DNA of 64,000 nt from a virus. Lineage: Duplodnaviria > Caudoviricetes. The stretch is from the IMG/VR virus record IMGVR_UViG_3300029928_000003. One strand, written 5' to 3'. Below are positions 1 through 64,000 of the stretch, in pieces. The position numbers and the translations under genes are program-made. The notes beneath the pieces were generated by a model. It was not told where the DNA came from. It searched no databases and saw nothing but the letters and a program-made list of their open reading frames with translations. Position 1 is the first letter of the stretch. Every line of letters begins with the position of its first letter.

Positions 1-711
1 AAATCGTATTTTAATACCGATGCTTATGTATCTCCTTTTATAGAGAAGATGTCTAAGTATACTGATAACTTTATTTATAATGGTATAATGCCAGATCAAA
101 TGACTTTGTCTGAAGGCAATACAGATGTTACATGGAACCGAATGTGGATTCAAGCAGTAATGCCAGATGAAAATGGATTTGATAATCATAGCCGTGTAGT
201 AGGAATGGTATATGGACTTGATATTCGTAAACCAGTAGTTAAATTTTATGTAGGAGGTCTTAATATGGCATGTTGTAATCTTTGCGTATTTTCTCCTTCA
301 TTCTTAGATGTACAAGAACTTGAACCAGACTCAGCTATAAATTATAAACCAGTTGATAGGCTTCTTGAACAGGTAGATAACGTTAGGGTTACTCTAGAAA
401 AATTACGTAATACTACAGTTGATTATAATGAAGTTCTTATTAATGAGAATCTTGGAGATTGGGTTCGTAAAACTTTAAATAGTACTTATTCTAATCAATA
501 TTCTAAAGTAAAGCTTGCAACATCTACTGCGATTGATGCTTATAAACTACTTTATGAAAATGAAGATTCTCCTTATTATGTACCTAAAGATACAAGTACT
601 GATATGTTTAATATCTATAATGCTTGGACTCAAGTAATTACTAATGATAAGAGAGATATTATAAATAAAGCTGAAAAAACTTTGTTAATTGGTAATATTC
701 TAGGAATTTAA
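1..711 (+). CDS. Conserved crAss-like phage hypothetical protein (5'-truncated by window)
   Basis: Frame is open from base 1 (KSYFNTDAYVSPFIEKM...) into the 220-aa ORF and ends TAA at 711. Confidence 0.7.
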   Translation, partial: KSYFNTDAYVSPFIEKMSKYTDNFIYNGIMPDQMTLSEGNTDVTWNRMWIQAVMPDENGFDNHSRVVGMVYGLDIRKPVVKFYVGGLNMACCNLCVFSPSFLDVQELEPDSAINYKPVDRLLEQVDNVRVTLEKLRNTTVDYNEVLINENLGDWVRKTLNSTYSNQYSKVKLATSTAIDAYKLLYENEDSPYYVPKDTSTDMFNIYNAWTQVITNDKRDIINKAEKTLLIGNILGI

Positions 712-713
712 AC

Positions 714-920
714 ATGTGGATATTTAAAGTAATATTAATTTTATATGCTCTAATTTATATTTTACTTGGAATCATTGTTAAATATAATATAGGTAATTCT
801 CAATATATATTAAAAGAATATATTTCTAATGATAATTATATTAGCAATAATTTACCTATTAATTACATTAATAATGGTTTCTTTTTATTAATAATTATTT
901 GGTTAGCATTATTTAGTTGA
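714..920 (+). CDS. Small membrane protein (two hydrophobic segments)
   Basis: Hydrophobic N- and C-terminal stretches; packed between neighbours. Confidence 0.55.
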   Translation: MWIFKVILILYALIYILLGIIVKYNIGNSQYILKEYISNDNYISNNLPINYINNGFFLLIIIWLALFS

Positions 921-1120
921 ATATGGAACTAGCTATAATGGACTTTTCAAATGGTACTTTACATATTTATCCAGTACCTAAATTAAATATGGAAGAATCT
1001 GAAATATTAGACTATATAGAAGATCTGGGATTTAAATTAAGTCAGGTAGATTGGATGCTTGCATCTCATAAAATTGATGTATTTGATTATGGAGTTAGCG
1101 ATCGTATACAACAGCGATAA
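917..1120 (+). CDS. Hypothetical protein (probable paralog of 12994-13173)
   Basis: ORF track; LAIMDFSNG...LG...M pattern shared with 12994-13173. Confidence 0.6.
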   Translation: MNMELAIMDFSNGTLHIYPVPKLNMEESEILDYIEDLGFKLSQVDWMLASHKIDVFDYGVSDRIQQR

Positions 1121-1367
1121 GCATAAAGACTTTTATAATTCTTTAATAAATTATTTATTACAAAATAATATTAAGTATAGTAGCTTTGATGCTAAATATA
1201 CTAAAGAAAGAAAGAAAAGTTATAGAGTTAAAGGAGCATTTAGTGCTAGATTAGACCCCTTTGTGGGAATATATGAAAATAATAATCCTATAAAAGGATT
1301 TTATTCAGAAGCTAATGAATGTACTTTAGATAATATTATAAACTATATTAAAACTGATAATGTATGA
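1089..1367 (+). CDS. Hypothetical protein
   Basis: Likely start MELAIVYN at 1089; ATGA overlap with dUTPase. Confidence 0.6.
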   Translation: MELAIVYNSDKHKDFYNSLINYLLQNNIKYSSFDAKYTKERKKSYRVKGAFSARLDPFVGIYENNNPIKGFYSEANECTLDNIINYIKTDNV

Positions 1368-1873
1368 GAGTAAATGTAATTAATAATTCTGAAAATCCAC
1401 TTCCTAAATATGAATCTGAATATGCCGCAGGCTTAGATTTACGTGCTTCTTTTAAATATATTACTCCTGAGAATCCATTAAAGCTTTACGGAGAAGGAGA
1501 AATTGTATTTGCTGGAGAACATCACGCTAAGACTATGTTACGGCTTGAACCTGGAAGTAGAGCAATTATTCCTACTGATATGTTCGTGTCTATCCCAAGC
1601 GGACATTTTGCAGCAATATATCCAAGAAGTGGTCTTAGTATTAAAAAAGGTTTGGGTTTATGTAACTCTGTTGGGGTTATAGATGCAGATTATAGGGGAA
1701 ATATCGGTATTCCTGTAATTAATAATGGTTTAGAAACTATTTGGATAGAAGATGGTGAACGTATTGCTCAACTTATTCTTCAACCATATATTACAGTAGA
1801 TTGGAATCAAGTAACTAGTCTTGATGAAACTAAAAGAGGAGAAGGCGGTTTTAATTCAACAGGAACAAAATGA
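1364..1873 (+). CDS. dut: Trimeric dUTPase
   Basis: Motifs AAGLDL, PRSGL, GVIDADYRG, RIAQL, RGEGGFNSTG. Confidence 0.96.
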   Translation: MRVNVINNSENPLPKYESEYAAGLDLRASFKYITPENPLKLYGEGEIVFAGEHHAKTMLRLEPGSRAIIPTDMFVSIPSGHFAAIYPRSGLSIKKGLGLCNSVGVIDADYRGNIGIPVINNGLETIWIEDGERIAQLILQPYITVDWNQVTSLDETKRGEGGFNSTGTK

Positions 1874-2034
1874 CAACACAGGCACAGAATTCAATTAATC
1901 TATATAAAGGTAATAATCCTAGTAAAATTAAAATAGGATTATCTTTACAGAAACCATCAGTAGTTAAAGAACTTATGGATTATTTTAAAGTAGATAGCAA
2001 AGACAAATTAGCACTTAAATTATCACAATTATAA
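1870..2034 (+). CDS. Small hypothetical protein (54 aa, below ORF-track cutoff)
   Basis: ATGA overlap with dut stop and TAATG overlap with next gene; MTTQAQNSINLYKG...LSQL. Confidence 0.55.
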   Translation: MTTQAQNSINLYKGNNPSKIKIGLSLQKPSVVKELMDYFKVDSKDKLALKLSQL

Positions 2035-2387
2035 TGGGACTTGATATTAGTTTTAGAAAAGTAAAAAGAACTGATTTATCTTATTTTCGTAAGGTTAATT
2101 TTTTAGTTAAATTCTTTAATGATAAATACCCAGAATTAAAAAATTGTTATCCTATAGATATAACTAAAGAAGATTTATTTGATCTTAAAAATCGATGTGA
2201 AGAAGTATTGCACGATCATACTAAAGCAGATAAATTGCTCCCAACACAAGATGGATTTTTCTTTGGGTCTGTAGATTATGATGATGATTATTATAAAGAT
2301 GTACAAGATGTATTAAATGCTGTAGCTGATATGTTATCAATAGATTTAGCTAATAATGAAAATATAGAATTTGAAATTTGGTATTAA
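2034..2387 (+). CDS. Conserved phage hypothetical protein
   Basis: MGLD...YFRKVN...LLPTQDGFFFGS.DYD pattern common in phage proteins. Confidence 0.75.
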   Translation: MGLDISFRKVKRTDLSYFRKVNFLVKFFNDKYPELKNCYPIDITKEDLFDLKNRCEEVLHDHTKADKLLPTQDGFFFGSVDYDDDYYKDVQDVLNAVADMLSIDLANNENIEFEIWY

Positions 2388-2408
2388 TTGTTTTATAAAC
2401 GATGTGTG

Positions 2409-2663
2409 ATGATTAAACAAGATTTCATTAAAATAATCCAAAGTCAACTTGATTGGGATGATAAAATAACTAAATTAGAAAATATTCTTCAAACAGAATT
2501 ATATATGTCAGATATGTATTCTCACCCTACATTTTTATTTGAATATATTATTAAAGATAAATTTACCAAAGACGGGGAAGATATTATCTATACCTATATT
2601 TATGAAGAAGGAGAACGAGATCTAGAATATTTATGGAATAAAGTAAAAGATTATAGAAAATAA
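2409..2663 (+). CDS. Hypothetical protein
   Basis: ORF track 2388-2663; likely ATG start MIKQDF. Confidence 0.6.
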   Translation: MIKQDFIKIIQSQLDWDDKITKLENILQTELYMSDMYSHPTFLFEYIIKDKFTKDGEDIIYTYIYEEGERDLEYLWNKVKDYRK

Positions 2664-2866
2664 TGGAATTTAATAAATTAAATTCAGTAACTGATAAACT
2701 AGGAAAATACTTTTATACTAGTAATGATGATTATATTACTGTTACTAAATGGAGTAATGGAGAAGGATATGATATAGATTTAAATGGAAAACTTGTTCAA
2801 CTTCATGAATGTGAATTAGATGCTATTAATTATTTAGTTCAAACATTACGATATGAAGAAAAGTGA
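2663..2866 (+). CDS. Hypothetical protein
   Basis: TAATG-coupled ORF; ITVTKWSNGEGYDIDL. Confidence 0.65.
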   Translation: MEFNKLNSVTDKLGKYFYTSNDDYITVTKWSNGEGYDIDLNGKLVQLHECELDAINYLVQTLRYEEK

Positions 2867-3164
2867 TTTTTGTAAAGTAGCTACAACAATATTAACAATA
2901 GAAGATTTCTTTGATAAATCTTTTAAGTTAAATATAGATTTAATATCTTCTCCGGTTTCAGACTATTATGTTATTTCAAGTATCTTATTTGAAACTAATT
3001 ACGGTATTAAAGGTAAAGAATTCCTTGATTGGTGGTTTTATGAAAGAGATACAAACAAATCCACAAAAGAACAATTATGGGATGAAAATGGAGATCCTAT
3101 AGATGTAGACTCTATTTTATCTTTATATCAATATATGGAAGATAATTATAGAAATAATTGTTAA
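2853..3164 (+). CDS. Hypothetical protein
   Basis: ORF overlapping previous gene; DWWFYE...LYQY. Confidence 0.65.
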   Translation: MKKSDFCKVATTILTIEDFFDKSFKLNIDLISSPVSDYYVISSILFETNYGIKGKEFLDWWFYERDTNKSTKEQLWDENGDPIDVDSILSLYQYMEDNYRNNC

Positions 3165-3176
3165 ATTAAATAATTT

Positions 3177-3499
3177 ATAGTATATTTGACTTTGACGTAG
3201 TGCTTCTTTGCAGATCAGTTCTAGCACATAATAAACATTAGAACCGTGCGTGTATTCGCTTGTCAAAGCTAACTGCCCTAGGAATCCCGCTCTGTCTTTG
3301 GCCCTGACAACGGGTGCTGGTACAAATCGGGGCGTGCCCAGCATCACAGTGTGTATACATTGGTTAGTAGCGACGACTCCTTAGTGAAAGTCTCAGACTT
3401 TTAACGAAAATAGTACCTAAGAAGGGGAAGGAGTTCAAGTTGGCATATATCAATAGAGTAAAAATTGATATTACCAGCATAGGGGGCCCTATATACTAT
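3177..3499 (+). ncRNA. Candidate large structured non-coding RNA (~320 nt), family unknown
   Basis: GC-elevated intergenic block with many nested stems and a 9-bp terminal inverted repeat, followed by a strong terminator. Confidence 0.6.
3181..3188 (+). promoter_or_regulatory. Possible Bacteroidota-type -7 promoter element (TAnnTTTG)
   Basis: TATATTTG at the 5' edge of the structured region. Confidence 0.4.
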
Positions 3500-3509
3500 T
3501 GTTAATTCA

Positions 3510-3549
3510 GATAAGTCCTAAGTATTTTCTTAGGACTTATCTTTTTTTA
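3510..3549 (+). terminator. Rho-independent terminator
   Basis: GATAAGTCCTAAG-tatttt-CTTAGGACTTATC followed by a T-run. Confidence 0.85.
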
Positions 3550-3556
3550 TCTATTT

Positions 3557-4771
3557 ATGATTGAATATTTATTAGGAAAAAGTTCTGCTGGTAAATTTAG
3601 ATTTGCCGTTATTGAATGTAACGAACAATGGAGTGAACCCGATAAAGGCTATGTTATTCAACGTAGTTATGGGCAAGTAGGCGGTAAAACAACTTTATCT
3701 CCTAAGATTATTGTAGATAGAACTAAACAGAAAAGAAATTGGAAAGAACAATATACTTTACAATTTAATTCGGAATTGAAGAAATTTCTAGATAAGGGTT
3801 ATATCAAAGTATCTAAGCACCCTAATGAGTATACAAATGAAGAACTTAATTCTATCTTCGGTGAAGTTAAAACTAATCAATATGGAGTAATTAAACCTAT
3901 GTTAGCTAAGCAAGCCGATAAAGTTACTAATAAAAAGATATTTGATAATGTTTGGATAGCTTCAAAAAAATTAGATGGCGTAAGATGCCTTATGTACTAT
4001 AAAGATGGAGAAATACTTACTGCTTCTAGAGGTGGAGAAACATATCAACCATCTACAGTACATATTCGTAGTGATGAACGATTATTAAATTACTTTATAA
4101 ATAATCCAACTCATATTCTAGATGGAGAATTATTTAGAAGATTTAAAAGTCTTCAGCAAATTAGTGGTGCAGCTAGATTAGAGAAAAATGCTTATGATTG
4201 TGAATGGCTTCAATACTGGATATACGATGTATATGATACTTCTAATCCTGATTGGAAAGCTGGAGATAGAATAAAACATCTTCTTAATAGTTCAATTACT
4301 TATAATATTCCATTATATGCAGATACTTCCATGGATGAAGAAGATAGTAATATATTTATATTAATGCAAGAACCTATTTCAGGTTGGGATAATATAGATA
4401 AATTACATGATCAATTTGTAAATGAAGGATTTGAAGGAGTAGTAATTAGAAATCCAGATAAACCTTACAAACCAGGAGGTCGTACAAATGATATGATTAA
4501 AGTAAAGAAATATAAATCTGAAGATTTTAAAGTAATAGGATATAAACTAGGTCTTAGAGGTTCTGAAGATATGACTTTTACTTGTGAATTAGAAGATGGT
4601 AGAACATTTGAAGCAATGCCTTGTGGAACAAGAGAACAGAAAGTAGAATATGTTGAGAACTTTGATTCTAAATATAAAGGACATAAAGCAGAATGTACTT
4701 TCTTTAATTATTCAGATGATGGAATTCCTACTCAACCTAAATTAAGAATCTTTAGATTTGATTTAGAATAA
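3557..4771 (+). CDS. lig: ATP-dependent DNA ligase
   Basis: KPMLA, KLDGVR (adenylation Lys), LDGEL, EGVVIR, IKVK motifs; C-terminal OB domain. Confidence 0.93.
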   Translation: MIEYLLGKSSAGKFRFAVIECNEQWSEPDKGYVIQRSYGQVGGKTTLSPKIIVDRTKQKRNWKEQYTLQFNSELKKFLDKGYIKVSKHPNEYTNEELNSIFGEVKTNQYGVIKPMLAKQADKVTNKKIFDNVWIASKKLDGVRCLMYYKDGEILTASRGGETYQPSTVHIRSDERLLNYFINNPTHILDGELFRRFKSLQQISGAARLEKNAYDCEWLQYWIYDVYDTSNPDWKAGDRIKHLLNSSITYNIPLYADTSMDEEDSNIFILMQEPISGWDNIDKLHDQFVNEGFEGVVIRNPDKPYKPGGRTNDMIKVKKYKSEDFKVIGYKLGLRGSEDMTFTCELEDGRTFEAMPCGTREQKVEYVENFDSKYKGHKAECTFFNYSDDGIPTQPKLRIFRFDLE

Positions 4772-4772
4772 T

Positions 4773-5609
4773 ATGAGTAAATTTGATATCAAACAAATAA
4801 TAACAGACCGTAGTGATGCATCTTTAAAATTTTATTTTCGGGATGTATCTAAAGAAAAGAGAATTACTCAAGAAGAAGAGATAGAATTAGCTAAGAAAAT
4901 AAAGAAAGGAGATCATAATGCTCTAAATAAATTAGTTACTGCTAATTTAAGATTTGTAATCTCCGTTGCTAAACAGTATCAAGGTAAGGGTTTAAGTCTT
5001 GTAGATCTTATTCAAGAGGGTAACTTAGGATTACTTACTGCAGCTCAATCTTTTGATGAAACTAGAGGATATAAATTTATTTCCTATGCAGTATGGTGGA
5101 TAAGACAATATATTACTAAGGCTTTATCCAATCAATGTAGAACTGTCAGACTTCCAATGAACCAAGTATTATGTATAGCAAAATATAATAAGGTAAGTTC
5201 TAAATTTGAACAAGAAAATGGTAGAAAGCCTTCTTTATCTGAATTAGAAGAAATTTCAGATTTACAATCTGATAAAGTATCAGAAGCATTAACGTATAAC
5301 CCAAGTTTTTCTTCTTTGTCTTCTCCTATTAATGAAAATGATAAAGGATGTTTACTTGATATTATCCCAAATACTAATGCAGATATATCTATAGAAATTG
5401 GAAGTAAAATAGATCAAGTATTACATCAATTACCTTATAGAGAACAGGATGTACTTAGATTATATTATGGTATAGGAGTTTCTCCTATGCAAGATACAGT
5501 AATAGCCGATTTATTTGATATAAGTACTGAAAGAGTGCGACAAATAAAAGCGAGAGCTATTAAAATAATACAAGCTAAATACACTAATTTTCTTAGAGAT
5601 TTACTATGA
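4773..5609 (+). CDS. Sigma70-family (RpoD/RpoS-like) RNA polymerase sigma factor
   Basis: ANLRFVISVAKQY, DLIQEGNLGL, KFISYAVWWIRQ (region 2); ERVRQI HTH (region 4). Confidence 0.93.
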   Translation: MSKFDIKQIITDRSDASLKFYFRDVSKEKRITQEEEIELAKKIKKGDHNALNKLVTANLRFVISVAKQYQGKGLSLVDLIQEGNLGLLTAAQSFDETRGYKFISYAVWWIRQYITKALSNQCRTVRLPMNQVLCIAKYNKVSSKFEQENGRKPSLSELEEISDLQSDKVSEALTYNPSFSSLSSPINENDKGCLLDIIPNTNADISIEIGSKIDQVLHQLPYREQDVLRLYYGIGVSPMQDTVIADLFDISTERVRQIKARAIKIIQAKYTNFLRDLL

Positions 5610-7708
5610 TATATTTAGTTAGTAATAATAATACTCTATTTGAATCCAATAATTATAAAAAGATATCTTGTAAAGATGCATTACAATTATTAGATAAATT
5701 AAAGCTAATACAGTTAGACAGTGAGACTTCTGGACTAGATTGTCATACTAAAGTATTACTTACTTTACAATTAGGTAATAAAGATAATCAAATAGTATTT
5801 GATTGGACTACTATTTCTAATGAGGATAAATCTTCTATTAAGAAGTTCTTAGAAAGTGAAGATAAGACTTGGCTAGCATGGAATGCTGCGTTTGATTTAA
5901 CTTTTCTTTATGTTCAACATATATATCCTAAGAATATTATTGATGGAATGATATTAGATAAACTGATATTTTTAGGATATCCTCCATCATTAACTCCAGA
6001 TTTATTTACTAATCAATTTGGGTATAAACCAGTATATGATGCTAATAATGTTTTAAAACATTATGAATTAAGTTATTCTTTAAAAGCGGCCGCTGATAGG
6101 TGGATACATACAGATATTGATAAATCAGTCAGAGGCCAGATTATTACTAAAGGATTAACCGATTCTGTAGTAGTTTATGCCGCAAATGATGTTAGGTGGT
6201 TAGAAGATATATATAATGAACAATTAAAAGAGCTAACTAAACAAGATTTATTACGAGCAGCTAAATTTGAATGTGAATTCATTAAATCTGTAGCTTATAC
6301 TAAATATTGTGGTATTCATTTAGATGCAGATAAGTGGAAAGCTAAAATGAAAAAAGACCAAAATAATTTACAAGTGGCTATTAAAGAATTAAATAATTAT
6401 GTAGTAAATCTATATAATAAAGATAAGTCCTATAAAGCTTTTACAACATATGTTCAACCAGATTTATTTGGATTTACTACTCCTGGGATTGCTTGTAATA
6501 TAAATTGGAGTAGTTCTAAACAGGTAATACTCTTATTTGAACAACTTGGAATACAGGTTAAAACATTTGATAAGAAGACTAGAAAAGAAAAGAAATCTAT
6601 AGAAGAAAAACAATTAGCTCCACAATCTGATAAGTTTCCCATTATCCCATTATTTTTAAGATATCAGGGTGCTTCTAAACTTGTATCTACTTATGGTGAT
6701 AATTGGCTAAAAGCAATTAATCCTAAGACTGGAAGAATCCATTTAGAATTACATTCTATTGGTACTGACACCAGTAGAATGAGTAGTGGTGGGGGTGTTT
6801 ATAAATTAAACGCCCAGAATTTACCAAATGATGCTGAAACCAGAGCTTGTTTTACTGCCGAAGAGGGTAATTCCTGGCTTAGTTGTGACTACAAAGGGCA
6901 AGAAAGTTGTTTAATAGCTTCGGTATCTAAAGATAAAGCTATGATTAAAGAACTTAGTAAACCTAATGGTGATATTCATAGCTTAGTGGCTTATATGTCT
7001 TATCCTAGTATAATTCCTAGGAATACTCCTATAGAAAATATTAAGAAAGAATATCACGACGCTAGACAGAATGCTAAAGGAATTGAATTCTCGATCAATT
7101 ATGGCGGTGATGCTCATACAATAGCTAATAATAAGGGTATTTCTATTAAAGAAGCAGAAAAAATCTATAATGACTTTATGAAGGGTTTTCCAGGTATTCA
7201 TAAGTATCAACAATATTGTAGAAATACAATACTACAGAAAGGCTATATACTTATGAATCCTATTTTAGGACACCGTGCCCATCTATATGACGGAGAATGG
7301 TTAAAGAAGATGTCTAATAAAATGGAAGATCCCGAATTTGTTAATTATTATTGGCAAATGCGTAAATTAAGTCCTAATTGTGATACTGTTAAAGATGTAA
7401 ATAGATTTAATAAGAGAAAAGCTGCTTCTGAAAAACAATCTATAAACTATCGTATACAAAACCGTGGGGCTTGCTGCTTTAAATTAGCTTCTATTAAGTT
7501 ATTTAATTGGATAGTTAATAATAACTATCAAGATAAAGTACTTATGTGTGTCCCTGCCCATGATGAATGGAATCTTGAATGCCCTAAAGACATGCAAGAT
7601 ATTGTGGGTAAAGTTTTAGTGCAATGTATGGTTGCAGGAGGTAGACCCTTCTGTCCTAACGTATTCTTAGGGGCTGACTTAGAAATTTCAGATCATTGGG
7701 TTCATTAA
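5606..7708 (+). CDS. polA: Family A DNA polymerase with N-terminal 3'-5' exonuclease
   Basis: Exo motifs DSET, NAAFD, YAAND; pol motifs DYKGQE, RQNAKGIEFSINYG, NYRIQ, HDE. Confidence 0.93.
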   Translation: MIYLVSNNNTLFESNNYKKISCKDALQLLDKLKLIQLDSETSGLDCHTKVLLTLQLGNKDNQIVFDWTTISNEDKSSIKKFLESEDKTWLAWNAAFDLTFLYVQHIYPKNIIDGMILDKLIFLGYPPSLTPDLFTNQFGYKPVYDANNVLKHYELSYSLKAAADRWIHTDIDKSVRGQIITKGLTDSVVVYAANDVRWLEDIYNEQLKELTKQDLLRAAKFECEFIKSVAYTKYCGIHLDADKWKAKMKKDQNNLQVAIKELNNYVVNLYNKDKSYKAFTTYVQPDLFGFTTPGIACNINWSSSKQVILLFEQLGIQVKTFDKKTRKEKKSIEEKQLAPQSDKFPIIPLFLRYQGASKLVSTYGDNWLKAINPKTGRIHLELHSIGTDTSRMSSGGGVYKLNAQNLPNDAETRACFTAEEGNSWLSCDYKGQESCLIASVSKDKAMIKELSKPNGDIHSLVAYMSYPSIIPRNTPIENIKKEYHDARQNAKGIEFSINYGGDAHTIANNKGISIKEAEKIYNDFMKGFPGIHKYQQYCRNTILQKGYILMNPILGHRAHLYDGEWLKKMSNKMEDPEFVNYYWQMRKLSPNCDTVKDVNRFNKRKAASEKQSINYRIQNRGACCFKLASIKLFNWIVNNNYQDKVLMCVPAHDEWNLECPKDMQDIVGKVLVQCMVAGGRPFCPNVFLGADLEISDHWVH

Positions 7709-7722
7709 TAAATATTAATTCT

Positions 7723-10700
7723 ATGAATATAACTAAACGAGACGGATCGATTGAAAAATTTGATATTAATAAAATTATTAATGCTGTAGGTAAAGCATAT
7801 AAATCAGAAGGATATACAATTAATGATGATATTATAGATGAATTAAAAAATCTTACTACTACATATATTTCAGATAATATTTCAGTAGAAAAAATACAAG
7901 ATGAAGTAGAGCAAATTTTAATGGATAATGCTCCTTTTGATGTAGCTAAAGCATATATTACATATAGAGAGAAACATAAACAATCAAGACTTATTAGAGA
8001 AAGAATTGATTATATGAATAAATATAGTCAATCAAATGATAATGCTGCATCTTCTAGTGAAACTGATGGTAATTCTAATGTTACCATTAAAAATGTAGCT
8101 AATCTTGAAGGAGAAGTATATAAAACTACTAATAGAATCATTCAAAGACAACGAATGAAAGATAAGTTAAATGAAATGTTTCCAGAAGTAGCTAAACAAT
8201 ATGAAGAAGATTTAAATCATCATATTATATATACGCACGATGAAGCTAGTACTCCTGTTTTAAAGAATTATTGTATGGCAGTATCTTTATATCCTTTAAT
8301 AGAATATGGTACTTCTACAATGGATGGATTAAAAGCTTCTGCTCCTAAAAACTTAGATAGCTTTTGTGGACAATTTGTTAATCTTGTATTCTTATTAAGT
8401 TCTCAATGTAAAGGAGCTGTTGGGTTTGGAGAGTTCTTTAATTTCTTTGATTATTATTGTGCTAAAGAATGGGGGCCTAATTATCATCTTAAAGAAGATA
8501 TAATTGTAGATACAGATTATGTAGTTAATCCAAAAACCATTGGTCAAAAAATAGAACAATATTTTCAACAAGTTGTCTATTCATTAAATCAACCAGCAGG
8601 TAATAGATCATATCAATCCCCATTTACTAACTTTAATTATTTTGACAGTAATTATTGGCATAGTTTATTTGATGATTTCTGTTTTCCTGATGGTAGTAAA
8701 CCTGTATGGGAAAGAGTAGATTTTCTTCAAAGAAAATTTATGAATTGGTTTAATGAGGAAAGAACTAAAACTTTACTTACATATCCTGTAGAATCTATGT
8801 GTTTATTACATGATGGTAAAGATGTAATTGATAAATCATATAAAGATTTAGCTGCTGAAATGTGGTCTAAAGGACATAGTTTCTTTGTGTACTTATCTGA
8901 TAATCCAGATGCGGTTGCAAGTTGCTGTTTTAGCAAGGATACTAAATTTTTATGGAAATCTTCTACAAGTGAGGTTCATATTAGTACCTTTAAAGAATTT
9001 CTTGATCTTCCCTATAAACAAACGAAAGAAAATTTTAAAGTATTTCATAATGGTTCATGGATAAAAGGTAAAATAATTTCTCTTCCAAATAGACAAATGT
9101 ATAAAGTTATCACTTATAATAATAAAGAATTTATTATGAGTGATAACCATATTAATGTTACGTATGATGGAGAAAAAAGAACAGAAGATTTAACAACAGA
9201 TGATTATCTTATGTTCAATACTTCAACACTTTCACCTGTTACAGAAAATAACGAACATTTAACTTATGAACAAGGTTTGTTAATAGGGTTATTCTTAGGT
9301 GATGGAACCTTTGGAAATTATGTATGTCTTGATGGTAGTGTTCATAGTTTTCAACTCTCTCTAAATAAAGAAAAATGGGAAAAAGTACAAAACCATTTAT
9401 CAAAAATTGGAGATTTTAGATTAGGTACTATATATAATAATGTATATCCTATTCATTGTTATAATAAAGAATTAACTACATTTATAGCGAAATGGACTGG
9501 TAATGAACCTAATAAGACTTCTGCTTTAAATAAATCTTTAAATCTAGATTGTTTTTTACAGTCAGTAGAATTTAGGAGAGGTATTCTTGATGGTTGGTAT
9601 ATTACAGATGGAGGTAATTCAAATAGATGCTATACTATAAGCAAACATTTGGTTGAAAGAATGGAAGCTTTATGTACTACATTAGGGTTGCAAACTATAC
9701 TTAATATATCAGATAGGACAGATGAAGCTGTAATTATTAGAGGCCAAGAATTTAACAGAAATTACCCATTATATTGTCTTAGATGGTATGTTGATGCTAA
9801 TCATAGATGCAATAAAACTAAAGATAAATCTTGGAAGAAAAAGAATAATAGTATATATTGGAAAATTAAATCCATAGAGCCAATAGAATATAAAGATAAT
9901 ATATATTGTGTTCAATGTGATAATCAAGATGAACCCTATTTTACATTACCTAATGGGTTAATTACTCATAACTGTAGATTGAGGAATGAAGTAGTTAATA
10001 ATACTTTTAGTTCAACTACTGGACTTACGGGTGTACAAACAGGTTCAGTTAATGTAATTACTCTTAACTTAAATAGAATAGTACAAGATTGGTATAAAGA
10101 ATATAATAAATCAAAAGATAAGTTTGATTTAGATACTTTGAAACCCAGTTTTAAAGCTTATTTATTAAAGATTCTTGAAAGAGTTTATAAATATCAAGTA
10201 GCTTATAAAACAATGTTGTTTGAACTTGAGAAACAAGGTATGCTTACTGCTTCAAAGGCTGGATATATTTCAATGAAGAAACTATTTTCTACTATTGGTG
10301 TGAACGGTTTTAATGAAATGGCTCAATTTATGGGGCTTAAAGTAAGTAATAATACTGAATACAAAGACTTTATTGCTTATGTATTTAATATTATCTCTAC
10401 TTTCTGTAAAGAAAAGTCTACAAAAAATTATCTCTTTAACTTAGAAGTAGTGCCAGCAGAGAGTCTGGGTTCAAAAAACTATAATTGGGATAAAAAAGAT
10501 GGTTATATTGTGCCAAATAATGAAGTATTGTATAATTCTTATATATACGATGCACATGATCCTAATACTTCTGTTTTAGATAAGTTTGTACTACAAGGAG
10601 GTAAAGTAGCAAAAGCATCATCTGGAGGACAAGCACTTCATTGTAATCTAGAGGATCATTTAAGTAAAGAACAATATCTTAAACTTATAGAATTTGCTAT

Positions 10701-10917
10701 ACAAAAAGGTACATCATATTTCACTTTTAATATTCCAAATAGTCAATGTGATAATTGTGGTTTTATTACTAAACATCCAATAAAAAAATGTCCTATATGT
10801 GGTAGTAATAATATTACTCAGTGGACAAGAACAATTGGATATTTAAGACCTATTAAAGCTATGGATTATTATAGGCAAATAGAAGCAAACAATAGAGTAT
10901 ATAGTAAAACAATTTAA
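7723..10917 (+). CDS. nrdD: Anaerobic (class III) ribonucleotide reductase with ATP cone and intein
   Basis: ATP cone (ITKRDG), finger-loop ASC|CRL after intein removal, CDNC/CPIC Zn site, RTIGYL glycyl-radical motif. Confidence 0.94.
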   Translation: MNITKRDGSIEKFDINKIINAVGKAYKSEGYTINDDIIDELKNLTTTYISDNISVEKIQDEVEQILMDNAPFDVAKAYITYREKHKQSRLIRERIDYMNKYSQSNDNAASSSETDGNSNVTIKNVANLEGEVYKTTNRIIQRQRMKDKLNEMFPEVAKQYEEDLNHHIIYTHDEASTPVLKNYCMAVSLYPLIEYGTSTMDGLKASAPKNLDSFCGQFVNLVFLLSSQCKGAVGFGEFFNFFDYYCAKEWGPNYHLKEDIIVDTDYVVNPKTIGQKIEQYFQQVVYSLNQPAGNRSYQSPFTNFNYFDSNYWHSLFDDFCFPDGSKPVWERVDFLQRKFMNWFNEERTKTLLTYPVESMCLLHDGKDVIDKSYKDLAAEMWSKGHSFFVYLSDNPDAVASCCFSKDTKFLWKSSTSEVHISTFKEFLDLPYKQTKENFKVFHNGSWIKGKIISLPNRQMYKVITYNNKEFIMSDNHINVTYDGEKRTEDLTTDDYLMFNTSTLSPVTENNEHLTYEQGLLIGLFLGDGTFGNYVCLDGSVHSFQLSLNKEKWEKVQNHLSKIGDFRLGTIYNNVYPIHCYNKELTTFIAKWTGNEPNKTSALNKSLNLDCFLQSVEFRRGILDGWYITDGGNSNRCYTISKHLVERMEALCTTLGLQTILNISDRTDEAVIIRGQEFNRNYPLYCLRWYVDANHRCNKTKDKSWKKKNNSIYWKIKSIEPIEYKDNIYCVQCDNQDEPYFTLPNGLITHNCRLRNEVVNNTFSSTTGLTGVQTGSVNVITLNLNRIVQDWYKEYNKSKDKFDLDTLKPSFKAYLLKILERVYKYQVAYKTMLFELEKQGMLTASKAGYISMKKLFSTIGVNGFNEMAQFMGLKVSNNTEYKDFIAYVFNIISTFCKEKSTKNYLFNLEVVPAESLGSKNYNWDKKDGYIVPNNEVLYNSYIYDAHDPNTSVLDKFVLQGGKVAKASSGGQALHCNLEDHLSKEQYLKLIEFAIQKGTSYFTFNIPNSQCDNCGFITKHPIKKCPICGSNNITQWTRTIGYLRPIKAMDYYRQIEANNRVYSKTI
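8926..9972 (+). mobile_element. Intein (349 aa) with LAGLIDADG endonuclease in NrdD
   Basis: Starts CFSKDT and ends ITHN followed by Cys; internal LIGLFLGDG and ILDGWYITDG motifs. Confidence 0.92.
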
Positions 10918-10923
10918 TAACTT

Positions 10924-10944
10924 AGGTCTGATATCAGACCTTTT
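10924..10944 (+). terminator. Probable terminator after nrdD
   Basis: Perfect palindrome AGGTCTGATATCAGACCT followed by TTT. Confidence 0.6.
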
Positions 10945-11184
10945 ATGTTATATATGATAGATATTATATTAACTTATTCTGATTGTGTAATAAAATTATA
11001 CAATGCAGATATAATAGCTATAGAAGATAATAAAGTTTATATAACTACTTCTGTAAATGTAGCGTTTAAGAATAGTATTACAGAAGAATTTAAAGAATAT
11101 AAATTAAATGAATTAGATCAATGTAAAAAGATTTATGAAGATGAATATTTATTTAATTATCCTATTAGAATTCAAATACTTTAA
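10945..11184 (+). CDS. Hypothetical protein
   Basis: ORF track, operon packing. Confidence 0.55.
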   Translation: MLYMIDIILTYSDCVIKLYNADIIAIEDNKVYITTSVNVAFKNSITEEFKEYKLNELDQCKKIYEDEYLFNYPIRIQIL

Positions 11185-11187
11185 TTT

Positions 11188-11751
11188 ATGATATTTTATC
11201 AAGTAAATAGTGACTATCGTATTTTTGATTATCTTATTAATAATGGTATTACTAAGTATGTATTTATTGATAAAGAATCAAAAGATTATGAAACTAGGAT
11301 GATTTTTAAAGAATATAATAAGAATATAAATTCTTATATATTTGAATCAGACAATGAAAAAGTAAGTATTCCTAAAGAAGAAATTAATAAAAGAGTTCCT
11401 TGTGGTAGACTTATTGTAAAAATACCTATACTTTGTTTGGGTGATTGGATTGCAGTTAAGAAAGATAAAGGAGTTGTATATACAAGAATAGATACTCCAA
11501 AAGATATTAATTTTTATTCTAATTCCGTTAATTGGAGAGTTCTTACAGATAAAGAACTTGAAGATTGTAGAAAATCTTGGAGAGTAAATATTACAACGTG
11601 TAAGACTATTGGAGACTTTAGAAATCTTAGAACTTATACAGATTTATTTACTAATGATATTCCTGTTAAAGTAGAAATAGAAGGTAAAGAATATGAAATA
11701 TCTTCAGTTACGCTTACAGAAAATGATATTACAATCAAAGTTAATCAATAA
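11188..11751 (+). CDS. Hypothetical protein
   Basis: 187-aa ORF, TAATG coupling to next gene. Confidence 0.7.
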   Translation: MIFYQVNSDYRIFDYLINNGITKYVFIDKESKDYETRMIFKEYNKNINSYIFESDNEKVSIPKEEINKRVPCGRLIVKIPILCLGDWIAVKKDKGVVYTRIDTPKDINFYSNSVNWRVLTDKELEDCRKSWRVNITTCKTIGDFRNLRTYTDLFTNDIPVKVEIEGKEYEISSVTLTENDITIKVNQ

Positions 11752-12071
11752 TGAAATTATTTGATATAGAAACTACAGAAGAAAATCTCCTATCTTTATA
11801 TCCAAAAATAGGAGATTGTTATAAATCTACTGATGGTAGTAAACATTATATTAAAGTACTTAATATATATGATAAAATAATAGAATATCAATGGATTACT
11901 ATTTGGAAAGATTCTAACTCTATAAGTATTGAAGTAAGTCAAACTCGAAGATTATTTATGGAAAAAGATAATCCAAATAGTTTTGTATATCCTATTATTT
12001 GTAATTTAGTAGAATATATTCCTACTGAAGAATATGATAAAATATATAATAAAATTAAAGCTTTGTGTTAA
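11751..12071 (+). CDS. Hypothetical protein
   Basis: 106-aa coupled ORF. Confidence 0.65.
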   Translation: MKLFDIETTEENLLSLYPKIGDCYKSTDGSKHYIKVLNIYDKIIEYQWITIWKDSNSISIEVSQTRRLFMEKDNPNSFVYPIICNLVEYIPTEEYDKIYNKIKALC

Positions 12072-12183
12072 TACTTATTTATAGTATAATTATAATAAAA
12101 GATACTGATATTTATAATACATTATTTAGCTTTTTAGAATAAGCACAAAAAAAATATAAACAGCAGGAAAAGATAAACTTATT

Positions 12184-12375
12184 ATGTTTGCTAGTCATAT
12201 TAGAGATTATAATCTGCCTCCTAATACTAAAGAGTTCTTCAATACTTGCTCTACAGAGTCTTTAATAGAGTATAGAAATGCTCTATTAGATATAAAAATG
12301 TGTTTAGATAAGTATCTTGATAATAATAAACTATACAATTTTAATCATGTTAAAAACAACAGTAAAAACAACTAA
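12184..12375 (+). CDS. Hypothetical protein
   Basis: ORF track. Confidence 0.5.
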   Translation: MFASHIRDYNLPPNTKEFFNTCSTESLIEYRNALLDIKMCLDKYLDNNKLYNFNHVKNNSKNN

Positions 12376-12517
12376 GAAAGCTTCTTTAGATTTATTAAAT
12401 AGAATTAATACATATCTATTTGAGCAGGAATATGATGAATTATCTGGAGTTAAACAAACAGATATTAAAAAACTTAAAGATGCTGCTAAAGTATTAGTTA
12501 ATATTATAAAGAAATAA
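12347..12517 (+). CDS. Hypothetical protein
   Basis: Likely start MLKTTVK; ends before a hairpin. Confidence 0.5.
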   Translation: MLKTTVKTTKKASLDLLNRINTYLFEQEYDELSGVKQTDIKKLKDAAKVLVNIIKK

Positions 12518-12535
12518 ATGTTACTAACCATTTCC

Positions 12536-12583
12536 ACCATATTATTCTCAATATTTTTATTGGGAGTAATATGGTTTTGTTTT
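12536..12583 (+). terminator. Probable rho-independent terminator
   Basis: ACCATATTATTCTCAATA / TATTGGGAGTAATATGGT stem followed by TTTGTTTT. Confidence 0.65.
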
Positions 12584-12587
12584 AATA

Positions 12588-13001
12588 ATGAAGACTAAAA
12601 AATTAATTCTTAAAAATACTTTTAGTACAGGTAATCATGGTTGGGGTAATGGGTATGTAGCTGTACCTCCAGAACATCCTTTATATGGTAAATCGTATAT
12701 GGATGAAGATTATCCTGATTTTAATGTACATGGTGGTATTACATTTACAGAACCTGCTGTTTATAATGAAACTACCTTTGTAAGTAAAACTAAAATTAGA
12801 GAGAAATATATAGGTAAGAGAGCATATCAACTACAATATGGCATTAGTCTTGATGGTGAAATACCTGATAATTGGTGGCTAATAGGATTTGATACTTGTC
12901 ATAGTAATGATACTAATCTTAATTGGCCTAAAGAAAGAGTTATTAATGAAACTAATTATTTACAAAAAAGAATAAATAATTTATTTAATAAAAATGAATA
13001 G
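12588..13001 (+). CDS. Conserved phage hypothetical protein
   Basis: GWGNGYVAVP.EHPLYG, VHGGITF, WWLIGFDTCH; only + arm gene found ending in TAG (backed by TGA at 13005-13007). Confidence 0.75.
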   Translation: MKTKKLILKNTFSTGNHGWGNGYVAVPPEHPLYGKSYMDEDYPDFNVHGGITFTEPAVYNETTFVSKTKIREKYIGKRAYQLQYGISLDGEIPDNWWLIGFDTCHSNDTNLNWPKERVINETNYLQKRINNLFNKNE

Positions 13002-13173
13002 TACTGAAGAATTAGTTATAATGGATTACAATACAGGGAGTATTATTATTTGTAAAAACCCACCAGAAGATAAAAATACAGAAGAAATTCTAAAACATTT
13101 AGGCTTAGATATTAATAATTGTACTGTTATGTTCTGTAATAACCCAAAAATTAATTACGTGAACTATGATTAA
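12994..13173 (+). CDS. Small hypothetical protein (59 aa; probable paralog of 917-1120)
   Basis: MNSTEELVIMDYNTGSIIIC...EEILKHLGLDINNCTVMF. Confidence 0.6.
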   Translation: MNSTEELVIMDYNTGSIIICKNPPEDKNTEEILKHLGLDINNCTVMFCNNPKINYVNYD

Positions 13174-13182
13174 TATAAAATT

Positions 13183-13473
13183 ATGGATATAAAAGATAAC
13201 ATTAAAGAATTTATCCAGAAAAGGAAAGATAGAAAACTATATAACAAAATAGCTAAATTTGATAAGAATAATATAAAAGAAATAATTCTTGAACAAATTG
13301 AAGATATTTGTGCAGATAGCTATGACGATGGTTATGAAGAAGGTTTTATGAAAGGTATGGAAATTGTAGCTCAATATATAGATTCACTATATGATACAAA
13401 GGATTCTTCTAAATCTGATATTATATTAAAAGAATTAAAAGACCTCCTAAAAAAATTAAACAATAATGAATAA
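13183..13473 (+). CDS. Hypothetical protein
   Basis: ORF track; YDDGYEEGFMKG helix motif. Confidence 0.6.
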   Translation: MDIKDNIKEFIQKRKDRKLYNKIAKFDKNNIKEIILEQIEDICADSYDDGYEEGFMKGMEIVAQYIDSLYDTKDSSKSDIILKELKDLLKKLNNNE

Positions 13474-13699
13474 TATAGAGTTCAGTAAAACCGATTCTGA
13501 AGCATATAATTGGATTGTAAATAATCTTGATAAGCTTTCAGATAAAGACTTTACAAAAGTTCAAAATATAATGACCAGACTTTATAATATCGATTCTAGA
13601 TTATCAATGCTTAAAGCATTAGAATACAATCTATCCCATAGTGCAATTAAAGTATTAGTTAATCTTAAAAACGAATATAATAATTTAAAAAATAAATGA
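13466..13699 (+). CDS. Hypothetical protein
   Basis: Overlapping coupled ORF. Confidence 0.55.
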   Translation: MNNIEFSKTDSEAYNWIVNNLDKLSDKDFTKVQNIMTRLYNIDSRLSMLKALEYNLSHSAIKVLVNLKNEYNNLKNK

Positions 13700-14079
13700 G
13701 CATAGACGAACAAATTAAGATTTTACAAGCCTATAAGAACGGCAAGCCAATTGAAATAGAAGTCTTTGATAATGGATATTATTTATGGATAACATTGAAT
13801 GCTGATAAAGATTATACCTTTGATTTCAGGAATAATAACTATCGTATTAAGCAAAAACCTAAAATTCGTCCTTATAAAGATGCTAAAGAATTCTTAGAAG
13901 CAAGTAAGGAACATGGGCTATTCATTGATACCTTCCCCCTTCAGTTGAGCAACTGCTACAACTTACCTATTTATGTAAGTCCTGACGGTGTGAGGTTTGT
14001 TCATAGAGCATATTCGTTTTCAGAGATAAAGAAATATCATTGGCAAGATGGCACACCCTGTGGGGTAGAGGGGGATTGA
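13696..14079 (+). CDS. Conserved phage hypothetical protein
   Basis: IKILQAYKNGKPIE...YRIKQKPKIRPY...WQDGTPCG. Confidence 0.7.
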   Translation: MSIDEQIKILQAYKNGKPIEIEVFDNGYYLWITLNADKDYTFDFRNNNYRIKQKPKIRPYKDAKEFLEASKEHGLFIDTFPLQLSNCYNLPIYVSPDGVRFVHRAYSFSEIKKYHWQDGTPCGVEGD

Positions 14080-14116
14080 TTATTACAACAGAAACTAAAT
14101 AAAATATCAAAAGAAA

Positions 14117-14332
14117 ATGAAGAAAATAATAATACATTGTAACTATATTCAAGGCTTTATCAGAAATGGACATTTAGAATTAGAACTTTCAGATGAAGAA
14201 TTCAAAAAGTTTGAAGTATTATCCAAGAAAGATAAAATTGATTGGATTAAAGAAGATGGAGAATTATACATAGACTCTTATAGAGTAGAAGACTATGAAG
14301 TAGGTGACGAAATTGAAATTCTAAATTCGTAA
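14117..14332 (+). CDS. Hypothetical protein
   Basis: ORF track. Confidence 0.6.
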   Translation: MKKIIIHCNYIQGFIRNGHLELELSDEEFKKFEVLSKKDKIDWIKEDGELYIDSYRVEDYEVGDEIEILNS

Positions 14333-14336
14333 AATA

Positions 14337-14606
14337 ATGGAAACAGCAAACGCATCAATTAGAAAAATATTCATCAGCGGTAATATCCTCGATGAAACAC
14401 TTAATGCAATTATGAAAAATGGATTTGAATGCTCAATAGTACCAAATGGTGGAGGATTTACTATTACTTATGATGACAACAATTTAAGATTCCAAGAACG
14501 CTTGTTAGAGCAAAAGGAAAAGGAATATAATGAAGTCTCCAACAAAGTGTTCGCGTTGCGAAAAGAGTATTCTGAACTAATGAAGAAATTAAAAAAAGAT
14601 GTATAA
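14337..14606 (+). CDS. Hypothetical protein with coiled-coil C-terminus
   Basis: ORF track. Confidence 0.6.
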   Translation: METANASIRKIFISGNILDETLNAIMKNGFECSIVPNGGGFTITYDDNNLRFQERLLEQKEKEYNEVSNKVFALRKEYSELMKKLKKDV

Positions 14607-14865
14607 TAAATTAATTAAAGATGGTTATAAACTATTATTAGATACTCCTACTGTACATATTTATTATAAGTGGTTTGATAATCTTAAAGTAGAAATTATA
14701 ATAGAAGATGAAACTGAAGAATGTGCAGAAGATATTAGATGTCATATTGATGATGATAAAGGTATATCTTTAGGAGATTTAACAGTTAATAACTATAAAG
14801 AATGTAAGAGATTTATTAAATTTGTATCTGAACTAATTAAAGATAGAAATGCTGAAATACACTGA
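14599..14865 (+). CDS. Hypothetical protein
   Basis: Overlapping coupled ORF. Confidence 0.6.
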   Translation: MYNKLIKDGYKLLLDTPTVHIYYKWFDNLKVEIIIEDETEECAEDIRCHIDDDKGISLGDLTVNNYKECKRFIKFVSELIKDRNAEIH

Positions 14866-15322
14866 TAGTCAAGTTACATTTAGTGAAGTACCAGATGAAA
14901 TATCTTTATGTATTAATATAAGTAATTGTCCTAATAATTGTCCAGGATGCCACTCTAGCTACTTAAAGAATGATATTGGTACTTTATTAAGTAAAGAAAA
15001 ATTATCTCGTCTTATAGAAACTAATCAAGGAATTAGTTGTGTCTGTATTATGGGAGGAGATTCAGAGCCTAAAGAAGTAAATAACATAGCTAAATTTATT
15101 AGAGATAAATATAAGCTTAAAACTACTTGGTATAGTGGCAATACTGAATTAAGTAAAGATATAGATATTAGTAATTTCGATTTTATTAAGATTGGGCCTT
15201 ATGATAGAAATAAAGGCCCGTTGAATAATCCTAATACTAATCAAAAGTTTTATGAAGTAGTTACTATGTCTACTGGTAAACAAAAACTTCATGATATAAC
15301 ATTTAAATTTTGGAGAAAATGA
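14849..15322 (+). CDS. nrdG: Anaerobic ribonucleotide reductase activating enzyme (radical SAM)
   Basis: EVPDEISL, CPNNCPGCHS (CxxxCxxC), MGGD, KIGPY...TNQKF. Confidence 0.9.
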   Translation: MLKYTDSQVTFSEVPDEISLCINISNCPNNCPGCHSSYLKNDIGTLLSKEKLSRLIETNQGISCVCIMGGDSEPKEVNNIAKFIRDKYKLKTTWYSGNTELSKDIDISNFDFIKIGPYDRNKGPLNNPNTNQKFYEVVTMSTGKQKLHDITFKFWRK

Positions 15323-15462
15323 CATTTATAATTCATTTTAAAGACGGTCATAGAGAGCAATATTCTAATCGATATGATGAGGATGATGAACAAGAAAGAG
15401 ATGCTGCATGGGATGATGTATATATGACATTTCCAGAAGCTGATTATATTGAATCTTTTTAA
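15319..15462 (+). CDS. Small acidic protein (47 aa)
   Basis: ATGA-coupled to nrdG; MTFIIHFKDGHREQYSNRYDEDDEQERDAAWDDVY... Confidence 0.55.
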   Translation: MTFIIHFKDGHREQYSNRYDEDDEQERDAAWDDVYMTFPEADYIESF

Positions 15463-15464
15463 TT

Positions 15465-15677
15465 ATGATAGAGATTAAAAGACTTGATGGTTGGAAATTA
15501 AATCCTAATGATAGAGTAGTTAATGCTATTCTGCGTAGAGCTGAAAAGAATAATGGAATCTGTCCTTGTATTCATACTACACCAGAATATAAAAGTAAAG
15601 ATTTACATTGTCCTTGTACAGATTATACAGAAAGAAATAATTGTATTTGTGGTTTATATATAAAAGATGGGAACTAA
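15465..15677 (+). CDS. Ferredoxin-thioredoxin reductase catalytic (beta) subunit-like protein
   Basis: LNPN...CPC...CPC...CICGLY matches the FTR CPC/CPC/CxC Fe-S and disulfide layout. Confidence 0.75.
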   Translation: MIEIKRLDGWKLNPNDRVVNAILRRAEKNNGICPCIHTTPEYKSKDLHCPCTDYTERNNCICGLYIKDGN

Positions 15678-16140
15678 TTTTTATTTAAAAAGAAAAATAA
15701 ACGAATCTACCAAAAAAGTTCTTAAAGATTGTATTGATAAAGATGATATAGATACAGTAAGAAGTATTCTTAATGATTATAAAGATATTCATATAGGTAA
15801 AAGAAGTGCTGGTTGGAAATTCTTATGGGATGCTCATTATTTTAAATATTTTGAACCAAATAAAGATAGTATTTTAAGATGGTTAATGTCTGGAATAATT
15901 TATGACGAATACGGAAGAACATTTGATATAAATGACTTTCTTTATAAAGAATTAGATGGCTTTATAGATAAAGGATATGATATAGAAAGCTTCTATGATA
16001 AAGAAGCTCCTAATTATAGTTTAGATTCAAACATAAAGGAATTTAAAAGAAGGGTTAGTGATAAATATCCTGCTATAAATAAGTATGGAGAATTTTATAT
16101 TGATAATTTAAGGTTTACTGTAAATGAAGATTTTTCTTAA
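15667..16140 (+). CDS. Conserved phage hypothetical protein
   Basis: MGTNFY...IHIGKRSAGWKFLW...IYDEYG...FS. Confidence 0.75.
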   Translation: MGTNFYLKRKINESTKKVLKDCIDKDDIDTVRSILNDYKDIHIGKRSAGWKFLWDAHYFKYFEPNKDSILRWLMSGIIYDEYGRTFDINDFLYKELDGFIDKGYDIESFYDKEAPNYSLDSNIKEFKRRVSDKYPAINKYGEFYIDNLRFTVNEDFS

Positions 16141-16142
16141 AT

Positions 16143-16385
16143 ATGAAAACTAAATTAGTAAATATTAAAGTAACTGTACCTATTGATACAGATTTCTATA
16201 TAGAAGTTTCTGAAAAAGAAACTAAAGAAAATATAATTGAACGTGCTAAGCAAGAAGTAAAATTTCCAACAGAATATCCTTTTATATTAGATAAGTATCT
16301 TAAAAGAAGAGGTATTAATATTGTTGGATTGGATAGTATGTTAAAATCTTGGAATCTTGGGGAAGTAAAGTATGAAGTCATTTAA
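16143..16385 (+). CDS. Hypothetical protein
   Basis: ORF track. Confidence 0.6.
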   Translation: MKTKLVNIKVTVPIDTDFYIEVSEKETKENIIERAKQEVKFPTEYPFILDKYLKRRGINIVGLDSMLKSWNLGEVKYEVI

Positions 16386-16673
16386 TATTATTATAGAAGA
16401 TAATGGGATATTCAAATCATACAATATAATTCCTACTTTATTAAAAGTATGTAAGAATATAAAGATTTAAAGGTAAAGTAGAAAAAAAGATTGATGTATA
16501 CGATCAAGTGATAATGAATCTTGATATAATTGTTGATATATTAAAAGAAGAGCTTAATGAATGAATTTCAATATTATGTTTAATAATATTTATATTCTTT
16601 CTAGATTATAGAGTTGAAAGAAGAATTAAGTTTTTAGAAAATGATATTGAAGAACTTAAAGAAAAAATAAATA

Positions 16674-17009
16674 ATGAAGATAAACTTTAATTATAAATTT
16701 AAAATTAAGAATCCTGTAGTAATATGTTATATAAGTATTGCTAGTTCTAGATTTTATCTTACTGCTAGAGCAAAAGCATTTTGTTCTGAACATGATTCTT
16801 TTAATATTGAAAAAGGTAAAGAACTAGCTTTAGCTAGAGCTAAAGAATTAGTAATAAAGAAAAGCATCAAAAAACTTCACAGGGATAGAATTAAACTTAA
16901 TAAATCTAGATTTACGTTAGATTCAGATATATTAGATATGTATCGTATGTCTGACTCTATCAATAAACACAGAACTAATATTGAACATAATTATGGGTTG
17001 GAGTACTGA
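16674..17009 (+). CDS. Hypothetical protein
   Basis: AKAFCSEHDSFNIEKGKELALARA motif typical of small phage proteins. Confidence 0.65.
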   Translation: MKINFNYKFKIKNPVVICYISIASSRFYLTARAKAFCSEHDSFNIEKGKELALARAKELVIKKSIKKLHRDRIKLNKSRFTLDSDILDMYRMSDSINKHRTNIEHNYGLEY

Positions 17010-17403
17010 ATTATTTTGTAATATATCCTTTAATAAGGAAACTTTTAGTAGTAAGTTTGAAGTAGAAGATAAAATTGATGAAATCAAACAATACATACAA
17101 ACTTGTAAAGATACATTACGGGATTTAGCAATAATGACCGAACCTGAAAAGATGTTTAATAAAACAGAAGATAAACCAATTTATTATTGTGTATCAGATG
17201 AGTTTGAATCTCAATTTAGTCTGCTCCAAGAATATTATGTAGATTTATACAAATTAGAATTACTTTTAGATAATTGGGATAATTGTCATACTAAAGATGG
17301 TTTAGCAATAGATCCTCCAGATAATATTGAATGGGGTACTGCTTATCTTAGCGGAGATTTTATTAAAAGTGTAAAATATCCTAATAGATCTGATAAGTTT
17401 TAA
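16993..17403 (+). CDS. Hypothetical protein
   Basis: Likely start MGWSTEL. Confidence 0.65.
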   Translation: MGWSTELFCNISFNKETFSSKFEVEDKIDEIKQYIQTCKDTLRDLAIMTEPEKMFNKTEDKPIYYCVSDEFESQFSLLQEYYVDLYKLELLLDNWDNCHTKDGLAIDPPDNIEWGTAYLSGDFIKSVKYPNRSDKF

Positions 17404-17443
17404 TAGATTATATTGATTTTTACTTTTTAAATATTTTTTAATT

Positions 17444-17650
17444 ATGAACAAGAATTTTGATAATGTAATGGATGTTAATGAAGACGTATTGAATGTAATA
17501 GCTGAGGAAAAGGAATTTGCCACCAGAGTAATGGATTATCCTTCTGATTATGAACCAGAATGTGATGAAAATGGGCTTGATGCTTATCTGGCAGATAAAG
17601 CATACGAAGCAGAATTTATAGATTCTTCTGATAATGATATAGACTTCTAA
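17444..17650 (+). CDS. Small acidic hypothetical protein
   Basis: D/E-rich 68-aa ORF abutting next gene. Confidence 0.6.
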   Translation: MNKNFDNVMDVNEDVLNVIAEEKEFATRVMDYPSDYEPECDENGLDAYLADKAYEAEFIDSSDNDIDF

Positions 17651-19273
17651 ATGAAATTAAATTCTACAAAAATGGGTATTTGGTTTACTTCAGATACCCA
17701 TTTTTATCATAAAAACATTATTAAGTTTACTAATAGACCTTGGAATACAGTAGAAGAAATGAATAATGCATTAATTAACAATTGGAATGAAGTTGTTAAA
17801 CCTAATGATACTGTATTTCATTTAGGAGACTTTGCTTTTACTTCTAATGGTAATTGGAAAAAACTTATTAATGAATTAAATGGAAAAATCTATCTTATAT
17901 TAGGAAATCATAAAATTTACGAATTTTAACAAGGAAACCTGAGGAAACCTAATTATATTTGCGCTGTAATAAATTTATTATTTTATGAGACAGCACAAAT
18001 TAAACATTGATTATTTTAATGAGATTAATTCTCATGAGAAGGCGTATGTATTAGGTTTCTTATATGCAGATGGATCAAATAGGGGAGATGGTATAATATT
18101 TTCACAGAATGTTGAAAGAATAGATATTCTTGAGAAGATAAAGAAGGCTTTAGATTCTGAAGCTCCTATTAGAGAACGAGTTTCAGGACTTTTTGTTCTT
18201 GAACTGTTTAGCAAAAAAAATGGTTAAGGACGTTGAACGGCTAGGTGTTGTTAGAAACAAGTTCCTAATATTACAATTTCCAACTAAAGAGTTGGTTCCA
18301 GAGGAGTTTATGTCTTCTTTTATTCTCGGATATTTTGACGGAGATGGATGCATTTGGAACGGTAAGAGAAAGAAAATGATAGTTAAAGATTCTTCACGCA
18401 AAGAAGGATTTAGAGAAAGGATAGTACATAATGTAAAATTTACTTTTACTGGATGTGTATCCTTTATTGCTCCTCTACAAGAGTATTTGGTTAAGGTAGG
18501 TATAGTAAAGAGAAAAACTAAATTAAACTACTCCAAAGCAAAGAATCCAAATAATTCTACTTGTGACAAAGTGTGTACTATGGAGTACTCTGGCAGAGGA
18601 CAGATAAAGAATCTCTATGAGTATATGTATTCAAAAGCCCCTATTTGGTGCAATGAAAAGAAGTTAAAATTTGAAAAAATATTTTGTGCTTCAGATGAGA
18701 AATCACCTGTAGAAACTGTGTTAACTGAGGAAACGGCTGAGAGGCTAATCCTCAACCAAGCCTCTAATGTGGAGGAAGGCTCATCGACTATCCCTGAGAT
18801 GGGAGTAGGACCAAGTGGCCCGAAATACACAGCCCCTAACGAGCAAAGTCAAGGGTGTGAGATAGTCAGTTCTCATATGAATAAGGAAGTATGAGCTATG
18901 GGTATGAAATACCCTATCGGTACTAGTCTAACGAACTAGTATAAACACCAAGGACGAATTACATAGTCCAGGTAAATATGTATTAGATTTATTTGAAGGG
19001 GTATACAATCAATTGTTAATTAAAATTGATAATAGAAAAGTATATTTAAATCATTATCCTTTTCTTTGTTATGCTGGAACATATAGAGGTAAAGATTATA
19101 ATACAATACAATTATTTGGACATGTACATAGTAATAAAGAAAATACTCATGGTAAAGATAAAGATAGATTAAAATATTTATTTCCTACTCAATATGATGT
19201 AGGAGTAGATAATAATAATTATTATCCAGTATCTTGGAATCAAATATTAGAAATTATAAATAAATATGGCTAA
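17651..19273 (+). CDS. Calcineurin-like metallophosphoesterase split by a group I intron (exons 17651-17911, 18953-19273; ~193 aa)
   Basis: DTH, GD, GNH|D (restored by splicing), NHYP, GHVH motifs. Confidence 0.88.
17954..17961 (+). promoter_or_regulatory. Possible intron-internal TAnnTTTG promoter for the endonuclease
   Basis: TATATTTG about 24 nt upstream of the endonuclease ATG. Confidence 0.45.
17985..18894 (+). pseudogene. Two-motif LAGLIDADG homing endonuclease frameshifted at an A8 run (18213-18220)
   Basis: VLGFLYADGS in the first ORF, ILGYFDGDG in the second; deleting one A joins them. Confidence 0.8.
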
Positions 19274-19565
19274 CGTTTGTAATAATACACTTAAAGTATA
19301 TTCTGATAATGAAAAGAATTTAGATTATGTATGTAAATTCTTTGATAATCCAAATATCAATTCAATTAGAGAGTGGATAGATAATAACGAAATAGAATTT
19401 TATTTTGATTCAAAATGGATATTTCCAGAAGAATTAATGAATAAATTATATGAAGGATTACCAGATAAAAGTGATATTGATATGACCTGTTTATCAGTAG
19501 AACAAACTAATTTATATTGTGAATTTCATACTTGTGATGAAGAAGGTTGGCATTCAATAAGGTAA
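19266..19565 (+). CDS. YubB/DUF1281-like ferredoxin-fold protein (tentative)
   Basis: MANVCNN.L...FDSKW..P pattern. Confidence 0.5.
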   Translation: MANVCNNTLKVYSDNEKNLDYVCKFFDNPNINSIREWIDNNEIEFYFDSKWIFPEELMNKLYEGLPDKSDIDMTCLSVEQTNLYCEFHTCDEEGWHSIR

Positions 19566-19568
19566 TTT

Positions 19569-19811
19569 ATGAAAATAGTTTATAGTACTGGTTGCATTTC
19601 AGAAGGAATTACAATTGATAATAAAAATTATAATTCTTATTCTAAAGAGGAAATAAAAAAGATTCTTCATAAAATGTTAGATAAGGTAGATAATATCGCA
19701 GACTTACAAGAAATTATGAGTAATCTATGTGAGATAGTAGGTTATTGTAAAGATCTTGGGCAATGCGAACAATGCGGAGATTGGGTGTATGATTATACTG
19801 TAGAATTATGA
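19569..19811 (+). CDS. Hypothetical protein with C-terminal CxxC
   Basis: STGC...CEQCGD. Confidence 0.6.
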   Translation: MKIVYSTGCISEGITIDNKNYNSYSKEEIKKILHKMLDKVDNIADLQEIMSNLCEIVGYCKDLGQCEQCGDWVYDYTVEL

Positions 19812-20002
19812 AAAAAATATTATTATTAAGTTTACTTGGATTATGTAGTTGTGATATAATGCTTACAGAAGAACCTATAACTGTAAGATATTATCCACAA
19901 CCATATTATTATATTCCAGCTAAACCAATTCATCATCCTCCTAGGGTTTATCCATTAGATCCTCCAGGAAGATATTATCATTCTAAACCTCATAGACGAT
20001 GA
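19808..20002 (+). CDS. Putative small lipoprotein, Pro/Tyr/His-rich
   Basis: MKK + hydrophobic stretch + GLCSC lipobox-like sequence. Confidence 0.55.
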   Translation: MKKILLLSLLGLCSCDIMLTEEPITVRYYPQPYYYIPAKPIHHPPRVYPLDPPGRYYHSKPHRR

Positions 20003-20460
20003 TTGATATTAATAAACTTATTAGGGAAGCAATGAAATCTAATGATAGAGATGCATTGCGAACTTATCAAAACTTAAAAGCAGAAATACAATTAGTAAAA
20101 ACTGCTAAAAATGCTAAAGAATATACAGAAGCTGTTGAGATACAACTGTTGAGTAAAATGTGTAAAAAATTAGAAGATGCAATTATAAGCTTCTCAGACG
20201 CTGGTAGAGACGATTTAGTTTCTTCTTATACAATTGAATTACATATACTACAAAAGCTGCTTCCTAAGCCTGTATCAGAGTCAGAGATATGTTCTGCTAT
20301 TATATTATGGTGTGCTAAAAATGGGTATTGTGATGGTGTTACTGCTGATTGTTCAATCCCAAAAAAGGAAATGGGAATAACTATAAAAGCCATTAAAGAT
20401 AAATATCCTAATGCCGATGGTAAATTAATTGCTAAAATTGTAAAATCCTATGTTGTATAA
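19999..20460 (+). CDS. YqeY/GatB C-terminal-like protein
   Basis: EAMKS.D...AGRDDL...LLP...KKEMG...ADGK. Confidence 0.8.
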   Translation: MIDINKLIREAMKSNDRDALRTYQNLKAEIQLVKTAKNAKEYTEAVEIQLLSKMCKKLEDAIISFSDAGRDDLVSSYTIELHILQKLLPKPVSESEICSAIILWCAKNGYCDGVTADCSIPKKEMGITIKAIKDKYPNADGKLIAKIVKSYVV

Positions 20461-20932
20461 ATTTATATCTGAAGAACCTTTTTATTATTATGGTTCAAAG
20501 TTTGCTGAAAAGGGGAATATTTTAGAAACAAAAGGTAGAGATACAATTATTAATTTAGATACAGGTTGTAAAATAGAAGGACTCGATGAAGTCATTGGAC
20601 AACTTGTAGACAGTTGTGAATTTTATCCAGAAGATATACATTCAATAGTAAGTAAATCGGGTGAAACTACAGCTACAATAGACAATGTTAATCATCCTAA
20701 ACATTACACATGGTTAAAAGATAAGTGTGGAATTGAGGTAATTGATATAGTAAGACACATGAACTTCAATTTAGGACAAATATTAAAATATATTCTAAGA
20801 TTAGGGCATAAAAATGATAATAACTTTAGTAACTATGAGAAGATATTATCTGATTTGCATAAAGCTGAGTATTATTTAAAAATGGAAATTAATAGGGTAG
20901 ATAAATTATGCAAGAACAATGGAAATCATTGA
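20450..20932 (+). CDS. DUF3310 (T7 gp1.7-like nucleotide kinase) domain protein
   Basis: DNVNHPKHY, IEVIDI, FNLG..LKYILR, DLHKAEYYL. Confidence 0.8.
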   Translation: MLYKFISEEPFYYYGSKFAEKGNILETKGRDTIINLDTGCKIEGLDEVIGQLVDSCEFYPEDIHSIVSKSGETTATIDNVNHPKHYTWLKDKCGIEVIDIVRHMNFNLGQILKYILRLGHKNDNNFSNYEKILSDLHKAEYYLKMEINRVDKLCKNNGNH

Positions 20933-21669
20933 GTAAATACAAGGGTTTAATAGAAGTTAGTACTCTTGGTAGAGTTAGAAGATTACATGGAAAATCAGAT
21001 ATATTAAAACCTAAACTGGATAAAAGAGGATACTTATGTGTTCATATACGAATATCTAAATTGGGGATAAATAAAATGGTTAAAATACACAGGTTAGTAG
21101 CCGAAGCTTTTATACCTAATCCAAATAATTTACCTATTGTAAATCATAAAAATGAAATAAAAACAGATAATAGAGTAGGAAATCTTGAATGGTGTACCCA
21201 TAAATATAATGTAAATTATGGAACAGGATTAAAAAGAAGAGCTTATAATTCTAGAAATCAAGTACACAGAAGTTGTCCTATATTACAATATTCATTAAAT
21301 GGAGAGTTTATACAAGAGTTTCCTTCATTTAAGGAAGTACAAAGGTATTTAGGTAAATCATATAGTAATGTTTGGAATGTATGCAATGGTAGGGGGATTA
21401 GTGCTTATGGATATAAATGGAGTTATAAATACATAGAAGGTAAAAAAATAGAAATTCCTAATTCCTATACTTGGTTTAAAAAGAATTATGGTTTAGATTT
21501 ATCAATAATTTTACAAGACTTATCATTTGATATAGCTTGTGCCATTAAGTATATTCTTAGGTCAGGCCATAAGTCTGAGCAAGATGTACCTGATAAAGCT
21601 AAAGAAATCGAAGATCTTAAGAAAGCTATTTGGTATATTAATGATAGAATTAAAGAACTAGAACAGTGA
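20908..21669 (+). CDS. NUMOD4-HNH homing endonuclease fused to a second DUF3310 segment
   Basis: EQWK..VSTLGRVR, IHRLVAEAF, VNHKNEIKTDNRVGNLEW, NUMOD1-like SAYGYKW, then AIKYILRSGHK...EDLKKAIWYI. Confidence 0.85.
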   Translation: MQEQWKSLSKYKGLIEVSTLGRVRRLHGKSDILKPKLDKRGYLCVHIRISKLGINKMVKIHRLVAEAFIPNPNNLPIVNHKNEIKTDNRVGNLEWCTHKYNVNYGTGLKRRAYNSRNQVHRSCPILQYSLNGEFIQEFPSFKEVQRYLGKSYSNVWNVCNGRGISAYGYKWSYKYIEGKKIEIPNSYTWFKKNYGLDLSIILQDLSFDIACAIKYILRSGHKSEQDVPDKAKEIEDLKKAIWYINDRIKELEQ

Positions 21670-21926
21670 AAGATATTATTATTAAAGGAAGATATAATAC
21701 AGAACATTTATTAAAGTATATAGAAGATAATTTATATAGTTTAGAAAATTGTTTATATTTTAGAACTATATTAGATAATGATAATAATATTATTGCAGTA
21801 GATCCAGATAGCGGACCATTTATGCAAGTAGGTGATAATATATCTAACTTTATAGAAAATTCTACAGATAAAATTATAGAATCAATAGAATATAAAAATA
21901 AGAAAACTTTAATCAAATTAAAATAA
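21666..21926 (+). CDS. Hypothetical protein
   Basis: GTGA-coupled; AVDPDSGPFM. Confidence 0.6.
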   Translation: MKDIIIKGRYNTEHLLKYIEDNLYSLENCLYFRTILDNDNNIIAVDPDSGPFMQVGDNISNFIENSTDKIIESIEYKNKKTLIKLK

Positions 21927-21928
21927 TT

Positions 21929-22279
21929 ATGGACAATGGTTATCCTATGGGTGCTGAATTTGATCCAAATGCACCTTATAATCAAGAAGTAAACGAACCG
22001 AAAACAATTAATGTAGTTATTGATTTATGTATTAGTAAATCAGTACCTATTGAAGTTACTGATTATACTGTAGATGAAGATGGTAATCCTGATTTTTATT
22101 CTTGTGATTTATATGATGCAGTAAGTAATCAGATATATCTTCCTACGGAATTATCTGAAACAATTACCAAGTCTCTTGATTCAGTAAAAGATTTAAAAGA
22201 ATTTAAGCACTATAATAAGAACGCTCTTATAGATGGATCAGATTGGGATATTGATGACTATACAATTACAGTAGAATGA
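21929..22279 (+). CDS. Conserved phage hypothetical protein
   Basis: YPMGAEFDPNAPYNQ N-terminus. Confidence 0.7.
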   Translation: MDNGYPMGAEFDPNAPYNQEVNEPKTINVVIDLCISKSVPIEVTDYTVDEDGNPDFYSCDLYDAVSNQIYLPTELSETITKSLDSVKDLKEFKHYNKNALIDGSDWDIDDYTITVE

Positions 22280-22533
22280 AATTAATTAAATTTGGTGCGG
22301 ATTGGTGTAATCCTTGTAAAATACAAAATTCAGAATTTGAAAAGAATCCTCCTAAAGTAGAACTACAAATAGTAGATGTTGATGAAGATACCGATGATCT
22401 AGCTTCTAAATATCATGTAAGAAATATTCCAGTTATTGTTCTATTAGATAATGATAAAGAAATACATCGTTGGACAGGATTTACTAAAACATATCAGATA
22501 AATGATTATATTGATAATTTAAAGAAACAATGA
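22276..22533 (+). CDS. Thioredoxin
   Basis: FGADWCNPCK, VDVD, VRNIP. Confidence 0.9.
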   Translation: MKLIKFGADWCNPCKIQNSEFEKNPPKVELQIVDVDEDTDDLASKYHVRNIPVIVLLDNDKEIHRWTGFTKTYQINDYIDNLKKQ

Positions 22534-23354
22534 AATTAATAAATCAATCTGTAAAGCAACTTAATCAAGAACTTACTATAGAAGGGGCTATGAAGGCGGC
22601 TGAATATGCTGGAAGAGTATGCTATAATTCCACAGATAAGATTACTGAAGATAGCTATAAAGGATTTATTAAAGGATTAGTAGCTAGAGGACACATGAGT
22701 CCTCTAGCTCATGGTATTATTTATTTTGATTTTCCTAAGGACTTTAATAATACTTATCTAACTATATTAAAGCATAATAATTTTAGTTATACTATTAGTT
22801 CTAAAACTAGGGTATTTGTAGCTACTAATCTACGAGTATTGTATGAAAATTTTAATCAGAAAGAAATAAATACAATGCTCCCATATATTACTAATGATGA
22901 TAAGGGAATTAAATATAGTTCATTTGAAGTCATTACTTCTATAGGAGTAAGTAGAGAATTAAATAGGCATGCAGTTTCTTTAGCTATATGTGAACAATCT
23001 ACTAGATTCTGTAATTTTAGTAAAGATAAATTTAATAGAGAGATTACTTTTATAAAACCAGAATGGTACTATAAGTGTAAGGATTATGTACAAAAAGAAT
23101 TTGTTTCTACTTTAGGTCTTCTCGAAACTAATTATATGAACTGGTTAAACCTTGGATTAAAACCAGAACAAGCTAGAGCAATATTACCTTTAGAAACCGC
23201 AACAAGAGTTATATATACGGGTTTAAATATAGATTGGTTACATGTATTACTTCTTAGAAGTTCTAATATGGGGGCTAAAAATGTACACCCAGAATGTGCC
23301 GAGATAGCCAATTTGATTGCAAATAAATTTGATTTTAATATAAAAGACGTATGA
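22530..23354 (+). CDS. thyX: FAD-dependent thymidylate synthase
   Basis: AGRVCY, GHMSPLAH, SRELNRH, EQSTRF, PEQARAILP. Confidence 0.9.
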   Translation: MKLINQSVKQLNQELTIEGAMKAAEYAGRVCYNSTDKITEDSYKGFIKGLVARGHMSPLAHGIIYFDFPKDFNNTYLTILKHNNFSYTISSKTRVFVATNLRVLYENFNQKEINTMLPYITNDDKGIKYSSFEVITSIGVSRELNRHAVSLAICEQSTRFCNFSKDKFNREITFIKPEWYYKCKDYVQKEFVSTLGLLETNYMNWLNLGLKPEQARAILPLETATRVIYTGLNIDWLHVLLLRSSNMGAKNVHPECAEIANLIANKFDFNIKDV

Positions 23355-23563
23355 TAGTTCTTTGGTTTATTGCTGGAAGTATTCAGATTGCTCTTATTAT
23401 AATGTTTATTAATATGACTCTTAATATTGGTAATATTAATCAAGTATTAATGAAAATATCTAAATCTGTATGTAAAGAAGAAAAAGCCGATATTGTAAAA
23501 GATAACAAAATACAATCTACGACAAATACTGTGAAAGAAGATAGTATACTACTGTGGCATTAA
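23351..23563 (+). CDS. Small membrane protein
   Basis: N-terminal hydrophobic helix. Confidence 0.55.
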   Translation: MIVLWFIAGSIQIALIIMFINMTLNIGNINQVLMKISKSVCKEEKADIVKDNKIQSTTNTVKEDSILLWH

Positions 23564-23572
23564 TTATTAGTT

Positions 23573-23728
23573 ATGGATAATAAAAAATTTAAAAATATAG
23601 TTTTTATCTGGTTATTAGTACTCACATTGTTTATAGTAGGAATGATAATGTGTTTTGGAGATATATATTCTAGATTTAAAGTATTAGATGAGGTATTTAA
23701 AACAATTCAAAACTCCTTAGCTTATTAA
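23573..23728 (+). CDS. Small membrane protein (51 aa)
   Basis: MDNKKFKNIVFIWLLVLTLFIVGMIMCF... Confidence 0.5.
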   Translation: MDNKKFKNIVFIWLLVLTLFIVGMIMCFGDIYSRFKVLDEVFKTIQNSLAY

Positions 23729-23730
23729 TT

Positions 23731-23916
23731 ATGAAAGAAAATCAAGTAAGTACATTGGAGAAAGTTTTATCTTTCTTATTTCCTATTATAGGTATTATTC
23801 TATATTTTATTAATAAAAATAATGTAAAAGATAGTTCAGAATATCTTAAGTGGTCAGGAATAGGATTTTTAATCGGTGTAATTTGTCAATTAATATTAAT
23901 ATCAGTTATAAGTTAA
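23731..23916 (+). CDS. Small two-TM membrane protein
   Basis: VLSFLFPIIGIILYF ... GIGFLIGVICQLILISV. Confidence 0.65.
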   Translation: MKENQVSTLEKVLSFLFPIIGIILYFINKNNVKDSSEYLKWSGIGFLIGVICQLILISVIS

Positions 23917-24299
23917 TGAAGAAATTATTATTTATTTTAATAGCTTTAATTGGATTTAGTACTTCTATTTATGCAGGTACTTATGCCACTACTTTTAAAA
24001 GTGATTCAGTAGGAATTTGTTATTATATGGAATATGAGGATGCGTATGATCAATGGTGGGCAGTTGCTTGGAAGAATTCAGATACGGTTCTTATTGAAGG
24101 GACTGACTTGCTTTTTAATAAACAATACACTATTGAAATAGTATCACGTACTTATAAATCTTATATCCGCTCTATTGCAATTTGGGGTAAAAAACATCCG
24201 AATGCAACACATTTTCCCGATAGATATGTAGAAAAAATTATGTATTTCTGTAAATTAGTGAGTTGTAGAAAATTATCGAATCTTTCTAATGATTATTAA
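23916..24299 (+). CDS. Secreted hypothetical protein
   Basis: Signal peptide MKKLLFILIALIGFSTSIYA; TAATG coupling. Confidence 0.65.
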   Translation: MKKLLFILIALIGFSTSIYAGTYATTFKSDSVGICYYMEYEDAYDQWWAVAWKNSDTVLIEGTDLLFNKQYTIEIVSRTYKSYIRSIAIWGKKHPNATHFPDRYVEKIMYFCKLVSCRKLSNLSNDY

Positions 24300-24304
24300 T
24301 AATT

Positions 24305-24388
24305 ATGATATATGAAACTATTGGTGTAATTATAATAGGTATTATAATTATTTATATTTTAGCTTGGTTATTCGGAGCAACTGAATGA
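24305..24388 (+). CDS. Possible single-TM micropeptide (27 aa)
   Basis: MIYETIGVIIIGIIIIYILAWLFGATE. Confidence 0.35.
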   Translation: MIYETIGVIIIGIIIIYILAWLFGATE

Positions 24389-24463
24389 TTATACTATTAA
24401 GAACTTTGGTATGTATACTTATACTTTATGTATTTGTATACATACCTTTATTTATATTTTATT

Positions 24464-24964
24464 ATGCAGACGACAAAATTTACACAGAACGATATAAACG
24501 AAGGAATAGAAAATCTTAAAGTAGGAATTTGTAATATAATTAATTCTTTAGCAAATAATAAAATATCTGAATTTACTTTAGAATTTCCATTTCCTACTAC
24601 AGTAATGTATGAAATGATAATTAAATTTACTAATGGAGTTAAAGTAATTGATTATAATGCAGTAACAATTAAATTAAGAATACATAATTCTGTTAATATT
24701 TTAATTACTAAAGTTGGAAATAAGTATCATTTTGAATCTAATTTAATTAATCCTATTAAAGATAATCGAATAGTTAGTGATAAAACGTTTGCTACAAGAT
24801 TAATTAGATTTCTAGAACAAGTTGAAGTTCAAGATATGATGAGCGAGGAAGAACAAAAATATCTACTTTCTGTAGCTAATAAATTAAGAAATTATCAATA
24901 CTTAACTAGAACAGAAGAAGAAGATGTTTATTTTAAGAATATAAGATTTCCTAATAAAAATTAA
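24464..24964 (+). CDS. Hypothetical protein
   Basis: ORF track 24428-24964; likely start MQTTK. Confidence 0.6.
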   Translation: MQTTKFTQNDINEGIENLKVGICNIINSLANNKISEFTLEFPFPTTVMYEMIIKFTNGVKVIDYNAVTIKLRIHNSVNILITKVGNKYHFESNLINPIKDNRIVSDKTFATRLIRFLEQVEVQDMMSEEEQKYLLSVANKLRNYQYLTRTEEEDVYFKNIRFPNKN

Positions 24965-25081
24965 GATATAATCTAATTTATATAATCTGATTCTTTCTAC
25001 TCTGATATATTAATTTGTAAAATTGATATTTAATTAGTAAATTTATATTTTCGTACTGCGCATAATTAAGAAAGGACAAAT

Positions 25082-25486
25082 ATGAAAACATTTTTCAAAA
25101 TGCTAACAATTTTAATTGTTGCGCTCATTTTTAGTAATGCACAAGCACAAACAGCAAATCCTAGAGCTACTTATTATTATTGTGGTTCACACGGAATGGG
25201 TTGGAGTGTAGCAGGAGGTGAACGACTAACTCCTCAAAAAGCAAAAGTCGTTAGATACATTGCAGTATCAAGAGATTTAGAAAGAAAAGGATTTAAATTG
25301 GGAATGTACGTAAAGGTTACAAGTGAACACTATCCACATCTAAATGGAGTATGGAAAATCATGGATAGAATGTCTAGTAGAATGCACAATTGTATTGACT
25401 TCCTATTACAGAATAAGGGAGATAGAAAGAAAATGAAAATGCCTAGACATGTAAAAATTGAATTATTAACCAGTAGTACGAAATAA
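25082..25486 (+). CDS. Secreted 3D-domain/RlpA-like putative lytic transglycosylase
   Basis: Signal peptide (…SNAQA), ATYY, IAVSRDL, G.YVKV, WKIMDRM, IDFL. Confidence 0.7.
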   Translation: MKTFFKMLTILIVALIFSNAQAQTANPRATYYYCGSHGMGWSVAGGERLTPQKAKVVRYIAVSRDLERKGFKLGMYVKVTSEHYPHLNGVWKIMDRMSSRMHNCIDFLLQNKGDRKKMKMPRHVKIELLTSSTK

Positions 25487-25490
25487 ACAT

Positions 25491-25538
25491 AATAAGGGGA
25501 AGAATAGCTGCTATAGCTATCCTTCCCCTTATTTTTTT
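25491..25538. terminator. Bidirectional terminator between convergent early and late arms
   Basis: AATAAGGGGAAGAATAGC / GCTATCCTTCCCCTTATT stem with a T-tract on the + side. Confidence 0.85.
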
Positions 25539-28500
25539 ACTATTGTGATTTATTATATGCGTTTCTAGTGTCTTGAAAAGCCCTGAGTACAGCAACATTA
25601 TTATTAATTAGGTCACTTACTGATCGTTTGCCAGCAATTACTCCTAGAGTCTATTTAATAAGTTTAAGATTCTATGAATAAATAGGAGGATTAGTGTTTT
25701 CACCTAAGAATTGAAATACATTAAATACCCCTTTAAAACCATCATAAGATCTAGATGATGATTTATATACTAATTCGACAGTAGCATTAGTAAGTACATC
25801 TCTATTTTTCATATCCTTCTTAAAGTTTCTATAAGAAGGATCAATTGCGCATCCATAAAGAATAGAGAATATTAAAAATGCTAGTAGATCAGAACCTAAC
25901 TTTAATAGATTTCTTCTTTGTACAGGGTCTACCCATATTTCTGATTTAAAATCTCCGTTGTTTAATGCCCTTAAAGTATCTTTTAATGTATAATATATTC
26001 CTTGGATTACTATAGGAACTCTATGCATTAGAGGTTTAATATGAGTTAAATTCTCTGTAGCCTATTTAACAGTACCATCATAGAAATATTTAATAGTACC
26101 GTCTTCACTCTTATATTGTACAATAACTTGACCTGTATCATCTAAGAATTTTAAATTACCTGCACTATCCCTATCCTAGACTAATTCAGAAGAGCCGTTA
26201 GTATATTGCCCTGGTTTCATCATATAATTAGCATAAATACCATTCATCCAAGTAGAATACATACCAAAGAATGTTCCTAATGCCATATGTTCATACGCAG
26301 CACGAGTACTTCTATCATAAGCACCGTATATACTATTAGCCACATTTTTCATTTCTTCTACTTCTTGTAATGAATAAGGCATGGGCAAATTATCCGTATA
26401 ATTAAGAGTTGCATCAGGATGCTCTCTATTATAAGCTCTTATAGCATTGTAATAAGCTCCTTGCTAATTATAATATTCTTTATTACTAGTATCTCCTGAA
26501 GCGTAGATTGAGAATCTTTTGTCTTTTTTCCAATCATATACTAATTCACCATCTTTAATATCGAATGCATCATATACGCCATCTTCATAACATTTAGCTA
26601 CAAATAATGTCATACGATTTAAGAAATCTGGCCTACGTAATGTAGCATATGCCCAATTTCCTATATTTGATATACCTCTACCAGATTTTAAACCTTCAGA
26701 AATTCTAGATATATCAATATTAGAAAGACGGTAAATCTAACATAATTGATTTACTATATTAATTGATCTACCATCTGTAAAAGAATTCTTAATTACTGTT
26801 TTATATGCCTTCATTAATGATTTAGCACTAATATCTGTTTGGTAATGATTAATAGTCCTCATTGTATTTTGCCAGCATCCTTCAAAAGTATCACGTAACA
26901 TACTAGTTATATTACCAGCAATTAAAGTATTGCTAACCATTCTTTTTAATGGCGTAAGAAATCCTAGAATCTTTTGAGAAGTCTTTTCCATAACAGACAT
27001 ATGGAACATGTTGACTTTAACAAAGTCATCAATCATTGATATAGTTTGCTTAATAATTTTCTCTTTATTTGGTACAGATGCTAAAGCATTAAGTTGAAAT
27101 AAAACTCCTTTTATAGTAACTAAAGCTTTATTATATTCTTTAGTTTCTATATCTCGTTCGATATAGTCAGCTAATAATACTTCCAAATTAGTTTCAAAGT
27201 AATCAGCACCATGAGCCGCAATATAATTATTTCTTTCTTTAGAGTCCCCTCTTTGAAATGAGTTTTGTAATTGCCTTGCCCTCCAAGACTAATCTCTTAA
27301 CTCTTGGTCCTCTGGGCTAGTTACATTCTATACAAATTCATCAAAAGCTTGTTTTGGGTTTCTTAATAATGCAGTAGCAGATTCTTTTATATATTCTAGC
27401 TTTTTAGATAAAGGGTATATAGTTCTTCTAGTACTTATTGATGCTTTCTCTAACGGAATTTGAAAATAGGTGTCTCCATGTTTCTTTATAAATTCCTATA
27501 GTTTAGGATCATCTGCAGATGTAAAATCAAACTAAATTCCCTAATTTGGATATTTGATTTTTGCAAACTCAAATAAAATTCGTTTAAGAAATTGCTATTT
27601 GGCATTCTTTTTACCATCATTCTTTATTTGGGCCATTTCATTGGGATTATAGGGATTTAATAATTCTAATGTATTATTTCCTTGTGAATCTCTTTTATAA
27701 AGATCTTGAAACTATTTAGCCTAATTACCTAAAATACTATTCTACAATCTAGAATATCCTATTTCATCATAGAATGTTTTAAAAAATGATCTAATAGGAA
27801 TCCATTTCTATACCGCTTTTTCTGCAATAGTATTTAATGCTCTATTATATAAGTCTGTAATAATACGAAAATTGCTATTAGGTACTCTACTGCTGACAAA
27901 TACATTTTTATCAATAGAACTAAGGGCTTGCACATTAGGGTTAATTTCACCTACATCATAATAAGTAATAGCTTTTAATACATCTGCATAAAGTAAAGCT
28001 ATTTTTTTAGTTGCTTTACTTTTTAATGATGCTTCTAAGTTATTAGTAATTGCAGGATAATTTTCTTCCATAGTTTTCTGAATACTTCTAAGCGCAGTTA
28101 ATCTTGCTTCTACTGTTTTAGCATCTTGTAACTCCCCAAAACCAGTATCTAATAATTCCTAGGTTTCTGCTTTTAATAGAGTAGAGTCCGCAATAGTATC
28201 TTTATAATCTTGCACTAATGTTTCAAACTAATCTACATATTTAAATCCTATAAAATTATTATGAATGTTTACAGTTTTTATTTGATTTACTTCTTGTATA
28301 ATTTTAGAAAAACATTCTTTATTTAGAGTTTCCATATTATAAATAGAACTCTATCCCCTTCCCTATAGAGATACTACTTTTAAAGAACCTAATAATTTAT
28401 CTCCAGATATTTTAGGAAGTACTCTATTGAGTAAAGTCATAGCTCTTACAGCTTCAATAGTACCCATATTAGACTTATAGTTTACTAGAGAACCTGATTT

Positions 28501-30105
28501 AGTATCATACAGTCTACTTCCTAATATATTAGTACCTCTTTTAAAACGAATCATAGCATCTAAATCCATACCGCTTAATATTACAGTATTAATCTATCCA
28601 GAAGCTTTATTTTTAAAGAGTAGTATATTAGCAGACAATAATACATCATTATCTATTAATTCCCAACCAGAGGGAGTATCTTTATTTATTGCAAAATAGG
28701 GACTAAATACTTTATGCAAATAAAGACCTGTTTTGGAATATGCTTTATTAGATAAGAAATTACTTGTTCCATCAGTTAAACCTGCTTTAACATCTTTAAC
28801 GACCCTCTTTAATACTATATCATTTTCAGGAGATAATTTTTCAGAATGCTCCTCTAATATCTCTATAATTTCTTTATTCTTTTCAGGAACAGTTCTATCT
28901 TCTATGTTATATATATGATCTTCGTCTATATATAAGATATATCCATATTTAGGATCAGTACTTTCTTTAATATTTCCTCTATTCTTTTTAATCCACTCTT
29001 GTGCAGATATCTATATACCAGAAGCTTGTATATCTCTTTCTGGAAATATTGCTTGTAAATCTTTAGAAGCGTTATCTAAGTCTTCATCAGATAATTTATC
29101 AGTATCCACATGTGCCGGAATAAAGTAGCTTGCTGCATCATCATATTTTTTAAAAACATATCTATCATTTATTACAGTAAGTTCTTCTGGTTTCTATACT
29201 GAAATGGAATCAATAGCAGATAAATCATCATTATATACCATACGAACTGGTATAATATGTAAAGTAGCATTATTTACTGATATGCCGTGGGCGGCTAACA
29301 TCTATTTAAGTAAGGCCATTTGATATCTATATTTTTCCATTTTTACAGAACCCATATTAATTCCGCTAGTAGTTACTTTATAATTATATATATGTAAATC
29401 ACCATCGGCATCTACTATACACATATCAATATGCCCAAATATATCTTTAGGCATATCTCTTAATTTAGCAGTTAAATTAACATTAAAAAATGCTTGGGAC
29501 GATCTACCACTATTTTTCTTTTTAATGCCTGAGAATATACTAATTTTAGTATTATCTATTTCTGTTTTTAAAGCATTAGAAACATTCTTAAATTTGGTAT
29601 CCTTTAACTATTTATTAAATTCATAGGTACTTGTTTTATCATCTATCTTACTAATTATTGTATGTAGCTAAGTGGCATCTGCGGCTATCATATCCCAATT
29701 ATCTACTTCAAGAGTGGCCTTTCTTTTACCTTCTTCTAAAGTGGGGCTTACCCCATCTTTAACAAACTACGCTGCTTTATGTTCTATATATCCATCTCTA
29801 CTTAAAGATGTTATATGAGTTTTTTCATAAAAAACAGGGGTATCTATTAATTCCTAAGAGCTTATACAACCTTTACTTGTCCAATATGGTTCACCATCGT
29901 CATACGCCATCTTATTATGAGATTTTACTGGGATAGCTTGTAAGTTGGCTATTGCAGATGCAATTTTTTCCTACTTCTAATTTGCTTTACTAAAGATAAT
30001 ATCTGATTCATTTTCATAATTTATGATATGATCATCTTTAATAGCTCTTACGAGATCCTAATAGCTTTTGTAAGCAGTTCCTTTATAAGTATATGTACAA
30101 TTCAT
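25537..30105 (-). CDS. Large virion/cargo protein (~1522 aa, TAG=Gln) with degenerate RecB-like PD-(D/E)xK domain
   Basis: ORF fragments 25672-28569 share one frame and end at TAG; start MNCTYTYK (ATGA overlap), stop TAA; GHID...IYNYK...YRYQMALL. Confidence 0.8.
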
Positions 30106-32417
30106 TTACATTCCTCCTATATAATATTATCGTTCTTCATTTTCTCGATCACATTAGAAATCTATCGATATACTCTACCTTTTTTAAATTCTAATCCGTT
30201 TTTATAATTAGCGACTGCAGACATAAATCCTTTACATACATCATAAATAGTTCCTTTATAGATAGTGTTTATATCATCTCCATTCATACCTTCAAATACT
30301 TTAGATAAAGCTTTATCTGTATTATTTTTGGTCTATTTCATTGCATCTGTCAGTTCTTCGCTTAATAAATCGGTACGTTTACCAGCTAAATAATCCCCGA
30401 ATAAAGTAGCGAAAACTTCTTCCTATATATCCATTTCAGATCTTCCTTTATATTTAGCTCTTACTTCTTCTTGTACTTTACCAACCCATTTATCTTTTTT
30501 TATACTAGCTATGGTATTTAATAACTTAACATAACCATCAAAATTAGATGCTTTTAACACTCCTAATAATAAGTGGGTATATTCATGAAATACGTCAGCT
30601 GAAGTGGCAGTATCTTGGTTTATATATACTTTGCCGTCTTTAATAAAAGCCCTAGTGTCTTCATCAACTCCCATATCCTTTGCTTCGCTATTAGTAATTA
30701 ATTCTATTTCCAGTCCTTCGTAAGTATCTTGCAATACTTTTATAGCCGTATTTAAATGTCCTATAATGGGCATAGGCCTTTGGGTTGCCGCATCTAAACT
30801 TACCCCAATATCTGTTATAGGTTCTAACTATAACATCTTATTTCCCTACTTAACTACATAATAATAGTTATAACCATGAACATCAGTTTTAGCATTAGAT
30901 AATTCTTCTAAAATACCTTTTATTAGATTATCTTCTAATTCTTCACCATAGTATTTATTAACTTGATTTTCAGTAGTATTACGTTTTTGTTTATCGTATA
31001 ATTTATAGATAAATAATCCCGCTAATTCAGGAGAATCTATTACTTCTTTTAATTTATCAAAAGTCTCAGATAGAACTCCACGCTCACTGAAATAGGTATA
31101 AAAATCTTCTAAAGTCCCGTTAGTTAATAGGCTATTATATTCCTAATCTATTGAGTCGTACTTTGTAAGGATAGTTTTATATTTCTTAAAAGTAGATTTG
31201 GCTGGATATAAGAAACTATTTTTTTGTAAGTATAATTTAAAAGGAGTATTAGCTTCATAATAAAATTCAGGAGAAAATACAGATAATTTTTTATCATACT
31301 GCTTACTGTCTATTCTCTATTTAAGTTCTTCTATAGAAGAGTAACTTTTAGCTGAAGTGTTAGGACTTAATAAGCCTTGGCTGTAATAATATTTAGGAGA
31401 TTCTTTAGACTATACATCTTTATAAATTATAAATCCTTTATATACTTCTTGCGGTACTAAGAATTTATCAATAGTATCATAAGTATAATTCTAAGTTTCA
31501 GATAAGGTAAATGAATTATTTTTGAAATATATAGTTGGAGACCCGCTAGAATTAAAATATATTGAAGAAAATTCTAATTTTAAAGGGGAATCTTTAATTT
31601 TATTAATTAATTCTTTGGCCGCCTATGTAAGCGTTTCTTCATCATTAGCTATTGTCTTAACTTCTAATAAAGCAGCTAATTCTTTTTTAGTTAAAGATAC
31701 AATATTGTTAGGATACTTCTATAAGAATGAATAAGTCTATGCAGCTAAAGGATTTTCAAAAGTTAATGCATTATCATTCTATAATTTTCTGCAAATTCCG
31801 TCTAATAAACCATATAAACCCTCATTAGATAGCTATGTTTTATAATGTGAATTGTTCTCTAAGAAATCTAATAAAACATCTGTCTAAGTCTTAGGGGTAC
31901 TATCATCAGATAATTTTATTTTATCTAATAAGTTAGCTAATCTTTCATTACCTTGAAATTTAGTTTTAACCAAATCTTTAGTTTTTAAGAAGGTGGCAAA
32001 CTATCTCATAGCGTAATTATTGTTTCTGACTATATAAGTACGTCTGCCCTAACTATCTTTATAAATCATATCTTTAACAGATGCTCCTTGAACTGCTAAA
32101 TTATTTACTAATAAAATACTTGGATTCTCTTTAAATTCGTAAGTACTTAAAGATCCCGGTAATAAAATTTTTATATTTTGGAAATTAGTGTTTCCAACTA
32201 TACCCTAGTCTTTTATAGTTTCTGCGGTAATAGGTTCATTTGTACTTTCTAAAGTTAATACCGCCTTGGATAGCTATTCCTATATTCTACTGTTCTATAT
32301 AAGAACTTTAGCAATTGAATCTACTGAAAGTTCTTCTAAATTTAAGGAAGTAGGGAGACGATCAATATCAATCGCCTCCGACTTTCCTTGTATATCAAAA
32401 GTTATTATACATCCCAT
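30102..32417 (-). CDS. Zincin-like metallopeptidase-domain cargo protein (~771 aa, TAG=Gln)
   Basis: Start MGCIITF (TAATG overlap), stop TGA; KVYIN...FHEYTH...EEVFA. Confidence 0.8.
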
Positions 32418-35400
32418 TAACAATCATATTTTAATAATATCTAACCTCTATTCATATAAGTATATAATGCTTCTGCAACTTCTTGTGCATTTTTAGATGC
32501 TAGTAATGTTCTTTTTATTTCATCCTTCGCATAGAAAGGCATTTTATAAGGAGCATAATCTATAAAAGCTTGATAAGCAGCTAAGTATCCTAATGGATTT
32601 TTTGCCCTATCAGTACTATTTACTAAAGTAATAGCCCCGTTATATTTACCATAAGATCTTCTTTTAATTATTCTCTAGCCATGTTCTATTTCTATAACCA
32701 TAGGAAATGTAGTACTATTTTCAGCTAATTTAGAAATAGTAGGTGCAATTCTATATAACGCATCATTAGTTGTATATCCAAATAATTTTAAATCATCAAT
32801 ATTTTCAATCTAATCATTTGGATCTGCGTTATAATCAAATTTACCTGTAGTTCTTAATATCTAAGTAATTGCAGAATCATCTTCAATCATATCAATAAAT
32901 TCGTTAAATATGGTAGTCATGCGATCTGAACCATATTGATTTTTATTTACCATATAATTGTAAAGCATAAACCAATCACTTAATGGTATTCCATTTAAAG
33001 TATATGATCTAAGTTTTAATAAATCGGTTAAACAATCCTGATATAATTTAGAATTACTTGGAGTAGTATCAATATTCTACATATCTAAGTTTAATCTTAT
33101 AAATGGTGACGAATCGTTCTAAAAATCTATGATAAGATTATCAATGAAAGCATTATGGCCGATCTATTTTTCAACCATTTCAGGATGCCCATTTTCATCA
33201 AGCACTAATTTACCATCTTCTGTCTTAACATCTTTATACGATCCAGATTGTAACTAAGGGAGAATCTATTCTTCCATTACTTTTTTAAATATTGCTCTAT
33301 GAGCTTCGATATCTAGTGATAATAATTCTGGGTATTCTTCTTTATAAGTACTAGGATAGAAATTTTTATCAAGTATATTGTAACCTGTAAATATGGGAAG
33401 TTGATAGTTTCCTTTTTTAAAAAATCTCAGACCTATTAAATCATCTGCATATCTACTTAAATTTTTAATCTAAGATTCATCTATTGTAGTATTAGGATAT
33501 TTATCATAAATATCTGCTAACATTAAACGGAGCATCTTAAATTTCTTTATATTAGTTTCAAACATACTAATTGCGACACTTAGGTTTTTCCATATTGCAT
33601 TATAATGTGGAAGTTTATCTGCAATGTCAAATATGTTCCAAGTATTTTTAATTAAATTATAAAAGTCTGATACGGCTTTTCTATAACCTGGTTCATTTTT
33701 TGCCCATCTAGCAAAATCAAATCGTTTTATAATATCAAAATCTTCTGCAGTTTGTACTATCTAAGTTACTACATCAGTATCTTCTCCAGAATATTCAGCT
33801 ATTATCTGTATAAACTTTTTAGCTTTTATGGGATTTTTATTAAAATCTAATAACCCCAAATCAGTCATTCTTCTCATTATAATCTTATTAAGATTATATA
33901 ATTTATAGAGTAGACTTTCTGGTTTAACCGCTATTCCCTGATTAAAACTTAATATGCTACTACCTAATGTACTTGTTTCTCCTGCTTGTTTATCTATTTC
34001 TTCAAATTCATATAAATCTTTAAAGAAATCTTCTCTACTTTCTTTAGGAATTAAACTCTTTACATATTCGATATTGTCACTAAGATTAAGTAATCCCCTA
34101 ATAGATGCATTATCTTGGTTATTAGAACTTAGATATTCAGACAATGGCATAATATCCTCACCAGATTTCCAAGTTTCCCAATAATCGAATAGTAAATCTT
34201 GTAATTTATAATAACCTTTGGGCTTCATTATAGGTTTGCCGTTCTTATCTTTTTTGGAACTAGGTTCTTCTCCTATAGGTAATGTGTGTAAGAAATCTTT
34301 TAATTTCTATAATTTACTTGTAGCAGAATTTGCTGCAGATATAGTTCTACCAGTTTCATAATCAGTAACAGTACCTGGTAAAAAATTATCTACCTAAAAA
34401 ATACCTTTTAATGTATTTACTGCTTGCCATACTTTACTTTCATAGTTATATTCATCATACATATTTCCTTTAGATAAATTAACTATAGCCTGTACGGCTG
34501 GGCTAGTCATAAAAGCTACAATGTCTTTCATATCGAAGCCCATCATTATTAAATGAATATAATCTTTAGCAAGATCTGTATTACAATTAATTTTTGCTAA
34601 TATAAGCTCTTTAGCATTCAATTTTATTATTCTTATATTTTCATATAAGTTTAGACTATATCTTAATTCAATATATTTGAATTCTCAGCACTTCGGATTT
34701 CTAAATCCTATTTTATTAAAATAGTCGTTGCACCATTGTATGGCTCAGAGATTACCCCAACCTTAAATCTTGTTACTATAGTAAGGTAATTATTCTTACA
34801 AGTAATTTAAGTTTTTAACAGGGCTTTTCCTGAATTCACTGAGTATTTTTATCCCACTGACTCTGCTTTTAAAGTGCCAAATATTTTTTTTACAGTGTTT
34901 TAAATCAGTGGCAGCTGATAACAGCTAAGAAATTAAGTCGTCTGCATATATTTCAGATCTATATGAATCTATTAAAGCATCATATTCCTTTTTATATGCA
35001 ATATAATTTGGGTCTTGATCTGAAATAGTTTTTAAACTTTCATTAGAAAGATTATATTTAAATAATAATCCCTACTATTTATAACCTAATTCAGTAATAG
35101 AAGCTAGTGCTTTTTCGCATCCTTCAAAATTAATATTTGCAATATGATCTACTGTTTTTGGTACTATATTTTTAGAATACCTACCCTATATTCTTGTATA
35201 AGTATGGCTAAATTTCATATTGTTTAACCATGTAGGATTATTTCTACGTAAACCTTCATTACAATACCAACTAACATTAAAGAATACTTTTTCACCTACT
35301 GCCGCAATACCAATAACCTATTTACCTACCATATTTTCTTCCTACATTCTAAATTTAGAAAGAGGATTAAATAATGATATTTTAAACGCAGCCGAACCAA

Positions 35401-38400
35401 GAGGGCTAGTATTAGCGGCTTCACGCATAATATCCATATTTACTGGAGAGTATGCCATATCCATATTTCTTGGATCTTGTATAATATCCTAAATATTATA
35501 GGATACTATATTACGTAGCACAGCTTCTAAATCTGATTGATTTATATTTGTAAGACTATGTATATTTAAATCGTTTAAGACACTATTTCCATCTACAGTA
35601 TCATCCCAAGTTACATAAGTAGTTAAACGCTTTGTTTTCTAATCGTAACTAATTTTATTATCTAACTAAACTAATAAATCAGCTTCTAATCTAAGCCTTT
35701 GTGCTTTGTTGATAGCTGATTCAATAGCTCTAATATTATCTGTAATATCAATTCCAGTATCCGCTTTCACAAAAGTAGCTCCTGTAGGTAATGGTAATCT
35801 CTGAGAGGCTCTTAATGTTTCAGGGGATGAGTAATCAAATAAATTACTCCATCCTATATATTTACCATTATCATCAAATTCTTGACCCATTATGTATGCT
35901 TTATCAATATCCGATTTATCTCATGTCTTTCAACACAAGTCCGACTATATCATCATTATATTAAAATATAATGTCTCGCACTTCGGAACCTGACTCTTGA
36001 AGTTTTATAAATTCTTCCTTAGTTAAATCTTTTCTTATCTTATAGAGAAAAGATGGAACCTGTTCTATGTATGGCTTTATTATTTTAATAAATTTTTCGC
36101 AGTCTAACTCAGAACTAGAAGCTATAGAGTATGTATTCCTACCCTCTTTAAAGGGTCTAAAATGTATACCCCATACTTCGTCGAAATAATTTATTATAGT
36201 TTTAATAGTACTATCATCAACACATGTTGCTATTTTAATAGTGTGTTGAATAGAACTTCTTTGTTTTGACGTATTAACATTAATACATCCATCATCCATA
36301 TACCAGATAGCTAATCCTAGAGGATTTAACCATTCTAATAGTTTTCTAGTAATAGTTTTCTTTGGAGTATAAACAGACCTACGTAATGCTTTTATTGTAG
36401 GAGTAAGTGACATTTGAGAATACAAAACACTTTTCCCAGTATTATATCCACATTTTGATATATATTCTTTTACTCCATTATTCTTGATTCCGTACTTGTT
36501 TAATAATCCCACTTTCCATTCCAAGTATTCTCTTTGTAATGGGGAATGAGAAAGCTTAAATACATAATTACTAGATATTGTCCCATCTCCTATCAATAGA
36601 GCTATTAATAAGCTCTTTTGTTCTTTACTAAGTCGAATAAATTTTCTTTTTGTCATATTTCGTTTAATAAAATTAGTTTTACTTAAACGAAAGTTCCTAC
36701 TCCCTTTCGGGATAGTCTGTGAACCTTCATCCTTATAAATATATAGATAATTTTGTCAACTGACAAGTCTTTTCTAAAAATATTTATCTAGGACGCTTGG
36801 CTGCGGATTGTCCAATCCTACATGCTTTTTACTATGTCAGCAATAGTTAGTTACTGCCTTTAGATGTATTCCTACTCTAAATTAGTACATATAGGCTCTA
36901 AGAAGTTCTCCGCAATTCACGAGATTTAAAGACTACAACTCTGTTTATAGTCTGAACCCTATAACCACGTCTAAAAATGGCTAACATAAGCTACATTTTT
37001 TTCACTTTCTGATAAAGCTACTAATTTCATCTACATAAACGATTGCAGGGTCTGTGCTGGAATACGAGAAGATATAAAGTATATTGAATTAGCAAAAGAT
37101 GAATATAATTCCTAAGCAAAAATATTATAATAGTCTACTAAGATATTATTATACTACTTAGCATACTCTGGATCTAACATAGTTTTCTTCTCTTGAAATG
37201 CCTTATCATATAAATTAATAATATTATTAAGGCAAGTCTTAAGAGTATTATTTACTTTTATATTAGGAATAATATCTTTTAATTGATTAAAAGTGCTTTC
37301 ACGTAAGTTAGTATTAAATCTAATTCCATTATAACTATCTATGTTATATAAATCAGAAATGATATTACTTATTCTTTTATCAATGTCTTTTTTAAATATA
37401 TTCTATACTTCTTTATTATTGATATTACCATTTGTATAATATCCAGCTTCTATAGAATCCCTATTAATAGAATAGACTGTAAAAGGTATTAATTCTTTAT
37501 TTTTACCTTGTTCAGTTATTTTATATTTTGATATATGTTCAAAGTACTTTCCTACCTTATCTCCATCTATTATCTTTAATCCCTAATCTTTAATATCTTT
37601 GTCTGTTAATATTTCTCCTTTACTATTCTTTATATTATTACCTTCTACAGAATAATTCTATAACCAGCTATAATGACCTACTTTTAGTAATTCTTGACGA
37701 TTTTTATCTAGGGCAATTACATCCCAACGTTGTCTTTGCGAGTCATATTCTAATTTAGTGCGCTTCCATCCTACATATTTAGGTGCTTTTGGGTCTAAGT
37801 TATTTACTTTAGGTCTAGTTAAAGTAATATATGTATTTCTACCATTATTCTTACTTAAAATAATATCGTACTTATCTGAATTAATCTAAGTAATTCTTCG
37901 GACTTTAAATACGTTTGGATTATCTAAGGCTTCAGCTAATGATTTATTTCCTAAATTAAATTTAGAAGCATATAGATTGGACATTACTAATTCGGCGGCT
38001 TCGTTTGTTAAATTGGTAATTTTATATCCTTTATAAATACCTTTAGCTAAGCCGTCAAATACTCTCTATACAGCTTTTCTATCCTTAGTATCTGTTAAGA
38101 AAGTATTTCGTACTTCTTCTGTATCAAATATATTAGTAAAGTGAGTATTTCCTTCATTATCCTAATACTCCCAACTAATCCTTGCTGGAGCTAAGTCTCT
38201 TGCTCTAGTAACATTCATAGCATATTCTATATTACCTACAATAGGCTATATAGTATCTGTTAATGTTCCATTTTTAGCAGCAATTCTTCCAGCTAAGAAC
38301 ATTCTTATATTAGCATCCCTTTCTTGTTCAGTAGGGTTTGGATTCGATTTGTTATAACCTTTGAATTGATAATAAGTATCAAGAGTATCTAAATTAATGG

Positions 38401-41400
38401 TATCTTTATATTCCCCATTTATATACACATTTACTACGTCAGAAGGTATAAAATCATTATTATTATCAACTTTTTCTACTGATTCCTATTTAGAATTTAA
38501 AAACTGTGCTATTAAAGCTTTATTATATTGAGTAATAGATTCTTGAGAAGGATCAAAATCATGAAATGCTTTAGTAGTACGGTTCCAACTTCGGGCTTGT
38601 TTTAGTACATCTTGTACTTGAAATATTTTACCATCATATTTATATTGCTATACTATATGATATGCTGGAACCATTACACATCCAGAGCCAGGGTACTTAC
38701 GTTTAATAGCTTTTTTATTAATTTCAGATATAAACGCAGTAGTTACTGTAGTGTATAAACTTGAATCGCTAAAAGGTGCTAGTAATTCATCTAATCTATG
38801 AGATGTATTTAAATTAAATTTCTTCTTTAATTCATTAACTATAGATCCAGCTAAATCCATATAGTTAGGTTTAGGTTTGTAATTTTCAATTAATACCCTA
38901 CCTAATAAATCATATAGTTCAGATCTAATTAAAGTTGTTGATAAATTACTATTCTAAGCTTGGATATATTTTGTTACTGCATCTATTTCTAATTTAGAAA
39001 CTAATACTGATAATTGTCCTAATGATTTATATACAAGTTTAGTTCTATCATGCAATCGTCCACCTGCTTCTAGAGCGGCAATAACCTATGAGAACTCAGT
39101 TAACTCAGCTTCATCAATAGTATGATCTGCGTCCATCTAGATCCCTAAACCATCAGTATCTAATGTCATATATCGTAAATTAGAAGAATCAGTCCAGGAA
39201 GAAGATGGGTTTATATTAGTAGCACCATTTTTAACAGCTGTATGATTAGCAACATAGTTAATCTACATTTCTTTTAATGGTTGATAAACTTCCCGCTAAT
39301 CTATAGTACTATAGTTTATATTTTTTGTCTGCTTAAACCCTATTGTATTTATAAAATCAACTACACCAAATGCGGCTACATCTGTATAATGCAACTCTCC
39401 ATTAGAATCTATTTCTTCAGCATAGATACCACCTAATGCATTATAAAGCTAAAATAATGAGTTAATTGTATGAGTTCCTTGTGGTGCTTCAACCACTTCG
39501 GTATTCATATCGGCCTTAACTTTTAGATGAGTTCCATCTGCTTTATAAAAATGATATACCTTATATTTTGATATAGAAACATTTCCCGAATCCCCTGATA
39601 TTGTAGTAGGTGCTTCTATAGTATAATAATTACCGTTAGCATCTCTTTTAAAGTCTAGTATTTGGTAGTGTCTGCCATTTTCTTCGTAGTATAATTTTCT
39701 ACCTCTTAATATCTAATCACCAAATACAATTTCTTTTCCAAGAAAGTCAGAATGGGTTAAATCGATTTCTTTCCTCTGTTCATTTGTCCAATTACCATTT
39801 TCATCTCGCCAAGCTTTATCAGTCATTTTCTTAAAGACATCATATAAATTAATATCATTATCTTTAAGAGAATTTCTCATTCGTTCAGCGGTTATTGTAA
39901 ATGTTGCAAATTTTAATAATACAGCTGACATTGTTCTTGAATCAAAATGATGCCAAATAGGTTTTTTATCTACCCCTACTTCCTAATCAAGTAATGCAAA
40001 ATTTTCTAATATAGAAGTAAATATATCAATTAAAGCACTACCATCATGAGCATCTTCTGTTGCAGAATCTCCTCTAAAATTATATATTGGAGCTTTAAGA
40101 TCTTCTATAACTGCAACATTCATTTTATGCCTAGGGCCTTTGATATTATTGCTCTATACATATTGTAAAGTTGCAGGGATAATTACATTACGTTTTAGCT
40201 AAGTACCCTAAGCAACATTAGTTATTTCAGTAACAGTCCTACTGTATACATTCTATACTACTCTGGCTATATTTTTATTCTTTATAGTCTAGATTTTCTA
40301 ATTTAGCCATACTAAATCATTTACTCTATCGTTAAATTTATAAGTACCATCTTCTAAAATTTCAGATAATTCTGGAACTTTATCGGGAGTAACATTAGCC
40401 TCAATTAATCTTTCATTAATATCTATTTTAGATTTATCTGGATGTGCTATTTCAGAACCAGTTAATTCTAATCTTAAATTATTAGCTAATAACGAATCAG
40501 TATAGAGATACTTTTCTAATAATGGATTAAGTTCTACGCTAACACCTTCTGGGATAGCTTCCCCTTGAATATATTCTTTACCACCAGCTTTAGCTAAAAT
40601 TAATTTATTATTCTTTACCCATTTTTGATAATAATCGGTCCGTTCAGCTGTCTTAGGAAACATTGATTCTATAATACTTTTTACAACATTTACAGATTGA
40701 GATTTACTTCCAGAATCATCAAAATTAGTTGTATAGAATATAGTATGTGAAGCAAGTAAATCATTAATAAAATTAACGCTTTCTCTTCTAAATATATCTG
40801 CTACAGCTTCGGGTGATTTTAGCATAGTACCCTAATATACTAAACTTTCATTCAGTTTACATCTTTTCTTTCCATTTATAGTAATAGCCCTATAATGAGT
40901 ATCTAACATAAGATCTACATGGTGCTGCTCAGCTAACTATAATAACTATTCAGGAGATAGTTTACTAATCCGCTCATTAATAGCTTCTACTGTGTTATAT
41001 TGTGGCCCAAATATCTTTGTATAATCAGATATAACATTATTTAATGCATTTTCATACGCTTTTCCTATAGTTTCTGAGAATAAGTCTATTAATTCTTCTG
41101 TATTTAATTGCCATATTGTTTTACCATTGTATGATTTACCCGGCATATTTAATGCCATATCTACCCTTACTGGATAAGTTACAAAAGAAACCTTATCGGA
41201 ATAAGTAGTAGGCTATATTAATACAGTGCCTGCTAATGGGTTCTTTTTAGCATTAAATTTTGAACCGTCCCAAGTAGGCTAAAAGAAATTACTATAAAAA
41301 TTCTATATAATAGACTGGTAGGATAATTCTCCAAGACTCATTTGTCTAGTATTTTTCTTAATACCAAATTTACTAGCAGAATCTGTATTAAATACAGGAT

Positions 41401-43897
41401 TAAGTACTAAATCATTAACTTTAGTAAACAATAGCGGAGTAGTAGCTTGCCCTTTTTCAACTTTCTCAGAATCTCTATATTTATTAATGTAATAATTTAA
41501 ATTACCTCCTAAATAAGAAGTTCTATTATTAGCAATAGCGTTATTATTAATATCCTTAGTAGTACTTCTAGAAATACTGCCAGTTAATATAGCTCTTGCT
41601 TCATTAAGATTATCGATCCACGCCGAACTCTAACCAAGTAAATAGATATCTGGAATACCTACTGCATTAGATCTAAATACCCCTTTAGGAATTCTATCAC
41701 TTTTAGGGAATCCGTATGAATTTAAGGCAGTAACTTTTTTACTTATATAATCTTTAAATTTTAATTTATCCCCAGAATATTCTGGATGAGTATTAAAATC
41801 ACTATATATTTTATCAATGGCTGTGGCTCTAACAGCATCAATAAGCATAGCATTAAGGAATGTACCCTATTGTGTATATCCTTGTTTATATAAGTATAAT
41901 GTATTTAAACCATTTTCAGAATAAAGATCCTAGTGTAGATAATCATCTAAGAATTGTAAAGTATTAACAAATAACTACTTTGCAACATCATTCTATGTAG
42001 GATTAAGTAAATCTTTTACATTTTCTATAGTACCTAAATCAATATCTTTAAACGCATCATTAAGTACCTTATTTAGATTAGCTTCAGTACTTCTATAAGA
42101 TTTATTATTAACTATAAATCGTAAAGTGCCGCTTCTATTAGTTGCTAATTGTTCCCCTGAAACATTTACTGCTATCTATACTTTAAGTGCTTGCCTATTT
42201 CCATTAGGATCCGTATATACTGTATTTAATAAAGTTACTGCTGCAGTACGGTTCTAATCACGTAATGTAACTTTGTATTTATTTAAACGTTTTTCTCTTG
42301 TTTCTTGTAAATCCCTAATTAGTCTAGTATTAATATTATTTATTACAGTGTATAAAGACTTAGTATCTGTATATTTCTTTTTAATAGATACTTGCTACAT
42401 ATTAGTAGCTGAACTGTATATAGACTATAAATAACTTGCTTCCATAGTTCTATCAGCTACTCCAGCAAGTACATTTAATTTAGGATAAGCAGTTCCAGAT
42501 AACCCTTTTTCTGTTATGTCTACTACATCAATTTTACCTAATTCTATAGCATATTTAGCAATAGAATAAAGAGTGTCTATATAATTTTGAGGAATACCCG
42601 CTTTTTTTGCAGCTTCCTAAAAGTTACTATTTATTTTATTACCTTGTATATCGTATATTGCCAAACACAACTATCTCATATAGTATGTTGGATTACTATG
42701 AAAGTTTAAGATTATCCTCTGTAAAGCTGGCCAAGAGTTAAATGAACTAGAAGTAAAAGCTTTCTAGAATAGTATAGAAAAAGCATTAGTAAAGTCATTC
42801 ATAGAACAGTTTTTACCTCGATAACCTGTTTCTGTGTATATCTTAATATCTGTGACAAGCAATTTAGAATATCTAGATATATCTTTTAATGCATCTCTAT
42901 TTTCTGAATTTAAATGATCTTTATGTTTATGGTCTGTTCCTATATAGAAATTATATTTTAAATAGTCTCTATCAACCTCACTTCCTTCAGTCCCTTTTAT
43001 AGGTCTGATAATATTATCGGTCATCTACTTTAAGCAATCATCAAAATATACTAAAGAAACATAAGAATTTAACGCCTAATAAAATAAGTCTGTATTTCCT
43101 GATATAGTCTTATACCAGCCGTTAGTTATTTTACTATCAAGTTCTCCTTTTTCTTTATATTCTGATAATAAATTAAAGAACTTATTAAGAGGAATAATAT
43201 ACTTAGAGTCTAGTTTTCCTTTAGTATTAAATACTCTTTTAGTCTCTGGGGTATAATTTTCATCTATTGATTGTAAATACTGAATAATATTATTGTAATA
43301 AGCATTCTTTAAGTTACATATAGAAATATTTAACTCTTCTGGAGTGCTAATACTTACATTATTCTTAGTGTCTACTATACATCTATGTAAAATTTCTCTA
43401 CCAAACTCATCTCTTCTAAATTTAGCTGCTTTTATATTAGTCCCATAAAACCCCTCTTCTATTTCTTGCAACTTCATAGCAGTACGAGTTTGTTCATTTG
43501 GCATATCTTCAGATCCTTCGATAGAAGGAGAATCAGGTTCCGTAACCTAAGTTACGGAAACCTTACCCTCTGCAATTTCTCCAAGATTTTTAGTTACTAA
43601 TTCTTTAAGATTAGCTTTCATAGTATCAGGTACTCCTTGCTATTCATCTATTCCCTAATTAATAAAATCTATTAGATCATATACAGACTTTTTAAAATCA
43701 GGATTATTAGTATCTTCTAAATTCCATTCGGCGTCTATTTTATCTTTGATAATCTTATCATATATTTCCTAAGCATTATCAGTACTTTTTGATCTTCTTT
43801 TTAAAGTTCTAAGTAATCTATCTCTAGTTTGAATATTTTTCTTATATGTATCTGAATTCTATTCTGCTTTTTTAAATAAATTTAATATACAACTCAT
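32417..43897 (-). CDS. Single-chain virion RNA polymerase (~3386 aa, TAG=Gln); exons 43897-36947, 35911-34904, 34618-32417
   Basis: All fragments in one frame; RIPAQ, GSDY|DIDK catalytic DxDxD, SAATD|NAKE restored on splicing. Confidence 0.88.
34619..34903 (-). mobile_element. ORF-less group I intron (285 nt) in RNAP gene
   Basis: GAT|TTAAAAC...AATTG|AAT GCT AAA; core elements GAATTCAGGAAAA, AATCTCTGAGCC, GGTGCAACGACTA, AAGATATAGTCTA. Confidence 0.88.
35912..36946 (-). mobile_element. Group I intron (1035 nt) in RNAP catalytic motif
   Basis: GAC TAT|AAACAG...AATCG|GAT ATT GAT AAA; GGTTCACAGACTA and GATATAGTCGG core elements. Confidence 0.88.
35961..36656 (-). CDS. Intron-encoded LAGLIDADG homing endonuclease
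   Basis: LLIALLIGDG and LAIWYMDDG motifs; intact 231-aa ORF. Confidence 0.9.
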   Translation of the reverse strand: MTKRKFIRLSKEQKSLLIALLIGDGTISSNYVFKLSHSPLQREYLEWKVGLLNKYGIKNNGVKEYISKCGYNTGKSVLYSQMSLTPTIKALRRSVYTPKKTITRKLLEWLNPLGLAIWYMDDGCINVNTSKQRSSIQHTIKIATCVDDSTIKTIINYFDEVWGIHFRPFKEGRNTYSIASSSELDCEKFIKIIKPYIEQVPSFLYKIRKDLTKEEFIKLQESGSEVRDIIF

Positions 43898-43902
43898 TTT
43901 AA

Positions 43903-46900
43903 TTAGTATTTACATGATGTTTTATTATCACTTACTTCTTTTAATAGTATGTCCATAGAATTTGATAAAGCTTCGTAATCATCCGCTATTTGCTCATTAT
44001 TTTCAATTCCTTCAGAAATAGCTTCTATAGCTTTATATAAAGAGTCTTTATCTGTAAGTGCCACCCCATTTCCTAAATGATCTTCTACTAACTGTTCTAC
44101 AAACTGTTTATCTTCCTAATTAGTCATACTATCCATAATCTGCTACATCCTATTCTTAATATAATTTAAATCTGGAACCTACGGTATATTTTCATTAATA
44201 ACAGGTTCTAATTCAATAAACTCATCATAATCTACAGAAGAATCCATATTAATACTTAAAACATTGTTATTAATAACTATATTATTATCAGAATCTACAT
44301 AAACACTATTTTGGTCTGTTGGATCTATTTTTTGACCTATTCTTTCTTCTAAATATTCCTATAACGTAATAGGAGCCTTCTCCCCATAAGTATACTTTAT
44401 AGGCATACTTAATAGTTTGTTAATATCTAAAGCCGAAGAAGCTTGCTATGATAAACTACGTTTTAAATTATTATTTATTTTTTCTTCCACATAATGCTCT
44501 CTTTCTTGCAAATTTTCTATTTTTCCAGCTTCTTCCTAAATAGAATTTAAAGCTGCCCCTAAATTAAGATTCTATAAAATTTGTGGGACTTGATAAGTCT
44601 AAATAGACTCTTGTGGTTCCTTTAACTATTCTTCTTGTTTTGGAGTTTGTAAATCTTCTTTTAATTTACCAAAATTTACGTAGAAAATAGGCATGTCAGT
44701 TTCTACATTTATTAAAAATAATCTAGGATCATTCAGACAGCCTTTTAATACCGCACTACCATTTACATCAATTATTAAACTACTGCCTATAGGGTCAGTA
44801 AACATACCATGTTTAAAGTAAGCATCCGTGGCTCTTAAGCCGTCTGTTTCAACATCCTCTGTAGTGCCATGGAATGCTAGAGCTAATGTTCTATCAAAGT
44901 CATAAGCTGGTTTAAAGTTATGCCCTGGCCCACCTATTGGGAATGTATCTAATATTTTATCAGAATTTACTTCTAATTTATTACCATCTTTATCTATAAA
45001 TTGGATCTTATCCCAATCTTCATAAGGCCCTTCTTCTAAACCTACTTTCTTAGATATTTTATAAAGTACTTTAGCTAATAATACTGGAAATCTCTTCATT
45101 CCAGTATCGTCCCCTAATTTAATAGTAGCTTTATTTATACCATCATCTACCTCAATATCTGCACCGCTCATTACTAAACTAACTGGACTTGTCTTTTTAA
45201 ATCCAAGTGAATTATCATCGTTAGTATTCATAGAGATAATACGATCATGTTCAAATGGTTTGCCAGTTTTACTGTAGATGGGTTCTCCTACTACTTGTTT
45301 AATAGGCCCTTCAAATAACTAATCTATTCTATTTAAATATTCTGCTGCAGTAGCCGGTTCTATATAAATACCTACTGGTGTTTCTCCTTTCTCTATATAT
45401 TTTTTATAGAATGGGTTATCCTATTTTATATTAGTTAAATATCCTAAATAAACACCTGTATCATTAACGGCTCCTCCTAAACGGAATTGTCTAACTTCTG
45501 TACTTAATCTATCATTAAATTTATCAATAAGATCACCTATTTCATTATAGCCTCTTTTAATTTCCTCTGAGGTAGAACTTATAATAGAATTTACATTATC
45601 TACTTCTTTCTATGAGACTTTATTTCCGTTATTAATTCTATCCTGCAGATTCTATTGTAAATAAAGTGCATTTTTGTATCGTAATATCTGAGTTATGTAA
45701 TTATCTTGCTCCTCATCAGTCTAAAATACAGATGTAAGTTTTTTAGTAGCCTCTTCTTTAAAGTTAGAATAAGCATCGCTAAATCTAAGCAAATTTGCAC
45801 GGAAATTCCATAAAGATCTATACATACGAATGCCTGCGGCGTCTGTTTCAAATGGAAATATATCTGTAACTTTTTTATCTTTAATGATTTGAGTTATTCT
45901 AGTGAAACTATCTTTTTTAGCCCATATTAAATCATGGAATGATATACCTCTATTCCATAAGGGAATCATTCTAACCCTTGGGGTCATTTCTCTCTAAAAG
46001 ACATTTACATCATTTTGAGCTTGGCTCTGTTTTTCTTTTATATATTCATCAACTAGTTCATCCTTTTTAAGTGTTGTATCATTAGATACAAATACTACCG
46101 CGTTTCCTCCCCAATCGCTAAGTGTTTTAATATCATTACGAGTAACAATATAAGGATCAGAAATTACAGTATATGGATGAGATTGTGCATATTCTTGTAA
46201 GTTTCTAATTGGAACTCTTCTTTCTTTATAATCTGACGTATATGTATATCTACGTATTGCAGTTAATCCAGAGAATTGTGGGGTAACATCTATTTCAAAT
46301 GTTCCATTATTATCATTAGCTTTCTAAGTTAACTATTTAAATATATTTTCATAGTTTTCTTTATTGTTTGCAAATGCTTTTTGATCATCTTCGGATAGTT
46401 TGCCAATATCTCTAATTTTATAACTTTCAGGATTCGCTAAACCACCTAGAGTAACTCTACAAATTTCTCCATTTTTATTTTTAAATTCAGCTACTACAGA
46501 ATATACGTAACCGTCTATAGATAATAATTCTTTTTTCAATCCAGTAAAACCATAGAAATTATCTGTTTCGTTCTATGGTCTAACTACTATTTTATATTGA
46601 ATTCCTTTTTGGAATGTATCTTCATCAATAATATCCTTTATACTTTTACTGAGTAATTCATAATCTCTTGCAGTTCTTCCATGATATAAAAGTACTGATT
46701 TAAAATTTAACATTGCTGAAGCGTATGCATTTTTATCTTCAGGGCTTTCAATAGTCTTATCAGGTTCAAGAAGCATTTGCATATCAGACTTGGGGCCGCC
46801 AGCCCAAGTATTTCTCCAGCGTTCTATTTTATTTTTACCTTTACCTTCTTCTTCCACAGCTAATCCAGTAAGATGTACTGATCCATATATTCTAATTGGA

Positions 46901-49900
46901 GTTTTAGATTTATCTAATAGTAAATTATTATTTATTTTAATATCGTCGTCTTCTGAAGCCCCAACTGACTATCCTACTATTTCTACGGCTTGCTCATTAT
47001 TTTCAATTATTGTGTTCTTATCAAGCGAATCATCTATAATAGGAACTTCTTCTGATTCAGGATTTGTTTGTTCGGGTTCAGGATTTATAGTACTTTTTGT
47101 AGCATTATTCTACGTAGGTTCTGGATTCTGCTGTGTTTCACTAGATATAGGTGATTCTGGATTCTAAGTAGTAGGTGGCTATGTATTTGGATTTTGTTGC
47201 TGTGTGGTCTACTAAGATGAAGCTTGCGGTTCTGGATTCTAAGTAGCCTATTGAGTAGTTTCCTACTCAGTAGGCTTTTGTGGCTACTTAGTAGTGGTTT
47301 CTCCTTTTAATAATTTATCAAAATCCTCATTAGAAATTAATCCCAACTAGTCAAGTAAAGCCTTCTTGGCTTTAATGAAGGGGTCTAAAGCGTTCTTTAA
47401 ATTAGGGGCTATTGCTTTAATTCTAGAAATAGTATTCTAACCTATATAGTTACTTAACCCATTATCTATAAATATAGAACCAGATTTACCTCGACTCATT
47501 AGTGTATATAAAGTAGATAACTAATTTAATTGATCATAAAGATCTGTTGGTACTTTCCATTTCGTATCTACTACAATATAATCAAACTCCTACCCCTATA
47601 TTTCTTTTGTAGAGGCAACTAACAATGTGCTATCCTTTGCTAAATTATTTTTTAACGTATTATATGCAGCCCCGTTAGTATCTCCTACAAAAGCTATAGT
47701 ACCATGTAATTTAGCAACTTGTTTAGCATCTATTGTTGGGGTAATTAAATCACCATTAAGTACATCTTCATTATAAACTGCAAATCTTAAATCAGGAATA
47801 TTTTTTACAATCTTTTCTGCTTTATTGTTTCCCTATGGATCATTATCTGATATAGCATTTAACTATTTTAATAGATTAGAAACCTTAGTTAAATTCTAAC
47901 TTTTTTGTAAGTTAACATCCCTTAAAGATATAGATAAATAAGAGGATCTTATTGTAAAGGCTCGGTCAAAATCAATATTACAAATACCTATATTACTTCT
48001 AAATCCCTATTGCATAGTATCTCCTAAAGCAACTACTGTTATGTTATGTTTTTTAGCAAACCAATTAATTATCTATAATTCTGGAACGCTAAAATGAGTT
48101 ATCTCATCAATAATAATTAATTTAGGAGCATTTTTTGGATCTGCTAATTTTACAGATGCTTTTAATTTTGAAATATCCCTATCTAAAGTAGTAAGTGTGG
48201 CTTTAGCTGCATCTGTTTCTAATTCAGATATAAGTTTTTCATAGGTGTTAGAGTCTATAAATTGTAGCATAAAATCTCTACGTGTTTTAGCTACTCCTTT
48301 TCCTATAATATTCTTAAGATTTTTAAGCTAGTCTTCTTTAGGGGCGGATAACCATATATCATCAGATGCTATATATCGTGAAGCATTTTTGGCAATTACT
48401 GTTGTTTTACCTGCTCCTGCACCCCCCTAAATAAATACAAAGTTACTTAAAATTGCTTTCGGGTTTTTCCCTTTAGGATCGACTACTTTTAATGCATAGT
48501 TAATAAAACCATTAAATATTTTTGGGTTTTTAATATGAGCTAAAGCTAGTCTAGATGATTGCTCTTGAATAGTAAGAGGAACTGTTACTTTATTTTCATC
48601 CTTAGATTTAGCAGAATCTTCTATATTAGATTTTACAAAGTTACCCATTTCATTAGAACTTATTCCTGAAATAGTAGCTAAGTAGATTAACTTATCATAT
48701 TCCGTAAGTTTTCCGTAACTAATATGGTCATCAAGATCCGCGGTAGACTATTCTAAAATTTTACTTAAATCTAATAATGTTTCTAACATCTTAGATTCAT
48801 TCAAAATTTCTTCAATAGTTATCCCACTATTTAATGCCTTATGCAGATTTATATAGAAAAGATTTTCTATTTTATGTAATTTAACTGCTGGATTATCATC
48901 TACTATCTTTTCAATTCCATCTAATAAATCAAAATGTATACCTTTAATAGTAAATCTTACAGCATCTCTATTAGCTTTAATAATATCAAAAAAGTCTAAC
49001 TTAGCCTTTACATATTTCTAATCAGCGACAAGTAACTTTCTTGTTTTATTTACCTAATTAATAGCCGATAAAGACGCCCAAGACATTGGGCTTTCAGGAT
49101 CTATTTCATCTAAAAATCTTTCAATTTCTAACATATACATGTTAGCTATATCTTGAGGTAATGTAGGAAGTTCTTTAAAATCGGGATTTTCTTTGGGATG
49201 ATTTTTAGCAAAATCATTCATTACTTTATTATGTCCTGCTGGAAATGCAATACCCTGATCAACTCCAGCTGCATATAAGTAAGCTCTTACTAATTTAAGA
49301 ATTTTGGAAGCTTCTTCTAAATCTTCTAATTCAGAATCAGTAAGTACAAAGTCTTCTACATTCTTCGATTTTAAGAATTTCTAATGAATTTTATCTAATA
49401 GTGATTCAATATTACCAGTATAATTTATACTTGAAGCAAACTTTTTAACTAAATCTATTATAGGATTATCAGTGTCTATTTTAGCGCGTATTTCATTAAA
49501 TAATGATACAACTGGATCATTTTGTATTTCCTGTCTTAATGAACCTAACTATCTATTGGCTTCTTCTATAATAGGTCGTCTAATAGCTTCTAATATACTG
49601 TTCTTTGTATCTTCATCAATACTTCCAATATAGTCTCCTTCTTTACTAGCTAATTTAGCTAAAATATTAGGATCAGCATTTTCGTTATATCCTAAAAATC
49701 CATCTAGTAAATTTTTAGTATTATTGACATCCCCAGTATATTCAAGTATTTTCTATTCTAGTAGTTTTCTAGCTTCTTTTGGGTCTGTACCTTTAGTAAT
49801 TAAATCTTTATAGTACTAAATATATTCAGGAACCAGATGGCCTACATCTGCATTTACTTTTTTTGAATCTGCGGTAGCACTGACAGTTAATCCAGAAAAG

Positions 49901-52900
49901 ACTTCTTGTAAACTGGCTAGCTATGATCTGTCTGCTTCATTAGCATTTGCAGAGGAATTAGCTATTATAATGTTAGCTATATTAGAAGCTAATTTTCTTA
50001 AGTCATTAGTGTGAATATTATATTTTCCTAAATGTCTAAATTCTGGAAAAATATCACTAAAATGCTTTCCACTATTAGGGTCACCATTAAATAATCCAGC
50101 TAAATTATGGTTATATTGAGTAGTAGTTCCTATTTTTTTATTAGTCCCATAAAAGCTATCATAGGGTTTTACTACTATATCTTCAATATAATTCTCTATG
50201 GCTTGTCTTATTTCATCTACATTAGATAAATCAGGTTTTAAATCTTTAAATATACCATATAAATCTTTTTCAAAACCTACAGAATTCTACTATAATTGTT
50301 TAACTGCAGATTCAATTATAGATTTAGCAGAATCATTTTCTCTTACTCTTAATACAGCATGCAATCTTCGTAAGAAAGCCGGATCTACATAATCTCCTGC
50401 TGTGTCAACTAAGTCTAATATACCGTCTCTTAACTTATACCAGGATTCTTTATTAAGATCTGCAATTTTATCTAATCTTTTTCTTTTTCTATTAAGAAAA
50501 TCTGCATCAGATTCTTTTTCTAATTTCTTATCTCTATTTTCAAAATCTTCTTCAGATTCGTCTGGAAGTTTTTCATCATAAGAATAAGATTTAGCATTAG
50601 CAATAGGCCCGTCTTGCGCAAATACTTTAGCTAAAGCTTCTGAATTATACTTAAACAATAAAGCATTATCTTGTAAAGTTTTAATATGTGGGTTTACTTT
50701 CTCTGCAATAGCTTTATATAAATCAAAAGCTTCATCTAAATCTAAACTCTATTTAGATTTCTTATAATTTAAATATTCAGTTTTATAAGCACGTTTTTCA
50801 GCTTCCGTTAATTTATCTATTGTTTTACCTTTATTAGCTTTAATCCACTATTCATAGGTCATAGAGGTAAACTCGCTATTAAGATAAGAGTCTATTGCAA
50901 ACAACATCTTATCAGTATATTTCATAGAATATTCTCCACTAAGAAATTTATCTCTTTCTTTTTTCAGAGATTCTATTTTATCTTCTAATACTTTTATATT
51001 TTCAAGTCTAGTTGGGTTATTCTTAACTTCAGAACTTACAGCATCGGGTAATTTTTCTCCTTTTACTGTACCATCTTTAGTACCATAAGCAATTTTTAAA
51101 TCTTGTTCTGCATTAAGTAACTTCTTAGTCATTTCTCGGAAATCTTGATGATATCTAGTAGAATATGCTACATCTTTTAACAGGGCTTTCATATTAATGA
51201 ATCGCTATTCTTTAGCAACCATCTATTCAAATAACTAATCATCACTTAAATCTGTCCCATTAGTTGATAAAATATCCTGTATCTATAGTACAGATTTTTT
51301 TAATGTGTTATAAACATAATCATTCTAAGAATCACCTTTATCTGCCGTTAAATATACAGGATTTCCATCTGATCCATATTCATAATTAGAAGCAGATATA
51401 TTTTTATTTCCTAATTTACCTTTATCGTGCCACTTATCCAATTCAGATAATACTTCATTAGTTTTTCCATTGGCAATGAGATAGATAAGTTCATCCTATG
51501 TAGTATCTCTATGAAATGGTACTTGGCCATTTGCAACGCTAACCCCATAAAATAAACCACCACCAAGACCGCCGCCAAGAAGGGACATTAAATATCTTTC
51601 CTACCAGTTTTCCCATGCTCCTACATCAGTAATTCCTGAATTATTTAAGAAGTTAGGAGAAAATTCACCTGCCAACTAATAAAGTTGTTTAGATAAGTCG
51701 GTTACAACTTCTTCAGTAACTTCTTCTAAACCCTCACCAAGAGCCTTACCAAAAACACCAGTTGTATGGTTTTTAATATCATCTGCATATTTAGATATAA
51801 ATCCTTTACCGAAATCTATTCCTTTTTGAATTAGTTTAAATTTACTTTCTTTTGTTGCAGGACTATTTATACCTATTTGCGTAAGATCTGTAGCTATAGA
51901 TTCTGATTCTTTCTTTATTGCACTTCGTACAGCTACCTTAGTTTCTTGACTTAATTCATCAAAGAACATTTCGCCTAAATGCATATACTTATCTACTGCA
52001 AACATACCTAAAGTGCTACCGAATGCTACTTTAGCAGCGTCTTCTTTAGATGCACCGTGTTCAAGCATAGTTTGATATACATCCGTATTAGAAATAATAG
52101 CCATATATGCTAAAGACGCATCAGCTCCAAGTCTAGCATTTTTCTAAGCTAACTCTTTAGCTGGTTCTACAAACTTACGTAACGCAGCTCTTCCTAATGC
52201 ACTATTTTGCCAATCCTTAGGATTGCCTACATATTGTATTGGGGCCATTCCTTCAATTTTACCCATCTTAGCTGCTTCTTGTGCATCTTTTAATATACGC
52301 TAACTTTGTATTGTATAATAAGCCTCTGCGTCCTTATACGCGTTTGCCACTGCTGACTACGAACCTTTTAATTTATTAATAGAATTAGCAATTCCTTTTT
52401 GCTGTCCCCATTGAGTAGCCACATCTGCAATTAATGACGCAATATTTTCAAACGCAAAAGTATGCTCCTTAGCGTAATCGGAAGTTCCACTTGTTAACTA
52501 TTGTCCTACAGCAGCAATAGTATTTAATAAAGTAGAATCCTAATCATTCCCCCATAATGTAGAAACCATTCCATAAAGCATAGGTAATGATTTACCCATT
52601 TCTCTTGCAATTAATGCCCCACTATATATTGTAGATATAGGACCACCTAGTAAGAGTGGTGCTACGGATAAGGCCATTTTAGCTACAGTACCAGTTGCCG
52701 ATTTATCTAGATCATCAGAATCTAAAAAATCATATTTATTAATACCTTCACCGTCTATCGTAAGTATATCTGTAGCTGATAATACATCTTTACCTACTAA
52801 AGATCTACCATTTAAAGTTTCATAATAATATTGTCCTTCATCGTTTAATTTTAAATCACCTTTATTATGATGCTCCATTTGACCCGTTATAGGATTAGGG

Positions 52901-53469
52901 CTATCACCTTCCTCATCCCAAGTAGCTTTTACTAAAGGGTCTGAGAATAATTGTTTAGCCCATCCTATAGGATTAGATGTTAGAGAAATATCATTAGGAG
53001 AATAATCTTCCCATTTCTATTCTGCGGTATTCCATATTTTAGACTACTGTGCCATTTCGCTTCTAGAAAGAGGACTGGTGGTTTTTTGATTTCTACCTGC
53101 TATACCAGTAGCCATTCTATCTGGATTAGATATTACTTCTAATTTAAATCCAGAATCTTTTATCCGTGATTTAGCAGTTCTATTTGCATCAAATAAACTA
53201 TATTCAAAATTATCTATTGCTGGCGTATCTTCATTAAAAGTTTGAAACTAATCTAATGATTTAGTATAAAAATCTTTAAATTTAGTTTCATTGAAAGTAC
53301 CGTCTGCATTCTTAAAATTTTCATTTTGAGTAATGAATGGACTAGAAGTATATGCTGAATATGGTAATAGCTAAGTGTTGTCCATATTCATATCTAGTAC
53401 ATCTTTAAAATCCTAATTAGAAAAATCAGGATTATTTATTGTTGCTACAATCCAATCGTTTTCTCTCAT
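43903..53469 (-). CDS. Giant virion/cargo protein (~3188 aa, TAG=Gln) containing an SF1 helicase-like P-loop domain
   Basis: Fragments 44626-52878 share one frame; start MRENDW, stop TAA; GGAGAGKT, IIIDE, GDTMQ, QGQEFD, YTLMSR. Confidence 0.8.
47040..47300 (-). repeat. Low-complexity Pro/Gln/Thr linker with repeated NPE(P) units
   Basis: Recurrent TCTGGATTCT on the + strand; translation QNPEPQ...QNPES...QNPEPT...NPEPE. Confidence 0.6.
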
Positions 53470-53471
53470 AA

Positions 53472-55400
53472 TTATCGTCCTATAAGATCCTTAGACGCGC
53501 TTTTTGCGCCAATCATTTTCTATAATCTTTGATATTTATATTCTTCTACTGTGGCGTCATCTTGATAAAGTTTTTGGCCTTCAGCGGTTTGGGCTTGATG
53601 TATATTAGAAGTAATTGGAATATAAATACTTCCTCTGTAGATATTATCATGACCATTAAAGTCATACCAGTTATCTGGGTCTATACTATATTTATTATCA
53701 TCTGTAGATAACGCCTATTCAATCATACTAATTATATCTGGATCATCATTGATACGAGATACATAATCACTATTTCCAAAATGATTTCTACTAGTATTAT
53801 CTACAGCATAGCCATCTACAATTAAGAATTGACCTAATTCACTGAGATCTATTGTACCAGAACTCATGTTAACTAATTTTTCTAGATTATGCTTAATAAG
53901 AACTTGAGCAATTTGTTTCTAATGCGTATCATCATATACTGAATTAATACCCATACTTCTCAACTCTTTATTGGCGGCTTCCCATCTATCAAGAGCTTCT
54001 AAATCCACTACTTTTCTGCCATTATCAGCCATTTTAGTTGGTAAGATAGCCATAGTACCACCGCTTCCAGAATACATAATATTATCAAAATCTGTATCTG
54101 ATAATGGTACATTACCAAATGTAATAGCATATCTATCAGTGATAATTCCTTGTAGACCAGAATTAAGTAAATTATCTAAACTAGTCCTTCCTACTGGTTT
54201 ACCTGTAGTATCTGGGATAGATGGATAATTTACACCATTAGCACTCATTTGATAATTAGTGCCCTTATTAATAGAAATATCCATACTATTACCACCAATC
54301 ATTCTTACCATATCTGTATAAGGTCCTGATTTAGCTTTAGTAGATAAATCATCATTGTCATTCGAGTCAGAACCTGATTTAGACCCTTTTGTACCTGGTT
54401 TAGCTAATACCTATTCTAAAGTACCTTCCCAAGTAGTATCTTGTTCATAAGTATTATTAATTCCAGAAGTAATAAGGTACGAAATTAAATTTGCAGCCCC
54501 CTATTTTGGGTTCTTTGTATTTCCAGATTTTACCTATAATAAAGTTTGGGCATTAGTTGGAAGGGTAGTATATATATAAAGTAAAGCTGCTTGAGCTTGC
54601 TCTTTCTAATCTTTAGTAATAATTTTATTTTTGTAAAGGCCATCTAATGTCATTCCTGTTTTACCTGCAACTTGCTCACTAGCTACTTTATCTAGTACTT
54701 GAAGACCTTGTACTATCTAGGATTTTTCTTTAACAGAATATCCAGATTGAGTCATACTGTTAGTTCCAAGATGAATTAGACGTTCTTTAATCATTTTATT
54801 AACTTCTCCAAGTCCTATACCATTAGAAACAGTTTCTAATATCTAATTTTTCATTGCATACGAAGAAGAATTACTTCTAAGGTATAACAAATTAGAGTTA
54901 GTCATTGCTTCGTATTTTCCTGTATTATTTAGGTATTCTTGCGGAGAAATTTGAATCATTTGTTCAGTATCCTTATCTAATGCTATAAGTCCACCAGAAG
55001 GAGTAATTGCATATTCATTAAGTCCCCCATTATTAGCAACTATTTTATAGGCTTTATCATATTCTTTTTTATTAAAAGACGCCTATTTAACTTGTATTAA
55101 ATTACTAAGATAAGCACTTGCTATATCTGAAGCAGTACCTCCTAACGCCTATAACTATAAAGAATTAATAATACTATTTCCAATAGCCTACATGTCATTA
55201 GGAAGACCATCTACTTTATTAAGTAATTGAATTAATTCTTTCTGTGAAAAGTTATCGTCATCTGCTGTTTTACTTGTGGTAGTTGTTTTAGTAGTATCTT
55301 CCTTAGAACTTGTTGCGGTTGGGGTTTCCCCGATTGTGGGTATATATGTTGTAAATAGGGAGGCAAAGCCCCCCTATTGTAATTTAGGTATTATTTGCAT
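53472..55400 (-). CDS. Virion/cargo protein (~642 aa, TAG=Gln)
   Basis: Start MQIIPKLQQGGF, stop TAA just before next ATG; includes ORF 53919-54311. Confidence 0.75.
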
Positions 55401-58400
55401 CTTTGATTACTTTATTAATTAAATACTAACTATATAAAGATAGATTACCACCGTTTTTAAAGCGTAGCTTAGAATAATCGTTCATATTAAAGTTAGTAAT
55501 TGGTACATAAGGATATCCATAAATCTAACCATAATTCTTATAAGAATTCTCTTTATATCTATTCTATATTGCAGTTAATGCTTTAGAATACTGGCCGTCT
55601 GTAACAGTATCAAATTCTGACAGGGTCTTATTTTCATTTCCCGGAAGAGTTTTCCATTTATTATAACGGTCTTTTAATTCAGCAATATTATTAGCGTACT
55701 CTAATTGATTCTTAAATTGTTCAGTTTCCATTTGGAAGTTCTCAGCTCTAGTTCTATCAGTAGCCATCTTAGTTTTAGTTTCTTTTTCAATTCCTTTAAG
55801 ATAGTTATCTATTGATTGCCAATTCTATTTAAGTCTGGTTGCTTCTAGTTCGGCTGCTAATTTATTATTATCAATAATAGATTTCATATTGGTATTTCCT
55901 AAGTCAGAACGCCTCTTTATATTATCTTCTTGACGCGCTAAGGCAGCGGCTGCTGTATGCTAAATTTCAGCATCGTCTTTTAATGCTCCTTCAATTTGGG
56001 TGGTATTAGCTTTCATTTGGCCATCCAAGACCCTTGCAGCATTTAGACTTGCGTCAGAAGTGTAAGGTTGACTAGCTGTAGACATTAACTAAGCAGCTGC
56101 ATTATTATATTGCTAAGCAATACTAAATGCCCCTGTTACAGGAGAATATCTTTCATAAGTATTTTGCAATGCTGGCTCTAGAGCTTTATTAATAGTATCT
56201 GCTACTCTATTATTAGTACCAATAGAATATCCAAGTCTTCCTGCGCCTAATAAAGTTGTAGCGGCTTCATTCCAATATTTATTCTTTAATGCAGCAGCTT
56301 GTCGTTTTTTTAAGTCTACTTCACTTAGTTCATCAGGTTCTGAACCACCAGTAGGATTTTTATCACCGGTAGGTTCACCTTTATCAGGATTCTATTCTGG
56401 AGTTGGGTTCTATTCTGGAGTTGGTGTTGGCGGTGGTGTAGTGGGTCTTAGTTCAAGTTTACCTTCATTATTTACCCACACCTAAGAACCCCAATCATTA
56501 TCTGCTAATAATCCTAATCTGGAAGAAGCCGCTTCTTCATCATTATTAAAAGCTAGAGGGGTTCGGTTAAACATAGTTTGACCTAATACTGTTCTTAATT
56601 TAGGTTCTGCTCCTAAGAATCCTTTTTCGGGATCATACTTAGCTGCGCTTGATCCGTATAGCCAATTATAACTATCATAAAGTTCTCCAAAATCATTGCT
56701 CTTATAACCCTTTTCAAATTTAGTTCGAGAAATATCTCGGGCTTTTTGAACTATGCTATTATAGTAATCAACAAAATCCTAATAAGATTTATCTGAATTT
56801 GTAGTTTTCCAATTATTATAAGCAGAGCGTACATCTGGTATGATACTCCCAGAATTTACATATCTTCTCTACTATTCATACGCCCCAGTAATGGTGGGCG
56901 CAACTGGAGGAATGCCAATTTTAGAAGTTCTTCTATTATGTCTAGCACCTTCCCAACCCGTTAATGGGGTAGTTGCGCCATAAGGATGGCCTGTATCATC
57001 CCAACCAAAGTTTAACTGTGCCCACCCAGGTGAAACTAAATCTGGATTAAGGGTAGTACCTTCAGCAGCTTTTAGAACTCCACCGTTTTTCTAAGACTGA
57101 GTTTGCTAAGTAAAGAATCTTCCATATCTAGAACTAGTAACTGAACTATCTCCAGTGGCTTGCGCTTGTTTGTATTTGTTAATGATTTGTTCCTGATATT
57201 GCGGAATATCATTAACACTTACTTGTCGTACAGTATTATTACTTTTATCATATACGTATGCAGCCTATCCTCCGTTTTTTGTTTTAGATACAGAATGCGG
57301 AATAAGATATAAATTATCATTAGTAGGTAGTGGTTTCATAATACCCTTTTTTATTAAATTTTGTACTACATCTGCCATTACCGCCCCATTACTAAATTCT
57401 GGAGTATAAGTAAGAATTTTGTGCATATATTTACTATAATTTACATTATAGTTATCAATATTACTAAGATATTCACTTAACCAATGCACTAAATCATCGT
57501 TAGTTAAGTTCTTAAACCCCTAATAAAAGTCATGTCTAACATAATCATTTACAACATTTCCAGTAGTATTTAAAGATACTGCTTCATGCAATTTTTCTGG
57601 ATCTGGGTAGTTCTTAGCTAACCACTGGTTAAAAGCTTCATACGCAGAATTTGCATTATTGCCTACGGTACTGTTATTACCTGTGTTACCAGTAGCAGTT
57701 GTTGAACCCGCTACCGAACTTGATGAATAATCCGAATCTGGTGTAACATCAGTGGCGTAATAACTTCCTAAATTAGTAAATCCTAACTAACTTAGTGTAT
57801 ATCTATCATTATTTGCATTTCCGTCAGTAAGACTAATAATAGCTTTATCAATACGAGATCGCCAATCTTGTTCATCTTCTGGAGAATCAAAATCATATCT
57901 TCCTTTAAGTCCTTTTAAAAATGAAATAATAGTAGCATCTCTTTGTGTAGTTCCTCTTTTATTACCATTTGCTGGATCTAACATTACAAATGCAGTAGGG
58001 TCAGATCCCATTAATTCTTTCTATAAAGAAGAAGTAATAATAGGAGACCCTGGTGTATATTTAATTTTATTAGATGGTTTTTCTGGTTCTTTATACTTAG
58101 GCATTCTCCTAAGTACATTTCCTAAATAACCTGCTGCTGCTCCATAAGCATCAAATCCGCTGGTAGCATTAGTAATTCCAACAGTATTTTCAAAACCACC
58201 CCCTAGCTTAGGTGTAATTGTTTCTGGATTACTATTAATTCTATTGATTAAATCAGAATAAGCGGCTCTTACTGATTTTTTATCTTTATCTTTAATATCA
58301 ACACTATCTAACCAATCGTTGAATCCGCTTTCTGCTGCATCTACATATGCATTGAGGTCAATCTAATCATTACCTCTTTTGTATGTCCTAACAATAGGCT

Positions 58401-58431
58401 TTCCATCAGCCAATTTAGTAATTAATGCCAT
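55384..58431 (-). CDS. Virion/cargo protein (~1015 aa, TAG=Gln)
   Basis: Start MALITKLADG; fragments 55564, 57265 and 57787 in same frame; stop TAA. Confidence 0.75.
56390..56424 (-). repeat. Short tandem repeat encoding PTPEQN x2
   Basis: TTCTATTCTGGAGTTGG at 56390 and 56408. Confidence 0.7.
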
Positions 58432-58474
58432 ATAAAATAAAATAGGGGGCATAGATTTTAGTCAATGCCCCCAT
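58432..58474 (-). terminator. Hairpin/terminator inside the late operon
   Basis: GGGGGCAT...ATGCCCCC stem with a T-rich tail on the - strand. Confidence 0.6.
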
Positions 58475-58489
58475 TAATTAAATAGTTTA

Positions 58490-58810
58490 TTATTTTCTAA
58501 TTCTTTTTACGAGTATACCGCCTTTGCGGAATACTGGTTCGCCTGCTTGTTGCTGTGGTGCGCCTTGACCCCCTGCTTGTTGTGCCATTTGCACAAATAC
58601 TTGACAAACTTGCATTGCAGCTTGACAATCTTGATTCTAGAGGGCCTACATTGCTATTTGAGCAATCTGCATAATAGGATCTTCTTGACCACCCTAAGGT
58701 GCAGCTTCTTGTTCTTGGGGAGCTGCTTCTTGTTCGGGTGCTTCCTGCTCTGGAGCAACCTCACCACCCATTTGAAATTTCTTAATACTGTTTCTAGGTG
58801 TAAACTTCAT
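58490..58810 (-). CDS. Small Gln/Ala/Pro-rich protein (106 aa, TAG=Gln)
   Basis: MKFTPRNSIKKFQMGGEVAPEQEAPEQEAAPQ...VFRKGGILVKRIRK followed by TAA TAA. Confidence 0.75.
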
Positions 58811-58899
58811 AGTTAACTATTTTTTATAAAATTTATAATTAATATTAATTTATCTTAAATTCTATTTTGGAGCTATTAAATATAGCTATTATAATTTAA

Positions 58900-59475
58900 T
58901 TAATTCTGTTTCTTATTAGGGTTTTCCACATATTCAGGTTCTCTATTATCTTGTGTTTTTAAACACTTAAACATATATTTCCCTAATGCTTTATAATCTT
59001 TATCTTCTTTAGACTAGTCAGCTTTTTTGGCTTTTTTTATAAGTACTCTAGAATTCTTTCTAGAGAAAATCCTCTCTCCTCCCCATAAATCATATTGATC
59101 ACTGCCATCCTAATTAAGTACTTTCATTACTGGGCCTCTATCATCAGGAAATTCTAAAGAATCTCCTATTTTTACACCAGAATCTTTATTAAGTTCGAGT
59201 ACGTATGCTATATCTTTTTCACTTATTGGTTTAGTACTATTAGGAGTTCCTTCTTTGACATTAATTACATTTTCATCTTCATCAATAAAAATAATATCAA
59301 GCGGAATCTTAGTATCTTTCATCCAAAAAGATACATCTTCTGGGGGAGTAAAATAAAATAGCATACCTTCATCTTTAGGTAGATTTTCTATATCCTGCAA
59401 ACCTTTAGATTTTTCGTCCTCGGTTATAGCCTATTTTACTTTATATTTCTTATTTCCTACTTCAATATTAATCAT
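58900..59475 (-). CDS. DUF192-family protein with C-terminal extension (191 aa, TAG=Gln)
   Basis: KGLQ...EGMLF...FWMKDT.IPLDIIFI...YVLEL; ATGA overlap at start. Confidence 0.82.
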
Positions 59476-60941
59476 TGTATAGAATCAGAGTTTATATCAT
59501 TAAAAGATGCTGAAGTCTAAGACGTAGATCTCATACCAGGAACTTCGGGAGTAGATTTTCTTTGTTGTACTCCTACAACAAAAGCCTTATTGCGTGCGGC
59601 ATTTTCAGCAGAATCTAGTTGCTATTTAGTATATATTGCGCTAGAATTAGGAGTTTGATTATTCTAATTAGGATTATTTGGGTCTACCATTAAGAAATTA
59701 TAAGCTCCTCCAAGTATGTTTTTCATTATTGGGTCAAATCTTCCAGATAAGCCTCTAAAAGGTCTTGTTGCGAGATACCCATACGGGCCGACAACGCGTA
59801 ATGTGTTCCTAATTACAGGTCCTTTAGAATTGCTGAATTCCCCTGGTTTTTCCCAAAACCAAGCTCTATAAGGATTAGCATCTCTATATTCCCACCAATT
59901 ATTATATTTTGGCGTACCCTCTGTAGAGTTATTTACAGGTGTTTGTTTATCACCTCTCCAAGCTCTCCAAAGTCTTTTAAAACGTCCTGGTTGTTTTTCA
60001 GGTTGTTCGTTAGATGGGTTATTTTCTCCCTTATTTTCTTCATCATTTTCTTCATCATTTTCTTCTTCAGAAGAATTATCATCTTCTGGTTCTGGATGAA
60101 TTACAGTCTATGTAGTATCTACAGGAGTTTGGATACTATCAGGTGCTCCACTATAGGCTCTTGCAACTGCAGCTGAATCTGGGTACTCTGTAAGGTTGCC
60201 TTTATCATCTAGAATAGATACTGTATTATAAGTTCGATCGTTATTAAGAGCTGCGACTCCTAATCCTAATGCCCCTGTTAATACGTATGGAGAATAAGTC
60301 ATTGCTCTAGAAGTAGCAGCCACAGGAGTTGCTATAGGAGTTGCTACAGATACACCTTCAGGCGTTACCATCTACATTACTGCTCTAGGAGTTCCTTGTG
60401 TAATGTAATTTCCTACAGGAGTGTCTGATAAACCTCTACCTACCCAAGATATTATTCTCGGAGCACCAGATTTTACTCCTCTACTAATAATAGAAAATAC
60501 TGGTCCAAGTGCTTCGCCTACAGGAAGTAACGTAGCTGCCATATTACCTACTAAATTACCTGCATCTGTCCATTGCTACATAGCGTATGGGTTGTGTTCC
60601 CAAGCTTGTTGTACCCCTCTTACACGACTATCCCCAAATAATGCGCTATAATCTGAAGTACCATAGAAATTTCTATTAAATTCAGGGCTATAAGCAGCTC
60701 CCCTTTGAGCATCTACTACATTAGTAGAACTATGTCTAGCATCTGACTAAGGGGCATTTGATATAGGAGTATACAAAGTGGGGTTAGTTATATCATAATC
60801 ACTTAACTAATAGCTAAATGGTATCTACCCTGTCTGGGGATCTATATAAACTTTAGTATCTGGACTAGCTGTTTTTCCAGCTGGTCTCATATTTTCTGGA
60901 AGATCCCCCCATCGAATATATGATATTTTACGTTTTGCCAT
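59472..60941 (-). CDS. Late hypothetical protein (~489 aa, TAG=Gln)
   Basis: Start MAKRKISY, stop TGA overlapping the next ATG; includes ORF 60108-60371. Confidence 0.7.
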
Positions 60942-60943
60942 AA

Positions 60944-62794
60944 TTATATAGAATTATTTGTATTATCTTTTGTATTATATAATATTTCTTTCGTTAATAA
61001 TTTACCAGCTTGAATAGCTATTTCATCTTTTTCTTTTTGAGTAGAATCATTATTATACTTTTTGTACAATTCTTCTATTTTCTTAGTTATATCAAGTCTA
61101 AGAATTAATTCCTCTCTTTCTATTTCGGCTTGCTATTCTATATTTCCCCCATCAGATTCAGACACTACTGGAATTCCTTTATTAGTAATTCCTTCTACAT
61201 CCATATTATGCTTACGAGCATGTAGGGATCCTTCTGGAATTATATTAAATTTACCACCTTCTCTAAATATATCTGAAATTACTGGAAACTATATTTCTAA
61301 TAGAGTTGTAGTAAATGTACCTCCTTCTTTATGTAATGTAGTCTAAGAATCATTCTAAGTAGTAGTCTATAATGGAGTAGTTCTAGGCACATATTTATAA
61401 TACGGAGAACTTTTAATTAGTTTGTATTTATTACGAAAATCTTCAGCTTCATCAGAATTATACCAATCTAATTCCTTCTGTAATGAAGGATGTTTATCAG
61501 ATTTCATAAATTCTATTTCTCCAGTATCTGGATTCTCTGCGACAGAATATGCATGATACCCATCTTCATACTTAGTAAATAAGCCATTAAATACCCCAGT
61601 TTGAAAATCTTTAGGTTTACCATTATATTTCCAATAATCTTTCATTCTATAATCAGTAGTATCCTATAAGTTTTTTGGAAGACTCTCATAAAAAATTTGA
61701 TACTTTTCATCATCTGTTAATTCTTTTGGGGTGCTTATAGAGCTTCCCTTTTGATATTTAAGAGTTCTGGCCACTCTTCTTCCTCTATATAAATCTTGTA
61801 AAGAGAATCCGTTTCTGCCTACAGGGATCTATTGATACCCTCCTTGTAGATTATAGTTTCTTCTATTTCCGTTTATTGCAGACATAGAATTTCTTATATT
61901 AAATCTATTCATTGAATCATTAGCAATATCTGTTATATATTGTTGCTATATTTTAGCATTTTGTATTTCATCATTTGCTTTATTTCGGGCATTCTGACTA
62001 AATAATCCGTATTTCTTACCAGATTTTTTTAATGCATCATCTATTAATTTATTAGTTCCAGTATATGATGCTCCTACTTGTGAAAAAGCATCTTTATCTT
62101 TAGTAATAGTATCAGCTTTAGAACCTCCAAAACCATTAATTAATCCTAACGGGGTTAATCCTAAAAAAGAACTTCCTAAAATAGAATCTATGTTAGTCAT
62201 ACCATCAGTACCCCCTCCTATAGCATTTAATCCTTTATTTAAAACCGAACCTGCTTTCATAGTACCGCCTATAATAGAACCTACAGGACCAAATGCCATA
62301 GCAGCATCCGAGATACCATCGTATACTGTATCTAAAGTTTGTGTTACGTCTCCTTTTGTGCCGTAATATTCAGATTTCTGAGGTAAAAAGTTATTAATGA
62401 TATCTGAAGCTACGCCAATCCTAGCCATTGCATTACCAGCTTTACTTAAATTCTGCTAATGTTTTAATTGAGCCAACTATTTAGAATTTAAAGATGCTTC
62501 TGCTAAAGTACTTATTCCTGATGTATCAGGTTTAGTAGGTTTAAAAGTAGGTGCTACAGAAGCTATAGCCTATGATAGATTAGATACCAAATCTTGACCT
62601 ATCTATGGAGCAGTACTTATATTATCAGTAGAATTATTACTATTTTGAGAAGTATTATATAGCCACTATAATAGATTAAATTTATCTGTTAAATTCTAAA
62701 ACTAATTTTGCATCTAATTAAAATCTGGATAATCTCCAAATGTTAATTCTGGATTTGAAGTACCTAAAGGGCTTCCATTAAATGTATTAGGCAT
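60944..62794 (-). CDS. Late/virion protein (~616 aa, TAG=Gln), Gly-rich hydrophobic middle
   Basis: Start MPNTFNG; fragments 61367 and 61946 in frame; C-terminal NIIPEGSLHARKH...AEIEREE. Confidence 0.75.
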
Positions 62795-64000
62795 AGCTTA
62801 TAGAAAATAAAGTATTTACTGCATTAATAATGGCACGTTTTCTGCCATCATATCTAATTCTAATTTTCATATATTTATCTTTTAATTTAACTTCTTGATT
62901 AAGAGGATTATCCCAAATTACTATTGCTCTATCTTTAAGGTCTTTTGGGATACTTAAAGTATTTGAAACGTCTAATGGTTTACACTAAGAGCCGAGTTCA
63001 ATAGGAACTTTGTTGGGATTTAAATCAGTGGTATTTGCTAGGTTTTCTTTATCCCAAGCAGGCTCATTCTTTTCTATTACATTTAAAGGATTAATTTGTA
63101 CATACCACTTATCCTCTTTATAGTGCATATTTCCACGTAGTCTACCGCCTTTGTTTAAGTCTATTGCTCTTGCATGATTCCATATATGATATTCTCCTGT
63201 ATTAGGATAGTATACTATTTCCCCACCAGCTAATTCAGAAAAATCTTTATTTAACCCATCCTTTGCATAATAAATATCTTCTATTAAATTATAAGGTTTG
63301 GTTCTCCAATAATACTAAGGTAAAATAGTAGATTTCTTATAATATTCAGAATTATCTATTAATTCATGAGTAATACCTTTTTCTAAAGTAGGATATGAAC
63401 TATTATAAGTTAAATTACTGCCGTTATACTAATATAGTTCTTTGGTAGCTTCCTATCTAATATACATTGTTTGTTTATTAGAAGAAAAGCTATAACAATC
63501 CCCAACTATTTCATAATGAAATGATTCTGGTTCAGCACTATTACTAACAATTTCTAAATTATCAAATATTTTATGATATTGAGCATCTTTATTTACAATA
63601 AACTCAAACTCAAAAGGATGTTGTTTACCATACCAAAATGTAGGCTTTAACTATTCTGCAGTATCTATAATACCGCCATAACCATGTTTCCAGAAAGATG
63701 TATTTAAACTATTTAGTCTATTATCTTTTATTACTGCAATAACTGTTTCAATAGATGGGTAAGTAGTATTTATATCATCCAATTTCTTGCTTATATTAGC
63801 TTTAATATTTAATAAATAAACAGGTTCAATACTATCTTCAGTTCCAATATATAATAATGTATTAGTTTCAGGATCAATCTTAAACTGTTTATAATTATTT
63901 AAATTATCTTTAATGAGTTCATAAGTAATTATATAACTATCATCATAACCAGAACAATTAAGTATTCCTATTTCCTATTGACTTGGTGTAATTACTACGT
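62787..64000 (-). CDS. Tail stabilization/muzzle-like protein, 3' part (TAG=Gln)
   Basis: FWKHG...FWYGKQHPFEFEFIVN...HKIFDNL...DKYMKIRIRY...SISYA; position upstream of the cargo genes as in crAss-like phages. Confidence 0.65.

Follow-up and report, generated by a model that had tools for sequence, protein, structure and literature searches.

A GC-Rich Non-coding Island in the Early Gene Block

What is encoded in the 392 nt that lie between a 103-aa ORF and the ATP-dependent DNA ligase gene of this phage, a gap that no ORF fills? The window, which is the whole stretch of 64,000 nucleotides analyzed here, carries plus-strand genes head to tail across its first ~27 kb. Within this block the gap is a non-coding island (3165-3556) of 48% GC in a phage that itself has 27-29% GC (29% overall). 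GC content over 200-nt segments peaked at 0.48 at 3201-3400, whereas both flanks were at 0.23-0.32, and the island is one of the two most GC-rich spots within the 64 kb. The sole other stretch, at 18700-18900, reaches about 51% GC. The minimum free energy of the island has a z-score of -3.4, and none of 100 shuffles folded as well. The neighboring genes are:

2853-3164, plus strand: 103-aa ORF (ORF104 family), the upstream neighbor; its stop overlaps the ligase start in most relatives
3557-4771, plus strand: ATP-dependent DNA ligase, followed by a sigma-70 factor, PolA (family A DNA polymerase) and NrdD with an intein

The preliminary description of this DNA, made from the letters alone, had noted a GC-elevated non-coding island in an AT-rich operon, upstream of a ligase/sigma/polymerase block. 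Both observations were borne out by the contrast with the flanks (48% vs 23-32% GC) and by the ligase, sigma-70 factor and family A polymerase genes found 3' of the island. The NrdD gene (7696-10917, 1073 aa) has an intein-splicing domain between two NRDD halves, and the NrdD homolog of one relative (L085, 737 aa) is without the intein.

On sequence evidence, the island encodes a folded non-coding RNA that belongs to a new family. The kind to which it belongs, the large structured phage RNA of undefined role, is already familiar; the family is new.

Homologs and Distribution

The family so far comprises five sequences in four lineages, all in uncultivated, related phages that have recoded TAG. 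Besides the window RNA, L041 and L043 were found by a scan of IMG/VR for the spaced helix pattern, and L085, which is close to L043, by 17-mer scanning of metagenomes. R1, a covariance model that covers the central 176 nt, was applied to 25 genomes and records (24 virus records and one MAG, G001) and found the fifth and much more divergent member, L100 in G013 (30 bits, E 8e-6), and nothing credible in the other relatives among them. The pattern and 17-mer scans also recovered near-identical copies of the window RNA, one of them on a 17-kb phage-like contig binned into a Candidatus Melainabacteria MAG. In a 17-mer scan of 185,579 species genomes the RNA was found only on this contig. Its binning may be artefactual, and R1 gave no sign of a cellular origin in 100 bacterial relatives of the MAG.

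Two further pattern scans gave no more members and nhmmer with the window sequence returned only a 98%-identical copy. BLAST of the island found only a terminator look-alike in Listeria phages among 50,697 phage records, and nothing in 21 whole records of relatives. Chance matches from the pattern scans (L042, L045-L068, L105, L106 and most metagenome and genome matches) were dropped after profile checks. Since the scans and the model gave five sequences only, the family is rare and so far confined to phages. A literature search returned no description of this RNA, and a large screen of IMG/VR, in which motifs average 67 nt, names no such element (PMC10690425).

Conserved Structure and Covariation

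The predicted fold is some twelve helices joined by three pseudoknots, with a core of about 300 nt (about 350 nt including the terminator). Its elements in the window are:

3198-3494, plus strand: conserved RNA core from UAGUGC to CUAUAU, used for alignments and pair counts
3177-3185/3491-3499, plus strand: weakly supported candidate outer stem P1
3200-3227, plus strand: PK2, the 5'-end GUGC (3200-3203) with GCAC (3224-3227) at the start of the P3 loop
3206-3268, plus strand: P2, CUUUG (3206-3210) with CAAAG (3264-3268), enclosing P3 and P3a
3218-3224/3238-3244, plus strand: P3 (GTTCTA/TAGAAC), with the invariant 13-nt loop ACAUAAUAAA
3248-3250/3257-3259, plus strand: P3a, inside P2
3269-3367, plus strand: P4, CUAAC (3269-3273) with GUUAG (3363-3367), the closing helix of the central domain, unchanged among all five sequences
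3275-3279/3329-3333, plus strand: P7, its 3' strand within the P6 loop, a pseudoknot
3286-3314, plus strand: P5 hairpin, 3286-3289/3311-3314 and 3293-3296/3306-3309, with an invariant CUC/A internal loop (GCUCUG...CAAC)
3300-3305/3483-3488, plus strand: PK1, pairing of the P5 loop and the 3' tail, with double-sided changes in four of six pairs
3315-3343, plus strand: P6, UGCUGG (3315-3320) with CCAGCA (3338-3343)
3347-3362, plus strand: P8 hairpin, A-U to C-G in three sequences and one G.U pair
3376-3382/3428-3434, plus strand: P9, enclosing P10 and the invariant single strand; two compensatory pairs
3387-3392/3396-3401, plus strand: P10, four compensatory pairs; AU-rich in L100
3402-3427, plus strand: invariant single strand with core ACCUAAGAAGGG
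3440-3443/3474-3477, plus strand: P11, enclosing P12
3447-3454/3464-3471, plus strand: P12, a variable hairpin

Because the 3' strand of P7 lies inside the P6 loop, the RNA has three pseudoknots. Alignment A3, with four sequences, holds 13 helices, two of them as pseudoknots, and thus 68 pairs and 272 cells. The conservation of this structure is demonstrated by 98.5% of the cells being paired, compared with 36-48% in controls slid by 1-3 columns, and by 13 of the 68 pairs being changed on both sides, compared with 1-3 in the same controls. In 500 shuffles the observed number of paired cells, the numbers of pairs and of cells with double-sided changes, and the covariation score were never reached; further pair types were no more numerous than in the shuffles (325/500). 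Most double changes fall in P10 (four pairs), PK1 (four), P9 (two) and P7 (two). With five sequences in four lineages, the family offers few independent covariation events.

The divergent L100 provides an independent test, as P3, P5a, P6, P7, P9, P10, P11, PK1 and PK2 are rewritten in it with pairing kept. P7 reads GCCCU/GGGGC in the window, GUCCG/CGGAC in L041 and AACGUG/CACGUU in L100, and P5a changes from CCCG/CGGG in the window to CCUCG/CGAGG in L043 and CCAUG/CAUGG in L100. The window and L100 have ACUCCUU/AAGGAGU and GGCCUC/GAGGCU in P9, and UUGG/CCAG and CCAGC/GCUGG in P11. PK1, whose 5' strand is the apical loop of P5, is GGCCCU/GGGGCC in the window, GACCCC/GGGGUC in L041, AAUCCU/AGGAUU in L043 and CAACUCC/GGAGUUG in L100. 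Smaller changes in L100 are one G-C pair of P3 that became U-A and one compensatory pair in PK2 (GUCC/GGAC). P6, invariant in four sequences, is CCAG/CUGG there, and P2, also invariant in four, is not kept in L100, which lacks CAAAG.

Long unpaired stretches are invariant as well, namely the single strand ACCUAAGAAGGG, the P3 loop ACAUAAUAAA and the P5 internal loop GCUCUG/CAAC. A candidate pairing of CUUCUU (3203-3208) with AAGAAG (3419-3424) is likewise invariant in all five sequences, with no informative variation. About 78 extra nt are present in the P11/P12 region of L041 in A3. RNAalifold suggested a 5'/3' helix of CUUCU with AGGGG, which was rejected in favor of PK1 because it overlaps PK1 and changes on one side only.

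Most of the pairings drawn in the preliminary description are real. GTTCTA/TAGAAC (P3) and GCTAAC/GTTAGT (P4) are conserved in the homologs, and CCCG..TGTC/GACA..CGGG (P5), GTGCTGG/CCAGCAT (P6), ACTCCTT/AAGGAGT (P9) and AAAGTC/GACTTT (P10) are conserved with compensatory changes. The guessed pseudoknot of GGCCCT (3300) with GGGGCC (3483) is PK1 and turned out to be the best supported of all pairings. The pairing ATATCAAT/ATTGATAT lies within the variable hairpin, where homologs have other hairpins instead. CTTTGAC (3190) with GTCAAAG (3262) has its 5' strand in an insertion specific to the window, and the alternative, CUUUG (3206-3210) with CAAAG, is possible in three of the four other copies. 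As for the outer stem ATAGTATAT/ATATACTAT, it is present yet rises only slightly above chance in the AT-rich flank, with shuffles matching it in 16% (window), 74% (L041), 2% (L043) and 12% (L100) of cases. A flanking TAnnTTTG motif (TATATTTG, 3181-3188) is present in the window and not conserved in homologs.

Strand, Transcription and Termination

The RNA is read from the plus strand, since the conserved G.U pairs in P3, P7, P8, P11 and PK1 would be C.A mismatches on the other strand and the terminators are on the plus strand. Substitutions track base pairs and not codons, and no ORF is conserved, which establishes that the RNA is non-coding. Two features that bear on its transcription are:

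3158-3186, plus strand: sigma-70-like promoter match (TTGTTA, 17 nt, TATATT), weak and within chance expectation
3509-3549, plus strand: intrinsic terminator, a 14-bp stem (3509-3542) with a 6-nt loop and a T-run

The hairpin at 3509-3542 is the only terminator-like site in 2500-4500, and the 13-bp terminator first described is thereby confirmed as a 14-bp stem with T-run. The window and L043/L085 have a clear terminator, L041 a weaker one and L100 none. That of L043/L085 is an 11-bp hairpin with a U-run, unrelated to the one in the window; among the lineages the terminators are unrelated in sequence, and variable spacers separate them from the fold. In L041 a TATAAT-like sequence follows 3' of the terminator. 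Promoters near the RNA were not above chance (10 sites found vs 12.6 expected), and in all lineages the conserved UAGU is preceded, at a distance of 5-12 nt, by -10-like hexamers in AT-rich flanks. With no promoter above chance, the RNA could belong to an operon transcript. Of the stand-alone ncRNA first described, the structured non-coding RNA stands, with its covariation and its lack of a conserved ORF, whereas the discrete transcript is a candidate only, and it is from sequence features that we infer independent transcription.

Insertion Sites and Mobility

The early DNA-metabolism block is syntenic across the clade (ORF172, exonuclease VIII-like, ..., ORF264, nrdD, ..., ORF104, ligase) and the position of the RNA in it varies:

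ORF104/ligase junction: RNA in the window, G002 and G024 (L041)
ORF264/nrdD junction: RNA in G025 (L043) and L085
ORF172/exonuclease junction: RNA in G013 (L100)

The gene 3' of the RNA is therefore the ligase, nrdD or the exonuclease VIII-like gene, depending on the lineage. Relatives without the RNA have gaps of 0-60 nt at these junctions. Of 28 relatives fetched via the ligase protein, most have an ORF104 homolog that runs into the ligase start (TAATGA) and leaves no gap. Most genes of G024 are shared by G006, which is without the RNA. Complete relatives are 155-225 kb. Because three junctions are occupied that are empty in relatives, and because the RNA has its own terminator-like hairpins, it resembles a moron-like self-contained cassette. 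Its movement as a unit between junctions implies a function of its own.

At the ORF104/ligase junction, three other loci (L017:2060-2998, L004:2116-2989, L024:2832-3001) have insertions of 170-940 nt that are unrelated to the RNA and lack a long ORF, which points to this junction as an insertion hotspot. The window and its nearest record, G002, are mosaic. They are 98% identical on both sides of window positions 4768-7721 (G002:C1:33990-36728), megablast gave no alignment between them across the sigma factor and polymerase genes in that interval, and in late regions identity is 86-90% or less. Split ligase genes occur in L025, L026 and L028, a split PolA gene in G025:C1:141771-144876 and a LAGLIDADG endonuclease gene at L085:1702-2589; mobile introns, inteins or homing genes appear to be common in this clade.

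Possible Function of the RNA

We propose that the island encodes a trans-acting folded RNA made early in infection, with a probability of roughly 0.6. The RNA would be made early from the plus strand, end at its own terminator and work in trans through its three-dimensional fold. The fold might act as scaffold or decoy towards a protein, either of the host or a conserved one of the phage; alternatively, it might be a ribozyme. The cassette would have landed at different junctions of the early DNA-metabolism operon in a small AT-rich phage clade. Action in trans, like any molecular target, is something that we infer. A comparison of gene content gave no G024 gene that is present in G025 and G013 yet absent from G003, G015, G006 and G005. 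As no protein gene co-occurs with the RNA, a role in an RNP would be one with no named partner. Phage sequences complementary to the invariant loops were not enriched.

The first alternative is a cis-acting leader, riboswitch-like or protein-binding, which would control read-through into the DNA-metabolism genes by means of the terminator. In every lineage the RNA is directly upstream of a co-oriented ligase, nrdD or exonuclease VIII-like gene, and in three lineages a terminator lies between the RNA and that gene. However, nearly all early genes are co-oriented DNA-metabolism genes, so the position of the RNA says little about a leader role, and relatives have the same genes without such a leader. 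The terminators themselves are strong and of unrelated sequence, with variable spacers between them and the fold. No conserved anti-terminator or alternative pairing was seen, L100 is without a clear terminator, and the TATAAT-like sequence of L041 comes after the terminator. No riboswitch family matched at E<=10, and at ~300 nt with three pseudoknots the RNA exceeds known aptamers in size. For these reasons we consider a leader unlikely.

Secondly, the RNA could be a selfish element or its relic, intron-like or a self-processing ribozyme, that spreads between junctions with no benefit for the phage. Its distribution is patchy, the three insertion sites occur beside empty sites, and the clade is rich in mobile elements (the NrdD intein, the LAGLIDADG gene, the split ligase and PolA genes). 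However, the element is intergenic and sits between complete genes that abut in relatives, so that splicing would restore nothing. Group I and group II introns gave no match in three members even at E<=10, and the nucleotide before the downstream ATG is not G. No endonuclease gene is associated with the element. A decaying relic is argued against by the compensatory change that keeps the fold across lineages. This explanation seems to us improbable.

Thirdly, a factor in translation or code switching was considered, that is, an RNA that helps to read TAG late in infection via release factor 1, suppressor tRNA maturation or ribosomes. On the minus strand (30-64 kb), large late ORFs need TAG as a sense codon to stay open, for example those of 2323 and 3188 codons. 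Between 30102 and 63782 the minus strand has twelve ORFs of 191-3188 codons with TAG read-through, which are fragments under code 11; PHROG gave no match for eight late proteins read with TAG as Q. Homologs of one late protein have in-frame TAGs and no other stop in all 21 matching records, so that in-frame TAGs, and only TAGs, occur in late genes of this phage and of all relatives tested. The P5-P6 module of the RNA also resembles freshwater-1, an RNA embedded in phage tRNA arrays. However, only three of the 21 records have the RNA (G002, G013, G024; G025 gave no match), and the 18 RNA-free relatives carry the same in-frame TAGs. A tRNA(CUA) is present in the RNA-positive G024 and G013 and also in the RNA-negative G003, G015 and G006, whereby an anticorrelation between suppressor tRNA and the RNA was rejected; the window has no suppressor tRNA. 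Since TAGs and tRNA(CUA) occur with or without the RNA, it is neither needed for recoding nor a stand-in for a suppressor tRNA. The RNA is not near tRNA genes, and its likeness to freshwater-1 is local and below threshold. The role in code switching mentioned in the preliminary description finds no support, as relatives read TAG as sense whether or not they have the RNA, and we regard such a factor as distinctly improbable.

Lastly, a small protein gene or a functionless GC-rich spacer can practically be dismissed, although three lineages share a 40-aa minus-strand ORF with the ending ...VSFDKR[IL]HARF and the window has two more ORFs, of 74 aa (minus strand) and 44 aa (plus strand), since the 40-aa ORF is frameshifted in L043 and absent in L100, the substitutions are compensatory base-pair changes, and a spacer would not keep 68 pairs and three pseudoknots.

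To our knowledge, natural RNAs of ~300 nt with three covariation-supported pseudoknots are rare. Most of the characterized RNAs of this sort are ribozymes, tmRNA, or large ornate RNAs with open roles. The present one is small enough for chemical probing and cryo-EM, and natural compensatory variants are supplied with it. It is found in phages that switch the genetic code during infection, it has a module in common with an RNA of tRNA arrays, and it gives a concrete handle on a little-explored group of phage RNAs. If it were merely a rare accessory RNA with a modest regulatory role, it would still be a clean new Rfam family.

Comparison With Known RNA Families

No Rfam 15 family, including RNase P RNA, 6S RNA, SRP RNA, ROOL, GOLLD and HEARO, matched the 64-kb window at gathering thresholds. 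At E<=10 the island, L041 and L043 gave chance-level matches and no riboswitch family. ARAGORN found no tRNA or tmRNA in the window, which, with no group I match at E<=10, agrees with the absence of tRNA, tmRNA and group I signatures first described. No curated family thus claims the RNA in the window, L041 or L043. The preliminary description had named a lack of covariation among homologs and a match to a known Rfam family as findings that would count against it; neither applies, because covariation exists and no Rfam family matches.

The sole repeated weak Rfam match is freshwater-1 (RF02979), which aligns with the P5-P6 module at 15.2 bits in the window and 15.1 bits in L041, against a gathering threshold of 72 and scores of 74-85 bits for true members; the model gave no match in L043. 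Both RNAs are phage-borne and share two adjacent hairpins, in which CCYGCUCUG, a stem-loop and CAACRGGUG run into the next hairpin, with an identical CUC/A internal loop. The letters CCYGCUCUG...CAACRGG of the two hairpins are invariant in all five sequences of the family. R1 picked the freshwater-1 site in ten freshwater-1 loci (full-length or local matches), a test that is partly circular because the loci were fetched with a pattern from the same module. An extended freshwater-1 model ranked this RNA first and second in 40.8 kb (E 0.02 and 0.065) and aligned only the P5-P6 module; nhmmer with the 187-nt extended freshwater-1 profile found nothing.

The two RNAs correspond over only about 55 of 300 nt. 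Freshwater-1 members lie inside phage tRNA arrays, whereas this RNA is not near tRNA genes (the window has no tRNA, and in G024, G025 and G013 the RNA is far from tRNA genes). The P5 loop of freshwater-1 has 4 nt, whereas here the P5 and P6 loops form pseudoknots. We therefore take the likeness to mean a module in common, and perhaps distant kinship, rather than membership. It is doubtful, though conceivable, that the RNA stands for a new class of large RNA, catalytic or RNP-forming, which hops as a cassette from one gene junction to another in stop-codon-recoded phages, is distantly related to freshwater-1 via P5-P6 and defines a wider phage RNA superfamily acting on the host translation or RNA-processing machinery.

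The 62-nt freshwater-1 motif itself is the 3' portion of a bigger conserved RNA, which spans ~160 nt or more, adds three helices and has double-sided changes in 19 of its 31 predicted pairs. This larger RNA occurs in phage tRNA arrays (L116, L119, L149, L134, L144 and others; for example L149:4237-4420), often directly 3' of a tRNA end, and L119 also has a pistol ribozyme at 3922-3985. The text of PMC5737381 does not mention the freshwater-1 motif.

Compared with tmRNA, the RNA is of similar size, with several H-type pseudoknots and a possible 5'/3' closing stem, but it has no GGGG 5' acceptor end, T-arm, ACCA tail or conserved tag frame, and the Rfam tmRNA models gave no match at E<=10. An RNA-free relative of L005, G006, has a full tmRNA of 336 nt on the minus strand (G006:C1:119962-120297) with a GGGG 5' end, a T-arm, an ACCA tail and the tag GEVNNTSVSYAIAA.

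The resemblance to phage morons, which are autonomous units of promoter, gene and terminator set between conserved genes, is in the atypical GC content, the insertion at junctions that are contiguous in relatives and the presence or absence among close relatives. A terminator lies 3' of the RNA in three of the four lineages, as morons would have it, with a promoter match that is not above chance. Unlike in morons, the cargo is an RNA instead of a protein gene.

ROOL and GOLLD are pseudoknotted RNAs of patchy distribution and without a known partner protein. They are large, highly structured RNAs of phages or prophages (bioRxiv 10.1101/2024.12.08.627333). They are roughly 580-800 nt, compared with ~300 nt here, their Rfam models do not match and this RNA does not adjoin tRNAs. 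Still, ROOL and GOLLD are, like the RNA described here, carried by phages, highly structured, pseudoknotted and patchy in their distribution.

Follow-up and report, generated by a model that had tools for sequence, protein, structure and literature searches.

Paired cysteines at the protein termini of the RNA polymerase module of crAss-like phages suggest an end-to-end tether

The giant proteins of the RNA polymerase module of crAss-like phages carry a cysteine near each chain end that faces another protein of the module, and none at the two outer ends of the series. The rule was observed in a window of 64,000 nucleotides of virus DNA (IMG/VR record IMGVR_UViG_3300029928_000003), is strongly conserved in the crAss-like phages compared, and depends on where the protein chains break. 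The positions of the cysteines suggest an end-to-end tether that would join the proteins into one thread of approximately 1 MDa. As judged from the sequences, the probability that the tether consists of disulfides between the C-terminus of one protein and the N-terminus of the next, producing a pseudo-polyprotein G-R-Z-L, is about one half. A tether of the chain proteins of crAss-like phages was not found in the literature searched, in agreement with the initial annotation of the window, which knew of no earlier description.

The chain proteins are encoded on the minus strand in the block 53469-25537, which was translated with TAG as glutamine; translation table 11 fragments the same long open reading frames. 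The first protein, G (43903..53469, 3188 residues), is helicase-like, and its residues 1672-1821 match Pfam AAA_30 and AAA_19, corresponding to an SF1-helicase-like P-loop domain. It starts with MREND, without an N-terminal cysteine, and ends in TSCKY, with the cysteine third from the end (codon 43914-43912). The virion-type RNA polymerase, R, starts with MSC (cysteine codon 43891-43889) and ends in KYDC, so that the cysteine is the last residue (codon 32422-32420). Protein Z (30102..32417, 771 residues) has a zincin-type HEYTH motif, starts with MGC (Cys3, codon 32411-32409) and ends in EECK (Cys770, codon 30110-30108). The last protein, L (25537..30105, 1522 residues), starts with MNC (Cys3, codon 30099-30097) and ends in KSQQ, without a cysteine. 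Both outer ends of the series, the N-terminus of G and the C-terminus of L, thus have no cysteine. Together the four proteins comprise 8867 residues, approximately 975 kDa. Each starts with an ATG that is 0-5 nucleotides from the previous stop codon or overlaps it (TAATG, ATGA), and an in-frame stop codon is located only 0-2 codons upstream; the start codons are therefore forced. The retranslation gives the same termini as the initial annotation, including the cysteines at the junctions and their absence from the free ends. Its description of four consecutive giant proteins is correct for the termini, but the polymerase is not a single open reading frame and is instead encoded in three exons separated by two introns.

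Exon 1 of R (36947..43897, minus strand) ends with WLQGSDY, within the catalytic DxDxD motif. Exon 2 (34904..35911) starts with DIDKAYIMGQEF and ends with SAATD, and exon 3 (32417..34618) encodes the C-terminus; the spliced protein has 3386 residues. Intron 1 (35912..36946, minus strand, 1035 nucleotides) is probably of the group I type and contains an open reading frame of 231 residues for a LAGLIDADG homing endonuclease (36656-35961, minus strand). Residues 15-180 of the endonuclease match Pfam LAGLIDADG_2 (PF03161) with 82.4 bits, above the curated cut-off of 25, and the protein also matches PHROG 11023. Intron 2 (34619..34903, minus strand, 285 nucleotides) has no open reading frame and is probably also of the group I type; its match to the Rfam model RF00028 covers the full model with an E value of 1.6e-11 and 48.3 bits, below the gathering score of 50. 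In the relative L001, the copy of intron 1 matches RF00028 with 35.2 bits (E 2e-7) and 21.9 bits. The RF00028 matches were obtained in short-range scans; an Rfam scan of the whole 32-kb block detected no intron. At both introns the last nucleotide is T in the 5' exon and G in the intron, and the excision restores the reading frame exactly. Splicing of intron 1 joins GSDY to DIDKAY, and intron-less homologues read through as GSDYDIDKAY. Intron 2 is missing from L001, in which an uninterrupted exon of 1063 residues is colinear with exon 2. A 2323-residue open reading frame ending in QSCSL (36926) was considered as the source of a fourth C-terminal cysteine and rejected, as the end is intron read-through and is missing in L001.

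The profile of the R core from the family of the window aligns with that of phi14:2 gp66, crAss001 gp50, and the polymerases of LMMB and crAss002 (hhalign, 87% probability, E 3.7e-6). The alignment includes RIPxQ...GSD[FY]DIDK, indicating that the DxDxD loop of two-barrel RNA polymerases is present. Searches of PDB chains with phmmer and a profile returned no match to the R core, and a tblastn search of phage records with R identified only two distant records. R terminates in a helix and then a strand with an alternating hydrophobic pattern, with [DN]-C at the terminal cysteine, which is invariant across 13 aligned relatives. In Z, residues H611, E612, and H615 of the HExxH motif and E666/E667 are invariant in 44 diverse homologues, as are Cys3 and Cys770. 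Z has no match in Pfam or PHROG, and a Foldseek comparison of its predicted structure with the PDB gave no significant match. In the predicted structure Cys3 marks the start of a beta-hairpin, and the tail at the C-terminus is disordered. A shared metal site would also be compatible with the near-invariant acidic residue or asparagine next to the cysteines (ExC in Z, [DN]C in R). A prediction of the complex of the C-terminal part of Z with the N-terminal part of L, using database proteins, scored 0.28 against a mark of 0.32, which speaks neither for nor against pairing.

The chain genes contain 13-70 TAG codons each and are open only when TAG is read as glutamine, and database proteins with glutamine at these sites exist. 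No tRNA genes were found in the window. Late genes recoded from TAG to glutamine are known from crAss-like phages. The window phage is a crAss-like phage, probably of the Zeta type, which has large genomes, many introns, and recoded TAG.

The chain proteins contain 30 cysteines in 8867 residues (0.34%), whereas the frequency in the early genes of the window is 1.91%. The probability that all six junction termini have a cysteine within a five-residue window is approximately 1e-10 at the frequency of the chain, and even a frequency of 1.9% gives less than 1e-6. In a set of 234 further open reading frames of 120-699 residues from this and related loci, a cysteine occurs at positions 2-5 in 3.4% and within the last nine residues in 9.0%. 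The internal parts of the chain proteins are depleted of cysteine, with 0.27-0.34% compared to 1.3-1.9% in other genes. The depletion is consistent with selection that removes mispaired disulfides from proteins that have to unfold.

The terminal cysteines are conserved in homologues of the chain proteins. In the G family, the C-terminal cysteine is present in 42 of 42 sequences and an N-terminal one in 0 of 42. Among full-length Z representatives that are at most 50% identical, the N-terminal cysteine occurs in 118/122 and the C-terminal one in 122/122, compared to approximately 1.5% per terminus expected by chance. The L family has an N-terminal cysteine in 82 of 83 members and a C-terminal one in 0 of 83; C3 and Y5 are invariant. 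The related loci were found using an alignment of Z as the query, whereas a single Z sequence identified none. The staggered pattern, with a C-terminal cysteine alone in the first protein, one at each end of the middle proteins, and an N-terminal cysteine alone in the last, was found in 23/23 genomes, and in each of them the numbers of N-terminal and C-terminal cysteines are equal. The genomes are the window, its 76% relative, MT835470, MT835492, 10 IMG/VR genomes, crAss001, IAS virus, phi14:2, LMMB (representing p-crAssphage-like phages), crAss002, FPSV-D25, cr50_1, cr7_1, and cr10_1.

In crAss001, gp47 contains a single cysteine in 2341 residues, at position 2339, gp50 has cysteines at 5 and 2404, and gp49 has a single one at 5. 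The gene for gp47 is on the opposite strand from those for gp50 and gp49. The 5398 residues of phi14:2 gp67, gp66, and gp65 include four cysteines only, all of them terminal: residue 1797 of 1797 in gp67, residues 3 and 2179 of 2180 in gp66, and residue 3 in gp65. The offsets of the cysteines vary from positions 3 to 8 at the N-terminus and from 0 to 10 residues before the C-terminus. Both TGT and TGC codons are used (TGC in 7/86). The use of both codons, and the gene arrangement of crAss001, indicate that selection acts on the protein and not on the DNA. The tabulation proposed in the initial annotation, including genomes with other gene splits, showed junction cysteines to be conserved and free ends to be without them, a result clearly in favour of its proposal. 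Taken across sequences, the pattern supports a pairing, at the protein level, between the C-terminal end of each chain protein and the N-terminal end of its successor.

Genomes in which the module is divided differently show how the cysteines follow the chain ends. MT835492 encodes G as two proteins, with EACKVIA at the end of the first part and MQSNC at the start of the second; seven of eight unsplit G homologues have no cysteine at this position. Junction cysteines are thus present at the new break in G, and they are kept in crAss001 with its non-adjacent genes. Fused "polyprotein" modules of Suoliviridae (cr50_1, cr7_1, cr10_1), Intestiviridae (LMMB, crAss002), and the Flavobacterium phage FPSV-D25 have the same domains in the same order as the window. 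They have a peptide bond where the window has a Cys-Cys junction, and comprise fewer chains and therefore fewer cysteine pairs. The fused G+R of FPSV-D25 (4419 residues) has a single cysteine, at 4418. By inspection of unaligned junctions, the fusions of Suoliviridae and Intestiviridae have no cysteine pair common to relatives at the likely fusion point, but LMMB has a cysteine at 2220, near its expected fusion point. Z homologues of 1100-1600 residues were considered as R-Z fusions and found to be only longer variants of Z. Three-way fusions of module proteins are reported in some phages, indicating that covalent union of the proteins is tolerated, and the fused forms were proposed to be cleaved (bioRxiv 10.1101/2020.03.07.982082). 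The cysteine pattern suggests instead that the separate forms are joined.

The virion RNA polymerase modules of Crassvirales include gp67-gp66-gp65 of the Cellulophaga phage phi14:2 and gp47-gp50-gp49 of the Bacteroides phage crAss001. As in the window, the genes for the giant proteins follow those for tail and cargo, the GSD[FY]DIDK catalytic loop is in the middle protein, and the same staggered rule of terminal cysteines applies. The module proteins, including crAss001 gp47, gp49, and gp50, were detected in virions, and the accounts of the two phages cited here do not mention terminal cysteines (PMC10172136; bioRxiv 10.1101/2020.03.07.982082). For crAss001 and phi14:2 only, the literature documents that the proteins reside in virions and are injected. 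The window differs in having four chain proteins, with Z and L separate and an R of 3386 residues, instead of three, in the reading of TAG as glutamine, and in the two probable group I introns in R. The chain proteins of the window have no similarity to those of phi14:2 and crAss001 in BLASTP at E 1e-4. The Schitoviridae phage N4 expels a giant virion-packaged RNA polymerase, gp50, with the accessory ejection proteins gp51 and gp52 (PMC13434306). The N4 polymerase is of a type unrelated to R, and gp50 (3500 residues), gp51, and gp52 contain no cysteine at all, so that a cysteine tether is not possible in N4.

The proteins G, R, Z, and L are probably packaged in the virions of the window phage as its RNA polymerase module. 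Each C-terminal junction cysteine would pair with Cys3 of the following protein, most likely by an inter-chain disulfide formed in the particle, and four separately translated proteins would become one linear pseudo-polyprotein. Each link would be only a few residues away from a chain end, so that the thread as a whole would be hardly thicker than one unfolded polypeptide. The four proteins could therefore be packed at a fixed ratio of 1:1:1:1, and the thread could be pulled through the channel of the tail; in the host cytoplasm the links would be reduced and the parts released. Diphtheria toxin and clostridial neurotoxins similarly keep one inter-chain disulfide through membrane translocation, and its reduction in the cytosol frees the active part. 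The likeness is conceptual only: the toxin chains result from the nicking of one polypeptide and their disulfide is away from the termini, whereas the putative tether would join separate gene products end to end, in series of up to five. Without its partners and in the presence of DTT, recombinant phi14:2 gp66 is active, so that catalysis does not require the tether. A more extensive proposal, that the phage injects one disulfide-concatenated thread of approximately 8,900 residues in the order G, R, Z, L, that cytoplasmic reduction frees the polymerase, and that the arrangement is a general crAss-like device evolutionarily interchangeable with gene fusion, is tentative and rather less likely than not. 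Intramolecular pairing of N- and C-terminal cysteines was rejected, as the end proteins have only one terminal cysteine.

The cytoplasm in which virions are assembled is reducing and the lumen of the gut is anoxic, which argues against a disulfide; the variable offsets of the cysteines also weigh against the tether. Virions of crAss001 hold structural disulfides, which were seen in particles purified in air (PMC10172136). The reducing environment of assembly would favour junction cysteines that remain thiols and share a metal ion such as Zn or Fe, or mark non-covalent strand-to-strand docking. The residues flanking the cysteines are compatible with this alternative: E768-x-C770 in Z, [DN]-C at the end of R, and C-D or C-T at the start of Z provide acidic residues or asparagine, and the predicted Z hairpin and the terminal strand of R are beta-strand-like. 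However, two thiols by themselves are a weak metal site, the depletion of internal cysteines is expected for disulfide specificity and not for metal binding, and the flanking residues at the G/R junction are poorly conserved, making metal binding or docking unlikely. It is slightly less probable still that the terminal cysteines never meet, and that each binds another part of the virion, such as the portal, capsid interior, or a chaperone, or serves as a packaging or redox signal. Lone near-C-terminal cysteines without a facing N-terminal cysteine do occur in the same gene block, in an 861-residue protein of LMMB (Cys860) and crAss002 gp30 (Cys550 of 557), muzzle proteins have a cysteine approximately eight residues from the end, and tail proteins of crAss001 are disulfide-linked to one another (PMC10172136). 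Separate binding does not explain why the outer ends of the first and last proteins are free of cysteine throughout their families, why one split created two cysteines at once, or why N- and C-terminal cysteines are equal in number in every genome.

The six junction cysteine codons of the window are all TGT and are located at most 15 nucleotides from the overlapping or adjacent stop and start codons, as would be expected of a nucleotide signal for translational coupling or re-initiation. The use of TGC elsewhere, the variable spacing of the cysteine codons from the stop or start, and above all the opposite strands of the crAss001 genes for gp47 and gp50 effectively refute a nucleotide-level junction motif. 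A wrong-start artefact is opposed by in-frame stops 0-8 codons upstream and by N-terminal residues conserved in more than 100 homologues, and chance by the low expectation per terminus, so that this group of explanations has a negligible probability. The disulfide tether between successive chain proteins remains the preferred reading.

The rule provides annotators with a check on the true starts and ends of genes in recoded, intron-ridden genomes; by this check, the start annotated for crAss002 gp33 is probably 32 codons too early. In the human gut, no phages are more abundant than the Crassvirales. For the packing and delivery of approximately 1 MDa of protein, including the polymerase with which infection begins, the structural study of crAss001 offers only a hypothetical model. 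A conserved tether, if true, would explain why the proteins are packed at a fixed ratio, in what order they are ejected, how the module genes can fuse and split so readily, and why the chain proteins have almost no cysteine.

The minus-strand block from position 53469 to 25537 encodes four proteins, referred to here as G, R, Z, and L, with a combined length of 8867 amino acids and a mass of ~975 kDa. The co-directional reading frames of the minus strand are opened by reading TAG as glutamine, and the same block is fragmented under translation table 11. In this co-directional block, TAG is frequent, with 13-70 codons per gene. Across the window, in-frame TAG is restricted to late genes of the minus strand (25537-64000), with 3-70 per gene; the plus-strand genes (1-25486) contain 0-2 each, and the LAGLIDADG reading frame borne by the first intron of the R gene contains none. 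ARAGORN found no tRNA gene within the window, and therefore a suppressor would have to lie elsewhere.

G (3188 residues) has no N-terminal cysteine and ends TSCKY. The RNA polymerase R begins with MSC and terminates in KYDC, Z (771 residues, with an HEYTH motif) starts MGC and ends EECK, and L (1522 residues, 25537-30105, minus strand) starts MNC and has no C-terminal cysteine. Terminal cysteines are thus present only where consecutive proteins meet. The starts are fixed by adjoining or overlapping stops, and re-translation reproduced exactly the termini reported in the initial annotation. G also contains an SF1-helicase-like P-loop at residues 1672-1821. L may be a cargo protein of a nuclease-like type, because its most distant homologues (P0232-P0234) have a precomputed Pfam match to PF12705 (PD-(D/E)XK nuclease) and a GHID...K-type motif around residues 224-255 is invariant in the L alignment. 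The L of the window itself has no Pfam match at E 0.01. A relative with 76% identity (L001) encodes a thioredoxin-family protein at 18120-18389, on the other strand and a few kb downstream of L.

The termini of R were correctly described in the initial annotation, but the gene is not uninterrupted: it has three exons and two introns. Three minus-strand reading frames (43897-36926, 35890-34796, and 34621-32417) are pieces of a single gene, which reads ...SHWQTWLQGSDYDIDKAYIMG... without interruption in intron-less homologues. The first break is after GSDY, within the DxDxD codons, and the sequence resumes with DIDKAY, 21 nt upstream of the ATG of "MGQEF". The second break is between SAATD and NAKELIL, where L001 is continuous. 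Joining 43897-36947, 35911-34904, and 34618-32417 gives a single open frame of 3386 residues from MSC to KYDC. The ending QSCSL* was rejected as the C-terminus of R; it results from read-through into an intron. Both interruptions are tentatively assigned by sequence to group I introns, because at each the 5′ exon ends with T and the intron ends with G, because of matches to Rfam RF00028, and because the first intron (35912-36946) carries a LAGLIDADG gene. The second intron (34619-34903, 285 nt) covers the full RF00028 model with 48.3 bits (gathering score 50), and the L001 copy of the first intron matches RF00028 in two pieces. In L001, the endonuclease is reduced to a 34-residue remnant, and the second intron is absent. 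Interruption of the polymerase gene was already known, since Yutin et al. 2021 (PMC7886860) noted RNA polymerase genes of Zeta-group crAss-like phages broken within DxDxD, and LAGLIDADG intron endonucleases. In two IMG/VR relatives (L010, 4203-5315; L015, 4777-5835) the break follows SHWQTW, a few codons before that of the window, and the insert encodes a cysteine-rich reading frame of 352-370 residues with 8-9 cysteines; it is therefore probably another kind of mobile element that occupies almost the same site. Seven other relatives lack any insert. The identification of R as a crAss-type polymerase is based on its catalytic loop, which has a profile-profile match to that of phi14:2 gp66, crAss001 gp50, LMMB, and crAss002 (87% probability, E 3.7e-6).

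The arrangement of terminal cysteines is conserved in the lineage of the window. Ten IMG/VR genomes keep it at all three junctions and both free ends, and MT835470 (standard code) and MT835492 (TAG as glutamine), only ~28% identical, also follow it. None of 42 G proteins has an N-terminal cysteine, and all 42 have a C-terminal one within the last four residues. Among 122 full-length Z representatives, at most 50% identical, 118 have the N-terminal cysteine (at position 3 in 81 and position 4 in 27) and all have one in the last four residues; the chance expectation is ~1.5% per terminus, and 24 of the 122 contain no further cysteine. The only residues invariant in an alignment of 44 Z sequences are C3, C770, the HExxH residues H611, E612, and H615, and N600, Y629, E666, and E667. 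In the L family, the N-terminal cysteine is present in 82 of 83 proteins, the sole exception being a truncated fragment, and the C-terminal one in none.

The same pattern is found in other crAss-like phages. In crAss001, gp47 (2341 residues) has only Cys 2339, gp50 (2412 residues) has Cys 5, 1334, and 2404, and gp49 (1349 residues) has only Cys 5; IAS virus resembles crAss001 in this respect. The cysteines of the three phi14:2 proteins are limited to position 1797 of gp67 (1797 residues), 3 and 2179 of gp66 (2180 residues), and 3 of gp65 (1421 residues). In the p-crAssphage-like LMMB, a 1957-residue protein ends ..SFSCM, and a 4070-residue protein starts MSC and has no C-terminal cysteine. The lone cysteine of crAss002 gp32 is residue 2019 of 2020. 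For gp33 of crAss002 (MN917146; L040, 17088-17190), the true start probably lies 32 codons downstream of the annotated one, because an internal ATG after an AT-rich leader begins MSCTPSN, in agreement with all relatives. Suoliviridae phages cr50_1, cr7_1, and cr10_1 encode a giant protein of 4460-5443 residues with a C-terminal cysteine, followed by one starting MQC, MFC, or MKIIC. Flavobacterium phage FPSV-D25 (MW448540, 1802-19881) has a 4419-residue protein with a crAss-type polymerase core and a lone cysteine at 4418, followed by a protein that begins with MAC. This phage (Fipvunavirus) is filed outside Crassvirales, and the pattern therefore extends past the formal order. In contrast, the virion RNA polymerase gp50 (3500 residues) and ejection proteins gp51 and gp52 of phage N4, used as a negative control, are wholly devoid of cysteines. 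In other proteins of the tail and cargo block, lone cysteines also occur near the C-termini of an 861-residue LMMB protein (residue 860; L039 5576-8161) and crAss002 gp30 (residue 550 of 557; L040 6393-8066), and ~8 residues before the ends of the muzzle ("stabilization") proteins of both phages. No N-terminal cysteine faces these lone cysteines on the next protein, and they may form further, different disulfide contacts.

The cysteines follow the breaks in the chain. In all 23 genomes, the number of N-terminal cysteines equals that of C-terminal ones and is one less than the number of proteins. MT835492 has G divided into proteins of 1540 and 1555 residues in two overlapping frames, with the junction ..EACKVIA* / MQSNC at a point corresponding to residues 1505-1530 of the G of the window. 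Tabulating genomes with different gene splits, as proposed in the initial annotation, thus shows that the divided G gains a cysteine on both sides of the new junction; cysteine is absent from this position in seven of eight unsplit homologues. Conversely, fused domains show no cysteine pair of the junction type where they join. The cleanest fusion is that of G and R in FPSV-D25, which has no internal cysteine whatsoever. A comparison of the listed cysteine positions alone shows no pair shared between relatives near the likely fusion points of Suoliviridae G+R and Intestiviridae R+gp65-like proteins; LMMB has Cys 2220 near the expected point.

The initial proposal is partly supported: conservation, stagger, and splits strongly favour cysteines paired across junctions, with the chemistry of the link and a role in ejection being putative. 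In the simplest reading, the C-terminal cysteine of one protein would bond to the N-terminal cysteine of the next. If each terminal cysteine independently bound some other partner, both the stagger and the paired gain at the split would be left unaccounted for. Intramolecular pairing of N- and C-termini is excluded because the end proteins have a single cysteine. A DNA-level junction signal is excluded by the gene arrangement of crAss001, in which gp47 is on the opposite strand to gp50 and gp49, by codon usage (79 TGT and 7 TGC), and by variable spacing. The junction cysteines may instead form a metal bridge, as there are conserved acidic or asparagine residues beside them.

A disulfide is the favoured form of the putative end-to-end link. 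Internal cysteines of the chain proteins are about five-fold rarer than in other genes, as expected if unfolding proteins must avoid wrong disulfides; disulfides are used elsewhere in crAss001 virions (PMC10172136); and junction and peptide bond have freely replaced each other in evolution. Furthermore, tail channel constrictions of <50 Å force partial unfolding (PMC10172136), and links placed no more than a few residues from the ends would keep the thread narrow enough to pass. Assembly in the reducing cytoplasm and the anoxic gut are a caveat to a disulfide. In the predicted structure of Z (mean pLDDT 74.6), Cys3 is the first residue of a beta-hairpin and Cys770 is on a low-confidence tail past the last helix; the C-terminus of R has the same succession of helix, strand, and cysteine. 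It is plausible from this model that the tail docks onto the hairpin of the next protein, bringing the two thiols into line. Since phi14:2 gp66 is active alone in DTT (bioRxiv 10.1101/2020.03.07.982082), such a link would have its role in packaging or delivery rather than in catalysis.

The terminal cysteines are not mentioned in the crAss001 structural atlas (PMC10172136), the phi14:2 polymerase paper, the crAss-like genome survey (PMC7886860), or publications retrieved by full-text searches for crAss with cysteine or disulfide. Cargo and ejection proteins of phages were already known, as were fused genes of this module; the new feature is the putative tether through conserved terminal cysteines, as deduced from sequence comparison. 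According to the previous view, fused forms of the module undergo cleavage (bioRxiv 10.1101/2020.03.07.982082); our comparison suggests the reverse, that separate forms get joined. The putative tether is open to direct study in cultured phages.
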